Shown: piece after piece, positions 1 through 64,000 of the stretch
How positions within the stretch are numbered: the first letter of the stretch is position 1
How the letters are laid out: every line of letters starts with the position of its first letter
NCBI GenBank assembly: GCA_051294905.1
Contig: CM119372.1
Span: forward strand, 23,872,001 to 23,936,000
Direction: 5' to 3'
Source of the DNA: Botryllus schlosseri
Lineage: Eukaryota
DNA: 64,000 nt
Position numbers and translations under genes: made by a program
Notes under the pieces: generated by a model
Database searches by the model: none
What the model was told of the DNA's origin: nothing
The model's input: the letters and a program-made list of their open reading frames with translations, nothing else

Positions 1-6
1 TTCTAG

Positions 7-105
7 TTACAACAGCCTTGCTCATCAATGACAATTCTGACCGAAGCTTGGGAACCGAAGGTGATAGTGCATGGTTTGTAACTGGATTCGAGCGGCGATT
101 TATTT
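7..105 (+). CDS. Candidate upstream exon (TTALLINDNSDRSLGTEGDSAWFVTGFERRFI)
   Basis: ttctag acceptor, open frame and GTGCGT donor, phase 1/1. No diagnostic domain, and a MITE begins at about 119. Confidence 0.2.
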
Positions 106-835
106 GTGCGTATTCGATGAGAGGTGGGCAAACTATGGCCCATCGAGACGTTTTGTACAGCCTGCGAAAGTATGAAGAAGGAATAAAAATAAGTTCGTAA
201 AAATTAATGGAAAATCAAATTGATTACAACTCCATCCAACTAAAACGTTTTGCGTTACATCTTGTTAAACACAACTTATTTAGTATGTTATCGTATCCCA
301 GATGTTATTTTGATTTGCAGGTATGGAATAGATATCTCTTACTGTGACAGAATGATTTATGATTGGCAATCGCCGGTAGCTGTTTAGCCAAGAAAGTTGT
401 TTTTTCCGTTGAGGCACTGCGATGGAGCTCCGGAGAACTTCCGATACCACCAATGTCCTCCACATTTTAGGGCAAATAATTATACCTCTTCAGCCATGTT
501 CATGCCACACAGTTAATGAGTCAAAGTGTTACGCGTGTTCGATTCACGGTGTTTTTCCCGCGAACACGCTTTTCTGGCAAATTTAAGGCTGGAATTGCAC
601 ATATTTTCAAATTGGTTGTTGTTCGTCCTGTCGTCAAAAACAAATGTTAGTGCAAAAACAGGTACTTTGAACAAATGCGCATATATGCTAGTCAGAAGTA
701 TTGCCACACTCTGGTATGCAGCATCATCTCATGCTGACACAGTCAACCATTGATCTGTGAACAAATGAGAACAAGGTGCATGAGATATCACTCCAGATCA
801 ATTGGAACACCATACCGACGGTGCTCGATCTAGTG

Positions 836-1209
836 CAGTGGTTCCCAACCATTTTCGACTCATCGCCCCTCTATCAAGCTCGACACAAATTTTCTCCCCC
901 TTACTTATCCCAAAAAGAGGATATAGAAACGGGAATTTTATTCACCCAACTCTGATAAGAACAGGTCATTTGTCCGAGTAGGTACTCGGAAACCAGTTTA
1001 CGCGTCTATTTTCCGTTGAGTCGACCTTTTTTTAATCAACTTTAGCTCCATATCCAGAATTAGCCGTCTTCACGTGAATTTATTGGCTATGTTAAGTAAA
1101 TATATCTCACTGGACGTTCTAAACTTTTCGCCCCCTATCGCCCCCCAGTCGCCTCATTTGGTATTTTCGCCCTCTTGTTTCTCAAAGTCGCCCTCGTTGG
1201 GAACCACTG
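836..1209. mobile_element. hAT MITE (TIR CAGTGGTTCCCAAC)
   Basis: TIRs and 8-bp TSD ATCTAGTG. A related copy lies at 22163-22517. Confidence 0.85.
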
Positions 1210-1573
1210 ATCTAGTGCATTGTTTTGCTTATGCAATGAAGACTTTCATCTTGAATGGCAAGAGGGAAAGTTTCAACGACCTGACCCGGAAAGGAAGTTA
1301 TATACTAGTATAATAATACAGCTGTCGCTTAGTATAGGTCTCTTCGAATTTTGAGGTTGGCAATAAGATTACTCACATAAGTACCTTGAACAAGGCAGGA
1401 GTCGGGAACCTATGGCTCGCGAGCCATATATGGCTCATTTTGTGATTAAATATGGCTATTTGAAAAAATTATAATTTGGCACTTTCTTTGCATTTTATTG
1501 ATCGATATTATTGCTGCAAGTTTTTGGTGAATTTTCATTACGACCTGGATAATTATTCTTGTTGTAGCTAAGA

Positions 1574-2673
1574 TAGGGTTACCATATTTCTGTAATCCAA
1601 ATTCCGGACACTCTTTAGCGCCCACTACTGGATTTCAAAATGAGCTGTGACGTCACACTAGCAACGCTTTACTCATAGACCAGAGGTGGTCACGATCCGG
1701 TTCAGGAGTATATGGCTGTGTGTTGGGTGTAACCGGGACCGAAACCACTTTTTTCCATCCCCTTCCCGCCCAAATAAACAATGATTTTGAGCCCACCATA
1801 GGGTAATCGATGCCACTTTCGGGGAGGGGGTGCTGTATGATTCTATATGCATCTGGTCGTTAAATTTTTTTGAATGAATTCTGTCAATAATATTGGTTGT
1901 TCCATAAATTACTATATAGTTACTACTCTCCGCCCGCATGATCAGAGTTAGCGGTAGAGCTGGTGGAGGATGATGAATTCGAAAATACGGGGAGCGTAAT
2001 TGTACATCGCTAAGTCATGTTCATGTCCTACCGACAAGATTTTTATTCAGCCTTATGCCGATGCGCACCACGGAGCTTTATAAACACGCCACATCCAGTG
2101 GTTTCCAACCTTTTATAGTCGCCACTCCATCTCCAATTTGAAAATGTTCCGGGGCCCAGATCTAAATTTGACGAGCTGATTACTAAAAGAAGTCAGCACC
2201 TTTGCCCAAACTTTCTCGCGAGCTATTTTGGAAGCTGATTCCGTTCAACATGTTCGCGAACCCCAGAATAAAGGCAAGCGACCCCCACGTTTGGTACCAC
2301 TATCGTTTAATATAGCATTTAGACGGCCTTAACGATATCTAGGAATATACCGTTCGCGTATAATTGCGATTAGACTTATTCCAGTAAATGAAAGTTGTTT
2401 TTATTTATATTTTATTGCAGTTTTGGCAAGGGTGGTAGTCCCCATATTAAAATTAATAAATGTGATAGTAAATCGCGCGCAGCGCGAAGAAAAATGTCAT
2501 GCATCAGCATAAATATCCCCCAAAATAATGTTTTTATGTTGCTTTACGAAACAATTATGAGGCTACGTCAAAATTCCGGACATTGGGCATATTTTAGCAA
2601 TTCCTCCTGGACGCTACTTTGAACACTGAAATTCCGGACATGTCCGGGAAATCCCGGACGTATGGCAACCCTA
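1574..2673. mobile_element. Non-autonomous hAT element (TIR TAGGGTT(A/G)CCATA) with nested MITEs
   Basis: TSD AGCTAAGA on both sides. Related copies at 6425-6760, 11033-11462 and 44220-46130. Confidence 0.85.
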
Positions 2674-3181
2674 AGCTAAGACAGGTCTTGATGAGGTCAA
2701 AACAGTGACGTATTATGGACGGGTTTAGTGGCTCAAAAAAATCCTTTCAAAATCCTAAAATTCATGCCAAAAATCTGCTGCTCATAACTCCTCATTATCT
2801 GTTCAATAGGACCGTAATAATGGACCAGTACTATGATAGGACTATTACGGTACCTTCAAGCTCTTTAGAGGTATTCATTAGCTTAGAAGACAAATCTAAT
2901 CCGACGAGCTCAATACGAATTCTGCATAATGGCTAGAACAAAGTTGCAGTCAACACTCCGATATCACAATTCGCTGTAATCAATATTGTACCATTGGAAT
3001 CTTGGATTGCATAACACATTGATTAATTTGAGCGAAAAGCAGACATGACGACGCCTGTATGACAATGAGGTTTTTAAATCCACATTGTCTCCCTGATCAT
3101 CAGCGCGAAAGGAACGGCCTTGGAAGTGAAGGTCCTCGTCGAACGTCGAGCGGTACGGACGTGTTTTTGACGCTAAGAAAG

Positions 3182-3751
3182 CAGTGTTGCCAACCTCGCG
3201 GTTTTCCCGCGAATTTGGGCGTGTCGTTTTCGCGATTCGCGGTTTATTTTCAGGAGTCGCGGGTTGCTTGTTTTTGGGCTTGTTTGATTTTTTATCAAAC
3301 TTGTATGGTGAGCCTGTTAACAAGTTGTATTTGCAGTTTTTGACACCAATCTTGCAACAATTCAACAAAATCAACAAGCTTTTTCAGTCCGAATCCGGAG
3401 ATCATCTAAAAATGCAGGATTATCTGTTACTATTCTTTCGCTCCTTGGTGTCAAGGTTTGTGATACCCTCGTACAAAATGTTTGCTGTACCGACTTCAAA
3501 CCTACGAAATGCATGCTGGAGCGGTTTAATGAAAGCATGTTTCAGGACACTGTGGATGTTGGACAGGAAAATGACATCGTTTAACATGTCAGGCCTATAT
3601 CTGAGTGAATTGTATTGTAAATACAATGTTTTGCATCCTAAAAATTGTTGCTTGTTTTTGGGCTTGTCTCGGCTAAAAATTCGCTTGTTTGGGCTTGTTT
3701 TTCAGATTGATTTTTTTTTTGCATGTTGTTGTAAAATATTCTGTAACACTG
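3182..3751 (+). mobile_element. hAT deletion derivative with a transposase remnant, inserted in the 5' UTR of the ORF1 element
   Basis: CAGTGTT...AACACTG termini, TSD TAAG(A/G)AAG, internal LYLQFLTPILQQFNKINKLFQSE. Confidence 0.75.
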
Positions 3752-3901
3752 TAAGGAAGATAACTAGCTTTTGGACCCGTTTAGTACGGGAAAGGACGAG
3801 ATATTACTGGATATACTCGATATATACTGAATATACTTGATATTGGATATACTGGATAGCTGGATATACGACGTAGCAATTCAGGAAATATCCTATTAAC
3901 A

Positions 3902-4990
3902 ATGGCGACGGCCATGGAGACGTACAACGCTGACGATACCGATGCACAAAGAAATGCTACACAGGTATCATATGCAACAGTAACAGAAAGAGCAGAGAAT
4001 ACAACAGTACAGGGAAAAACCAACCAGGAAACACCGACGTTTAACCATACCAGACCAAATACTTTTTATATAAAGGGAAATGAAGACATTCAGGTCGTTA
4101 CAATAATTGAAGAATTACAACACAACAGCATCACAAGTAAATACTACAAATACATTGCAGGCTTATATGAGCTGAGGAATGGAATATGGATTATGAATTT
4201 GATCACAGAAACCAATGGAAAGAACTTGAGAGATGAATTGTACCACCAGATGAGACAAAACCCTAATGAAGCAAAATTCCGCAATATAACTTTCGAACTC
4301 CCAAGACGTCCAACGACACACCTCATTGTTAAAGGAATACCATACGAATCTAAAGAGGAGGATATAGCCGAACAATTGAGTGACTACGGTTTCGGGACAG
4401 TTATTAACCAGACCAGGGTCTTCAGAAGAAACACGAACTGGTATAATGGTTTCACTAACGTCTGGGTGGAAGAATTCAGAAAAGAAAACATGCCCTACCA
4501 TATAAAAGTTGATGGGTATGGATGCCTCATCAGAACAGCTGAAGACGCTTATCAGAAGCGATGTTACAGCTGTAATCTGACGGGACATATTGTAAAGGAA
4601 TGCCCGAATGAAAAATTGGAATGCACGACGTGCAAACGACTGGGTCATCGTGCAGACGAATGCAGGTCCAAACTTCGACGAGACAAACCCGGGTATACGG
4701 CCGAGCATGGAAATGCTGAAATAGCCAACAATGAAACAGTAGATACGGTTGACCCGAAAACAACCCGGAATGACGACATGAAAAGGAACGAAACAAGGCA
4801 GACGAGCCAGGCAATTATCAAAACATACTCCTCAACTGACGCCGCATTCGAAATTGCAGACTCAACACAGGAAGAAACCGAGCCAGAGCAAGCCGTGTTG
4901 GAAAACTACAATACTGACCAACACAGGGAGATACAGACGGCCGAAAAGCCAGCCATCAAAAAGCCGTCGGATACGAAACCTCATAAATAG
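3902..4990 (+). CDS. Non-LTR retrotransposon ORF1/gag-like protein with two CCHC zinc knuckles, probably prematurely terminated
   Basis: CYSCNLTGHIVKEC and CTTCKRLGHRADEC after an RRM-like region. The frame continues past TAG 4990 to about 5247 with one more stop. Confidence 0.8.
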   Translation: MATAMETYNADDTDAQRNATQVSYATVTERAENTTVQGKTNQETPTFNHTRPNTFYIKGNEDIQVVTIIEELQHNSITSKYYKYIAGLYELRNGIWIMNLITETNGKNLRDELYHQMRQNPNEAKFRNITFELPRRPTTHLIVKGIPYESKEEDIAEQLSDYGFGTVINQTRVFRRNTNWYNGFTNVWVEEFRKENMPYHIKVDGYGCLIRTAEDAYQKRCYSCNLTGHIVKECPNEKLECTTCKRLGHRADECRSKLRRDKPGYTAEHGNAEIANNETVDTVDPKTTRNDDMKRNETRQTSQAIIKTYSSTDAAFEIADSTQEETEPEQAVLENYNTDQHREIQTAEKPAIKKPSDTKPHK

Positions 4991-5722
4991 GCAAACAGCG
5001 ATAGAGTAACTACCAGAGGAACTGCATGCAGCCAAGCGAAAAACCCGAATAATAAGAAGAAGAACAAACGCAACCATTCTCCTAACAGAATCGATGACGA
5101 ATCTACTGAAACTAACGTTGATTATTGTAAATGAATTAATACAAGATCTGGAACAATATATACAGACCTGCAAATGGCTATCGACGCTATACCCAACAAA
5201 ATCACGCGCAACGTATACGACAGACCACAAGCTCCGACGATAATGTGAGGGAAAGCTATCAGATAGTGCGCGATAAATTGTATTTATCGACCCACATAAC
5301 CCAACCATTTCACCCCTAACCTATCCTAACACCCCATCCCATAATCCCAACCCTTCCCCAACCCCTATCACTCCCCCACCAATACACACCCAAATTATCC
5401 ACCAGCCATCATAAACGATGAAATTACGACTACAAAGACTTAATATGAACAATACACGCATACGAACGCCAATTAGCGGCGGCTTCTACTACGACTTCAA
5501 CTACAAATTCGACAACGACTGCGATGAGATGACCGGATGATGGGGACGAACCAAACCGAAAGAATTTCATTTATGAAATAATTATTGCTATTTTATGTAT
5601 ACATAATTGAATAAAAATCACAAAAACGGAAGTGACACTCTAAATTACAATTACAAACAAAGCCAATTAGCCATACATATTCCAATTTACTAGGTAGCTT
5701 GCTAGCACTATACCGTTTAAAG

Positions 5723-6016
5723 CAGTGGTTCTCATACTGAGGGGCGTGAAAGCATCTGAAGGGTTCGCGAAGCTGCGGTCAAATGATTTTTTTTCGCGAT
5801 TTACCACAAATTACTAATTATTGCTCTGTATATAGTCCGAATTTCATATTTGAGAATTCTCTCATCAACAGTCATAACCTTACCTTACATCAAACTATCC
5901 GTTGGGATTGCCAGCATTTTGATTGTAGTTGGTGATATGACGATAAGGGGATGCGACATTTTTCACCATCATAAATGGGGGGGGGGGCGTGTATAAAAAA
6001 AGTTTGAGAACCACTG
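5723..6016. mobile_element. hAT MITE (TIR CAGTGGTTCTCA)
   Basis: TSD GTTTAAAG. A related copy lies at about 11533-11812. Confidence 0.85.
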
Positions 6017-7065
6017 GTTTAAAGCTATAGGCTTGTTGCGTAACGTTATGTTACCACCTGCGATTTTGAGAATTGAGAAGTAGTGTACGCCAAATTATAT
6101 CGGTTAACATTATTCTCAATCTCTGAAGTTATCCTCCCGGTTTAGAGCAACTGATTGAACCATGCATGAATGCCAGTACAACAATTGAGGCATAGCTCTC
6201 TTCGCGGATGCTGTGGATTCCTTGGAAAGTCGTCTAACTGTAAAAAGTGTGTTACTGAGGAAGAAACAGTAGACTCACACGTTTAATGTTGTCTAAAATT
6301 GTTGATTTTGCGTTAAAATGTACATCTTAATCGCTTTAAGCTTCAAAAAATATCATATGACCCTCACGGAAATAAAATTAAAATAAGAAGCTTGCAAAAG
6401 GTTCCCAACCCTTGTATCTAAGCTATGGTTACCATATTTTGGGAATCTAAGAGGACACTTTTTGAAAAATTTTAGACTTGGAATGCAGGAGTAAAATCGG
6501 GAAAAAGTCGTAAATTTTCCCAATTTTGTGGTTGGTTGACAAAAAAAGGTCATGTTTCTGGCCCAAGTCCCGAAAAGCCTGCCGGACCGTCACTTGAGCG
6601 CTGATTTACTATATCTCAGTCCAATTACAATGTACAGATAACGAAAAGTTCAAAAACGAGGACAAATTCTCAAAAAAGAGGACATTTAGGCGTCCTCCGA
6701 GGACACTTTCAAAAAAGTCAAAAGAGAGGACAAATCCTCTTGAGAGAGGACGTATAAGCTTAATTGCCCCATGCTCAGTGTCGTTTTTCATTATGTCGCA
6801 AACGTCGGGCAACGGACTTGATTGATATGGGCGCTATAACATGACATAAATGTACACACGACGAATCCCATGTATAGTGAACTTCGATTTCGTTCCTCCA
6901 TCATGTCACGAATCATTAATTGTGACGTAACCGTCAATTGACATCCACGTACGGCTCATTCAGAATTACAATTGAAAATATAGGGTAAATAAGTCTCTTT
7001 TGACGAAAAGGTTCCCGACCCATGCTATATGATATATCTATATGCAATGACAGACACTTTTCTAG

Positions 7066-7221
7066 CTTATAGAAAATGGGCTGGCTTTTCCGAGAATGCT
7101 TTGAACGATTCCAAACTTTCAGTCGGCTCTTTTTCAACAGTGACAACTATAACACATGGGGAAATGAGTTATTGCTTCCTTTGCGAAGAGTCGAAGCTGC
7201 AGTGCTTTACGTCATGTGAAG
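7066..7221 (+). CDS. Candidate exon upstream of the vWA domain, weakly C-type-lectin-like (YRKWAGFS...YCFLCEESKLQCFTSCE)
   Basis: cacttttctag acceptor and G|GTGAAA donor, phase 1/1. Joins in frame to exon 13209. Confidence 0.4.
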
Positions 7222-7839
7222 GTGAAAGTAGAAATTTAGGCATGGACTTTTGAGTATTACCAGTAGAATGAATTGGTCAATAATGTTGCTGGCGAGCTTC
7301 CTATGTGGGCGAAGTCAAGTATGCCTAGCATGAGAGTAATCAACTGAATTGTGGCTCTGAAATGCTTTTGCTCTCATTCATACGAATCAAATATACTAAT
7401 CGCAATATATACAGTCGCAACTTTTTGAATAATGATTTATTGTTATTGATGTCGGAGTGGAAGGGGCTCATTTCTCTGTACGCCACAAATAATAAGTTGT
7501 TTAGAAAATGGTGAATATGACAGATATTTACTTCTACATCCTAGATTACGGATGATATATTAATTTGAGAGGCGATTTTAAATTATCACACCATTCCAAT
7601 ATTGGCAATTCTAGGCTTAGTTAGCGCATGAGATAATGAACTTGGCGAATGACGAACATATCGAGTAGGTTGGCACTTGAAATGACCATGTAAGTTGATA
7701 CATATGTCATGCAGCAAGTAAAGTTCGGTTACAATTATAATTACTGCGATGTATATAATGGTTTGATCAGGGATATCTTGAAACTCCAGCAGGGATATCC
7801 AGGGATATCCCTGGGTTTGATGTTCATCTTTTTTGCTGA

Positions 7840-8350
7840 AAATCTCTGTAAAGGGTAGGCATACTCTGGCTAGAGGGCGACATCTGACCGCCGTGCACCT
7901 GTTTGAGTTTGATGGGAATTTGGCCCATGACGCGATTTTTGATAAGCTCCACATCGCCACCAGGTTAACGTAGCCAATGTTTTAGAAAATAGTAGCTATG
8001 GAATCATAAACATCGATATTTGCCTACTATAAAATGGCCATGGATCTCGGAGAACGGTGTTCACTTTACCAGTACGGAAAGAGTTATATGGAAGCGAGGA
8101 GCGTAGTGGTACATTGCACTGCTGCATATTCGAGATCGACCGAAGTCGGCTCCAGAAGCCCATCCTAAGCGTTGTAGGTTTATGAAGAGTATTATTCGTC
8201 TTCCGCTCCGCGTTAGCAGTGTCTTCCAGAAGCCTATAGGACGAATGTGGCCCACCGTGCTATAAGTCGCCAGCTCTGGGATCATAACATAGACCTGGAG
8301 TAAACTGACCATATATGTTTAAACACCGTGAATACTGAGACAACGGCAAC
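7840..8350 (+). pseudogene. Possible heavily decayed Ty3/Gypsy integrase remnant
   Basis: Fragments in shifting frames follow integrase order: IFDKLH, INIDI, AYSRSTEV, FMKSI, LPEAYRTN. Many stops and frameshifts. Confidence 0.3.
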
Positions 8351-9811
8351 AGCTTGACAAAGAACATACATTTCGAACTTATGACCGATATAGGCATGCA
8401 TTTCGGTTACATTCTGGCGATGTCTACTACCAACTTCAGTCTTACGAATGAATGCAAACATTATCAACCATGTCCGTCTGCATAATTTCAGAAGAGCATA
8501 TTTCTTTATGCTACCCTGTCGTAAATAGCGAACGGTCACTGAAGTACGCAAAGTGGCACACCATGGACTTGAATTCGACATGATTGATAATTCCCCTTTG
8601 AAATGTTTCATCCAGCCACCAATGCTGCCGAACCCTGATCTATGTAATACATTGTAAATGATGGCGCGTTCGTTTGACAAGTCTATTTTCCAAACTGTCT
8701 TTTAGTTGCAATATGGTATTCGTAGGCTAAACTATCGAGCAGATTGTCTAGCATTATGACCTTTGCATAAGAGAGCAAAAGATAATGAGAGTGGCGGAAC
8801 TATTAATGGTGACTCAATAATTCTATCACCATGAAAGGGATTCTAATAACCGCGTTTTTCGTACTATCGTTAGTTATGATAACAACAGGAGCAGATGGTA
8901 AGTACCAAGAGAATAGTCGGTTATATACATTATACAAAATACAGACATGGTATGCATAACAGTGAGCTATTCAAATATGTCTACTAGAAATTGCTGCTAA
9001 ATTCCAGACCGAGTAAACGCAGTCACCATTCAGTTTATTTGTCATGCACCAGGAGATTGACATAGCCTTCACACGCTCCCCGTCATTCCCTCCGATGCAT
9101 GAGACAATAATGACCCAAAGCAGAAATCTCGAACACATGGCCAGCGGGACACGTACTCTCCCTAGACTCCAACATGGTGTTCGTATTGTGATCCTGATCA
9201 TGTAATCCATGGTTTCCATGAAGTTACAAATCAAAATCTGCTCACCAGGACTTATGAGTTTGAGACCCCCGTCCTAAAGATAATGATTGAGCATTAAAAT
9301 ATTCACATACAATGATAGCCAGGCAGTAAAGTGCGTTACTCTTGTTCTCAGATCTTTGGTTCATGTTTGGGTTTATAGAGACGTTGTGGCGCCCCTCTAA
9401 AATTTTGTTCGGTCACGGCACCGCAACAATGATTTATGGTCGTTATCATTTGCTATCGCGTAATAATAATGAATCACCGCTCCATAAGGATGGTTTTAGG
9501 CACCAGCCAAGTGATCGATCGGTTTTGCTCCTCTCGTGTTCAATATACTTGTTTAAGCACGTCGTCCTGCGGCGACCTTTCGATATGCCTCAATTCTGAC
9601 GTGGAATAATTCAAATAAACCTAGGATATTATGTACAGTGGCCCCTAACTTTTGTCGTCGCCACACATTTCTAAAAAATTGTTGGAATTACGACGCACCG
9701 GTAACCGTAGCTTTTACAACTTTGCCTCGCACCAGCTGTAGTGAATTAATATTTGCGCCCCACTATTATTATGACGTAACAACAACAACAATCATTGGGT
9801 TATTATTTTCA

Positions 9812-10140
9812 TCTGAACAAGTTACACACAATGTACAATGCGATGTAACGAACAGATAGGAGGATGTCGAATGACACGCATCAGTAGCGATCCTTTACTC
9901 TAACATCCACCTCGGCCTAGAGTGCCCGATGTCACAGTTCAGTTCTTTTCGATGTTGAACTTTTTTGAAGCCGCGGTCCTTTCTACTAGTTCTTTCCATT
10001 CCTTGTGAGTGCTTTCTTTCTTCGGGTCTTTTTTCTGGGTTTCAGCGGGGGAAGAGGAGCCCAGATGAACCTCCGATGGGAATCGAATCCGGTCCACCGG
10101 CTTAGTTGGCGCTTATCGTTACCACTACGCTATCTCCCCC
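9812..10140 (-). mobile_element. tRNA-derived SINE, copy 1
   Basis: Minus-strand head GGGGAGATAGCGTAGTGG (A box) ... GGATTCGATTCC (B box), ~330-bp body shared with two other copies. Confidence 0.8.
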
Positions 10141-10742
10141 GCAACGTAATCCGAAGTCCGATTAGAAAGTCGGTGTGAAGACCTGGCTATCAAAGCACTA
10201 GAAGTTCTAGTAAAAAAGCATCTACTTATATCGCCGAAAAGGGTTTAAGTACACTCGTTCAGTGGTTCACAACCGCCGGTCCGCCAGATATAATAAAACT
10301 TTCTCCGGTGACGACGTGAAAGCGACGACTTCGAGCTGACTAACTAAACCGCGCGCAATTTGCACGATCATTCGTTTTCGATTCATTGCATTTCGTTGGG
10401 GGTCGGGTGTCACTGTTGCCAGGTGTTTTCGTGCGGCGCATTGTATTCGTAGTAAGTCTGGTGGTAGTGGGGACTGAGCAAGGTAGCACGGACAAAGTGT
10501 TTGGTCCGACTCCAAAACGATTCTTCTCTCGCTGTTCTCAACGAAAAGAATAATATTAGAGTTGTCTCAAATCGGCATATCCACGGCCTTTGTCGTGGAA
10601 GATCATAATCGAGTCTCAGCACGTTTATTTGGGCAATGCACTTTTACCTCGACTGTGCAGACACATTACCGTGAAATTACATTTATGCAATCATGAACAC
10701 ATTTGATTGCATAAACATAACTCAAAATGTCACTCTCTAGGA

Positions 10743-12995
10743 CAGTGGTACTCAACCGGTGTGCCGGGGCACACTAGTGTGCCATTTACGTCTCGCAGGT
10801 GTGCCGCGAGCATTTTCTTCCAAATGTTGAAATATGCGCAAAATAATTCTAGTCTATAGCAAACGATCAATAATCTAAATCGAGCTTGATGTGACGTTTG
10901 CACATTCGACAAATCTAAATTGATCGAGTTCGCGAGTTCGCTTCTCCCGCTGGATTCAGTGTTGCACAATTCAGTGTTGCACAATACATTGTTTGATCGC
11001 AGAGAAGAGCAGACATGGCAGGGCCTGTATGATAGGGTTACCATATTTTGGAAATCTGAAAAGAGGACACTTTTTCAGAATTTTCAGACTTGCAAAACCA
11101 GAGGAAAATCCTGAAAAATGGTAAATTCCTCCCACTTCGTGGTCGGTTGACTAAAAAAAGGTCAACTTTCTCGCTCGGTGCCCAAAATACAGTTTTTATT
11201 TCACTTCATCAGGTGGTTGAATACAAAAAAGGACAACTTTCCCGCTCAGCTCCCGAAATACCCGTCGGAGCGTTATATTTCGGTGCTGATTTAAGGCATC
11301 TCAGTCGGCCGTCGGCCGTTGGTCGTAAATTTGACCAAAATTCTCAAAGAAGAGGACAAAATCTCAAAAAGCAGGACAAAAGGGCGTCCTCCGAGGACAC
11401 TTTCAAAAAAGTAAAAAATGAGGACAAATAATCCTTTTAAAAGAGGACGTATGGTAACCCTACTGTATGACAATGCTGTTTACTAATCCTCATTGCCTCC
11501 CCAATTACCAGCGAGAAATGACATTTCTTGGACAGTGGCTCTCAAACTAGATGGCGCGGAACTGCGGTGAACTGAAATTTTTTCGCGCTCTGTGCGATTC
11601 ACCAGCAATTCATAGTTGTTGCTCTGTGTATAGTCCAAATTTCATATTTGAGAATTCTCTCATCAACAGTCATAACCTTCCATGCCATTAAACCAGCTAT
11701 ATTCATTAGGATTGGCAGCATTCTGGTTGTTTTTTGTGATATGACGATGAGGAGGCGCATAATATTTCAATATCATAAAGGGGGCGTGTCTGAAAAAAGT
11801 TTGAGATCCACTTCCCTTGGAAGTGATGTTCGCGTTTACAAATTCGAATTACAAACATAACAATCTACAATGCGATGCCGGCACTTCGGGTAGAACGTAG
11901 GCTTGTAGCGCAATGTTGTGTTACCGGCAAGGAATATGAGAATTGAGAAGTAAAGGTTGATAAAATTATATCAGTTAACAAACTTTCTCGCCGCTGAGGT
12001 TATTATCTAAGTTGTTTACCAAAACGTTTTAAGTTTCAACTAGATCGCAACAAGCCAGTTATATGGTAGCTGAGGTAGGCTACCAGCTAAAATCCAAAGC
12101 CTCGCACGGAAGCGGAGAAACTTATTTTTTCTGCTTGCACTGGAATTGTCAAAAAATGTCTGCGACCAAAGATGCAGATTAATTGAAAACGATTCCGATG
12201 TCAATATGATACCATTCGTAGACATATTTGGGACATGTGCAGAGATATTAGCTTATTTGGTAGATATCTTTGAGCACCTAAATAAGAGAAATTCCAGAAA
12301 TATCTTATCTTTAACCGACAAAATTAGAGAATTACAAGAGAAATTTAAAGTGTGGTCAGTACGAGCAGAAGCTTGAACGTGTAGCATGTTCTTCCATTTC
12401 TCCGAAACGAATAACAGGGAAATCGTGCCATCAGCTGTTCGGCATCTCAAATGTTTGCATGCAAAAATAAACGCTTATTTTCCAACACTAGTCACCGAAA
12501 ACTATATGTAAGAAACCCATTTTTGCCGCAAGAAACCAATTCAAATCTCATAGAGAAGGTATAGAGCTGATTGACATCCGTAATGACGGAAGCTTGAAGT
12601 TATGATACAATGAGATGGCTGTCGACGAATGTCGGATGAAAATCCAGAGGGAATATCATTGCATTGGCAAATGTGATAGTAGCATTATCATATGTGCATC
12701 CAGACATTGAAAGGATATCCGCTAGAAGTCAAGCGCAAATTTCTACTAACTCTGTTCGTGATGAAATTAAATAATTTTTTTTGCGGTAGAACTGTTCAAT
12801 TCAATACAGAAACATTTTGGATTGACTGCAGAGGTTATCACATTAGTCATCTTTGCTACTGCAGTGGGTACTGCTAAGTATTCTGGTAGTTTGCAGGTGC
12901 CGTGCCAAAAAATTCACAGCCACTGTGCTCGTGTGCCGCGAACTATTTTTCATTTCCAAAGGGTGCCGCGAGGTCAAAAAGGTTGAAAACCACTT
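10743..12995 (+). mobile_element. Decayed Buster/Charlie-like hAT transposon with nested MITEs
   Basis: CAGTGG...CCACT(T) termini, TSD CTCTAG(G/T)A, transposase remnants LAYLVDIFEHLN...TDKI...KFKVW and ELIDIRNDGSLK. Confidence 0.8.
11033..11462. mobile_element. hAT MITE (TIR TAGGGTTACCATA)
   Basis: Perfect TIR and TSD CTGTATGA. Confidence 0.9.
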
Positions 12996-13208
12996 CTCTA
13001 GTACCATACCAAACAGTTTGATACTCTACACATTTTGGGTTGATTTCAATTGTCGAAGGTCCACCGCGATCCTTCAAACAATTTTTGAAATTTTACCGGT
13101 CCGTAATCTGCACTAGTTGACATCAAAACGGGGAAAGGAGTTGTGCTGTTGATGATACTCTTGATGACATGAAATATCTTACTGTCCTACCGAACCTCTT
13201 TATTTCAG

Positions 13209-13360
13209 AGAAGTGCCACCTCAAACGTACAAATCTAATTTTCATGTTGGACGGGTCATCGAGTATATCAAAGATAGAATTCGCAACTGTGAAAGATGTG
13301 TTGGTGGCCACGTTAGACGTGTTTCAAACCATCGGACCAATCGGCGTTCAGATCGGTGTG
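13209..13360 (+). CDS. vWA exon 1 (KCHLKRTNLIFMLDGSSSISKIEF...GVQIGV)
   Basis: tttcag acceptor, GTAAGC donor, DxSxS MIDAS motif. Confidence 0.9.
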
Positions 13361-16300
13361 GTAAGCCTAAACTTTTTTTTACGATAACATAAAATCTATG
13401 GTTGATAAAAACTGGGTTAGTCATATCAGTATTTTGGACCGATACCAATATCTCCGATATAGCCAATTTTCCCAATAAATGGATATTTTCTGACGATATT
13501 ATTATGTGACATATTTCGAGTGGAACTTTCGATAAGTGACAGTAATTTTGAAATGCATCCTATATCACCGTCATTCATTTACTAAAATACTACACCAGAG
13601 TAAAAAATAGTATTTCCAACTCAAATACGGTCGTTGAGGAAACATACCTGTACCTCAGAGCCAAGGCTCATCTGTGATGCCTCATTTAGTGCAATTTACG
13701 ACAGTGCAGCGATGAAATATTTTATATTCATTTAGACTTGAGCGCGTATTAACAAGCAATTAGTAGTAATTTTGTACTTCAATGACTAGCCTACTTATAA
13801 ATTATGGGCGTGTTCAGAATCGCCGTGATGCTTTCCTCTATTATTATTTTTCAGTCTCGCAGTTGAATTCCGTTTCGTAGAATTACATCACTCCTCTCAC
13901 ACCTACCAATCTACATATATCGCGCTGATATGCAGACTAAACGAGTTGGTGCTTTATTTATAGATACAATTCAGCAGTACAGTTCAACTTGAAGTCGACA
14001 TGCATCACGCAAACAAAGAGACAATGAAAATTACAATCAGGAATATTCAGAAGCTTAACGAAGGTATGTAATATGGGGTCTAGTCTACTTTCTTATCCAA
14101 CACAACGTGACCATCACCAATCAGAATTCCCCATGAACATGACTAAATTGATGGCGTTTATTATTGAATTAGGGTTAAGTTATCATATGAGCATTCTTTA
14201 CCCTTACTCCCAACCCTAATCCTACGACACCCCAACCTTAATTATGATTACCAACCCCCAACTTTAAACATCATCCCAACCCTGCTCCATCTTAACCTTT
14301 CAATACCCTAACAAGCCTAACTACCCCAACCCTAAGTTAAAGATACCCTAACCCTGAATTTTACCATACCCAAACCCAGCCCTAATATTATGCGACCCCA
14401 ACTGTGGTGCCCTGCTCTTGCTAACCTTGCAGGGGTAGTGTCACCTTGTATATACTGTTATCGCTGCTGTATTGTGACTTGTATATAATGTAAGTAGTGT
14501 TGATGTCTCTTCCCCTAAAAAAAGGGAGATGTGGTGTTATGATATGCTTGATTGATCATGCGATGGGTTTCCGGATTGTTTTGATGACAGACAAGCATGT
14601 GGTCTGTGGAGAATACACTTCGAATCCGACTTGTAAAAGTATCTGTCTAAGTAGACAGCTAGAAGCTTAGTGATAATACTACACCAACCTAACCCCCACC
14701 CCAACCATAATTTTATGATACCTGTATGTCTTCGCATTTTGTTGCTTGTGATTTCGAACAAATTCCTTGCCATACTAACCAGTTGACTGCGCAGTGACGG
14801 CTTCAGATATTATGCAGCGGTGATTGCTAATTAATACTAAACCAATGCATTCAAACTCTCCATATCCTCTAATACAGGGGTTCACAACCAAGGGGTCGCA
14901 ACCGCAATGAAGTCGTCTGCCTATTCAAAAAAGGTCGCGGAGACTAAAATTAAATACCAGCGACTATTACAAGAATGCCAATTAATTGGGTGATATCGGT
15001 GGCTTATTACTGAAAATGTCTGTTCGATTTTCATAGAAAGCGCCACCTATCAACTTGAGGTTGATGTCTTGACAGTTGACACCACTATGTAGATCAGGGG
15101 CAGGCAACTTCTCCAGTGGGCGGGCTAGATAAGGGGAAATGAAGTACTTGGCGGGTAGGATTCCTGATTCGATGCCTTAATTGCGTATTATCCACCTATA
15201 CAAAGAATATATCGTATTCCATGTAAACTTTAAGTTTAAAGCATAGAGACCAACACAGTATTCAATGAATCTATAAACGTAATGTACTTCAATGCGGTTC
15301 AATTCAACGAGACATCTGTGGTCGATGTCGATCAAAGTTCTCAACGAGTTCTTTGAACTCTGGCTGCATGTCGGACGTAGAAACCTTTAGTAAAGACTGC
15401 ACGTGAACGACAGTTAGATTGCAACGCATCTTTGTCTTGTTAATGTTCATGGTCGAAAATGTTTCTCCCAAATGTATGAAGACCCGAACAGAACAAGTAG
15501 TTTCATGACCATCTGTCTCATGTTGGCAAACTTTGATTAATATAGTGACCAGGGTTGTAATCAAGTCACAAGGCTCCGAGTCACAAGTCAATCTCACTTT
15601 TATAGATCTGACTCGAGTCAAGTCGAGTCTTCAATTCACCACCGAGTCAAGTCCGAGTCCAAGTCATCGAGCAGCGGTTCGAGTCCGAGTCATGGTGTTA
15701 TGACTCGATTCCGAGTCCGAGTCCAAGTCATTGTGTTGACTGCTCACTTTCCAGTTAAGGTCTTGTTAAACCCACTTTTATAACTCTCTTTGGTGATATC
15801 GAATGGTTCGCATTTATATTACACTAATTTTCCTCACATTTAGCCGTTTCTGGTCGCATTTTCAAGTACCAGTACTAATAGACGAAAGTCCAATAAGGTG
15901 GTTACTTTACTATTCTTCAAAATTGCAATGAAATATCGGTCTTTGCCGTCTGAGTCTCGAGTCATATGACTTGAGTCGAGTCGAGTCATTTCAGTATTTG
16001 GAGAAAATGACTTGACTCGAGTCATTACAACCCTGATAGTGACGCCAAGTAATAATCGCTATTACTTGTGTCCGGACCGCCTCTAATTGTTACACTAATC
16101 AGAATAAATTTCACTTTGATTTATTTTTCCGACTTGAGGCAAGGCATGTGACTGAATGCAAAACGGAATTCTTGTCAAGAACGGGAAACAAAGAATCAAA
16201 ATCACAAAGAAAACAGAACTTTATCCTCATCTTGTGAGACCGGAAACTGTCAGCGAGCCCCTCAAAACCGGTTGGGGGCCTGGCAGGGTTGTAACCAAGT

Positions 16301-19300
16301 CACAACGTTTCGAGTCACAAGTCAATCCCACTTTTACAGTTTTGACACGAGTCAAGTGGAGTCATTTTCAATTAACCACCGAGTCAAGTCCGAGTCCAAG
16401 TCACGGAGTAGAGTGCCGAGTCCGAGTCATATAGCTTTGACTCGAGTTCGAGTCCTAGTCATTGTATTGACTGTTCAGTTCCGAGTTAATGTCATGTGAA
16501 ACCACCTTTCTCAAACCTGCTCGGTGATATCGACTGCTGCGCATTCATAATATACTAATTTTACCCAGTTTTGTCAGTTTCAGCTATCATTTTCAAGTAA
16601 CGGTATTGATTTATGAAATAATAGTAGTGTGATAACTTTACTTTTCTTCGAAATTACAATGAAATGACTTTTTTGGTAGACCCAGTCTCGAGTGATATGA
16701 CTTGGTCCTAGTCATGCGCAATGACTCGAGTACAAGTCGAGTCAATACAGAAATTGACCTGAGTCGAGTCATTTTTCATTTCCAAGAAAATGACTCGAGT
16801 CAAGTCGAGTCACCAAAAAATCGCGATTCGAGTCTGACTCAAGTCTAGTCATGACTCGAGTCATTACAACCCTGGGGCCTGGTCCGGCCCGTGGGCCGTA
16901 TGTTACCCACCCCTCGTGTAGATTAAAGTGTCGGTTGCATAGAAATCAATATGACAAGAAGTTCTCCTTCCGGGACCACTAGAAGTAACCGGTAGTGTTA
17001 TGTGTTAACAGCCGAGGCCGAATAACTTGTGGATTCTCATCAGTAATAAGCGTGACGCTGAATTCCATTTAGCACTACTTGAATACATCGATTGGATAGG
17101 GATAGAAATCATTTCAAACGACCTATACACGGTGCTATAGTCTTGGTAGGCGGGTGTTGACAAGTTCATAATCATTATGTTCCATTACTGCGCACATAGT
17201 CGCCAGCTTCTCACATAGGCCGTGAGTTTGGGCGAAGGAGCAGTGCCGACCAATATTCTAGTAATCAACAAGCCATATTCTGAGCGCGGTCGCGGAACGT
17301 TTTCAAATCGAGAATTTGGGGTCGCCACAATAAAAAGGTTGGGAGGCTCCAATCGAATGCTATGTGCTCAGTAACATTACAAACCTATAGGTTTTCGCAT
17401 TGACACTTGCGATATCAAGGTACAAATACCGGAGCCGCTCTCGATTTTGTCGCCACGCAGGCGTTCACAGAAGAGAAAGGGGCGAGGATGGATGCTGACG
17501 TGGAAAAGGTTTTGGTTGTTATCACCGATGGAATCGCAGATGACAATATCACGATCTCTCAACAAAAGGTCAAGGTAAATTCACGACGGAAATTCGAAGT
17601 ACCATCACAATGCAAAGGTCTGCGCTGGGACGCGTACACTGTAGAATGTACAATGTACATTATACATCTAATGCACAGTTGCACATTTTGCACAAGGGTG
17701 AAGAATTTGAAAAAGTTTGATAATTCCATTTCCCTAATTTGATCGAAGTAGTAGATCGATGATGGAAAACTCGATGGCAGGATCATTGCTGGCGAAGAGA
17801 TCATGTCATTCAATTCGAATCTATGTTGTTTTAAGAGCCTGGGAGTAGAGGTTTTCGTGATTGCTATCGGAAACTTTACATTGTTCGACTTCGCAAAACT
17901 GCTTGCATCAAAGCCTACGCGTGAACATGTTACAGTCCTCCACGATTATAAAGGAATTGAAAGTGCTCTTCTTTCAATGCAGAAGAAATTATGTGGTAAG
18001 ATGTTTCCGTACCTTAGGTTTGAAAACTGTGACTCACAAATGCATTTTTCGCAGCTACAATTGCAACAGAGCTGCGGATCCGCAGCAATTTGATGTTATT
18101 ATTTGTTATTCTGGGTGTTTCGATGATAAATCGATATTCATGGTTATATTATACTAGGCGGATATTCTTATTGATGCTTATCGTTCACAGCTCGACCGAC
18201 TTTCATTTTGAGCCGTAGGCTTTTGAGAAACTCAGATCATGTAGTAATGTGTAGTAATTCACAATTATCTAGTTGCATATCAAGCTTATAAAATTTCTCA
18301 CAGAAAAGTAGAAAAGTCATGTTAAGTAGCTAATAACAACGGAGGTCTTTTGCACCACAAGCTGATTCGTTTCATCAACAACACGAGACAATTGATTAAT
18401 TTGGCATGGGATTTTAGGATATTTACAATATTAAGCTAATTTTCAATTATTATGAGAATAATCAGCAGTAGTATAACGATTGTGGTTATGGTGTATAGGG
18501 ATTTTCCTATACTTTTGCATGGTGACAAATATCACTTATGGCAACTTCCAAGCTCGGTATATACTTCTGGGTGTATACCCGCTCCAATGCTAAACCTCAA
18601 TAGGGGAACCCACGATATAGGTCTCATGCTACACTATAGCTATTAGCTATAGCGTATATACACTGTTCCATGTCAAACTCTTATGGTAGACTCCAGTAGA
18701 GGGACCGAGGGTATACGTCCTGAGCTCTACTAAATTGTGTTGTGTATGCTACATAAGTAAAATTCATATGTCCGACTCCTGAGGAGGGACCTATAGATTG
18801 CAAAGGTTCTTAACCCTTTTGAACTCGCAGACCGGAAAAAAAAACTGAAAAACAAATGTTGATTACGATAAATGTATGCGACTCTATTTACTTATAGGAA
18901 ACTTCATTTGATGTTGCTTTTTTATATTAGATATTTATACGAGGTTCCCTCAAAATTTCCACGAGGCGAAGATCGAGAAGACCTGTTAAAGAGCACTAAC
19001 TTCATTGTCATTGTTGGGTATCCTTTTGAAGCAGAGGTCTCAAACTCAAATGTGCTAGCGGGCCAATTTCCTATTTTTTGATGACGCCGCGTGCCGCAGC
19101 ATCAGTAATAGGGATATTCAATGTATAATTTCCAAGTAGGCCTTAAATGACGGGACCTTGCAAACAGGCATTCCACAAACATCGTTGAAATGTTATTTAC
19201 TAACTTGTACTATTTACCTTGACACGGACAAAATCCCATTTTCAAATATTGCAGCTATTGCACCTTTGACGTGCCACGATTTTATGTATAATATTTTAAA

Positions 19301-22300
19301 ATTTCCTGAAGATTGATCTAATATCAGAGCATTTGAGCGGTGTAGCCTAATCCTGGTTTTGATATAGTCGTGATAAGTAGGCTATTGTTACTGTCATTGC
19401 CAAAGTCAAATTAAATAAGCGTTAGATTGTGGCTTCTATTACTATTCGAACATATCAATAACCACTGAAACATAATAATTATTGAGCCATGGTAATAGCA
19501 TTGCGTTTTAACCTCTTTTAGCGACCGCACCCCTTGTGCTTCCAATAAGATTTCTCGTAGCCCCTGTCCATTTTCAACACAATTTCTGATGGAACCGATA
19601 TTAAAATCAGAAAGCCCATTCACATAAAATCGCGCGTGGCGCGAAGACTATTCGGCAGTTGAATAAATTGGCCAAGAAAATATTCCCCAGCCTATAGGCC
19701 TAATTCCACGATGCATCTCGTACTCCCTGATGTGGTGCTTCGTTTCGTACCCCGATGCGGTCTACTGACTCTGGTTAAAAAAAAACTGTAATAGAAATGT
19801 CCAATCGCCGAAGAATCATTGGTGTTACAGCTGTGGTGCGTACCACGACCTTGCTCGCCACCGATAATAACATGGGTAAAGAGAACAAACAACACCCAGC
19901 ATGTAACCAACTTATACGTCACGGGGGTCACAGAATGCCAATGGTAGCCATACTGACATGATTAGAAAACTATATACCCTACGCAACGCAAGCCACGACC
20001 TTTTGATATATTACTATTCCCCATGACAGTTTCATAGATTGTTGCGTCCGTAGGATTACCAAGTCACCGTTGCGAGTCGCAAGTCCTTCTCTGATTTTAC
20101 CGTTTAACCCGACTTAACTCGAGTCATTTTTATTTAATCACCTAGTCAATCTGAAATCGGGTAATTTTACGAAAGGCTGCACTAAACCAAATCACAATCT
20201 TCAGTCTCGAATCATCAACGGGTCATGTTTTATGATCGTGAACTAGAAATGTGACGTTATAGCTGATCTTCTACCGCATGGTAGCTTTAAAAAGTGATAT
20301 GATACTGAAGTTTGTTGAGATTTCAGTGATTTTTATAGTAGTTTTAGGGTAAACTTCAAGTTCTTATATCTAAAAAAAGATATACGACACTTGGATATAT
20401 TGTTGAATACTTGAAATTCCAAAATGCCGTCGCGGGCCGCACAAAATGTTCTCGCGGGCCACGTGTTTGCGACTTCTGTTTTAATGTAATTCAACTTTGC
20501 TCTATGCTATATAGCCTATATTATACTGCCAAAGGTCGGAATGTAGCGAAGTTCGTACAAAAGTCAACGTAGCTTTCACATGTAACTTGTACGAAACAAT
20601 TTCAGGTGACTTTTAAATACTTCCCTACAACACTTGCACCATCGGACGTACTCCCAAAGTAGAAAATAAACTCCATATTACGAATCTATGCAGATGCAGA
20701 TACTACGTTCCAAACTTCTAAATCAAAATCAAAATTTGCTTTCTCATTTCTATAATTAATGGCCAAGCGTCCATCTCCTTGCATTCGGTACAATTCTAAT
20801 TTATTTGGTGAACCAGCGTGAAACTTGACGCGGACCCTGAAATATTGTTATGCTTGAGTGATTGGAGTGAAAGGTAATGAACTTTAAACTGAGCTACATA
20901 CTGGAGTCATACACCATAGTAATCATAAATTTTCATATGGATGATAGAATAGATCAATTTATACAATAAAACAACAACAAAAAATTTTAATGTCAAAATA
21001 ATTAATTTTAACACCATTTCAAATCTGCTTAAAAATAATCCTTCACTTTCACGGTTGAGTGAGCAGAAAAGCTTGCTTTTATCATACGATAACTTGAAAA
21101 ATAATTTGATACTTACATATATACACAATGTTTTCAGACAATTTTCAGCCAAATCTATAATTGGATGGAGATCAAATCTATTTGTGGTTGATCAGACATG
21201 AAAGTACCCCATAATATAGATCTAAATATAGTCTCAGTAACACGTACTCGAAGTTATGGTGGTATAACTAAAGTTTCTCATGTTTTTGTGGCATAAGAAA
21301 ACACAATACGGCAATTATTTCTTAAGGACAATTTTTGATACATACAGTAATTGTAATAATCATATATGCGTATTAATTACAATTAATCACGATAGCGCAG
21401 GTCACGTTCAACTCCGGGCGCACAATGGTGCATACTAGCCTTACGTTCGGATTTCAGGTTAATACTGCAAAGTTAAGCGAAGAAAATGTTGGTGAGAAGT
21501 AACGTCATTGCGATGTCAAACACTAAAACCTTCCCACGAATTACCCACCTCAGTCGGAATCACGTAGGAAGAAGGTCAATGAGTTTAAATCTTCCCTATA
21601 AGCCGAACAGGAACTATATGCACAACTTTCAGCAAGAAAGCCATTTTCATTTTACCATGGAATATTGCCTGGTCAATACATTGTTTTGGCTTTGAAGGAA
21701 GTGCTTCCCGCTGGTTCGACGTCATATCAGCCTAATTTCAATCACCTTGTTCCCATATGGAGACTCACAGTATCACCACACGAGAGTGTGCATTATTTGA
21801 TAGCCTGTACATCAGTGGTGTCAAACTCAAATTGCGTCGCGGGCCGGATTCAAGCCTTCAAATCGCCCGCGGGCCGGACCAGTCAAGTGATTCTGTTATG
21901 TTGTGCTCTAGCTTTCTACTTGAATACTTTATTGTCGAGCATATATGGATATATAATACACGGGTCATAGGGGTTGTATTCCAGCAAGTCGCAACACAAC
22001 AATAGGATTGGCAAAAATAAGACGATTGTCCGGTTGAATACAGTTATGAACCGATAAAAGAGTGGCGTTAACTACGATATAAGTTGGCATATTTCTATGC
22101 TCCCTCTGCTGTGGTCGTAGTCCAGCGTTAGCTCAGCGTACATGCTGTGAGAAAGTCTAGATCAGTGGTTCCCAACCTTTTTCGGCTCATCGCCCCCTTT
22201 TCAAGCTTCACACCGATCATCGCCCTCGAAATGTTGTGAACCGAATAACGAGCATACAAACTGTAATGACCGGTTGGTTGACTAAAAAAAAACTCGATGT

Positions 22301-25300
22301 CGAACTTTTACACTTTAGCAGCTAAATTTTCGTTGGTTGACTAAAAAAGGGGGGGTCATTTCTCCGAATTGGCTCCAATTAGGCCGTTTTAACGCGCCAT
22401 CGCCCCCTATCGCCCCCTTCGCTATTTTCGCCCCCTGTCGCCCCCTTGGTCATTTTCGCCCCCCTAGACCGCCAAATCGCCCCCTGGGGGCGATATCGCC
22501 CACGTTGGGAACCACTGGTCTAGATATTTACCTGCAAACGCGGACGTTGGAATTTGGGTTATTATTATTCAATTGCAAGTCGGGTTTGTCTTGGTCCTGC
22601 GACCTATTGGGTGGGAAGTGACGCAGCACATATTTGAATTATATTATGTGAAAATAATATATTTTCCATGTAAACTGCATATAACGGCTGCGCAGTCGTG
22701 TTTTCACTTCTGTGAATGGCTACTTTTTGGTCCATTTTTCCATGAAAGTCTGAACTCATTGTGCGCTTTTTGCCTTCTCGAATTGAATAAAGTGAAACCA
22801 CAACGCTGTAGTCGGGCGTTTATAATGTGGCCTATGAACATTGGTCATGTCGGACATTTGCTGTCTTGAGGGAATAGTATTTCCTGCAAAAAATCTCAAC
22901 ATTTTTTACAAAAGTGCTGGATAATATGAGAATTTTTCAATCTACTCAAAAATTCTTCGCGGGCCGGATGAAATCGTCTGGCGAGCCGGATGCGGCCCGC
23001 GGGCCGTATGTTTTACACCCCTGCTGTACATCATTGTGAGTGCAAAAATTTGGCTTTTGGATTTCGCGCGTTACGACTCGTTTAAAACAATGTTTTGCGA
23101 TATGTGGCCAGAGCATGGAACAGGTTGTTAGATGGTATGTTTTATGGGTAAGATTTAGTGGCGCATCCAGGGGGTTTAGAGGGTCGGAACCCCCTTTTCA
23201 AAATCGTAAAAATTTATGTCAAATATAGCCTCAAGTATTTGCTAATTTATGAGTTCAACATAGTCGTTTTTCGTAGGGAAAATATGACGCCTTAACTGTT
23301 ATTTAGGGGGTCGAAAACCCCTACAAAATATTGGAATTATGCGTTAAATTAGTCGAAAGGATAAAAAAAGTCATAATATTTCGCTAATTCTTTTTTGATG
23401 GATACCTCAATTACCTCGGTGATGGTGCTCTTAGTCCGAACGAAGACAAAGCTAGACCTATATATATAATTTTATATAATTCCGTACGCACTTTGCGCTT
23501 GTTCAGCTACATTTCAGCTGTGGCAGTTGCTGACGTTCTCAACTTTCTTCCCTCAGTTCCTCTATCGCCTTGCAAAAACGAAAATGAAAGCGAAAATGAA
23601 AATGTAATCTATTTGGTCGACGCGATATGTAATTGCAAAGACGAAACTGTCGGCAATCAATATCACGCGCGAATTCGCTGCACCTGATTCAGGATTGCAT
23701 GGCGTGTAGATTGATCAGCGTGACGCAGACATGGCGGCGCCAGTACGGCAATGCTGTTCTCAAATCCACATTGTCTTCGCGATCATCGGCGGGAAATGAC
23801 CTATAATTTACATTCACATTTCAAAATAGACGCCTAGCGATCCACATTACCAATTGTTAGGTGTCTTTCTGTCGTTCTGAGATTCTATGGAATTCCTGAG
23901 GTGATAAGGTACGCCATTATGGCCCTCTACATTGACACACGAGCGCGAGTTCGAACAGACGACGGTCCAAGCGGAGATTTTACCACTTCGGCTGGCGTGC
24001 TTCAAGGTGACACCTTGGCACCATTCTTGTTCGTGATAATCCTTGACTTCGTGCTACGAACGGCCTTCTCGGACAACTCGGACTTCTTTGAATGGCGGCC
24101 ACCGCAAGGAACGCGTACGCGTACGACTCGCGAGGCTATCCACGTAGGTATTCTTGCCTACGCAGACGACCTCGCCTTGCTTGCCCCGAATACCGCGTCG
24201 GCACAACGCCTCATCAACCAACTAGAGGCCGCCGCCGCTCTTATTGGCCTCCAGATCAATGCCAAGAAGACTGAGGTTCTGGCCATACCAGCTCTGCCGG
24301 AGAACTCGACACCAATTCAACTGAGAGAAGTCAGGCTCAAGAATGTCAAGAGTTTTATATACCTCGGTATTGAAGTCGCGGACTCTGGAAAAGCACTGAA
24401 GGCGAGGCGAGCAAAGGCCTGGGGCGCGGCAAGACGGCTACATTGCCTCTTCCACTCAAGTGCCTCACCCCAACTCAAGACCCGCATTTCCCGTGCCACT
24501 GTCGAGCAGGTTCTTCTTTACGGAATAGAAGCACTCACGCTGACAGAAAAGCTGGCTAAGACACTTAACGCCAACTACGATGCACTCCTCCGCTACGCAC
24601 TCGGCATCCACCACCCGGAGCACATATCCACCAATGCTCTGCGCAAACTCACAAAAACAGTTCCATGCCGTTTGCTGGCTGCTGAACGACGCTTACGGTT
24701 AATCGGTCATCTAGTGCGGCATTAAGACGATCAACCAGCCGCCGCCATCATCAACCACATTCCGACGGAGCCATGGCGCAGAGGTGGCTGGAATAGGACG
24801 ACATGGCGCTCAACAATAGAGACTGAGCTAGCGCAACGCGGGCTATCGCTCGAAGACGCCCACGACCGCCCACGCTGGAGCCGCTTAATAAGGGCTCAAA
24901 ATTGATTATCTTGATGTTCCTTTGTTTCCTGTTTTCGTTTTTCCTTTTATTTAATTGAAAGCCGATATATATATATATATATTTCTGTCGTTGAAATACA
25001 GGCCTATGTTGCCGCTGAACGGGAGAATTCAGTAGGCATAGTAGTAAAGTTGACCTAATGATATCAGCTGCATGACAAGTTTCTTTGTCGCTTAAGTTAT
25101 TATCCCAGTGTGTACGCTGCAGTAATTGACTGACTAACGTGCTAGGTGCCAGCAATTAAGGTCTGATTATCTTCGCGCGTACTACGCGCTCTGCCGTACG
25201 GCTAGTAAAGCCATCGAAAAGCACACATTCATGCACATTGCACAACTCTGTGATGATCGCGATCGCCCGTTTTTATGCTATGGTTAATTACATCTCCTTA

Positions 25301-28300
25301 TGTGTTGATGTATACGGTGCAGTGATAAAACAAACCATGAGAAAGTTTCATGTTCAAGCAATCTTTTCAATATAAATAATTACAAATAATTTGTCGTGTC
25401 TCAAAAGTCTTATATTGCTTGAGAAAGAAACCTCAACCTGTCAGCGTTTATAAGGCCAAAAATAACGCAGACAAGAAATGGTGAACGAATGTTTTAAGCA
25501 AAAAAATCAATAGCCGCCTCAAAACTGAACTTTTCGGGCTTTCGCCGAAGCGATATCAGCGACAATATCCTCAAAATCAAGATTTTGAACGTAGTCTCTT
25601 TATATAGAAAGAATGGATAGAGCGGATAGCCGATCATCATTCATGGTAGAACGTAAGTAAGACTTTATCAGTTTGAGCTTTGAGAAGCTCCTTTCACAGC
25701 TCGTAATTGAAACACTAATGGTCAGACAAAGTTTCAGACACGAGCATAAATATGGTGTCGAATCAAGTATATGTGTGATTGAACTAATACCACTGTAAAA
25801 CATCAAACGCTGTTGCATTACGATCAAACGTGGTTTCACTGCTCCGCACCAGCCCTTTATCAGTAATCTCAGAGATATATTCATCCGCACAAGACAGACA
25901 CACCCAATGTACAATGGATAAGAGTAAATGCGATGTAATGAACAGATAGGAGAATGTCGAACGACCAGCTGCGTTTGCAGTAGCGGTCTCTTGAACTGGC
26001 ATCCACCTCGGCCTCATGCACGGCACTAGCGGACTAGCCCGATTTCACAGTTCCTTTTTCGATGTTAGTCTCTATTTCGCGGTCTTTTGGTCTTTCTCCA
26101 TTCCTTGTAAGTGCGCTCTTTCATCGGGTCTTTTTGTGGGCTTTTTTGTTGGCGAGGGGAAATAGGAGACCAGAATAACCTCCGAACCAGAATCGACTAG
26201 GGCCGCCTGGGCGGTAGGCGCTTATCGTCACCACTATGCTATCTCCCCCCCTCCTAACTCCAATTTAACAAAACCGATCTTAATCGAAAGCTATTGTTGC
26301 CATGATTCCGCAAATACAATTTAAAAGCTGGTCAAGGCAACGGAATTACCCCGAAATAGCCATACAACTCTGAAAATCGCTCGATATGATTTCCATTACC
26401 ATGGCTAAGGTCATTGCGGTGCCGCTCGATATAATTTATTTTACCATGGTCAATTGGTCATTGTGATGCGGCGCTCCGATTGTTCGGAACAATTGGCTTT
26501 GACGGCTATTTTGGAGTGATTCCATTGCCATGCTTACATTTAAATTTGGGTGTTCCGGAATCAGTGCGACACTGACTTTCGATTGAGTTTGAGACCAGTT
26601 TGACTAAATATTAGGACTATCATTACGCTGCTTTTAGCCGGCTGTGTACACTGTGCACTGTTCAGCCTCACTTTGCCGCCCCCTTGGAGCCTGCCGCCCT
26701 TGGCGCGGAGCCATAATCGCCAAGGGGCTGCTACGCCACTGCCCCCCCCCCCTTGATCTCGGCTGGATGCTCCACTGGTAAGATTAGCAGATGATACATC
26801 GCCATACATAGGTGAGCATTCAGTTATCGAGTGAATACAAGTTTTAATGTTCTGTCCTACTAGCCTATACCAATGAGTAGAGTGTCTTAACATATAATGT
26901 TTGTTTTCAGTTGTTAAACCGGGAATTTGCGATGGTCCCAGACGAGGTGAGTCTTCCAAATTCCTCAAATCCTTCGTCTCCATATCTAGTCGTGGTACAT
27001 AGTAGGTTGCAATTCAAATGCAATACCTCAATAATCTTATATAGTTTAGAAGTCAGTTGAATGTTGAAAACTGATTGACTACAGGTAGGACTCTCCAAAG
27101 TCAAACATGACCTACATCAGGGGTACCGTTAGGTTAGTTAGACTATTTGTCCTCTGTCATCAGGGCCGTAACAGCACTTCGTCAGCCCCCCCTCCCTCCC
27201 AAAAAAAACGTTGGCCTTGGGCCCCCATGGGGTGATAAACCTAACTTATGGGGGGCTTCGCCCCCCAGACCCCCCTTTGGCTATCCGCTTTTTGACGCTA
27301 TTTGACATCTCCATTGGGTGTCCGTTTGGTGAGACAGCTTTTCCCGCCTAGACGCGCGAAGCGCGAAAAATTTCAGTAATTATTGATTGAATCGGGCAAT
27401 ATGATCGGGAATTACATATATATTGCTATCAATTTTGATCCTCTCTCTGTTCACGTAATCAGATTTACCGGTAGAGCTGAGCGAGGTCTGTTTTAAAACG
27501 TAGGACCGCCCAATAATAATTAGACATCTTCAGGCGTATACCCGTTGGCAGGAACGAAACAGCACTTCGTCAGCCCCCCCCCCTCACAAAAACTTGGGTT
27601 TTGGGTTCTCACAGGGTGATAAACCGACCCCTCATCACAGTGTTCGCTTTTGCCACGAAATTAGCTGCATTGTTTAGTGAGCCAGCTCGAAGCGCGAAAA
27701 TTTTCGATAATTCATCATACAATCGGCCAATAAGATCAGGAATTGCATATATATTGCTATCAATATCTTGTCCTCTCTGCTCACGTTATCAGATTTACCG
27801 GAAACTGTAGGGCCCGTCCGTAAATAATAATTAAACTTTTTCGGGCGGGCGGATCCGTTGGTATGACTTCGTTACATGATTTTATTTCGTGACCTCCTGT
27901 CTGCTATATCAAAAATATAGAATCGCTCAAACGTACTAAACTAAAAGACGCACACGATTTCAAATTGGTATTTCTTCACTGGCATATATTTTTTCCTGCT
28001 GGATGGTATTTGTCTTCTGAGGTTCAGATTGCCAAGACTGAAACATATGGCGCCAGTCATTAAGGCGCCTATGGACAATTAAACCTATTATTTTGTATAT
28101 ATAACGAAGTTTTCGGTCTGCGTAAGGGCAGTCCGTTTCGGCCAAGCTTTTCGCGCTGCCGATCGTTCTGGCACACTTCTTGGAGTCCCATGTAATAAGT
28201 CCTAAATCGTTATATATCTTGGTGCGTAGTGGCGTGTTAATGGCCAACGCCGATATGTCCATTTCTATAAAGCTTGCGTGTTTTTTCATGGGGGAAGAGT

Positions 28301-31300
28301 ACCAAATAATCAAGATATTTGGCAACTTTAAAAAATTGCATAAATTTTCAAAAAATACTCTATAATTTATGCTAATTCACGAAATAATTTGGGGCCCCCT
28401 CAGAGCTAGTATAGTGTATACGTAGGGACGTTGGAGGGTATATACGAAGACACGTAGGATTTATAACCGCTACATAATTCCGAGATAGATGCTGTTTTCG
28501 TATATCACCTTTTGAGTGAATACACACTCCTTTCGCCAAGAGCATACCTTACCCTCCCTGGCTTCCCCCACGTGCACTTCGCGTCACATTAGTTACTCCT
28601 AAAAATAAAGGGGCACTACGCTTGAGATATGATTTGGTCTCAAACTAAAGATAAAATTACGAAAAACGATTTGTCGGCACCTATTTTCTTCAGAAATCCA
28701 CCGTATTCGAAGTGCAACTAAAAGAGTAGTAAAAGAATACGCCATAGCACACACAGATATCTGTGATATCGAGGTAACTGGTCATCGCGTGACATCGTTT
28801 CTTAACTCTTTGAGAATTTTAGGCACAATTTTCGTCACTGTTACAGCTTCACGACGCGACCTCCTTCTTCTAACCCCAGTTCTTTAAATGCAGTACGTGG
28901 AAAACATAAGACACGTCACTCACTTTGCTTTCACATAATGCGACAGCATGGGCTGCCATTGCAACATACAACATTTAAATTCATGTAATATCATTCGTAG
29001 GCCTATTATTATCAACCCTACTGGCCGAGGCTCAGTTGTACGCTGCCGGTACCGTACAAATGCCCTCTTATCTGATGGGCAATTAATGTAATTGTAGATG
29101 CATATAGGACGAATGCTCACATTGCTCAACCCACAAGAATTATGTAACGAAAGTTGTGATTCATTATTCTTGATGTCAGATGATGGTAACTTTTGTAATG
29201 CATACGGCAATATGCATTGACCAGGAATGTCTTCGGTGATTATACGGATATAGGTTACAGTCAGAGTCCGTGCTGTTGCATCACCTGGAAGAAAAGTGAC
29301 TGACGCATAAGATATTTTCCACGTAATGCCTAACCTAAAAGAACAGGATTAAGTTGGACGTCGCGTCGAGAAACTATATACAACAGTGATAGGGTACATG
29401 ACAGAAAATTCCCAATGAAGCTTACAGAGATCTTGCGTGTGCTATGATGCACCGGAAAGAAATCTTTTAGCTGCAGTCAGAATACGGTGGCTGTCTAACG
29501 AAAATGGCTGCTGCAAAAAAAATCCCAATCTTATCTTTAACTTGAGACCACATCTATATTTAGAGTGCAGTGCTTTCAGAAAAGACCAACCAGATGAAAA
29601 TATTTATGTTCTATGTTTTGACTAGAAATGCATATATATGATGTATCAGTCATGGGACATGGGTCCGACGATCGCAGTATTTTCAAGAAATCGTAATTGC
29701 AATGTAGAACAATCGAAAAAATCAGAAATTATCGTAATCGTACTCGATTGTTTGACGGATCTAATCGATTGCTATGACATAAACTGTACATTTGTGATCA
29801 AAGTACAGTACTACGTTGTACGAAGCTACTGCCAGTATAAATGTCGGATTTGTTAATCCAGTTCGTAATTAATTACATCACAAGTATTTGCAACGATTTT
29901 CATAGGGTAACGAATTATCCACACGTATAGTCGGTAGAAATTCGATGTAGCTTTGTAATAGTACGACTGATAGCACCACCGCCGTGTCTTATGTCTGGTT
30001 GGCCATCAATAGAATACTAGGCCAACTCGTAAAGGGAGGCTCAATTCCAACCAGAGGAAGCGGAGTTATTGCCGTCGAAAAATTTGGATGTGAATAAAAT
30101 AGTATTTGCGGTGGGCACACCTATAATAAATAATTAAAGGTTAGGACAACCTAACACTTTCATGGGGTAAACAGAAAATTTTGAAATTTTAATTTGTTTA
30201 TTTTTATATAATAAATAGAAACTTTCTTCTCCTGTAGCAATGCGGCTACTGGCTGGAATGGAACCAAATTTGGTGTGCAGGCTTGAATTAGGTAACCTAA
30301 CAATTTTATCAAGTAGCCAGTACACTCCGAGAAAAAAAATCACTTTTGAACACACCTATCGTACAGTTTCTTGTTTGACTGTGTTTATTCATTTTACACA
30401 ATCCCATCATATTTCTAATGATTAATTGCAAATTAACCGCCAGTATTGGAAGGCAAATTTATTCCAATGCTTGTATGTGTAATTGTGTATAGCCCACTCG
30501 TCTGAATTTTGGTTCTGGGTTATCCGAGTTTTATTTCAGCCATCATGGATGAATATTGCTTCCAATGTCTGTCGCATCAAGATGTTGTGATAGTGAGGTC
30601 GTCGATATGCGATGGGGCGTTCAATTGCCCGGATCTCAGCGATGAGTGTCTTTGCTCTCCGCAAAGTCGACCGAAAATCTGCGAAAAAATGATATTGGGC
30701 GGTAAAATCTTTGGTATATAGACCTGGCGTGGTTTTTGAACTGTGGTCGATTCTATAGATAACGCAGTAAATGGAAACGAAAATCGACCGTATTGTCTGT
30801 CTGCAAACGGGACGTACACAGCAATAGACGCAGCTATTATTTGCCAGAATGAGTGGGTATATTACATTAATGAAAGCATACCGTATTCTGTGCTCTCGTC
30901 AGATACAATTGCAATGATCAACATGAATGATAGAGACGTGTACTCTTAACCAGATGTAGCAGATATATGATATCAATGTAAAATGATTACCCCATTAACA
31001 CGACATTTACAATTCTGATACGCGAGATTATTACTGGTACCGCAAATCGGTGGGGTGAGGACACTGTCTCCGGGTCAGTTATAGCAGCAAGCATCTAAGT
31101 CTCTCCCTGACTTTTAATATTAATAATCGCTGGCATTTTATATTTTCCTCCGCCCAAGACACAATGTGATACACAAGACAAAATGCGATGTATGGCTGAT
31201 AAGGCGATGCCGATACGACCAAGTTATGGTTTCTCAACCTGGCATTCAACTCGGGCACACACAAAGGGTTATTATTATTATTAATATACGCAAAAACAGT

Positions 31301-34300
31301 GGCGCTTACCTCCTCTCGGAGCCTTTTGCGTCACGTCAATGCATTTGGTAAAGTTTAGTATCTTTTGCTTTGAGTATTGAGGACGACTTTCCATGCTCGC
31401 GCCCTCCCACGCTTTCATTCACTCTCGATTTTCTTGCGTCCAATGTCGGATCTCTCTGCTGCCGACTTTGGAGCTCGGCTCACTCTTCCTCCGGGCTTTT
31501 CAAGATGTTCCGTTAACAGCGGGATCGGCGATGAGGAGCTCTCCGACATATAGAAACGTGGCAGAGCCGAGACTAGAACCAGCAACCATTAGTGTCGCTT
31601 TGCACACGGTGCCACTCGCTTCACCAGCACATAGCGTTGCTCATACGTTGGCAAAGAACAAGACTTTTCGTAATTATAATACGTATATGCGATGTTTTGT
31701 TACAGAACAGATTGCATAAATAATGAGGATGCGGCGAGCTACAAAAGTGGCTGTGGTAAGCTTGGTTCTGCCTGCTTATAGGAACACTGATATTAATAGA
31801 TTATCTTGTCGAGAGCACTCAAATTGTCTAATAGGCTAACTCGGGCTGGGTAAGCTTTTTTGTCGGCAGGTCACGCTTACGTATTCGTTCACAGTCAAGT
31901 GTCCGTGTTGGGATCATGCCACTATAGTAGTATACCTTTGAGTCAGAAGTCATATGGAGTCGTTGCACATTTTGACTCGCGAGTCAAATCAAGCCACTCA
32001 ATATGACCAATAATAAGATATTGTTTGCTTTCCCACCATATTTAACGCCCACTTGCAGACAGGGCTGTGGAGTCGGAGTCGGAGTCGGAGTCTGGGTAAT
32101 TTTCGCTTGATGGAGTCGGAGTCGGAGTCGGAGTCGGAGTCGTGAAAACAATAATAGCTGGAGTCGGAGTCGGAGTCGTGGGGAAAATACTGACTGGAGT
32201 CGGAGTCGGAGTTTGTGAGAATGACCCTGACTTCGACTCCGACTCCGACTCCAACTTCTGTATCATGAAAACATTTGCTTTCAAAGAATTTTCAATAGAA
32301 TTTTTATGTACCACCAATCACTGTTATTGATAACCATACAGATCAGGTGCGGCCAGCCCGTGGCACGCAGGCCAAATTTGGCACAACAGAAGGTTAGGTG
32401 TTGCCTGCGAGTTAATTCTCGAAAGTATTTATGACATCAGGTACAATTGCAAGGCCAACCAAAATTTGATTAGCATGACCGCGATATTTGATGACTAAAA
32501 CAACAGTTCTGACGCAATGACGTATCCAGGGGCCAGCCACATTTATCCCAGATCTTCGTATATGACCATAAAGTAGAATATTTCATAGCAGATTTATTGA
32601 ACTTGAAATTTTTCTCGGTACTTCGCATGATTCATTGTCACTAGATTTCTTGCATTCAGTATTTGAGCCCCCTTCTGAAAATTATAAATAGGCTACATAT
32701 TATTCACAGAATTGAGTCAACTATATTCGCAATTAGGAGATAACGTGTCGTCCAACATGCAGCTTCGCTTGTGTACTCGCAGCGAGATCGTCGACAAAAC
32801 ATTTGCACAAAATGATAGAGGCATGTTAACTGATTTTGCTATGTCTAAACGTCGAATAATCCTGTGGTATCCTGTGGTATACAGATGCGACCCACAATGT
32901 ATGTTAGCAACATATTTATTGATATAATTCAGTCATTATCTTGCAAAAAATTTTAGCGCTTCGCGCGACCAGGGCCTGATTGCGCACTGCACAGTTGCAT
33001 CACATATTGTTATCAATTTTAGAGCGTAATAATATAAGTCTTGTTTGCAATGTTACCTAATTCGGTTCGCTCCTATCGGACGACTAAAAAAAGGTTATCA
33101 ACATTCCACTGGCCCGTGCAATGGTTCGTAAATCTCATGTGTCCCTTTGGCCGAAAAAGTTGCCCACCCCTGCCCGAAATAGATAAATTAGACAATACTT
33201 GCAAATACTTACACAGGGGAAGAAATTCGCAATATGCGTTTTCGCGATGCAGTCAAAATTGATGCAATTCTTAGAATTATACCATGATACTGTGACAGAG
33301 CAAATGCATCGGCTGGTTTTGTAAAATTGTAAAAATGATGTAAATATGACCAAACGATGCTTCCCATTTGACAAAATTAAAACTATTTGTAGTGTAGCTT
33401 AGCTGTTTGGGTCGAACAAATGATTAAGAAAGACTGCAAGTCCCAATCCTTGAATACTTGATTAAGTAGGCCTACATGTAGACTAGACATAGGCTATGGT
33501 CTTTGACTACTTAACTAAATTCCATTTATGACCAATGCCTGTTAGTTGTAAGAGTGCGTGTGCTTGTAATCAGGCAGTGTTGGGATGACTCGAGTCATGA
33601 CTTGACTCGAGTCAGACTCGAGTCACCTTTTACGTATGACTTGACTTGACTCGAGTCACTTTGCTAAAATGACTTGACTTGACTTGACTCGGCGGATAAA
33701 AAATGCGGATTGACTCGTGACTCGGAGCAAAATTCACGAGTCAATTTCAAGTCATCAAGTAATCGGTGTCGATAAAAATCACCATATCTTGCAAATGGTC
33801 GGATTGTTCACGAAACGCTGGTGTGATCCATAAGAGAGACCAATCATTCTGCGATCGTGCGTGTTACTGAGCCTCCATTGCCTATCACAAATAAATTGAC
33901 AGCAAATGAAGTGATCGAAGCTTACAGCTTACGTTCGTCGTAAACTATAGTTTAGTAAATTAATTTGATAGCAAAATTCTATTTCTGTTCTCTGTTCTTA
34001 CCTGGACCAAACCTTTTGTTTTATTGAAATTGAATTCGAATATAGTTAGTTTATATAGTCATCTGCCATTGGCGCTGGCTCGAATTGTATCACATCAATT
34101 TGCAAATGGGTAATGGATTGTATCTTATCACTTCATATCTCTATTCTCTATTTTGGCTGGTAACTATAGACTGAGGCTATGAAATTAATTACGTAGTTTA
34201 TCAGTTCTACGTATATGTGAGCGATACAGCGCCTTCGTGCATATGTATTTAACTTTATATTCGTTCTACGGTTCGGAATCGATGATCACTCAATCTGTAT

Positions 34301-37300
34301 TTCAGACAGCTAGCAAAATGCAATGACGTAACCATGCCTCATACTTAGAAAAGCTACTTGACTTGAATTGTGACTTGACTCGTGACTTGACTTGACTTGA
34401 CTCGACTTGACTCGAGTCACCTCCAAAAATCGAGTGACTTGACTTGACTCGAGTCACCTTCGAAAATCGATTGACTTGACTTGACTCGAGTCAAAATGTG
34501 CAATGACTCGAAATGACTCGTGACTCGAAGGTAGTGACTTGATCCCAACACTGTAATCAGGATAGTGTGCAATGACAAAACGAGTAAGTTCAATCTCTTT
34601 ATTAGTTGCTGACTCATACACAAGAGCTACACTTGGATTTCTAATCTATATTTTTATTATACAGGATTGGATATCTTCCATATTTGAATGATTCATACAT
34701 TTCAGGATATTACAGAGGCCATGTTATAAAAACTTGAAAAAGGAAGGATATTTAGAAAATCTATCTTTCATGTTAATTGCATAGTGGATAATTCGAGCTG
34801 TGCCACAATGAAACAATTTAGCATGCAACGTTAATCATATGTTCGCATATGTTTAATGGTTGTATGATAGTTATTCAACCGACAATGAGGCATGTAATTT
34901 TCGAAGTAAATTGGTAATAATGCTGGAGTCGGAGTCGGGAGTCGGAGTCGGAGTCGGTACGTTTAAAGACCCAGGAGTCGGAGTCGGAGTCGGAGTCGGT
35001 ACGTTTAAAGACTCAGGAGTCGGAGTCGGAGTCGGTATATTGAAAATGTGTGGAGTCGGAGTCGGAGCCGGAGTGTGTGGTAAAATTCACCGACTCCACA
35101 GCCCTGCTTGCAGAGTATAATTTCATGTATCACACGGGCATCCGGAGCTCCGATCCTTCATCAGGTGTGACATGTGACCCAAAGTTAGCTATGTGATCCC
35201 AAAATTGGAATGTTAATGTGAATGAATAAAAGCCAAGTCAAGTCAGGACGCATTTTCGAAGTACATGGCATGATTCAAGTCATTGCATTTTATAAGACGA
35301 CTGAAGTAGAGATTGGGTCGCTATTAATTGTAAATCGAGTAATGAATATAGAGTTCATTATGCATTCAATGATGCGTATTATGGCTCACATATATGTAGA
35401 ACTACGTCGTTACCTGTATGGCCTCTCAGCAATCATCAGCCAAATAGTCTTGAAAATTTGAAATAGAGGGTCGAATATGAAAGCTCAAATGAAACTAATT
35501 TGTATGATGCAATACGCAATCAAATTTATGTGCGACATAACGACGGAAGCTCAGTAAAGCCAGGCTGCGCAATCGTTGAATGGTGGGTTGCTCACACTGT
35601 TCAGATCAAAGAGTCGGGTACATATGTACGACTCTAAGTACAGGTACAGTGATTTAGTCGAAACCGATTATTCTTGTATGACTTGAAATTGACTCGAAAA
35701 TTTTCACGAGAAACGGGTCAATCCACATTTCTGAAGTGCCGAGTCAAGTCAAGCCATTTCTGCAAAATAACTCGTGATGTCTCGTCAAGTCATCTGAAAA
35801 CGTAGACTCGAGTCGACCGAACACTGTCGCATTCAAATGTCCTAGCGGGTCACAAAAATTATTGAGATGGTCAGTATGACGAAATACTTCTGCTTTGCAA
35901 AGTATTCAATTATAGCTTGCTAAAGTAGTCAAATTATAAGTTCTCAACTGTTTCAATAGTTTTTGTCGCCAAACTATACATGGGCCTACTTTTCACATGG
36001 CATATACTTATTCACACATACATCCTTGCTTTTTACACGTGGCCGAGTAGATAGTATAATATTTGAAAAGACTTACATCATTTTATGAGTCGAAACAATG
36101 GATATAATCGATATAATGTATTGTGTATGGTATATTTATATCGCGAATAGCCATATTCACTGATCAAATGGTTCCTATTCCGGGTCTAGTTTATATGTCC
36201 TGAAAGATCGTTTTCGTTAATATTCTTAAACGCTGATGGGATTCATCGCTAACCAAGAGTCGCGGCATATCGTCGTCCTTGATCTTTTCCTCACTTCGTC
36301 TGCTTTTCAGGATCGACTTCTACGAATGACCTTCCCACAAAATCGAAGGACTTCATTTGCTTCAATGGCACCAGTACCATCAGTAAAATATAATTTCGAA
36401 TGAATCCAGAAATCCCTTTGCGTATCTAAGAGATCTTTCTGTTTGCAGATGCCACAGCCTGCGACGGGATACCGGAATGTTCGAACATTTTAAGCGAAGA
36501 ATGTGAATGTGAAACAAAGGCTGAATTCTGCAATTACTTCACCACATATAAAAACACAACAGGATATCCCGGGTGACTTTTCCGAACAATGAGCAATTGA
36601 ACAAACAAGAATCTATATATAGACCTTTACTAACAACTAAAAAGATGAATTCACAAATTAGTTAGTATACTGTGGATCAAGCTTAAATTGTGCGATCGCG
36701 TCAATTTATGTCAATATTATAACCGAGCCTGGCTTCGTGATACGTCTGAGACTTGTTTGTGGTTGAATGTGCTATAAGTAGGGTTGCATTTAGAACAAAA
36801 ATTAATTTAAAACAAACATCTTTAAAACATGGTCCTTGTTTAGAACATATTTTTTACTTTTTTTTCTAGTCATGACGTCACGAATATTTAATCGTGACGT
36901 CACAGTGGATTGACATTGATATTTGAAAATGCAGGATAAATATAACTCCTTCGACGAAAAGGGCTTCCGACCACTGTCTTAAACAGACCAAGAATATCTT
37001 TAACCATTACTGCAATGTTATGCAGCAATTTACGGTTGGCGGAAATCATCATCAGAACACCCAGTCCACACCAATTATATATATATATACTTCATATAAC
37101 TGTTAAAGCAACGACGATTTTGAGAGCCCCAGCCACTCCATATCTCATGCGCCGGCTATATTGGCTGCAAATCGTCCGTAGGCTCATACTAAATGTTTTT
37201 CGTAAGTATTTACACAATTATGGCATAGTTATGCAACGTTTGAAAAAAATTATTTTAAAGGCATTTGTTTGAAGCACTGTTTAAAACATGATTTAAACAA

Positions 37301-40300
37301 AGTGTTTTAGAACACCGTTCGTTTTAAATGCAACCCCAGCTGTCGGTAAATAAGGAATAGGCTACATCAGCACATACATATACAACGAAAATGAGTAGCG
37401 GAAAAAAGCCTGACCATTGATGATATTAAGGTATTACAGCACTAGGATTTTACAGTTACAGATATATGTCTTTCAGGGTTCGAATTTTGTGTTATAATGA
37501 CTATAACAAAATTAAAATTTCGCCAGAGTGAAATCTGTCTGTCCACGACATTAACGCGCTTAGCCAACGGAGAGGCTTTAGAATGCTTCGCATCCATTTT
37601 CTTGTAGATGCGTTCCCGTGAATGCAACAGTCGTAAACCTTGTCTCGTTAAACGAAATGTGCGATGGATTACAGTTTTGTGAGAACTTCGCAGACGAGCG
37701 GGGGTGCGTGAAAAAGTAAGATACCATATACAATACACTGTTATTGTTGATTTCTAATAGTGTGCACGCCGGTATCGATTCTCATCACGATCTTCTTCCA
37801 TTTTTTCAGTTTCTACTGCTCAGAAGACCCACTTCCGAACATCCCTTCACACTATCGCTGCAATCGACGAGATGTACGTGTACCGTAAATACAGGATGAT
37901 TTATTTGTTGGAACTATAGCAGCTCATATATTATTTTGAGATCTACCGTTTAGGATTGTCAAAATAAGGCCGATGAACGTAACTGCTCGCTATTTCGCTG
38001 CAATGACACAGGACTTCTGGAGTACATACACGAGGATGCAGTGAGATTGTTGACTCTTACCGTTTATTTATAATGTGAAATAACCCCAATATATAGAAGT
38101 CAGCTATTTATGCTAACTTCAGAAATAAGTTGCAGCGGCGAACAATTAGCACCTATTTTACATATTGCATAAATTTCACTGTTGTTTCGGTTGGTGAGAA
38201 ATTAGTAAAGGGAAGTTCTATCATTTCATGAGAGACACACTTTACAGGATATTAAGTTTAGCAATATAACCCCAGTTCCACTTTATCACAAAAAATCGTG
38301 TCTCTTGGTCACATGATGTCGATCGGACGAACACTACTTTACAGAAATGCCTTTTCCGTGAACACAGGTGCTTGACAAATGACACCTGTATAACTTGATC
38401 ATGGGGTAATATCGGTAGCAAGTATAGAAACCCGTTTTACACTCTGCTCAATATCAGCGTAGCAATACTCGAACGCCGAATATATTGTCCGGTCTGGCCT
38501 AGACTGTTAAGGCGTATTAAGCTAATATTTCCTTGCTGAAAAAGCGTTGGAGATATTGATTTTATGGGATTATTATATCATTTGATTGCCCCTGTTGATA
38601 CATTTGTTGACGTTGAAAAGGTCAGTACTCAGTATGTACTTCAATTGAGGCTGGAGTCGTCGCTAAGAGGTATATCGTGTATATTAATATATAACTTCAC
38701 TGAAATATAGGGTTGGAATTAGCAATATGACGTCACTTGACGTCATGTGGTTAACGTTCGCGTTCACACGAACCTGAACCTTTCAGAGGTTCACACAATC
38801 CCTATAAATTATGCTTCTGTCGTCTTCTCAAAAGAACGTGAAGAAGGCAAGATTAATACAGTAAGCCATTTGCTGAGGCGTAGTGCAATGCAAGGTAACA
38901 TGGTTATGACATTGTGAGCATCGTGTGTTCTGAACAGGGCTGTGGAGTCGGTAAATTTTACCACCGACTCCGGCTCCGACTCCGACTCCACACATTTTCA
39001 ATATACCGACTCCGACTCCTGAGTCTATAAACGTACCGACTCCGACTCCGACTCCGACTCCTGGGTCTTTAAACGTACCGACTCCGACTCCGACTCCCGA
39101 CTCCGACTCCAGCATTATTACCAATTTACTTCCAAAATTACATGCCTCATTGTCGGTTGAATAACTATCATACAACCATTAAACATATGCGAACATATGA
39201 TTAACGGTGGCATGCTAAATTGTTTCATTGTGGCGCAGCTCGAATTATCCACTATGCAATTAACATGAAAGAAAGATTTGCTAAATATCCTTCCTTTTTC
39301 AAGTTTTTATAACATGGACTAATATCCACTAATATCCTGAGATGTATGAATCATTCAAATATGGCAGATATCCAATCCTGTACAATAAAAATGTAGATAA
39401 AAATCCAAGTGTAGCTATTGTGTATGAGTCAGCAACTAATAAAAATATTGAACTTACTAATTTTGTCATTGCACACTATACTGATTACAAGCACGCACAC
39501 TCCTACTACTAATAGACATTGGTCATAAATGGAATTTAGTTAAGTAGTCAAAGACCATAGCCTATATGTCTAGTCTACATGTACTTAGTCAAGTATTCAA
39601 GGACTAAGACTTGTAGTCTTTTTTAATCATTTGTTCGACCCAAACAGCTAAGCTACACTACAAATATTTTTAATTTTGTCTAGTGGGAAGCATTTTACAT
39701 AACCAGCCGATGCATTTGCTCTGCAACAGTATCATGGTATAATTCCAAAAATTGCATCAATTTTGACTGCATCGCGAAAACGCATATTGCGATTTTCTTC
39801 CCCAGTGCAACTGAAATGCAATTTGCAAATAATGTCTAATTTTATCTATATCAGGGCAAATTTTTCGGCCAAAGGGACGCATGAGATTTACGAACCATTG
39901 CGCGGGCAACTGGAATGTTGATAACCTTTTTTTAGTCGTCCGATATCCTATAGAAGCGAACCGAATTAGGTGACATTGCAAACAAGACTTATATTAATAC
40001 GCTCTAAAATTGATAACAATGTGTCATGCAACTGTGCAGTGCGCAACAAGGCCCTGGTCGCGCGAAATGCGAAATTTTTTTGCAAGATAATGACTGAATT
40101 ATATCAATAAATATGTTGCTAATATACATTGGGGGTCGCATCTGTATACCACTGGGCTCATTTGGCAAGGACAGGATTATTAGACGTTTAGACATAGCAA
40201 AATCGACGGTATCAGTGAACATGCCTCTATTATTTTGTGCAAATGCTTTGTCGACGATCTCGCTGCGAATGCACAAGCGAATCCGCATGTTGGACGACAC

Positions 40301-43300
40301 GTTATTTCCTAATTGCGAATATAGTTAGACTCAATTCTGTGAATAATATGTATTTATAATTTTCAGAAGGGGGCTCAAATACTGAATGCAAGAAATCTAG
40401 TGACAATGAATCATGCGAAGTACCGAGAAAAATTTCAAGTCAAATAAATCCGCTATGAAATATTCTACTTTATGGTCATATACGAAGATCTGCGATAAAT
40501 GTGGCTGGCACCTGGATACGTCAATGCGTCAGAAATGTTGTTTTAGTCATCATCTAATTTCGCAGTCATGCTAATCAAATTTTGGTTGGCCTTGCAATTT
40601 TACCTGATGTCATAAATAATTTCGAGAATTACCTCGCAGGCCACACCTAGCCTTCTCGTGTGCCAAATTTGGCCTGTGTGCCACGGGCTGGTCGCACCTG
40701 ATCTCTATGGTTATTAATAGGGATGGTGTGAACGTGTGGTTCACGTTCGCGTTCTGTGTGTGAACCTCGGAAATTTGGAGGTTCGCGTTCACAACAGAAC
40801 CTTGGTAGGTTCTGCACTGTGAACTTTTTTCATATATTACAATTTTCACTTCATTATGATATCTTTGGTTCGAATTTTTTGCATTTTAACTGCGGGTCAC
40901 TCTATGTATAGAAAAATCAACACAAAGCGAGCATGCACCTTGACAATCCTAAAAATTTTACTTGCTTCGTTACAAAAGTTTGCTCGAAATATCCAGCTTT
41001 CCGTTTGTGAATATTTAGTGACTCTCTGCTGTGAACTTAACCCGCAATCACACAACATCAAGGGCAAAATACACTTCATGTAGTCAGCGAATGATGCTTA
41101 TTCAACCAATCAATGAGATTGATATCGTTTTTTGATCTAACAAACCTAGCAGGCGTACGGGTTCAATCTTGACTTCATATGTTAACTGTATCATTGAAAC
41201 CAAATCCGTGCGATTGAGGTATTGGCTACAGCTGTATAACTTGTGGGGTAGTCTAATATCGGTAGCAAAGTATGGAAACCTGTTTTACACTCTGCTCAAT
41301 ATCAATGCAGCAACACTCTGACGCCGAATACATTGTCCGGTATGGCCAAGACCGTTAAGGCGTAAGCTTATATTCCCTGGATAAGTCCTCGTCGAAATTG
41401 TTGGCAAAGCGACGGATAATATTGATTTTATGGGAGTATTGTATCATCTGATTGCCTATAGGTTGATACATTTAGCGACCTAAAACGCCAATATGTAGGC
41501 TACTTCAGGATTGTGGCATTATGTGGCCCGAGTCGTCGCTGGGTATCGTGCACATTAATATAGGCTATCACTTCATTGAAAGATAGGGTTGGAATTAGCA
41601 ATATGACGTCACGTTACGTCATGAGGTTCACGTTCGCGTTCACACAGAACCTTTCAAAAAGGTTCGCGTTCACACGAACCTGAACCTTTCAGAGGTTCAC
41701 ACCATCCCTAGTTATTAATAACAGTGATTGGTGGTACATAAAAATTCTATTGAAAATTCTTTGAAAGCAAATGTTTTCATGATACAGAAGTTGGAGTCGG
41801 AGTCGGAGTCGAAGTCAGGGCCATTCTCACAAACTCCGACTCCGACTCCAGTCAGTATTTTCCCCACGACTCCGACTCCAGCTATTATAGTTTTCACGAC
41901 TCCGACTCCGACTCCGACTCCATCAAGCGAAAATTACCCCGACTCCGACTCCGACTCCACCGACTCCGACTCCACCGACTCCGACTCCACAGCCCTGGTT
42001 CTGAAGCTAAACCACAAGCAGAATCAGCAATTCTATGAACCGCTCGCTGCTCACATATTCAAATTTCCATCCTGCTCTAAGAATCGTCACAGCCGACTTT
42101 GATCACTAATTTTAACACATTGGTTATTGAGGACTGTCAGCTCATAAATCTCGGTTATGCTTCTGATGCGCGTGTGTTGTCATCAAATCAATATTTGAAT
42201 TGTTATAAATATATGTATTATCTTAATGTCATCAGTTAGGCTACTTGTTATAATAGTATACTATATACATAATCTGAACAAGACACACACAATGTACAAT
42301 GCGATTTTATGAACAGATAGGAGGATGCCGAACGACCAGTTGCGGTTGTAGTTTCGGTCTCTTAAACTGGCATCCACCTCGGCCTAATGCCCGATGTCAC
42401 AGTTCCTTTTTCGATGTCTGTCTCTATTCCGCGGCTCTTTCTTGTGAGTGCGCCCTTTCGTCGGTTCTCTTTCCGGACTTTTTTGTCGCCGTAAGAATAG
42501 CTATGTGTGGGAAGAGGGGCCCAGAATGGCCTCCAAAGCTGAATCGAGCCCGGGTCGCCTGAGTGGTAGGCGCTTATCGTCACCACCACTACGCTATCTC
42601 CTCAACTAAAAGGTAGCGTATTGGCTAATGCATTCGCATGTTGAATGCGGCCCTCGAGCTAAAAAGTTTGCCCACACATGAACTAGATTGTATGTCTCAC
42701 TCGGTGGCAAGAAAGGATAGCACTCGTTTATGAAGTAATTATGGTTTCAGAGCGCGTATAATTTTCGTAGTCGAGAAAACCGACTTTCGCATCTCCACTT
42801 AACTCATAATATCAATATTCGATCCAGATTTTAACACCCGAAACATTATGAACAGCCGTATAGTCGTAGCGTATTTTTATTATACAGGTATGCGATGGTA
42901 TCCAGGATTGCAAATCTGGTTCCGATGAATGCCAACGTGGATGCATTAGAAGTGCATTTTCTGACGAAGATAATTTTATAACGGACAAGAGAATCTTTGC
43001 TATTGCTTGGATAATCAGTGAGTTGTTATTACGAAGGCTCATTTCGGAAAACGATAGATTTGTGTGATTTTTGCAACGCTCTTTCCTCGTCCATAACCAC
43101 AATTTGAAACAAATATGTTGTTCCCTATTAGATGGGGGCTGGCTAAATCATCAATTGTTAGTAAACGAAATAAGAACGACTTCCTCCAGCGGTTTTGTTT
43201 TCAGACGACGCCCACTTCTACTTAACATTTTTTCAGCAAAACCACATACTTTTAACACTTTGGATTATCTGAAGTAGAATGTAGTTTGGGTATAAGTTTG

Positions 43301-46300
43301 CATCACTTTTACCAATGCAATTGTCATACCAACCGGACGAAAGAGCCGCATTTATCCTGGTAACTGGATTGCACCTGGATTGCACCACAATAGCGTGATA
43401 TCAAAGCAATGTTCTAGAACTGGAATAGGTTATCGCTGAATTGGAAATAGTATCTCTTGAAGGCAAAAATCAATCTTTGTGAAATAAGACTCATCAACAG
43501 CATCCTATCATAAATAAAGTTATGATAAGCTTCTTGTGGAACTTATGCGCGATATTGTGAAGCTGAAGTATATCACAGGATAAGACCACGTATTATTGCA
43601 ACATTAAGTCATGCTCTGTAACAGTTGGGGATCCAACACACACACCTATCGGTATATCTATAGCCATATAGCCACTTTGAATTATTCCATACTCGCATTC
43701 ATTCTGCTCTCATTATCTTGTGGATATCAGGTATTGCGGCAACCGTAGGATGTACCACAGTAATCGTACTAACGTTCCGTGCAATGCGGAAGAGGAAGAC
43801 ATTGCGAAGCAGGCAAAGTGTTTCTGGCCATACGACGCTCATAAACATCATGTTATTAAGCTTAGCGGTGTCTGACCTTCTTGTCGGGGTAAGAAGCCGT
43901 TCGTGATTGCTGATTTTTATCCAGTCATTTGTGAATTGTTAATAAGCAGGTCTACACTCTGGTGATATGTATAAAGGCATCTAATCTGGATGTGCGTTAC
44001 TGTCAAGTTGATCGCGAATGGCGTAGTAGCACTACATGCTCTACACTTGGAGTGATAATGGTTATTGGATCAGAGCAATCAGTTTTAACAATGCTTTTGA
44101 TAGCAATTTATAGATTGCGTGCTGTAGTGAGGTGAGCATCATATTTGATCACCATAAAATCTGTTGTGGATCAATTCTACATTTCCGAATAGACTGCAGT
44201 ATACTTGGTATCTTTTGCCTAGGTTTAGAAGGATGTGTCCTCCTTTTTCAGGAAATCGAAAATGCCCTCCGATGACGGCTAAATGTCCTCCTTTTTGTAA
44301 ATTCGTCCTCCTTTATAGTTTTGACAGCCAGGCTAATGGACAGGCTGAAGTAAAAAATGCCATAAATGACGCAAAATATGTAGCCTAATGCGGACGTCCG
44401 AGCGGGTCATTCGGGAGTTAGACTGGAAAAATAACTTGTTTTTAGTTGACATAACATGATTTCCAGTACAAATTTCAGAACCAGCAGTTTTCTAGTCCCC
44501 TGAACTGACTTTTATGATTTGTGAAAAGCGTCATCCTTACCGGATTCCAAGGTATGGTAACTAGACAGCTCCCTTAAAATGCGCAGTGCTGAAACGGTCT
44601 CGGCGCACAGAAAATCTAAGCTGCGCACAAAAAATCTGAAGTGATGACTTTTTTTAGTCGTTGCAAAATGCGCACTGTTCTCCAAGGTATCGCGCAAGCG
44701 CGCAGACTCGTGAAAAATTAGACGGAACATTGCCAAGGACAAATAGTTCTCGCTGAAGTCTGAAACCGAGGTACAAGTGCGGCACGTAATGGTAAATATT
44801 GCGCACTGTGAAGAGATGATAATTTGCAATGACGTGGGCCTCATTTCAATAGCGCAATCTTTTTCTGGGGATGGCGAAATAACATGGTTTAAAAAAGTTA
44901 TCAATAAATAATAATTCGAAGTTAATCTGCGAGAAACTAACGAATAATATTCTCCGCGTGGCATGAACATTGCATAAGATTTACTGTACAATCACATGCC
45001 GTGAATTTTCGAAGTCATCGCTTCCATCAGGCAAATCTGATCACGTATGGTGAGATAGGAGAATATGCAAGTACAAGCACCAATATTATTGAAAAAATCC
45101 ATCCCCTTGCAAACGTTGATCGGGATATGCTTCAGCTGCGCACTGTGGGGCGTTGAATTACATCAGCTTCTCAGCAGCACAAATTTTGATTTTATTCGAT
45201 TTGTTTGAACGGGAATGTTCTGTCGATAAGGTCATACGCTAATATTGTTCTTGCTTCAGTCAGACTTGAATAATCGTATCATTATATATAACTGTATGTC
45301 TTGATAGTAGGTATGCCTACGTCGATCGCATGTATTGATTTGAAGTGCGTTCTCGTGCCAGTCGTGCGACTACTAGTAATCACCAATAGTAGTCACCAAT
45401 CACGATGTACGTACACGGAGTGATTGTGACGTCACATATTGTCCACAAAATTACGATTCGCCGTCTATAGTACTTGCGGTTACACGCGTCCGTTTGTGTC
45501 GCTGCAAGTGTTTTGGCTAGCTGCTTGCCTGTGTGGCCAACGTTGAGTGAATACTCGCTAATTCTGCTTGTCACCGTTTATACTGATCGCTTTTAATAAT
45601 GGCAAAACGAACGGGTAGTTTCTCATGCTCATCCCTTCACCAAGCCAAATTAACAAAGAAGTGCGAGCCGTTTAACATGGAATGGTTGTCGGAGCATGTG
45701 AAAACGGAAGACAAAAGTAGGTACGCCCGAAGACTTTAATTATTATTTAGGGGTCCTATACCTTTTCCAACACACCTGACTTGATCAGCGCTTCCGGTAA
45801 ATCTGATCACGTGAGCAGAGAGAGCATAAAAATTGATTGCAATATGCCGACTCAATCATGAATTATATAAATTTTTCGCGCCTCGTGCGTTCAGGCAACA
45901 CACACACCAAACGGACAACCAATCTAGACGATAAGCAGCGGCAAAAAGCGCATTTTTCTTGGAGGAAGAGTATCCAATCACCAAGATATTTGGAAACGTT
46001 GAATCGCAAAGTCACTGACGGCTTTTTCCAGTGAATTTTACAAATACATCCGTTTTCAATTACCGTCAACTAACTTTTATGATTTGGTAAAAGTGTCCCC
46101 CCTTCCAGATTCCAAAATATGGTAGCCCTAGTCGACACCGATAGTTGATGACTGGAAGTTTACTCGTAATTTTGCTCCGCTTCGCGAATCAATCCATATT
46201 TCTGAAACGTTTAGTCAAGTTGAGTCACACGAAAAAGTTGACTCGAGTCTGACTCTAATTATCTCAAAACTGCATTACACGTCATGTGTTGTTTTCTTTA

Positions 46301-49300
46301 CCAGAAGTTATTATTATTGATATAATTAATATCATATTTATAGGCATTTTTATATACTTTATTCACAGTAAAACTGGTAAATACACACATAATCCGGGGA
46401 GCAACCTGTCCCAAAGGAACATGGAGAGATTGGAGTAATTTCTTAAAATTTCAGTGATACAGTCAATTTGTTATTCCTATGCATGAAGAGCTCAGATTAC
46501 AGAATTCCGGTAGATGAAGAATTGGCAAGTGTTGTAGAGCAAAGGTAAAGATAATTGAAAATGAAGAATCAAAATTACAGAAATTATGCTGTGATTTATG
46601 CGCACAAGTGTAATTTTAGTCCAGTGGTGCATCAAGGCCTTCCGAAGAATATGCACTGTGCCCAATAACGTGATTTCTTCGATCATGTCGAATCGAACGT
46701 TACCCGGAATCTGTTGGATATGTCTCATGAGTTTTTTGGTTACGACCGCTGTAGCGTCAATGACTATCGGTACAATGTTTACTTTGCATCGCCACATTTT
46801 CTCACTTTCCATTTTGAGGTCTGCGTATTTCGATTGTTTTTCTGATTCCTGTTGTAGCATGATTTGAACAGCTGGGACGGCCAGTTCAATGAATAAGCAT
46901 TCCCTTTTCGTTTCAGTTTGATTATCATATCTGGGCGGTTGCTCCTGATTTCGCGGTCAGTTATAACTGGTACATCCCAAAAAATTTTTACTCGGTCGTT
47001 TTCTGTCACTGGTGCTGGGCTGTATTCATACCAATTTTTTGTCGAAGTTGTTATGTCAAAATGTTTGCATAATTCAAAAATGTAGTGACCAATCCTATTG
47101 TGTCTCCATGTGTATTTGGTAGCTGTATTATTAATAATAGAGATAAAAACAGTGAATTGAGTGGCGCTCATCAAGTAAGTGTATTTTCATGGTACGTTAC
47201 GTACGCACGCAAACCGGCGCCTAGAATGTTGTTGCATCGGGAGTAGCCTATCGCTGTGACTTTCTGTGAATAATCTAATCTTTTCCACCCTAACAGACCA
47301 TTTGCTCGTCCCGAACTACGCCGTGCGATAGTAGCAATTCTGGGGGCATGGGTGATTTCGATATTGCTTGCAGTTATTCCTGTGATTCCGAGTATGGAAG
47401 ATACTTTCAAGTCCAGTGTAGGGTAAGTATCACGGAGTTCATGTAACTCCATTCCATTATTTTTTTATTTTTTAAATATGACAACAGTTTGGATTCAAGA
47501 TACCGTGAGATTTTGTAATCTCTGTCATTCAAGTGTATATGTTCAACCTCGACGCACGTTAGTCTGAATTCAATCATGTCTTGATCAAAGTCTCTGCTGA
47601 AATGTTGGGCTTTAAAATAACTAATTGTTATATCCAGTTTCAGTGCGAACGATATCTTCAAGGTGGTAGCAATTAAAGAAGTTCCATATACGATCAACTG
47701 GCTTAATCTGATGCACAATGCCACATCTCGCACGGAACACTACGGGTAACGCATATATTTTATATGGGACTGTAACAGCATCAATATAGTAATCGGAGGC
47801 GTTTCTCAATACAGAACGACGAACTGGAAATATCTGAAGAACCTTATTTCCGAGATGAATCCTAACATCACCGTAATTTACGAATTTGGATATTATGCAA
47901 GTCATTCTGTGTGTCTTCCAGCATTTTTCCCTGAGCCTAAAGAGAGCAAAGCTTGGGGATATTCGACTGGGATTCTACTCATCAATTTCTTTGCATTTGT
48001 TTGCATGCTTGCCATCTACGTACTGTTGTACAGGTATTGTGAACTTTGTATCGTACTGTCGTCTAGGTACATTGTACATTGTACAATGTACATGTGCATA
48101 AGCTGCGACATATTTTTTCAATAAATCATAATATCTTTGAGTAGTAAATGTAATAGTGATACTAAAGTTGGAGAATCGATATCTAGCAGTATTTGGATCA
48201 AGTCATTATACCTTTCAGTCGTAATACGTCACTTCGAGTGAATGGGGAATCTAATCAAGTCATGTCAAAATTTATCTTCAGAATGCTTTGCAAAGGTCGA
48301 CTTGAAAATTGACTTCCATCCAATGTTTCCTCTAATTTTTGACGAGTGTGCGCACACTCATCTACTTACTGCGCAGACCCATGGACAACAGTGCGTAACG
48401 ACTAAAAAATGTCATCACTTCGAATTTTTTGTGCGCAACTTAGATTTTCTGCACGCAGAGACCGTGTCAGCACTGCGCGTTTGCGCACGTGCGCAGCTTA
48501 AAGGGAACATTGCTCCCATCAATCAATTCATGTTTCTCGAGTCTTTGTCATGCCAAGGCAATATAGCGTAGGCCAAATGATTTTGAGTAAAGTTAAGTCT
48601 TGCCATGACTCGGGTCATCCCAATATGGTATTTAGTGAAGATAAATTGGTATTATCCGACCCTAATGGATTTTGTATTGTATTGTGGACCACATCAAGGT
48701 GGCTGCATGGATATGAACTCACTACTTTATATACCTGACAAAACATAGTTTGTAAATGTTACACTTTGAGGCAGGGGTACACCGATGTCCGGTGACTGGC
48801 AAGACATTGAATATTTAAACGAATCATGAATTCGGAGAGACACTCTGCCATGTCTCTGCCGATATCACAGATTTTGCGGTATCGTATGTTTGCTCAGTAT
48901 CAAATTGGAAGATTTATGTATATCAGTTAGTATATTTGTGTTCTAACGCCGTATAAAAGTTCTAGTTTACAGGGAACAATACACAACCCAAAGCGTGATA
49001 ATGACTCGTTCAGCCATGTTGACTATTTCTCTTTGTGTCCAATCCTCAGCTAAGTTGTAATTCACATATAGACATGCTACGAAGAATAAAGGGAAACTCG
49101 TACGGATGTGTTCGGAAGAAAAGAAAATCACCAAACATAACGAGAATTTGCAACGCAAACTAACAAGGATACTTATCTCTGACTTCCTTTGCTGGATGCC
49201 GATATGCATTATGGGATTGTTGAATCTTTCCGGTGGGTTTTCGATATCAAATGAGACTAATTTATATTACTATCGGTTTCACCTCGGTCGACTCGCTTCC

Positions 49301-49809
49301 ATCTGGTCTCATGCAGAGATGAGTTCTGCTTCTCAGTATGTTTAACATTTCACTCCGACTGGGAGTTTGATTGTCTTCTGTGTGTGTAATATTATTTCTA
49401 CTTTAGCCTGGTTAACGATTGACTCTCGTCCCTCTCAAAATCTCGTCGATTGATGGATACTGTATAAGTTACCTTACTGTGTGTAGGCCGAACCAGACTT
49501 GATGACTAACGAGTACGTTTGGTGCAACGTTGCCCATAGGTATTATTGACATATATGTGTACATAATATCATGTCTGTTTCATTCCAGGCGTGCGTATCC
49601 CAAAAGACGCTTATCTGCCATCCGGACTACTAATAGTCCCCATAAACAGTGCTCTCAACCCGTTGCTGTACTCCGATCTACCCGAAATCATCTGTGGAAG
49701 GATGAAAATTATCAAATCATCGATATCGTCATCGATAAGCACGACGCAATCAAAACATATCTCTCTGCATGATAAAACCACCTCGCCAGATTCAAATGTA
49801 TTAATGTAG
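13209..49809 (+). CDS. Multi-exon gene: vWA domain + six LDLa modules + rhodopsin-class 7TM (RXFP/GRL101-like, no LRR seen). The 5' end is unresolved, with candidate upstream exons at 7-105 and 7066-7221
   Basis: Phase-compatible GT-AG exon chain: 13209-13360, 13964-14063, 17420-17574, 17836-17995, (28694-28773, 29098-29185), 30540-30701, 30759-30852, 31706-31755, 36311-36382, 36449-36572, 37608-37715, 37810-37873, 37954-38040, 42888-43017, 43731-43888, 43950-44131, 47297-47422, 47638-47745, 47815-48033, 49072-49232, 49589-49809 (TAG). Motifs: LDGSSS, ITDG, CDGxxDCxxxSDE, LAVSD, SDFLCWMP, PINSALNPLLY. Joining the vWA part to the LDLa-7TM part is inferred from strand, phase and absence of a stop. 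Confidence 0.75.
13964..14063 (+). CDS. vWA exon 2 (IQFSSTVQLEVDMHHANKETMKITIRNIQKLNEG)
   Basis: ttatag acceptor, GTATGT donor, typical vWA IQFSS strand, phase 0/1. Confidence 0.88.
15550..16035. mobile_element. hAT MITE (TIR CAGGGTTGTAAT) with GAGTC subterminal repeats
   Basis: TSD ATAGTGAC. Confidence 0.9.
16284..16874. mobile_element. hAT MITE, same family as 15550-16035
   Basis: TIR CAGGGTTGTAA and TSD GGGCCTGG. Confidence 0.9.
17420..17574 (+). CDS. vWA exon 3 (GTNTGAALDF...GAR...KVLVVITDG)
   Basis: MIDAS Thr and ITDG Asp motifs, GTAAAT donor, phase 1/0. Confidence 0.9.
17836..17995 (+). CDS. vWA exon 4 (SLGVEVFVIAIG...LASKP...HV...KKLC)
   Basis: vWA C-terminal pattern, GTAAGA donor, phase 0/1, no stop. 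Confidence 0.9.
19032..20478. mobile_element. Old non-autonomous hAT element
   Basis: Degenerate termini CAGAGGTCTCAAAC...GTTTGCGACTTCTG with GCGGGCC subterminal motifs. Confidence 0.6.
21813..23023. mobile_element. Non-autonomous hAT element containing the MITE at 22163-22517
   Basis: Outer TSD CTGTACAT and inner TSD GTCTAGAT. Confidence 0.85.
23862..24982 (+). mobile_element. 5'-truncated RTE-clade LINE (reverse transcriptase pseudogene)
   Basis: GVLQGDTLAPFLF and LAYADD motifs. One in-frame TAA at 24723, then the frame continues (AHDRPRW) to 24905. (TA)n tail. Confidence 0.9.
25888..26250 (-). mobile_element. tRNA-derived SINE, copy 2
   Basis: Same head and body as 9812-10140. Inserted next to the hAT transposase remnant. 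Confidence 0.8.
27161..27865. repeat. Diverged tandem duplication (~390-bp period) in a probable DNA-transposon terminus
   Basis: ACAGCACTTCGTCAGCCCCCC at about 27171 and 27559, followed by similar sequence. Confidence 0.6.
28694..28773 (+). CDS. Probable linker exon (EIHRIRSATKRVVKEYAIAHTDICDIE)
   Basis: Strong ttttcttcag acceptor and GTAACT donor. Only the phase-1 frame, which is the one required, is open. Confidence 0.5.
29098..29185 (+). CDS. Possible linker exon (MHIGRMLTLLNPQELCNESCDSLFLMSDD)
   Basis: Phase 0/1 bridges 28773 to 30540. An alternative boundary (29108-29143) is also possible. Confidence 0.3.
30540..30701 (+). CDS. LDLa module 1 exon (FQC...SICDGAFNCPDLSDECLC)
   Basis: tttcag acceptor, GTAAAA donor, LDLa consensus. 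Confidence 0.9.
30759..30852 (+). CDS. LDLa module 2, first exon (YCLSANGTYTAIDAAIICQNE)
   Basis: Preceded by a 57-nt intron, phase 1/2. Confidence 0.8.
31706..31755 (+). CDS. LDLa module 2, second exon (TDCINNEDAASYKSGC)
   Basis: ttacag acceptor and GTAAGC donor. Completes the ICQNETDCINNED module. Confidence 0.8.
32060..35106 (+). mobile_element. ~3 kb non-autonomous hAT element with (GGAGTC)n subterminal repeats, copy A
   Basis: TIR CAGGGCTGTGGAGTCGG and TSD CTTGCAGA. Confidence 0.92.
33575..34553. mobile_element. hAT MITE nested in copy A (GACTT/GAGTC repeats)
   Basis: TIR CAGTGTTGGGAT and TSD TAATCAGG. The site is empty in copy B (about 39485). Confidence 0.92.
36311..36382 (+). CDS. 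LDLa module 3, first exon (STSTNDLPTKSKDFICFNGTSTI)
   Basis: ttttcag acceptor, GTAAAA donor, phase 1/1. Confidence 0.8.
36449..36572 (+). CDS. LDLa module 3, second exon (ATACDGIPECSNILSEECEC...)
   Basis: ttgcag acceptor, GTGACT donor, CDG motif. Confidence 0.85.
37608..37715 (+). CDS. LDLa module 4 exon (EMCDGLQFCENFADERGC)
   Basis: cttgtag acceptor, GTAAGA donor, phase 2/2. Confidence 0.88.
37810..37873 (+). CDS. LDLa module 5, first exon (FYCSEDPLPNIPSHYRCNRRD)
   Basis: ttttcag acceptor, GTACGT donor, phase 2/0. Confidence 0.85.
37954..38040 (+). CDS. LDLa module 5/6 exon (DCQNKADERNCSLFRCNDTGLLEYIHEDA)
   Basis: tttag acceptor, GTGAGA donor, DCxxxxDExxC motif. Confidence 0.88.
38385..38804. 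mobile_element. Truncated copy of the element at 40718-41710
   Basis: Similar to 41232-41710 including the right terminus. Confidence 0.7.
38935..41997 (-). mobile_element. ~3 kb non-autonomous hAT element, copy B, inverted relative to copy A
   Basis: Same TIR as copy A, TSD GTTCTGAA. Confidence 0.92.
40718..41710. mobile_element. hAT MITE nested in copy B (GTTCAC repeats)
   Basis: TIR TAGGGATGGTGTGAAC and TSD GTTATTAA. The site is empty in copy A (about 32330). Confidence 0.92.
42272..42602 (-). mobile_element. tRNA-derived SINE, copy 3
   Basis: Same head (GGAGATAGCGTAGTGG ... GGCTCGATTC) and body as the other two copies. Confidence 0.8.
42888..43017 (+). CDS. End of LDLa module 6, hinge and start of TM1 (VCDGIQDCKSGSDECQRGC...IFAIAWII)
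   Basis: tacag acceptor and GTGAGT donor. The LDLa module runs directly into TM1. Confidence 0.92.
43731..43888 (+). CDS. TM1-TM2 exon (IAATVGCTTVIV...SLAVSDLLVG)
   Basis: LAxxD motif of TM2, GTAAGA donor. Confidence 0.92.
43950..44131 (+). CDS. TM2-TM3 exon (VYTLVI...WRSSTTCSTLG...SEQSVLTMLLIAIYRL)
   Basis: LGR/RXFP-type WxxSxxC and SExSV motifs, GTGAGC donor. Confidence 0.92.
46620..47130 (-). mobile_element. 3' fragment of an R4-like non-LTR retrotransposon (restriction-like endonuclease domain), frameshifted
   Basis: YTWRHN, KIFWD, NRPDM, EKQSKYADL, VPIVI and LLGTVHILRKAL motifs across two frames. Confidence 0.85.
47297..47422 (+). CDS. TM4 exon (PFARPELRRAIVAILGAWVISILLAVIP)
   Basis: taacag acceptor, GTAAGT donor, conserved TM4 Trp and Pro. 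Confidence 0.92.
47638..47745 (+). CDS. Extracellular loop 2 exon (FSANDIFKVV...TEHYG)
   Basis: tccag acceptor, GTAACG donor, symmetric phase 2/2. Confidence 0.7.
47815..48033 (+). CDS. ECL2-TM5 exon (FGYYASHSVCLPAFF...ILLINFFAFVCMLAIY)
   Basis: YxxxSVCLP motif, hydrophobic TM5, GTATTG donor. Confidence 0.92.
49072..49232 (+). CDS. ICL3-TM6 exon (ILISDFLCWMPICIMG)
   Basis: LGR-type DFLCWxP motif, phase 2/1. Confidence 0.93.
49589..49809 (+). CDS. Terminal exon: TM7 (PINSALNPLLY) and Ser/Thr-rich tail
   Basis: ttccag acceptor, NPxxY motif, TAG stop at 49807-49809. Confidence 0.93.
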
Positions 49810-50959
49810 GGTAGGCTATATTAGGCCTATATCTCATCCACGTACCGTGGTTGGCAATTTCGGTTTGCGCAAATTGACAAGCTTTCAGAAAATTATTATA
49901 AGTCGTATAAACAAGCAGAACCATCGCATTACCGCGTGAAAATATATTGATATTTCGGAACAACTTTTCTTCTCTTGTAAGTCTACCGTGAGCGTTTTAT
50001 GATCTATGGTGCAGTGCTCTCTGTTAATCACTTTGGTGCATGTCGTTTTTCTTGAAGTCTCATCAGGATTGTCGGCATAGCCAAAATATATTGAAATCGC
50101 TCAAACGTGGGCCTACTATAAAAACCGTCATCCGTGAGACGCACACGATACCAACTTCATATTTCTTTATGGAGCGCATCACTTTCCTATGCGTTTCGGA
50201 TTTGTAAGGTGGGGATCAGATTGCAAGGACACATTATATTAAAACCAAAAATTCCAAGTCGCCCTGAAGAAATTTTTTAAGTCGAATTAAAATCTCTCAA
50301 AGATTTTAGAACAAATTAAAATTGCATATTGACGGCCGCCAACACGCGCTAATATAAATATATGTAGACGGGCGTATAATTATAATTGCGGTTTACGGCG
50401 GCATGCGGCCGCACGTTCGTACTCCACATGTTGACCAATGACCACCCTGGCCTAATCGGAATAAGAATGAGCAAGGCTGCAGCGTATAGGACAGTGGTTC
50501 TTAAAGTATGGGTCGCGACCCAAACATAGGTCGCGAAGGGTATAATTTTGGGTCGCGACGGTACCAGAATGGTCCTTTAATATGTATGTAATATTATATG
50601 AGGTCATTGCAACAACGAAAATATCTTCGCTTTTCGCGCGATTTACTGTAGTTGGTTTGAGCATATCAGTAGTTAGGTAAATGGGCACGACGTGCCAAAA
50701 CACGATTTATAATAAACAAACAAAGATTATCAATATAATAATTAATGAAAGAATTAGCTCATTCTCAATTTTGCAGCAATACTTTTATGACCCTGTGTGC
50801 GGCAATAAAAAAAGGGGGAATAATTAACGATAGAGAGAAAACAAACAAAGAATCTGGATTGACCTTTGTACACAGACATGAGACTTGGGTCATTCTACTT
50901 GTACTTTTCCACTCCTGATTTTACCTCGCTTGACCTCTGGACACGAGACTTGTATATTT

Positions 50960-51365
50960 AGTATTTTTTTAATGAGTCTTGATAATAGCTACCTGTCCTG
51001 ACCTATCGGTCCGCGGTCAATCCTAGGACGAGTCTTGGGAATAATTGCCCGCCAAACCCCCTGGATGACTTGTCGCTCCGCGTTTGATTCAATTTCGTGT
51101 ACGGGGGGGGTCATAGGAATAATTGCCGGTCGTGACGTCAGTATAGTTTTCTTCTGATCCATGAGATCCTGGACGGGGCTTGATAATAGTTGCCTGCCCT
51201 GACCCGTCGTCTCGTGGTCCAATTTCGTGGCTTGGGAGCAATAACCCGTCAAACTGGTTGACTCGTCGTTCCGCGGTTGATTCAATTTCGTGTACGATGG
51301 GTCATAGGAATAATTGCCGGTCGTGACGTCAGTATAGTTTTCTCCTGATCAGTGAGATCCTGGTG
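50960..51365 (-). repeat. Diverged tandem repeat (~195-bp period) with recurring GGCAATTATTCC-type motifs
   Basis: 51084-51172 is nearly identical to 51277-51363. Confidence 0.7.
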
Positions 51366-51859
51366 CGTGTTTTAGGTGTCTATACGTTCGGCTGTGCATA
51401 GTGACGCGTGTAGTCTGTTCCATACTGCCGTACTTGCTCTTGCTTTGTTGTCGACTTAAATAGTAAGGAGAATTGATCTGCTCTGGTTATAAATATGTGT
51501 GTTATTTTGAGTCATATCGAGAACCAGAATGTCGTGTATTAGAAATAGGTATTAGGCGCCCCCGACATAGATTAACTTGAATAAAGTACCATTTAGAATA
51601 TAATAAGTAATTAAAGAAATAGCTCATTCTCAATTTGACTCGCATCAACGTGTTAATTTCCGATATTGTAGTAATTGGTGCAAGCAAAAACTGCTGTTCC
51701 ACACCTTTACCGCTTTCTAGCGTATTAGGACAGACAGTCCCAACCAAACAATGTGATGGGTTCTTCTACTGCTTCACGTCTGGTCAAGCGTAATCATGCC
51801 GGTGTCTGTAAATGATATACAATTTACCTCGGTATATTATTTTTGTATGCTGTACATGA

Positions 51860-54455
51860 TGTACAACTTGAATCGATCAGTTGTCGAACTAATGCTTTAC
51901 CGGTATGTACGATCGATCACGAGCTCACCACGCACTTGTCGTTCGAGAGCGACTCATTTCGCTATAGACAATCAGTTGTGTTCGCGTGTACCGTAATATA
52001 TCCTCAACACTTGTTATGCCAACACCTCCAAGCATATTTACAATATCATGCTAAGGAACTATTGCTTCGGCAGCCACGCGCTGTCGTTCGAATTCGACTA
52101 ATTTCGCTGTAGACAATCAGTTGTGCTCGTGTGTGTCGTAACATATCCTCAACACATGTTATGCCAACACCGCCGAGCATATTTGCAGCATCATACTACG
52201 GATATATTGAACCGGCGAAGTGTTACCGTCAGAGAATTGCTGCGCCACACCTTCGAGCCTCGCTTTCGCGCTCGGTAACTGCGAGTACGATGTCAGATTC
52301 AATTGTCCAGTGACGAATCGGGGTAGCTCGCTTCATCGGGGTGGACAGACCTTATTTGGCTGAAACGCGCTCGGTGGTGCAATAATGGGAATGAATTGTG
52401 ACAGATCATACCTGATACGATCTATAGCCTGAGGTGAGGTGTAAAGTAGAGTGGGAGATTTCGAAATCGGAATCCACTGCGACTATAGGATTGCAAAATC
52501 AAAGTCCAAAAAATCCGACTGGCCCGTAAAGTCCTGGTATTTCCATGTATTAGGCTGGTAAAATGTAACATAAATCCAACTCTCAAAGACACTTGGCCGC
52601 ATCCAGTCCGGGTTTAACCAAAACTGATGAAATCTGCGCCGGGTCCGGAAACGAATCGTGACCACCCCCGTCCAGACAAAATAGTTCTGCTGTAAGGGGA
52701 GTGTCGTTGTACATTAATTTGCGTACAGCGAGACTTTGTATCGACTCATTGACGGACTTCTGTTTGTATCGCGTTTGGTTTAGAATCCCAATTCTATATA
52801 GTGCGGCCCGCGAAATGATTCAAATGTTGAATGCGGCCCGCGAGCTCAAAAGTTTGCCCACCCCTGATGTATATTGTACCACTTGAATCGATCTGTTGGC
52901 GAACTAATGCTTTGCCCGTCTGTAACATACACATATCGATCACGAGCTCACCACGCACTTGCCGCTCGAGAGCGACTGATTTCGCTATAGACAATCAGTT
53001 CAGTGTTGCCAATTTAGCGATTTTCGCGCTAGATCTAGCGATTTTTCATCCGGTTTAGCGCTAAAAATATGGATCTAGCGCCCAGCGATAAATCTAGCGA
53101 TTTTTGAAATGGTATTTAGCGATTATTTAGCGCTTTTTACCGAAAATAACTAATAAAGATCGGTTCTGGCCGACGACTATGGCGACTCATCTGCCACCAG
53201 AGTGCGGACTCCAATGATATGTAATGAAATTAATGATGGATTACTAACGTACGGATAGATACGCAACTCCTGGCGGTTACGCATGGGCAAACAGTGTCTC
53301 TTCTTGCTGTGTAAAGTAGCATAATTGACAGTGCTACATCTGGCGACCTGAGCGCTGCAATTTAATATGATTGGCCTTGATCGAAAGCTAGTGTCGCAGT
53401 GATTTCGAAGATGCAAAATAAAATCTCGTCAGGACAATGGAACCATGCACCCCGAAACAGCCCTCGAAGTCTGAAAACCAGCATTGCTTCAATAATGGCA
53501 CCGCCGCAACACAATGGACATAACAATGACCAATTTCGTCCAGCGATTGTTCTGATCAATGTCGATTTTCAGACTCTTGGGGCTACTTTGAGGTCGTTGC
53601 ATTGTCTTTACAAGAATTTAATTCGTATTGTCGGAATCAGTGTGACACTGGCGTTTAAGACCAGATTCATTAAATTTCTTACTCCGGGTTGGTCCTCTAC
53701 TTTTAGTGGCTGGCAAACCCGGTTCAAGTCGTGTTGTATCGGGTCAAGTCGCATGTTGCGTACAAGTGTGTCAAGTCGCATGTCGTGTTCAAGTACTCCA
53801 ACTCAGTTTCGAGAAGTCAAGCGCATTTCCGCGGTACATCGCATCACTATTCACGGACGCATGGAGCAAGGCACGCTTATAGAGTGAGCGGTTATGCCTG
53901 CAAACCTGGTCAGTGGTCACGTATAGCGATCATTGCGCAAAGCGATCCGCTCTACCGAAACGCACTGCACGTTTTGTTCCGCCTAGAGATGAATATTACG
54001 TATTATGAACTAGAAATATGATAAGTGACTTTGGCCCCCAGGCGAGTAAAATACAGCTGAGAAGAGTGTATTGATATTATGGTTCAATTTAACACCTTTA
54101 GCAATTAATGTAGATCTAGCGCTATTTTTTAGCGCTCTTTTCTCAATATTTAGCAACATCTAGCGATTTTTGACACCAGTTTTGGCGATTTTCTTCCATC
54201 CGGAGTTGGCAACACTGAATCAGTTGTGTTCGCGTGTACCGTAACGTATCCTCAACACTTGTTATGCCAACACCAATATCATACTAAGGAACTATTGCTT
54301 CGGCAGACACGCACTGTCGTTCGAATTCGACTAATTTCGCTGCTGACAATCAGTTGTGCTCACGTGTGCCGTAAAATATCCTCAACAAATGTTATGTCAT
54401 ATTTGCAGCATCATACTATGGACGTATTGACTCGGCGGAGTGTTACCGTGAGAGA
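51860..54455 (+). repeat. Diverged direct duplication: 51860-52230 versus 52870-53000 plus 54218-54455, the second copy split by a MITE
   Basis: Shared ACTTGAATCGATC...GCTATAGACAATCAGTT|GTGTTCGCGTGTACCGTAA. Confidence 0.8.
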
Positions 54456-57126
54456 AATGCTGTTTGACCCCCTCGTCCTAGCCTTGAATTTACCGTTTCG
54501 AAAAATTCCACCAGAAGAAGCTGTGATCGAGTGTCACAATCAATGTCAGCCACGCTCCATCAATCTGTTGTTTTGACAAAACCAGTACGTATACGCCGGA
54601 GATGAGCATTGATTAGGATTTAGAAAAAACGTATTTGTGAAATTTTTCCGGATTAGGTTGAATTAAGTTTTGAGATTGATTTACTATATCGTACGGGCAA
54701 CTACTACCGAGACCCGTCGTGACGAAATCGGATGAATCAGTCATGGAACGACAAGTTAGGGCTAACCGCTTATATTCCTAGTTTATTCTTGAAAGCTCTA
54801 TAGATTACTGGTTAGCTGCATGTTGTGGGCGATTGACAACAGTTAGTTGTCGCTGTTATACAATTTACACTTTGTGTTATACATTCCTCGTTACCACCGC
54901 GAACTAGGAGGTCAATCACGACGACGGGCAACTACTCCCAATTGGCGGAATACTGTTTGATTCATCTGTATAATCAGGTTTAGCACCACAAGAAGTATAT
55001 TAGTAGTTTATGATTGAATGAAATCTATCCATCAAACAACGATAACAACTATATAGATCTCGTTCGTATTACTATGAAAGCTAATCGATCACGTCCACAC
55101 AATATTATTACGTAGCATTCATTTGATGGGGTTGTTGTTGTTAGTATTGTAACATGGTGATCGGCTACTATGACCTTTACACCAGTTCTAAAAGGGTAAG
55201 GAATTGGTTAGTGTTACAGCTGTCTGACGGTGGGGTATTCGACAAAATTACTATGTTTTACTACGGAAGCTATGATCACACGGACGGGCTCTCATCACTT
55301 ATCGTACGAATGCTTGTAATCTCGATGTAGTGTGATACACACGAATCAGCTGTGATCAGTCGAGTGTGACACGATCGAAGTCACTATTTACTGTTTGAAA
55401 TAACTCGTATATTCCGTTCAAGAAATGTCCCTCATTTGTCCAAATATCCTCCTTTTTGTCAAATTGTCTTCCTTTTTTTATCTTAAAATATCTAAAAAGA
55501 CTACGAATGGCACTAAATGATGACCTAGTTTACGAGCGATGGGTATTTCGGGAGTCAGGGGACAAAATGAGCTTTTTTAGTCAACACCATGAAATTTGAT
55601 GTATAAACATACAAATCATTCGTCCGCTATAGTAACTTTTTGCAGCTCGTGAAAAGTGTCCTCCTTTCGGGGCTTATGTTAACCCTATATTTTACCAGCT
55701 TTTAGTCTCGGACTTGAACATCGAAGTTTGCACATAATTTCACATTACATTCCCTATGACAAGCATAGGCTATTACGGTTATGGGACCTGTGCTCTCAAA
55801 CATGTATTGATGAATAGCGAAAGCGACCACAAGCTATCATTACATGAAAAAAACGAGCTCACTAGCCGGTCCATGTTGGGATGTACACACCAATGGCCAT
55901 GTCCATGATCTGAAGTTTGCACATAATTTCACATTGCATTCCCATGACTTAGCACATACTATTACGTGGGTATGGGGTCTGTGCTTTTCAAACATGTATC
56001 GATGAATACCGAAAGCGACTCAAGCTACCATTACACGAAAAATCGAGCACACTCGTTCCTCCCTGTCGGGGTATACCCACCTTCGTTTCGTACAGACAAA
56101 TGTTTCCATGTTGCAGCGAGAATAGCGGGGAGGGTGGTAGATCATTATCACAATAAGTACCTTGGGATGAGTGTGAAATCGACATCGTCCGTTAAGCGAC
56201 TGAAGCAAGTCGCCACTACAATCACTCTCTGCGTAGTGCGTAAACGCAACGTACAAAGCGCTGCTGGGTATACGAAACTACGGATTCTAGCCAAAGCGAG
56301 GTTATCGAGATAGCTGTAGCGATTCACAACACATGCTAAATCTCCTTGAAATGGGAGTACAAAATGTATCGCTTTGAAATACTCAAGTAGAAGTAGTTGT
56401 TAAAGAGTAATTCGCACCGTAAAATTGCAACTGTTTTGGAGTGCTAATGTCACACAATTGCTATATTGATCACTCGCTTATGTGTAGAAAGCAGAAATTG
56501 ACCCCTGGGTTGTACGATCTCGTGGCCTTGACAAACGTTCTATAGCTCAAAAGTCACTGTCATGTTGGGCTTTGATTGCTGTTGTACTCTTGTTAGCGTC
56601 GATATTCATTGGTACGTGTTTTCATGGTCTAAAATGTTGGTTATTATAGAGTGTTTTCGTAAAAGGTTGGGAGCCACTGATTTAGGCCTTGATGGGTTCA
56701 ACCAAATACACGTGTAACACATCCTATTCCTGGGCCGTAACCGATCCTTTACCACACCTTCTATACGATAAACGTCCTTTTTATCCAGAGGTAAGCCGAC
56801 GACATACGGGAAATGCGGGCGCTGACGTGCTATTTTGTTATTCTCTCCGCGTAGCATGAAAGAAGGTATTGAGGTACCCTCCCCAGGTCACTGCGAGCGT
56901 AAGTTAAGTCAATCTCTGTGTATGTAGTGTTAATGTCGCACCGTCGCAATAATGTTCACTTATGTGTAGAAAGCAGAAATTGACGACTCGATTACTTGTA
57001 CGAGCTTGTAGCTTTGGTAAGCTTGCTGAAGCGGAAAGCCACTCAAGTTGGACATTAAATTGATTGGTGTTCATTCTCTTGTTAGCGTTGATAGTCGTTG
57101 GTACGTGCTTTCGTGCTTTAAAATTT
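52346..57126 (+). repeat. Left arm of a large inverted repeat. The outer limit is set only by the window end of the other arm
   Basis: Reverse complement of 58800-64000. Mirror ORFs have identical translations, and coordinate sums are 116346 (outer), 115918 and 115926 (inner). Confidence 0.97.
53001..54217. mobile_element. Non-autonomous hAT element (TIR CAGTGTTGCCAA) with TAGCG subterminal repeats
   Basis: TSD AATCAGTT. The paralogous site at about 51970 is empty. Confidence 0.9.
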
Positions 57127-59970
57127 TCAACGAATTTTAAAGATAAATAAAGAAAAAGCTGATTCACACTTTTGCAAGCAATACTTCCGGGTATCCCGCT
57201 GTGCGGTAATGAAAAGAGGAGATTTAGGTCATAGCGAAATAGAATAAACTTCAAAAATGGGGTTGATAAATTTTGTAAAGTACCATAAGACATACTCAAC
57301 ATCAACTAATGAATTAGATATGATGTCTTGATGTCATGTGACTATGAAATCGGTTACACATTGTAACACATCGGTATCAGACAATAACTTATACAAGCTT
57401 AAATGTGTGTTAATTTGCTTTGTAATGTGTGTTAGTGGGCATGGGGATGATTATTTCATCAATTGAATCGATTGCGATTACGATTACTGCTGAATCATCC
57501 GACTATAATTACGGTTACAGAAAAATCCCACAAGTAGTCGAAACGTAATCACCAAGGTGCTAATTTGTTATCTCTCCTCCGTCATATGTCACCGGGTATA
57601 GGCATTGATACAATGCAGTATTGAATGCGATCCTAATAAGAATTGATACTATGCAGTGTTGACCGTGATATGTGAGGACCCCTGCTGTATGCTAATATGT
57701 CTTTTTACAAAAGTTATCACTCGTAACCCCCACAGTGTGCGAGTTATCAACAAATCGCAGACACACTACTTCGCATAGGGGAGAATAATAACCCTCCACT
57801 CTGCTTAGTTTCAAATAGCAAAGCAATTATTGACGTTTCTTGTGTGTTAAACACATTTGGAACGCTGCTCCTTGGCCAGTAGTACGAACAGCGGACATCT
57901 ATTTGAAGTTTTACACTCATCAAATAATACATGACAAATTTCCACATCAAAGCAATAAAATCATCGGGTACCAAAATAAATCATAACCGAGCCCGGTGGT
58001 AACGACAGCTCGCGGCCTTGTACGAATTATCTAACTAATTGGTTGACGGTCAGCCATCTGCGGTTTTATGTAGTTATAGTTGCGGAGTTAAAAAAGTCAG
58101 TTGTTCGAGTTCTAGTTGCGCATTCTAGAACTGATTTCGCTGTGAAACTTGAACTGTAGAATAAAACATGTGTCGCGGTTTCACGTAAATCATGATACCG
58201 ATGTTCTGTTATGTGATGTGCTTGCGGCCGTTGTTAGCTCACAGTCAGCGATACTAACAGTGGCTTAGGAAGGGTTTCAACCACTTCAAATTCAAAGACC
58301 TATCCTTTCAAAATACCGATTCTATGTCTAATACTTCTTAGCTCATTTCCAAATCATCATTAATCCGTATTATCGGAAATCATAGTCAGTTGTACAGCCT
58401 AGTTTATATTGCTACTTCATTTATGTACCCTCTTCATTACAACACACTAGGTGGCGGAAACGAGTAAAAATATTTATTTAAACGTATAGCACGTAGTGGG
58501 GGTACTTGTCGATCGCGTTGAACACTGTATTGTCGGGTACCACAGCCCAATGTCTACCTACCCTGTCATGTGACGTCGAAATAATAACGAAATGGCACGT
58601 TAGTGCTGCGTCTTCACAGATCATCGTGCTACGTATGAGTAAAAGCTACGTTTACCATATAGAAGGTGTGGTAAAAGATCGGTTTCGGCCCGGGGTAGGA
58701 TGTGTTACACTGTTACACGCGTATTTTGTTGAACACATCAAGGTCTAAATCAGTTGTTCCTGCCTATTTATGACCATCCTTCGATGATAACAATAACATA
58801 AATTTTAAAGCACGAAAGCACGTACCAACGACTATCAACGCTAACAAGAGAACGAACACCAATCAATTTAATGTCCAACTTGAGTGGCTTTCCGCTTCAG
58901 CAAGCTTACCAAAGCTACAAGCTCGTACAAGTAATCGAGTCGTCAATTTCTGCTTTCTACACATAAGTGAACATTATTGCGACGGTGCGACATTAACACT
59001 ACATACACAGAGATTGACTTAACTTACGCTCGCAGTGACCTTGGGAGGGTACCTCAATACCTTCTTTCATGCTACGCGGAGAGAATAACAAAATAGCACG
59101 TCAGCGCCCGCATTTCCCGTATGTCGTCGGCTTACCTCTGGATAAAAAGGACGTTTATCGTATAGAAGGTGTGGTAAAGGATCGGTTACGGCCCAGGAAT
59201 AGGATGTGTTACACGTGTATTTGGTTGAAGGCCTAAATCAGTGGCTCCCAACCTTTTACGAAAACACTCTATAATAACCAACATTTTAGACCATGAAAAC
59301 ACGTACCAATGAATATCGACGCTAACAAGAGTACAACAGCAATCAAAGCCCAACATGACAGTGACTTTTGAGCTATAGAACGTTTGTCAAGGCCACGAGA
59401 TCGTACAACCCAGGGGTCAATTTCTGCTTTCTACACATAAGCGAGTGATCAATATAGCAATTGTGTGACATTAGCACTCCAAAACAGTTGCAATTTTACG
59501 GTGCGAATTACTCTTTAACAACTACTTCTACTTGAGTATTTCAAAGCGATACATTTTGTACTCCCATTTCAAGGAGATTTAGCATGTGTTGTGAATCGCT
59601 ACAGCTATCTCGATAACCTCGCTTTGGCTAGAATCCGTAGTTTCGTATACCCAGCAGCGCTTTGTACGTTGCGTTTACGCACTACGCAGAGAGTGATTGT
59701 AGTGGCGACTTGCTTCAGTCGCTTAACGGACGATGTCGATTTCACACTCATCCCAAGGTACTCATTGTGATAATGATCTACCACCCTCCCCGCTATTCTC
59801 GCTGCAACATGGAAACATTTGTCTGTACGAAACGAAGGTGGGTATACCCCGACAGGGAGGAACGAGTGTGCTCGATTTTTCGTGTAATGGTAGCTTGAGT
59901 CGCTTTCGGTATTCATCGATACATGTTTGAAAAGCACAGCCCCCATACCCACGTAATAGTATGTGCTAAG

Positions 59971-60390
59971 TAGGGCTGGGCACAATGATTCGAGTACTCG
60001 AATCTGAATCGAGTATTAATCCTAATGATTCGAGTCGAGTAGTAAGAGGTGATTTTTTCGAGTACTGAAATCGTACGCTCCAAGTCAATAACAGTAAATT
60101 GATCAACGAAAATTATAATTCGATACCATTTTCCACTCAGGAAGCCTTGAAACTTCGATTAGTCGTATGACAGCATATGTAACACGTATTGCAAAGCTAC
60201 AAATTACCTTTACATGGTGTACGACAGGTTTTATGTTATTTGCGGTAGGATAAAATTCATATTTGAATTTTGTCATCTCCCATACTGATGTGACGTCATA
60301 ATAAGTGATACTCGATTACTCGACTCGACTCGAATCAAAATACTCGATTCAGAATCGAATCACTCAGGTACTCGATTTTGCCCAGCCCTA
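59971..60390. mobile_element. hAT MITE present only in the right arm
   Basis: 12-bp TIR TAGGGCTGGGCA and TSD GTGCTAAG. The site is empty at about 55950 in the left arm. Confidence 0.95.
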
Positions 60391-62128
60391 GTGCTAAGTC
60401 ATGGGAATGCAATGTGAAATTATGTGCAAACTTCAGATCATGGACATGGCCATTGGTGTGTACATCCCAACATGGACCGGCTAGTGAGCTCGTTTTTTTC
60501 ATGTAATGATAGCTTGTGGTCGCTTTCGCTATTCATCAATACATGTTTGAGAGCACAGGTCCCATAACCGTAATAGCCTATGCTTGTCATAGGGAATGTA
60601 ATGTGAAATTATGTGCAAACTTCGATGTTCAAGTCCGAGACTAAAAGCTGGTAAAATATAGGGTTAACATAAGCCCCGAAAGGAGGACACTTTTCACGAG
60701 CTGCAAAAAGTTACTATAGCGGACGAATGATTTGTATGTTTATACATCAAATTTCATGGTGTTGACTAAAAAAGCTCATTTTGTCCCCTGACTCCCGAAA
60801 TACCCATCGCTCGTAAACTAGGTCATCATTTAGTGCCATTCGTAGTCTTTTTAGATATTTTAAGATAAAAAAAGGAAGACAATTTGACAAAAAGGAGGAT
60901 ATTTGGACAAATGAGGGACATTTCTTGAACGGAATATACGAGTTATTTCAAACAGTAAATAGTGACTTCGATCGTGTCACACTCGACTGATCACAGCTGA
61001 TTCGTGTGTATCACACTACATCGAGATTACAAGCATTCGTACGATAAGTGATGAGAGCCCGTCCGTGTGATCATAGCTTCCGTAGTAAAACATAGTAATT
61101 TTGTCGAATACCCCACCGTCAGACAGCTGTAACACTAACCAATTCCTTACCCTTTTAGAACTGGTGTAAAGGTCATAGTAGCCGATCACCATGTTACAAT
61201 ACTAACAACAACAACCCCATCAAATGAATGCTACGTAATAATATTGTGTGGACGTGATCGATTAGCTTTCATAGTAATACGAACGAGATCTATATAGTTG
61301 TTATCGTTGTTTGATGGATAGATTTCATTCAATCATAAACTACTAATATACTTCTTGTGGTGCTAAACCTGATTATACAGATGAATCAAACAGTATTCCG
61401 CCAATTGGGAGTAGTTGCCCGTCGTCGTGATTGACCTCCTAGTTCGCGGTGGTAACGAGGAATGTATAACACAAAGTGTAAATTGTATAACAGCGACAAC
61501 TAACTGTTGTCAATCGCCCACAACATGCAGCTAACCAGTAATCTATAGAGCTTTCAAGAATAAACTAGGAATATAAGCGGTTAGCCCTAACTTGTCGTTC
61601 CATGACTGATTCATCCGATTTCGTCACGACGGGTCTCGGTAGTAGTTGCCCGTACGATATAGTAAATCAATCTCAAAACTTAATTCAACCTAATCCGGAA
61701 AAATTTCACAAATACGTTTTTTCTAAATCCTAATCAATGCTCATCTCCGGCGTATACGTACTGGTTTTGTCAAAACAACAGATTGATGGAGCGTGGCTGA
61801 CATTGATTGTGACACTCGATCACAGCTTCTTCTGGTGGAATTTTTCGAAACGGTAAATTCAAGGCTAGGACGAGGGGGTCAAACAGCATTTCTCTCACGG
61901 TAACACTCCGCCGAGTCAATACGTCCATAGTATGATGCTGCAAATATGACATAACATTTGTTGAGGATATTTTACGGCACACGTGAGCACAACTGATTGT
62001 CAGCAGCGAAATTAGTCGAATTCGAACGACAGTGCGTGTCTGCCGAAGCAATAGTTCCTTAGTATGATATTGGTGTTGGCATAACAAGTGTTGAGGATAC
62101 GTTACGGTACACGCGAACACAACTGATT

Positions 62129-63345
62129 CAGTGTTGCCAACTCCGGATGGAAGAAAATCGCCAAAACTGGTGTCAAAAATCGCTAGATGTTGCTAAATAT
62201 TGAGAAAAGAGCGCTAAAAAATAGCGCTAGATCTACATTAATTGCTAAAGGTGTTAAATTGAACCATAATATCAATACACTCTTCTCAGCTGTATTTTAC
62301 TCGCCTGGGGGCCAAAGTCACTTATCATATTTCTAGTTCATAATACGTAATATTCATCTCTAGGCGGAACAAAACGTGCAGTGCGTTTCGGTAGAGCGGA
62401 TCGCTTTGCGCAATGATCGCTATACGTGACCACTGACCAGGTTTGCAGGCATAACCGCTCACTCTATAAGCGTGCCTTGCTCCATGCGTCCGTGAATAGT
62501 GATGCGATGTACCGCGGAAATGCGCTTGACTTCTCGAAACTGAGTTGGAGTACTTGAACACGACATGCGACTTGACACACTTGTACGCAACATGCGACTT
62601 GACCCGATACAACACGACTTGAACCGGGTTTGCCAGCCACTAAAAGTAGAGGACCAACCCGGAGTAAGAAATTTAATGAATCTGGTCTTAAACGCCAGTG
62701 TCACACTGATTCCGACAATACGAATTAAATTCTTGTAAAGACAATGCAACGACCTCAAAGTAGCCCCAAGAGTCTGAAAATCGACATTGATCAGAACAAT
62801 CGCTGGACGAAATTGGTCATTGTTATGTCCATTGTGTTGCGGCGGTGCCATTATTGAAGCAATGCTGGTTTTCAGACTTCGAGGGCTGTTTCGGGGTGCA
62901 TGGTTCCATTGTCCTGACGAGATTTTATTTTGCATCTTCGAAATCACTGCGACACTAGCTTTCGATCAAGGCCAATCATATTAAATTGCAGCGCTCAGGT
63001 CGCCAGATGTAGCACTGTCAATTATGCTACTTTACACAGCAAGAAGAGACACTGTTTGCCCATGCGTAACCGCCAGGAGTTGCGTATCTATCCGTACGTT
63101 AGTAATCCATCATTAATTTCATTACATATCATTGGAGTCCGCACTCTGGTGGCAGATGAGTCGCCATAGTCGTCGGCCAGAACCGATCTTTATTAGTTAT
63201 TTTCGGTAAAAAGCGCTAAATAATCGCTAAATACCATTTCAAAAATCGCTAGATTTATCGCTGGGCGCTAGATCCATATTTTTAGCGCTAAACCGGATGA
63301 AAAATCGCTAGATCTAGCGCGAAAATCGCTAAATTGGCAACACTG
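62129..63345. mobile_element. Mirror copy of the hAT element at 53001-54217
   Basis: Duplicated as part of the palindrome arm, with the same TSD. Confidence 0.9.
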
Positions 63346-64000
63346 AACTGATTGTCTATAGCGAAATCAGTCGCTCTCGAGCGGCAAGTGCGTGGTGAGC
63401 TCGTGATCGATATGTGTATGTTACAGACGGGCAAAGCATTAGTTCGCCAACAGATCGATTCAAGTGGTACAATATACATCAGGGGTGGGCAAACTTTTGA
63501 GCTCGCGGGCCGCATTCAACATTTGAATCATTTCGCGGGCCGCACTATATAGAATTGGGATTCTAAACCAAACGCGATACAAACAGAAGTCCGTCAATGA
63601 GTCGATACAAAGTCTCGCTGTACGCAAATTAATGTACAACGACACTCCCCTTACAGCAGAACTATTTTGTCTGGACGGGGGTGGTCACGATTCGTTTCCG
63701 GACCCGGCGCAGATTTCATCAGTTTTGGTTAAACCCGGACTGGATGCGGCCAAGTGTCTTTGAGAGTTGGATTTATGTTACATTTTACCAGCCTAATACA
63801 TGGAAATACCAGGACTTTACGGGCCAGTCGGATTTTTTGGACTTTGATTTTGCAATCCTATAGTCGCAGTGGATTCCGATTTCGAAATCTCCCACTCTAC
63901 TTTACACCTCACCTCAGGCTATAGATCGTATCAGGTATGATCTGTCACAATTCATTCCCATTATTGCACCACCGAGCGCGTTTCAGCCAAATAAGGTCTG

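Follow-up and report, generated by a model that had tools for sequence, protein, structure and literature searches.

Organization of the locus

The window (the whole stretch of 64,000 nucleotides that was analysed) contains exons for a vWA domain, six LDLa-like modules and a class A 7TM, all located on the + strand and in a common ORF. In the spliced model, 22 exons (8831–49809) are joined into one ORF of 908 aa with a CDS of 2727 nt and one stop, and the splice sites are of the GT-AG type and the phases compatible throughout. Two paralogous units on the opposite strand of the same chromosome, A and B, are collinear with this model, covering 795 and 822 of the 908 residues, respectively, and form three tandem copies with the window copy. 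Transcript support consists of one assembled contig (record 9, 1357 nt, depth 5.6) from one run, X3, the RNA label of which is a guess.

Exon 1 (8831–8897; 67 nt, ending in phase 1) specifies the start codon and a signal peptide. It is an ATG-initiated hydrophobic exon with a strong GT donor, and its product contains a hydrophobic 19-mer (model residues 3–21) in frame with exon 2. Counterparts of the same length and phase, encoding similar peptides, are present upstream of the vWA exons in A and B. In the window copy, exon 1 lies outside the stretch compared with reads, and the X3 contig passes the acceptor of exon 2 without being spliced there (piece 12957–13359, across 13208/13209); the use of exon 1 and its splice are therefore predicted, from these two paralogues only. 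The transcribed stretch 5' of exon 2 in this contig (12957–13208, +) may be an alternative first exon or a retained intron. Translation from an in-frame ATG at 13169 would yield an N-terminus that is short and weakly hydrophobic; a first model starting at this codon (21 exons, 899 aa) was superseded in view of the conserved signal-peptide exon. That exon also places the start of the gene upstream of 13209, the position at which the original prediction had begun it.

Exons 2–5 constitute a vWA cassette of 567 nt with phase 1 at either end. Exon 2 (13209–13360), which shows 60% identity to its counterparts in A and B, encodes the first strand of the domain and the DxSxS of the MIDAS. Exon 3 (13964–14063; 100 nt, phase 0 to 1) was fitted to the X3 contig and completes the alignment to collagen VI-type vWA domains. 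Exon 4 (17420–17574) contains the Thr and Asp of the MIDAS, and exon 5 (17836–17995) encodes the C-terminal part, ending without a stop on a phase-1 GT donor. Intron 5 harbours a fragment of a retroelement reverse transcriptase (23838–24722, +; Pfam RVT_1, 5.9e-13) and a fragment of a hAT transposase (25603–26013, −; Pfam Dimer_Tnp_hAT, 2.1e-7). It is followed by exon 6 (26911–26946), a 36-nt phase 1-1 micro-exon that represents the remnant of an LDLa module and links the vWA part to the LDLa part.

The six LDLa-like modules span model residues 224–490. Module 1 is encoded by exon 7 (30540–30701), and module 2 is split between exon 8 (30759–30852; phase 1 to 2, conserved in A and B) and exon 9 (31706–31755; 50 nt). 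The latter has counterparts in A and B and fits the alignment to Styela homologues; its start is the sole splice-flanked site that has the required phase and yields two or more Cys, and a length of 50 nt was chosen over 59 nt. The two halves of module 3 lie in exon 10 (36311–36373; conserved in A and B) and exon 11 (36449–36572; conserved in A at 70% and in B at 62%). Module 4 corresponds to exon 12 (37608–37715). The first half of module 5 is found in exon 13 (37810–37873), its second half together with the first half of module 6 in exon 14 (37954–38040), and the second half of module 6 in exon 15 (42888–43017), which passes directly from this module through a stalk into the start of TM1. The modules are divergent, mostly with four Cys against the canonical six, and carry a CDG-type second half; the most canonical acidic cluster is that of the second half of module 6. 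At the level of single exons, the Pfam matches to Ldl_recept_a are sub-threshold (30506–30718, E 0.019, exon 7; 42870–43064, E 0.0044, exon 15), and the best PDB matches of exon 7 alone are LDLa modules, at non-significant scores. The whole array is collinear with Styela proteins whose LDLa modules are called strongly by Pfam.

The 7TM part is distributed over exon 16 (43731–43888; TM1, ICL1 and TM2), exon 17 (43950–44131; ECL1 and TM3; Pfam 7tm_1, E 0.048), exon 18 (47297–47422; ICL2 and TM4; Pfam 7tm_1, E 4e-4), exon 19 (47638–47745; part of an ECL2 of ~100 aa, a long loop shared with the Styela homologue), exon 20 (47815–48033; the remainder of ECL2 and TM5; used as a search profile), exon 21 (49072–49232; ICL3 and TM6 with a CWxP-type motif) and exon 22 (49589–49809; TM7 with NPxxY, and the C-terminal tail). 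The two 7tm_1 matches score 13.6 and 20.3 bits (cut-off, 30.5), values that refer to single exons and not to the spliced protein. Six clear hydrophobic 19-mers and a weaker TM7 are present in the spliced model, and this part is collinear with Styela proteins whose 7tm_1 matches reach 1e-15 to 1e-20. The TM2 acidic residue, the DRY Arg, the CWxP-type motif and NPxxY are found in the translation, with conservation in A and B; of the DRY motif, the model keeps the Arg, and another residue replaces the acidic one. PDB sequence searches with single 7TM exons returned nothing significant, and a word-based search with the TM1–2 exon for longer proteins gave no match.

Of the 389 + strand ORFs of at least 40 aa in the window, 300 were scanned with Pfam and gave no match to any LRR family, and none of the unassigned stretches of the model has sufficient length for an LRR domain. 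GAIN/GPS and 7tm_2 were likewise absent from the Pfam scans of window ORFs. The original prediction of six LDLa modules and a 7TM downstream of the vWA domain on the same strand holds, with divergent modules and a 7TM that appears complete up to the stop codon at 49807–49809. One vWA exon (13964–14063) and three small exons of the LDLa part (31706–31755, 36311–36373 and 37810–37873) had to be added, and the link from 17995, which the prediction sought to 28694 or 30540, runs via 26911–26946 to 30540 and not by way of 28694.

The vWA domain and its splicing to the LDLa exons

Two exon ORFs of the window exceed the curated Pfam cut-off for VWA (PF00092; 23.8 bits): that at 13121–13384 (+) scores 26.8 bits over profile positions 1–44, and that at 17404–17739 (+) scores 37.9 bits over positions 75–128. 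When spliced, the four vWA exons align over the full length of the domain to single vWA domains of collagen VI chains (182–183 aa, 32% identity, E 1e-22). In PDB searches, exon 4 matched collagen VI alpha3 (7e-36) and the integrin alpha-L I domain (2e-7), and the matches of the vWA exons also include the integrin alpha-1 I domain. Five positions, which we take to be those of the MIDAS (DxSxS, T and D) according to integrin alpha-M numbering, are kept in the window copy, A and B. The donor at 17995 and its phase are also the same in both paralogues. A complete vWA domain with an intact MIDAS, ending on a phase-1 donor without a stop, had been proposed from the sequence and is confirmed by these results.

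In the X3 contig, the vWA exons are spliced to the first LDLa exon, with pieces at 12957–13359, 17417–17571, 17833–17994 and 30538–30700; the join sought between 17995 and 30540 is present in this contig and runs through the 36-nt micro-exon. Two short parts of the contig were assigned by fitting. For 98 unplaced letters, exactly one splice-flanked, stop-free candidate agreed in length, end letters and phase (13964–14063, exon 3), and the X3 depth in its bin fits; for 35 unplaced letters, exactly one fitting candidate was found in 18000–30500 (26911–26946, exon 6). Each exon tested has a single 100% locus in the assembly, and the contig is therefore not derived from a retrocopy. The contig stops near exon 11/12, short of the 7TM exons, and continuity of the transcript into these exons is predicted. 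No RNA source was listed as containing the stretch 42800–49810; runs X1–X5 share 0.14–0.20 of its words, a fraction close to the exonic one (1305 of 7011 nt) that is not taken as support for the model.

Run X1 also yielded a contig piece on exon 7 (30538–30700), and another X1 contig (17966–18257) reads through the donor at 17995 unspliced. The latter could represent pre-mRNA, DNA or a vWA-only isoform that stops ~30 codons later. In the raw RNA runs X21 and X23, of which ~6 and ~13% were read, respectively, the depth on the vWA exons was zero, from which we draw no conclusion on expression. Reads of X23 on exon 7 with a loose end at 30680 were considered as a GPCR-only transcript and rejected; their loose letters lie at 31312, and the junction 30680/31312 is a canonical intron on the minus strand, which we read as belonging to an antisense transcript.

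Tandem copies and relatives of the receptor

The phase-1 donor, the micro-exon with its splice sites and the signal-peptide exon are kept in all three copies, and the micro-exon of A and B has the same length and phase and encodes a similar peptide. Between A and B, dS is 0.49 in the vWA part, 0.50 in the LDLa part and 0.48 in the 7TM part, and the corresponding dN/dS values are 0.31, 0.16 and 0.145. Among the three copies, dS is 0.5 or saturated. Together with the dN/dS values between the window copy and B (~0.1 for vWA and 0.2 for 7TM), these comparisons indicate that all three parts of the protein, vWA, LDLa and 7TM, have been under purifying selection.

From the micro-exon to the C-terminus, the model is collinear with proteins of Styela clava. 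Residues 208–893 (in the 899-aa numbering) align with protein P0105 at 35% identity (E 3e-142), and residue 208 corresponds to internal positions of P0105 (residue 86 of 804) and P0005 (residue 395 of 1117). In P0105, the sequence aligned with the micro-exon is the beginning of the second half of an LDLa module, and where the window gene has its vWA domain, P0005 has further LDLa modules instead. A third Styela protein, P0013, is 40% identical to the model over 521 aa; its best match among solved structures is RXFP1 (7TMW, 2e-23), followed by LHCGR, TSHR, FSHR and LGR4. This supports the proposed relaxin-receptor-like nature of the 7TM. None of the 214 proteins retrieved from protein collections exceeded 51% identity to the spliced model.

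The combination of LDLa and 7tm_1 is found in 40 of 54 long relatives, all relatives having a 7TM of the 7tm_1 type. A vWA domain was found in none of the 54 long relatives and in none of a set of 90. A vWA exon profile matched 8 of 145 candidate proteins, all of them collagen VI-like and none with a 7TM, although a set of this size says little about absence. The vWA domain represents a genuine lineage-specific addition to a known family of tunicate LDLa-repeat GPCRs.

This family comprises the LDLRR-GPCRs of Ciona intestinalis and uncharacterized homologues in Styela clava, Ciona and Clavelina. In the Ciona paper (Kamesh et al. 2008; PMC2396169), these receptors are described as LDLa-repeat GPCRs without LRRs, as had been stated in the original prediction, with one to ten N-terminal LDLa modules. 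As in the window gene, tandem LDLa modules directly precede a class A 7TM similar to INSL3/relaxin receptors, without LRRs, and the group shows lineage-specific expansion in tunicates; unlike the window gene, the relatives examined lack a vWA domain. The word Willebrand does not occur in that paper, and among the papers listed in literature searches none reports a vWA domain on such a receptor.

The RXFP1 and RXFP2 receptors (LGR7/LGR8, type C LGRs) also have LDLa in the ectodomain, and RXFP1 is the best solved 7TM relative of the family. RXFPs, however, possess one canonical LDLa module and a leucine-rich-repeat hormone-binding domain, whereas the window gene lacks LRRs, combines a vWA domain with six LDLa-like modules of reduced form, and has an ECL2 of much greater length. 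Many LDLa repeats on an LGR-type 7TM are also a feature of Lymnaea GRL101 and of the GRL101-like proteins of molluscs and arthropods, and several relatives carry GRL101-like as their source name, but GRL101-type proteins contain LRRs according to their Pfam lists and lack a vWA domain.

The vWA domain itself shares its fold family and the complete MIDAS with the vWA domains of integrin alpha I, collagen VI and matrilin type, and its closest sequences are those of collagen VI chains (up to 63% identity over one exon and 32% over the whole domain) and of the integrin alpha-L and alpha-1 I domains. Those domains, however, belong either to matrix proteins or to integrin heterodimers, whose signalling uses cytoplasmic adaptors, whereas the window gene places the vWA domain and a G-protein-coupled helix bundle on one polypeptide. 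Adhesion GPCRs (class B2) similarly carry adhesion-type modules on the long N-terminus of a seven-helix receptor. GAIN/GPS and 7tm_2 appeared in none of the Pfam scans and the 7TM is of the rhodopsin type; this likeness is one of logic only and not of membership.

Gene boundaries, origin and possible function

We consider the exons to belong to one gene and not to two neighbours, because the spliced X3 contig contains both the vWA pieces and 30538–30700, the linking micro-exon is conserved with its splice sites in three units, a signal-peptide exon lies upstream of the vWA exons in the same three units, the first LDLa exon corresponds to an interior portion of the Styela homologues, and A and B have diverged equally at synonymous sites across their vWA, LDLa and 7TM parts. 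The original interpretation as one exon-shuffled receptor is thereby upheld, and a single 22-exon vWA-LDLa-7TM receptor gene at 8831–49809 (+), with the origin and mechanism proposed below, is probably the best explanation of the data as a whole.

It is unlikely, though conceivable, that this gene additionally gives rise to shorter products, i.e. a GPCR-only form from a promoter in intron 5 and a secreted vWA-only form by retention of the same intron. The X3 contig starts inside intron 1 of the paralogue-based model, so that internal starts do occur here, and the X1 contig that reads through the donor at 17995 would suit a vWA-only form; nevertheless, among the best-supported joins listed, only the micro-exon was seen joined to exon 7 from the 18–30 kb region.

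Two neighbouring genes, one for a secreted vWA protein and the other for an LDLa-GPCR, with the joined contig reflecting occasional read-through of no role at the protein level, appear very improbable. The distance of 12.5 kb between exons 5 and 7, the transposon fragments between them, the unspliced X1 contig and a Met following the acceptor of exon 7 in all three copies would be in keeping with such an arrangement. However, no conserved terminal exon is found past 17995, where the read-through sequence diverges between the copies, whereas the phase-1 donor, the 36-nt exon and the phase-1 acceptor have been kept in three copies at a dS of 0.5 or saturation. In the model, the LDLa half lacks a separate signal peptide, and the position of the Met, in an exon that matches an internal part of the Styela homologues, is occupied by Leu in these proteins; the equal dS across the three parts also argues against separate genes. 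That the window copy is a decaying duplicate without function is scarcely credible, since, despite an 11-nt gap that shifts the frame of the TM5 exon in paralogue B and the zero depth of X21 and X23 on the vWA exons, the window copy has an intact frame of 908 codons over 22 exons with canonical splice sites, is transcribed and spliced, and shows low dN/dS against B.

The product of the single gene would be a type-I-oriented class A GPCR of 908 aa with a cleavable signal peptide, followed by a vWA domain of the collagen VI/integrin I-domain type with a MIDAS, a 12-residue LDLa remnant, six LDLa-like modules and a 7TM of the RXFP/LGR type with an ECL2 of ~100 residues. Judging from the gene structure, a tunicate LDLa-repeat GPCR may have gained the vWA cassette by exon shuffling into a phase-1 intron, and the resulting unit would then have been duplicated to give three tandem copies. 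The locus would provide a clean case of phase-1 exon shuffling in which the remnant micro-exon is still present.

RXFP1/2 signalling requires the LDLa module. By analogy with integrin I and collagen VI-type vWA domains, the MIDAS-bearing vWA domain may, with the help of a divalent cation, capture an extracellular protein ligand by one of its acidic residues. By analogy with the LDLa-dependent activation of RXFP1/2, the rearrangement would be passed via the LDLa array to the helix bundle and ECL2, where G-protein signalling would start. The ligand, the cation dependence and the G-protein coupling are all predicted from these analogies, and the sensing of matrix, complement or carbohydrate put forward in the original prediction is likewise a putative role.

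Few class A GPCRs possess a large modular ectodomain (LGRs, RXFPs and GRL101), and the way in which such ectodomains switch on the helix bundle is still under study. With a vWA domain and an intact metal site ahead of an LDLa array, the receptor offers a testable model for asking if an adhesion domain that depends on cations is able to drive a bundle of the RXFP type. We tentatively suggest, as a possibility only, that the gene represents a new class of adhesion sensors that combines a MIDAS-dependent, I-domain-like site and a relaxin-receptor-type G-protein switch on one polypeptide, with the LDLa module nearest the membrane acting as a tethered activator, the receptor having arisen in one tunicate lineage and persisted as two or more intact tandem copies. 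If so, contact with matrix, tunic or a humoral protein would be read directly as a second-messenger signal. The locus also shows that far 5' exons, which here lie 12.5 kb and 4.3 kb away, can be overlooked in gene models of tunicate LDLa-GPCRs.

Domain content and spliced transcripts

The vWA, LDLa, and 7TM parts encoded on the forward strand of the window (C2 23872001-23936000 of a 495-Mb eukaryotic assembly) belong to one gene: its transcripts are spliced from the vWA to the LDLa exons, its frame is intact, it falls within a known receptor family, and it is under constraint. In the Pfam scan of the forward strand (300 of the 389 ORFs of at least 40 aa), two ORFs matched VWA above the cut-off, namely 13121-13384 (profile positions 1-44, 26.8 bits) and 17404-17739 (profile positions 75-128, 37.9 bits). 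Weak, sub-threshold matches were obtained on the same strand to Ldl_recept_a (30506-30718 and 42870-43064) and 7tm_1 (43935-44132 and 47274-47423). A further scan covered all 131 minus-strand ORFs of at least 62 aa and 19 of the 38 downstream forward-strand ORFs. Among the ORFs scanned, the interval between the vWA and LDLa parts contains a reverse-transcriptase fragment (23838-24722, plus strand) and a hAT dimerisation fragment (25603-26013, minus strand), both of which are transposon remains in intron 5, and no other domain recognisable by Pfam.

Two contig sets that are presumed to be RNA (X1 and X3) and two raw RNA runs (X21 and X23) were mapped to positions 11000-30999. One X3 contig (record 9; 1,357 nt, depth 5.6) is placed in four pieces, 12957-13359, 17417-17571, 17833-17994, and 30538-30700; a single molecule thus connects the vWA exons with the first LDLa exon, the introns having been spliced out. 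This contig also contains letters without a shown placement, 98 between the first and second pieces and 35 between the last two; when junction ambiguity is allowed for, these require two further exons, one of 100 nt that runs from phase 0 to phase 1 and has AAG at its 3' end, and one of 36 nt with phase 1 on both sides and a terminal AG. Stop-free candidates flanked by AG and GT were sought, and exactly one of each length was obtained, at 13964-14063 and 26911-26946, respectively, and the X3 depth in the bin containing the 100-nt exon agrees with the product of exon length and contig depth. Each of the tested exons is present at 100% identity in only one place in the assembly, and record 9 was therefore not copied from a processed pseudogene in the assembly. 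No reads from the vWA exons were present in the 6% and 13% of runs X21 and X23, respectively, that were read. Of the X23 reads, 23 break off at 30680 and resume at 31312, with GT..AG on the minus strand (30679-31309); this canonical junction indicates a spliced antisense transcript across receptor exon 7. No Pfam family was found in the scanned minus-strand ORFs of this region.

Gene model and signal peptide

The remaining exons were placed using conserved blocks, phases, and splice sites common to the window copy and two paralogous units, A and B. The final model contains 22 exons with GT-AG introns throughout and a CDS of 2,727 nt (908 codons, one stop). The original prediction of a vWA domain, six LDLa modules, and a 7TM region on one strand was confirmed; its borders, 13209-49809, required correction, as exon 1 of the model starts at 8831. 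The predicted protein consists of a signal peptide (residues 3-21), a vWA domain (about residues 25-211, with Cys 25 and Cys 211 at its two ends), a segment from the 36-nt micro-exon (residues 212-223), six LDLa-like modules with mostly four Cys each (residues 224-490), and hydrophobic helices at residues 513-531, 560-578, 605-623, 642-660, 762-780, and 815-833, after which comes a TM7 of weaker hydrophobicity; about 100 residues make up the second extracellular loop (ECL2). Exons 2-5 form the vWA cassette (567 nt), which is in phase 1 on both sides, as is expected for a shuffled module. Upstream of exon 1, a gag-like ORF of 376 aa with zinc knuckles (3860-4987, plus strand) represents transposon remains. 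A large inverted repeat has its arms in intron 9 (32166-35029) and intron 14 (39006-41879), with five ungapped pieces of 169-210 nt that are 90-99% complementary; the arms include microsatellite-like stretches and enclose exons 10-14, which cover LDLa-like module 3 up to the first half of module 6.

A search upstream of the vWA exons in the three units identified, in each, one ATG-initiated hydrophobic exon of 67 nt with a phase-1 end, a strong donor, and a similar peptide. In the window copy, this exon is located at 8831-8897 and is in frame with the acceptor at 13209. The gene thus carries a classical signal peptide N-terminal to its vWA domain; in the window copy itself, exon 1 is presumed to be used, since the X3 contig is unspliced from 12957 into exon 2, where either an internal start or intron retention was observed. 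Additional, shorter isoforms of the same gene are possible on the grounds that this contig begins inside intron 1 and that an X1 contig reads across the donor at 17995, and we regard their existence as rather unlikely.

Paralogous units and selection

Genome-wide, just six matches to the vWA exon were found, of which two close ones are on the minus strand of C2, at 23747772 (62%) and 23809992 (56%). The TM1-2 exon likewise has its closest pair of matches on this strand, at 23695713 (53%) and 23777684 (59%). Comparison of the 200 kb upstream of the window with all forward-strand ORFs of the window revealed two whole vWA-LDLa-7TM copies, units A and B (C2:23679000-23836000, minus strand), which lie 36-190 kb upstream in opposite orientation and are collinear with the window copy exon by exon, from the vWA domain through the LDLa modules to TM7. 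The finished model is covered by these units over 795 and 822 of its 908 residues. Relative to unit A and the window copy, 11 nt are missing from the TM5 exon of unit B (around C2:23684632-23684642), and the frame is shifted; either unit B is a pseudogene or the assembly is wrong at this point.

In Nei-Gojobori counts on ungapped exon blocks, units A and B differ by dS values of 0.49, 0.50, and 0.48 in the vWA, LDLa, and 7TM parts, with dN/dS ratios of 0.31, 0.16, and 0.145, respectively. Between the window copy and either unit, synonymous divergence has reached saturation in the vWA and LDLa parts, except in the vWA comparison with unit B (dS about 3.2, dN/dS near 0.1), and the 7TM part yields a dS near 1.1 and a dN/dS of 0.20-0.23. 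These values indicate that the three parts were duplicated together and that all are under purifying selection, which is somewhat weaker on the vWA part than on the LDLa and 7TM parts.

The original prediction had also held that the vWA and LDLa-7TM parts form a single gene rather than two. The window copy and units A and B share the phase-1 donor that closes the last vWA exon, as well as a phase-1 acceptor at the start of the first LDLa exon, and the 36-nt exon has counterparts of equal length and phase, with equivalent splice signals and similar peptides, in units A (23804162-23804127) and B (23734985-23734950). A single gene is supported by the conservation of these two splice sites and of the micro-exon, by where the signal peptide lies, and by dS values that are equal across the parts; on the same grounds, two separate genes with occasional read-through are very unlikely. 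The window copy is also very unlikely to be a dead duplicate.

The 7TM exons have from 40 (TM1-2) to 62 (TM7) matches in the assembly, and the receptor is therefore part of a large family, in which vWA exons were found nearby only in the small C2 cluster. The 7TM matches are clustered at C1 25-31.7 Mb, C16 20.2-21.1 Mb, C3 10-11.6 Mb, and C2 27.2-27.3 Mb. This LDLa-GPCR type family is a large lineage-specific expansion in this genome.

Relatives and putative function of the receptor

A TM5-exon profile built from the window copy and unit A was searched against 1.84 billion representatives (E up to 0.001) and returned 103 proteins, 54 of which (at least 400 aa) were scanned with Pfam. Ldl_recept_a and 7tm_1 were both present in 40, 7tm_1 only in 8, LDLa only in 2, and neither in 4; VWA or LRR was found in none of the 54. 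Of the longer top matches that were looked up, ten are from Styela clava, Ciona intestinalis, and Clavelina lepadiformis, and are labelled at source as uncharacterised, GRL101-like, or LRP-like. The spliced model aligns with a Styela protein, P0105, over 720 columns (35% identity, E 3e-142) that begin at the micro-exon and reach the C-terminal tail. The small exons placed by splice logic are part of this alignment, which provides independent support for the LDLa-to-7TM part. The micro-exon aligns with the beginning of the second half of a P0105 module and is thus an LDLa-module remnant. The Met that follows the exon 7 acceptor in the three local copies aligns with a Leu at an internal position of P0105.

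A search with the 7TM part of P0105 yielded 90 proteins with precomputed Pfam lists, comprising LDLa+7TM proteins (tunicates and unnamed records), LRR(+LDLa)+7TM proteins (molluscs, arthropods, and a crinoid), together with a small number that carry CUB and C-type lectin or TIR domains; PF00092 appears in none of these lists. In the mollusc relatives P0200, P0166, P0199, and P0153, the unusual partners listed are TIR; CUB, C-type lectin, LDLa, and LRR; and a tyrosine-kinase family. Domain shuffling thus seems to occur readily in this lineage of 7TM proteins. The best solved-structure match of a second Styela protein, P0013 (40% identity to the model over 521 residues), is RXFP1 (2e-23), followed by the LH, TSH, and FSH receptors and LGR4.

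The vWA part had no match among the fetched proteins other than collagen VI chains. Its exons match vertebrate collagen VI chains in the large protein collection and, among solved chains, collagen VI alpha3 and the integrin alpha-L and alpha-1 I domains. The metal-site positions (DxSxS, Thr, and Asp) are retained in all three copies.

The family of the model is the LDLRR-GPCR family described in Ciona, whose members, according to the portions available of that report (PMC2396169), have one to ten LDLa repeats, no LRR, and a relaxin-receptor-like TM region. A vWA domain on such receptors is absent from those portions and from the corresponding portions of the amphioxus GPCR survey (PMC2246102), and our literature search found no report of one. 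The receptor is a tunicate LDLa-repeat, RXFP-type GPCR that has probably gained a vWA domain.

After signal-peptide cleavage, the vWA domain would be placed at the tip of the ectodomain, as judged from the families concerned. Integrin I domains bind an acidic side chain of the ligand through their metal site, and the vWA metal site may contact a protein ligand in the same manner. RXFP1/2 signalling requires the LDLa module; by analogy, the LDLa array may relay binding to ECL2 and the helix bundle. Such an arrangement would be relevant to GPCR evolution and to the mechanism of ectodomain-driven activation. The membrane-proximal LDLa-like module has the most complete acidic cluster of the array.

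Follow-up and report, generated by a model that had tools for sequence, protein, structure and literature searches.

Maverick/Polinton elements have been proposed to replicate through a folded single strand, an event of which we know of no observation. The zebrafish Polinton-1N1_DR is non-autonomous by Repbase naming, and Drosophila Foldback (FB) transposons have target-site duplications (TSDs) of 9–11 bp and arms made up of short tandem-repeat arrays. Mavericks are defined by (AGT)2 ends and 6-bp TSDs, and intact elements span 12.7–24.6 kb with terminal inverted repeats (TIRs) of 46–1,447 bp (Barreat and Katzourakis 2021, PMC8097293).

We analysed a window of 64,000 nucleotides of Botryllus schlosseri DNA that holds a giant palindrome. 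With a probability of roughly 0.7, we read this palindrome as one integrated copy of a ~15.0-kb, gene-less, non-autonomous mobile element, most likely dependent on Maverick/Polinton enzymes. This reading starts from the palindrome itself, its multi-copy status, the presence of its junctions in other runs, the lack of detectable genes and the insertions in both arms, all of which are observed. The long, inverted, non-coding arms with degenerate tandem units are reminiscent of FB transposons, but the arms here are larger and mostly not short-unit satellite, and the candidate end and its 6-bp TSD match Mavericks in kind. With non-autonomous Polintons, compared by name through Polinton-1N1_DR, the element would share helper dependence and Polinton ends. 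FB transposons are mentioned in PMC6431247, and PMC9341505 names Polinton-1N1_DR.

Like the Mavericks described in PMC8097293, the element has a candidate 5′-(AGT)2 end, a candidate 6-bp TSD and a predicted length, 15.0 kb, that falls in their range. Unlike them, it has no polymerase, integrase, ATPase, protease or capsid frames, its arms measure ~6.46 kb against 46–1,447 bp for their TIRs, and its candidate left end alone is visible. Asymmetric AAV snapback genomes (PMC8235507) are likewise self-complementary from one parent end, with a single-stranded loop and replication by helper proteins, whereas the present element is integrated, 15 kb long and multi-copy in an animal genome, carries host MITEs, and would rely on a helper that is protein-primed instead of a parvovirus. 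Fold-back inverted duplications whose spacer is disomic (Hermetz et al. 2014, PMC3907307) also combine an inverted copy, a spacer of a few kb and one derived junction, but here the spacer is multi-copy and the unit apparently mobile.

Table 1. Features of the palindrome and its left flank (positions in the window)
Feature	Position	Strand	Basis or remark
GPCR gene (LDLa-GPCR)	~42870–49809	+	single-copy depth; neighbour of element
Broken hAT-type MITE, CAGTGGTTC end	50492–50667	+	flank; probable insertion target of element
Candidate 6-bp TSD CATATC, left copy only	50662–50667	+	six bases preceding AGTAGT
Candidate left terminus AGTAGT, (AGT)2 Maverick/Polinton end motif	50668–50673	+	motif scan, depth, relic alignment
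Outer left arm (inferred; mirror past window)	50668–52345	+	high contig depth in X1/X5/X6, shared variants, internal repeats
Decayed internal copy of first ~100 bp of terminus	51536–51636	+	aligns to 50669–50771, score 72.5; 81% over 57 bp
Left arm, mirror-visible part	52346–57126	+	arm alignment
1,217-bp non-autonomous hAT-type insertion, 8-bp TSD AATCAGTT	53001–54217		12/12 TIR match and TSD
Loop (spacer), 1,673 bp	57127–58799		arm alignment; ~5–8 times single-copy depth
Relic of sub-terminal segment 50736–50884	57138–57291	+	loop start; 66% identity, E 1e-8
Stretch of loop in which the arm's ~490-bp tandem unit naturally runs on	58563–58799	-	repeat comparison
Right arm, cut by window end	58800–64000	-	arm alignment; predicted end near 65678
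420-bp hAT-type MITE, TAGGGCTGGGCA ends, 8-bp TSD GTGCTAAG	59971–60390		right arm only
Mirror copy of 1,217-bp hAT-type insertion	62129–63345		repeat comparison

Palindrome structure and likeness of the arms

The palindrome is genuine. Self-comparison reproduced the near-perfect pairing given in a preliminary description, at the same positions and around the same loop (Table 1), with inverted arms of at least 4.78 kb. In the outer arms, left 52346–55946 and the reverse complement of 64000–60400 show 0 mismatches over 3,601 bp. In the inner arms, left 55947–57126 pairs with 59971–58800 with 4 substitutions (left 55978, 56155, 56884 and 57073), and an 8-bp stretch at left 56689–56696, of ambiguous placement, is absent from the right. 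The right arm is 428 bases longer, which is accounted for by the 420-bp MITE and its 8-bp target duplication; this MITE separates the identical from the differing parts. Position 52346 is not an element end, being the mirror partner of base 64000 and hence of the window edge, so the left arm very probably continues further left, where 50668–52345 contains degenerate tandem units of ~200 and 145 bp. The DNA of the stretch has 41% GC and a CpG observed/expected ratio of 1.09, values that, along with the LDLa-GPCR, would suit an ascidian-like animal; a homologue search with one exon frame of the GPCR had 0 of 12 candidates at E 0.001. A candidate second inverted repeat at 32060–41997 was rejected, as it consists of two separate hAT-type insertions. 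The identity of the outer arms could reflect assembler collapse up to the MITE.

Of the 4,781 bp compared, the 1,180 bp nearest the loop hold all five small arm differences (P ~0.0009, with the boundary chosen post hoc). The 1,217-bp hAT-type insertion is common to both arms, and one variant in public DNA run X1 lacks 52765–54971. At 54184, 54734 and 55537 the arms agree with each other and every aligned contig of three DNA runs differs (among the 40 of 357 differences listed), but the calling of these as rare alleles is soft, since contigs lose rare variants. The confinement of all differences to the loop-ward side of the MITE, together with the shared insertions and rare alleles, suggests correction from the ends inward, and the arms appear to be kept alike by such copying. 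In the element proposed here, a single strand would fold into a panhandle in which one arm serves as template for renewing the other. This re-copying would start at the terminus and move inward, and the MITE would have kept it out of the inner 1.18 kb.

The most probable rival concerns upkeep alone and leaves the identity of the element as proposed. The outer arms may have been homogenised within the chromosome after insertion, by hairpin or cruciform repair or by intrachromatid conversion, and we regard this as a serious possibility, though short of even odds. An X1 contig (55869–56776) passes through the empty MITE site without a break. The MITE may therefore belong to this copy alone and postdate its insertion, in which case correction halting there would have taken place in situ. 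However, contigs lose rare variants, which allows for a MITE-bearing parent copy, and panhandle replication simply explains the symmetric insertions.

Candidate left end and target site

We infer that the best left end of the element is AGTAGT at 50668, interrupting a MITE. It is the sole occurrence of this motif on the plus strand between 48146 and 55001 (chance ~0.14 per 400 bp), and the implied depth is highest over 50668–50969, at a rough ~260–370 times single copy. Four X1 and five X5 contigs diverge from this copy behind 50783, a hint that the tip is all that other families have in common with it. Loose ends of many run contigs fall at 50487–50492; at 50668 there were none among the 24 matches listed (1,538 further). 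Folding of the terminal 301 bases was no better than that of shuffled sequence (z 0.54).

The element probably inserted into the broken MITE at this position. Intact MITEs with its end type (n=3) are 294–374 bp long. Downstream within the window, its 8-bp TSD GTATAGGA has no second copy, and the best match to its expected right TIR (GAACCACTG-type) is 11/14 without a TSD. From the mirror geometry, the element is predicted to be 15.0 kb long and to end past the window, with ACTACT and then CATATC.

It is unlikely that the locus is instead a multi-copy foldback element (FB/Mutator-like or other cut-and-paste) with giant modular arms, a true end somewhere within ~50492–50740 and an AGTAGT placed there by chance. 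Such an element would be in keeping with arms of degenerate 145–490 bp tandem units and with an end visible on one side only, but the internal terminus-like relic aligns from 50669, at the AGTAGT motif, the arms are mostly not short-unit satellites (TRF found short arrays only) and the size is within the Maverick range.

Coding content, copy number and junctions

The preliminary description saw no clear protein-coding content in the arms, and frame and profile searches, which found no gene, agree with it. The Pfam cut-off was reached by 0 of 67 stop-to-stop frames of at least 48 aa in 50400–60450 (right-arm duplicates excluded); six of these had weak matches (E 0.02–0.08), far under the cut-offs, and the longest ATG frame in 50500–59100 has 158 aa. 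The gene set of an autonomous Maverick (protein-primed DNA polymerase B, retroviral-type integrase, ATPase, protease and capsid) was not found. Atlas searches with the 113-aa and 132-aa frames gave no usable match, Rfam and ARAGORN returned nothing within the window, and megablast of 50668–58800 against phages had no hits. Scans for patterns from the candidate terminus, its flank and the sub-terminal motif hit 0 loci in metagenome and viral contigs, and no helper Maverick was seen in these terminal-motif scans. In RNA run X24 (~6% read), depth was 0–0.5 on the inner arm and loop, and no higher than 0.7 on GPCR exon bins too, a sensitivity too low to bear on long dsRNA; none of the indexed RNA runs listed contained the sequence.

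Two DNA runs, X1 and X5, cover a single-copy control, the neighbouring GPCR gene. Length-weighted contig depth for the control, loop and inner arm was 11.7, 96 and 229 in X1 and 96.7, 486 and 1392 in X5, placing the loop at 8.2 and 5.0 times, and the inner arm at 19.6 and 14.4 times, the GPCR gene, respectively; summed contig depth is not copy number, and run contigs lose rare variants. The arm/loop depth ratio was 2.38 (X1), 2.86 (X5) and 2.79 (X6). The raised depth of loop and inner arm argues for a multi-copy element, and against a single duplication or a misjoin. As expected of a mobile element, the X5 and X1 depths indicate several dispersed copies, with dispersal read from depth and not from other flanks. 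At the left junction an X5 contig begins at 57097, and at the right junction an X1 contig stops at 58829. Both reach exactly 30 bp into an arm, the overlap that a loop with arm sequence on either side should give. The two junctions are thus each present in a public DNA run, from different studies, on loop contigs with depths of 483 (X5) and 81.5 (X1). Contig breaks near 55958, 56698 and 57072 were considered as family-wide arm differences and rejected, the first two being misplaced relative to expectation.

It is very unlikely that repeat-rich DNA was duplicated locally in inverted (fold-back) orientation, with arms and loop that are merely dispersed repeats. The junction geometry of such an event, with its few kb of spacer (PMC3907307), and the derived left junction would fit, but the loop and its junction-bearing contigs have the high depths given above instead of the normal-copy (disomic) depth of such a spacer, and the flanking GPCR gene remains single-copy. 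Of the three options offered in the preliminary description, foldback-type element fits the architecture. The locus does not fit a single inverted segmental duplication, with loop and arms multi-copy in both control-covering runs, nor the centre of a head-to-head gene duplication, as the single-copy GPCR gene stops short of the candidate terminus and is oriented towards the palindrome centre. Least probable of all is an assembly artefact (a fold-back read, or two haplotypes joined inverted), for although 3,601 mismatch-free bp stopping at a structural variant resemble a collapsed graph node, and no contig spans the whole stretch, the junctions each recur in a run from a different study, the arms are told apart by 5 small changes and a MITE flanked by a proper TSD, and arm depth is 2.4–2.9 times loop depth, not the half depth that had been named as the sign of misassembly.

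Proposed origin and significance

To the observations, the mobile-element reading adds proposals for ends, mobility, origin and upkeep. The element would have arms of ~6.46 kb, a loop of 1.67 kb and a left AGTAGT end at 50668 with a 6-bp duplication. A helper's protein-primed polymerase would initiate at the ends, and the helper integrase would insert the copy. The palindrome may have arisen from an ~8-kb parent with ordinary short inverted ends that lost its left tip, which copy-back of the right 6.46 kb would have replaced. The ~490-bp tandem unit continues from the right arm into the loop, which indicates that the right side is the ancestral one and that the left junction was derived, and the terminus relic at the loop start (score 82; 59 control tiles reached at most 38.5 and 100 block shuffles at most 45.5) suggests such copy-back. 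Identity between this relic and the terminus is no more than 66%, however, and the further relic at 51536 shows that copies of this kind also arise otherwise.

More tentatively, and with the balance somewhat against it, the locus may represent a family of integrated, gene-less 'copy-back' Maverick satellites: helper-dependent 15-kb palindromes with a relic of the lost end at the loop start, arm correction from the terminus inward via a panhandle, and the MITE as a block. The literature searched, mostly without subscription papers and Repbase reports, held no description of whole-element palindromic Mavericks.

Near-perfect long palindromes are usually unstable, and an animal genome can carry several copies of a 15-kb one with a 1.7-kb loop. 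Whole-element palindromes with Maverick ends would make replication testable from sequence, as shared insertions and the polarity of differences record arm copying. If copy-back satellites exist, they would spread at near-helper size, and this copy would be direct genomic evidence for a Maverick replication intermediate that has never been observed.

Geometry and copy number of the palindrome

Self-comparison confirmed the palindrome that the preliminary description had placed at 52346-57126 against 58800-64000. Over 3,601 bp, positions 52346-55946 match the reverse complement of 64000-60400 with 0 mismatches; between 55947-57126 and 59971-58800 the arms differ by 4 substitutions and by 8 bp that the right arm lacks. 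The loop (57127-58799) measures 1,673 bp, the spacer size claimed. The right arm has an insertion of 428 bases, corresponding to a 420-bp hAT-type MITE (a small non-autonomous DNA transposon; 59971-60390) plus its 8-bp target-site duplication (TSD). The left edge at 52346 stands as a mirror coordinate but not as a biological end, because it pairs with the final base of the window.

Four of the 24 listed runs were aligned to 47000-58900, three as DNA contigs from three studies (X1, X5 and X6) and one as RNA reads (X24). The neighbouring receptor (GPCR) gene, at single-copy depth, served as the control. Length-weighted depths of the GPCR gene, loop and inner arm, from long contigs among those listed, were 11.7, 96 and 229 in X1, and 96.7, 486 and 1392 in X5; in X6, where the GPCR gene was hardly covered, loop and arm reached 3.4 and 9.4 (length-weighted, contigs among those listed). 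Arm depth was 2.4-2.9 times that of the loop, and the loop 5-8 times single copy, both ratios being rough because contig depth is not true copy number. One X5 loop contig starts at 57097 and one X1 loop contig stops at 58829, both exactly 30 bases into an arm, as expected for a loop joined to an arm on both sides, assuming 31-letter words. An assembly misjoin would not be expected to give this depth pattern with overlaps into both arms, and neither would an inverted duplication at a single locus, as had been proposed. That the arm is more than twice as deep as the loop points to sister families sharing it but differing in their centres; two X6 contigs have other letters before 58815. Within the loop, 57322-57718 is a short high-copy repeat (summed depth ~40-80 times that of adjacent loop bins).

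Surroundings of the palindrome

The window is animal genome DNA (GC 41%) with abundant hAT-type MITEs and retroelement fragments. CpG observed/expected is 1.09 across the whole window, so there is no depletion of the kind that lasting CpG methylation of its repeats would leave. The GPCR gene, which we take to resemble relaxin-receptor/GRL101, gave Pfam matches below cut-off because exons were scanned singly. The fragment in its intron had no Pfam match; its motifs resemble those of a site-specific non-LTR retroelement, in the C-terminal zinc-finger/endonuclease region. The reverse-transcriptase and transposase fragments both lie in a 3.6-kb stretch (23156-26777) with TIR-like ends and an 8-bp TSD. 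The two ~3.05-kb elements are 87-93% alike and contain nested MITEs; 32060-41997 mimics an older palindrome but consists of two separate insertions.

Features of the window outside the palindrome
Feature	Position	Strand	Remarks
376-aa open frame, two CCHC zinc knuckles	3860-4990	+	like LINE ORF1
von Willebrand factor A domain gene, exon(s)	17404-18093	+	
Reverse-transcriptase fragment	23838-24725	+	
hAT transposase dimerisation-domain fragment	25600-26013	-	
Two ~3.05-kb hAT-type non-autonomous elements	32060-35106, 38935-41997	opposite orientation	CAGGGCTGTGGA ends, own 8-bp TSD each
Spliced LDLa/7TM receptor (GPCR) gene	~42870-49809	+	left of palindrome; weak Pfam Ldl_recept_a, 7tm_1, below cut-offs
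Frameshifted fragment in GPCR intron	46492-47186	-	

Content and candidate left end

We favour, with a probability of about 0.7, the reading that the palindrome behaves as a snapback-type satellite that is non-autonomous and depends on a Maverick (Polinton), making it a candidate Maverick derivative. The arms are a mosaic of degenerate 145-490 bp tandem units plus nested insertions. As described earlier, they have no clear protein-coding content: 0 of 67 stop-to-stop frames of at least 48 aa in 50400-60450 reached the Pfam cut-off, which short or spliced genes of unknown families could escape. There were no Rfam or tRNA matches, and an Atlas search of two frames gave no usable match. With no genes detected, the element would be unable to replicate or integrate unaided.

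The motif AGTAGT at 50668 is the only plus-strand instance between 48146 and 55001. PMC8097293 describes vertebrate Mavericks as 12.7-24.6 kb long, bounded by (AGT)2//(ACT)2 motifs, with TIRs of 46-1,447 bp and TSDs of 6 bp. An end at 50668 implies, by computation, a 6,459-bp arm and 15,011 bp in total; the right end is predicted at 65678, with CATATC as candidate target duplication, so that only the left end falls within the window. Four observations support this end. A MITE starting at 50492 looks as if interrupted, its right end and second TSD being absent downstream within the window; the terminal 100 bp recur inside the arm, in decayed form, at 51536-51636, with an alignment starting at 50669; the implied depth of 50668-50969, extrapolated from one position, is ~260-370 times single copy versus 50-80 for the MITE body; and at least four X1 and at least five X5 contigs diverge from the window copy behind 50783. 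Counting against it, AGTAGT alone has a chance of ~14% per 400 bp, and no loose contig ends occur at 50668 among the matches listed (24 of 1,562).

An autonomous Maverick was rejected because the core genes are absent. 'N'-type Polintons have been named, for example Polinton-1N1_DR (PMC9341505). Tlr1, labelled a non-autonomous Polinton, carries genes (PMC5499653). In literature mostly outside subscription journals, we met no Maverick described as a palindrome over its whole length.

Proposed origin and correction of the arms

The ~490-bp tandem unit of the right arm continues unbroken into the loop to 58563, while in the left arm it is cut off at 57126, which argues, from sequence, that right arm plus loop would be the ancestral order and 57126/57127 the derived junction. 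In addition, the sub-terminal segment 50736-50884 has a 66%-identical copy in the loop, 11 bases inside that junction. It scores 82, whereas the best of 59 control tiles reached 38.5 and the best of 100 shuffles 45.5, and it is oriented as a normal left inverted end would be. Most simply, an ~8-kb parent would have lost its left tip, which a copy-back of its own right 6.46 kb replaced, much as in an asymmetric snapback genome (PMC8235507). Alternatively, the loop relic may be a captured end of a sister element; the relic at 51536 indicates that stacked termini do occur.

The same 1,217-bp hAT-type insertion with its TSD is common to both arms, and the block that contains it (52765-54971) is missing from an X1 variant; we therefore infer that it entered one arm, from which the other acquired it by copying. 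At 54184, 54734 and 55537 the window differs from every aligned contig of X1, X5 and X6 and both arms agree; at 55552 nearly all contigs have 5 more bases and the window arms agree with each other. Since the arms agree where the contigs differ, rare alleles appear to be shared between them, in a comparison that draws on 40 of 357 difference rows and on contigs that drop rare variants. An assembly polished towards the majority of the family would not show such sharing.

Of the 4,781 bp of visible arm, the inner 1,180 hold all 5 small arm differences (P ~0.0009, boundary chosen post hoc); the outermost sits ~25-30 bases from the MITE site, on its loop side. Such a distribution fits a correction that would start at the terminus, run inward and halt at the MITE. 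Alternatively, outer-arm identity may reflect assembler collapse up to the MITE. Correction could proceed through a panhandle intermediate in helper-driven replication, or within the chromosome. Adenovirus undergoes end repair of the panhandle kind. What the copy in this window contributes is a relic end inside the loop and a polarity in how the arms differ.
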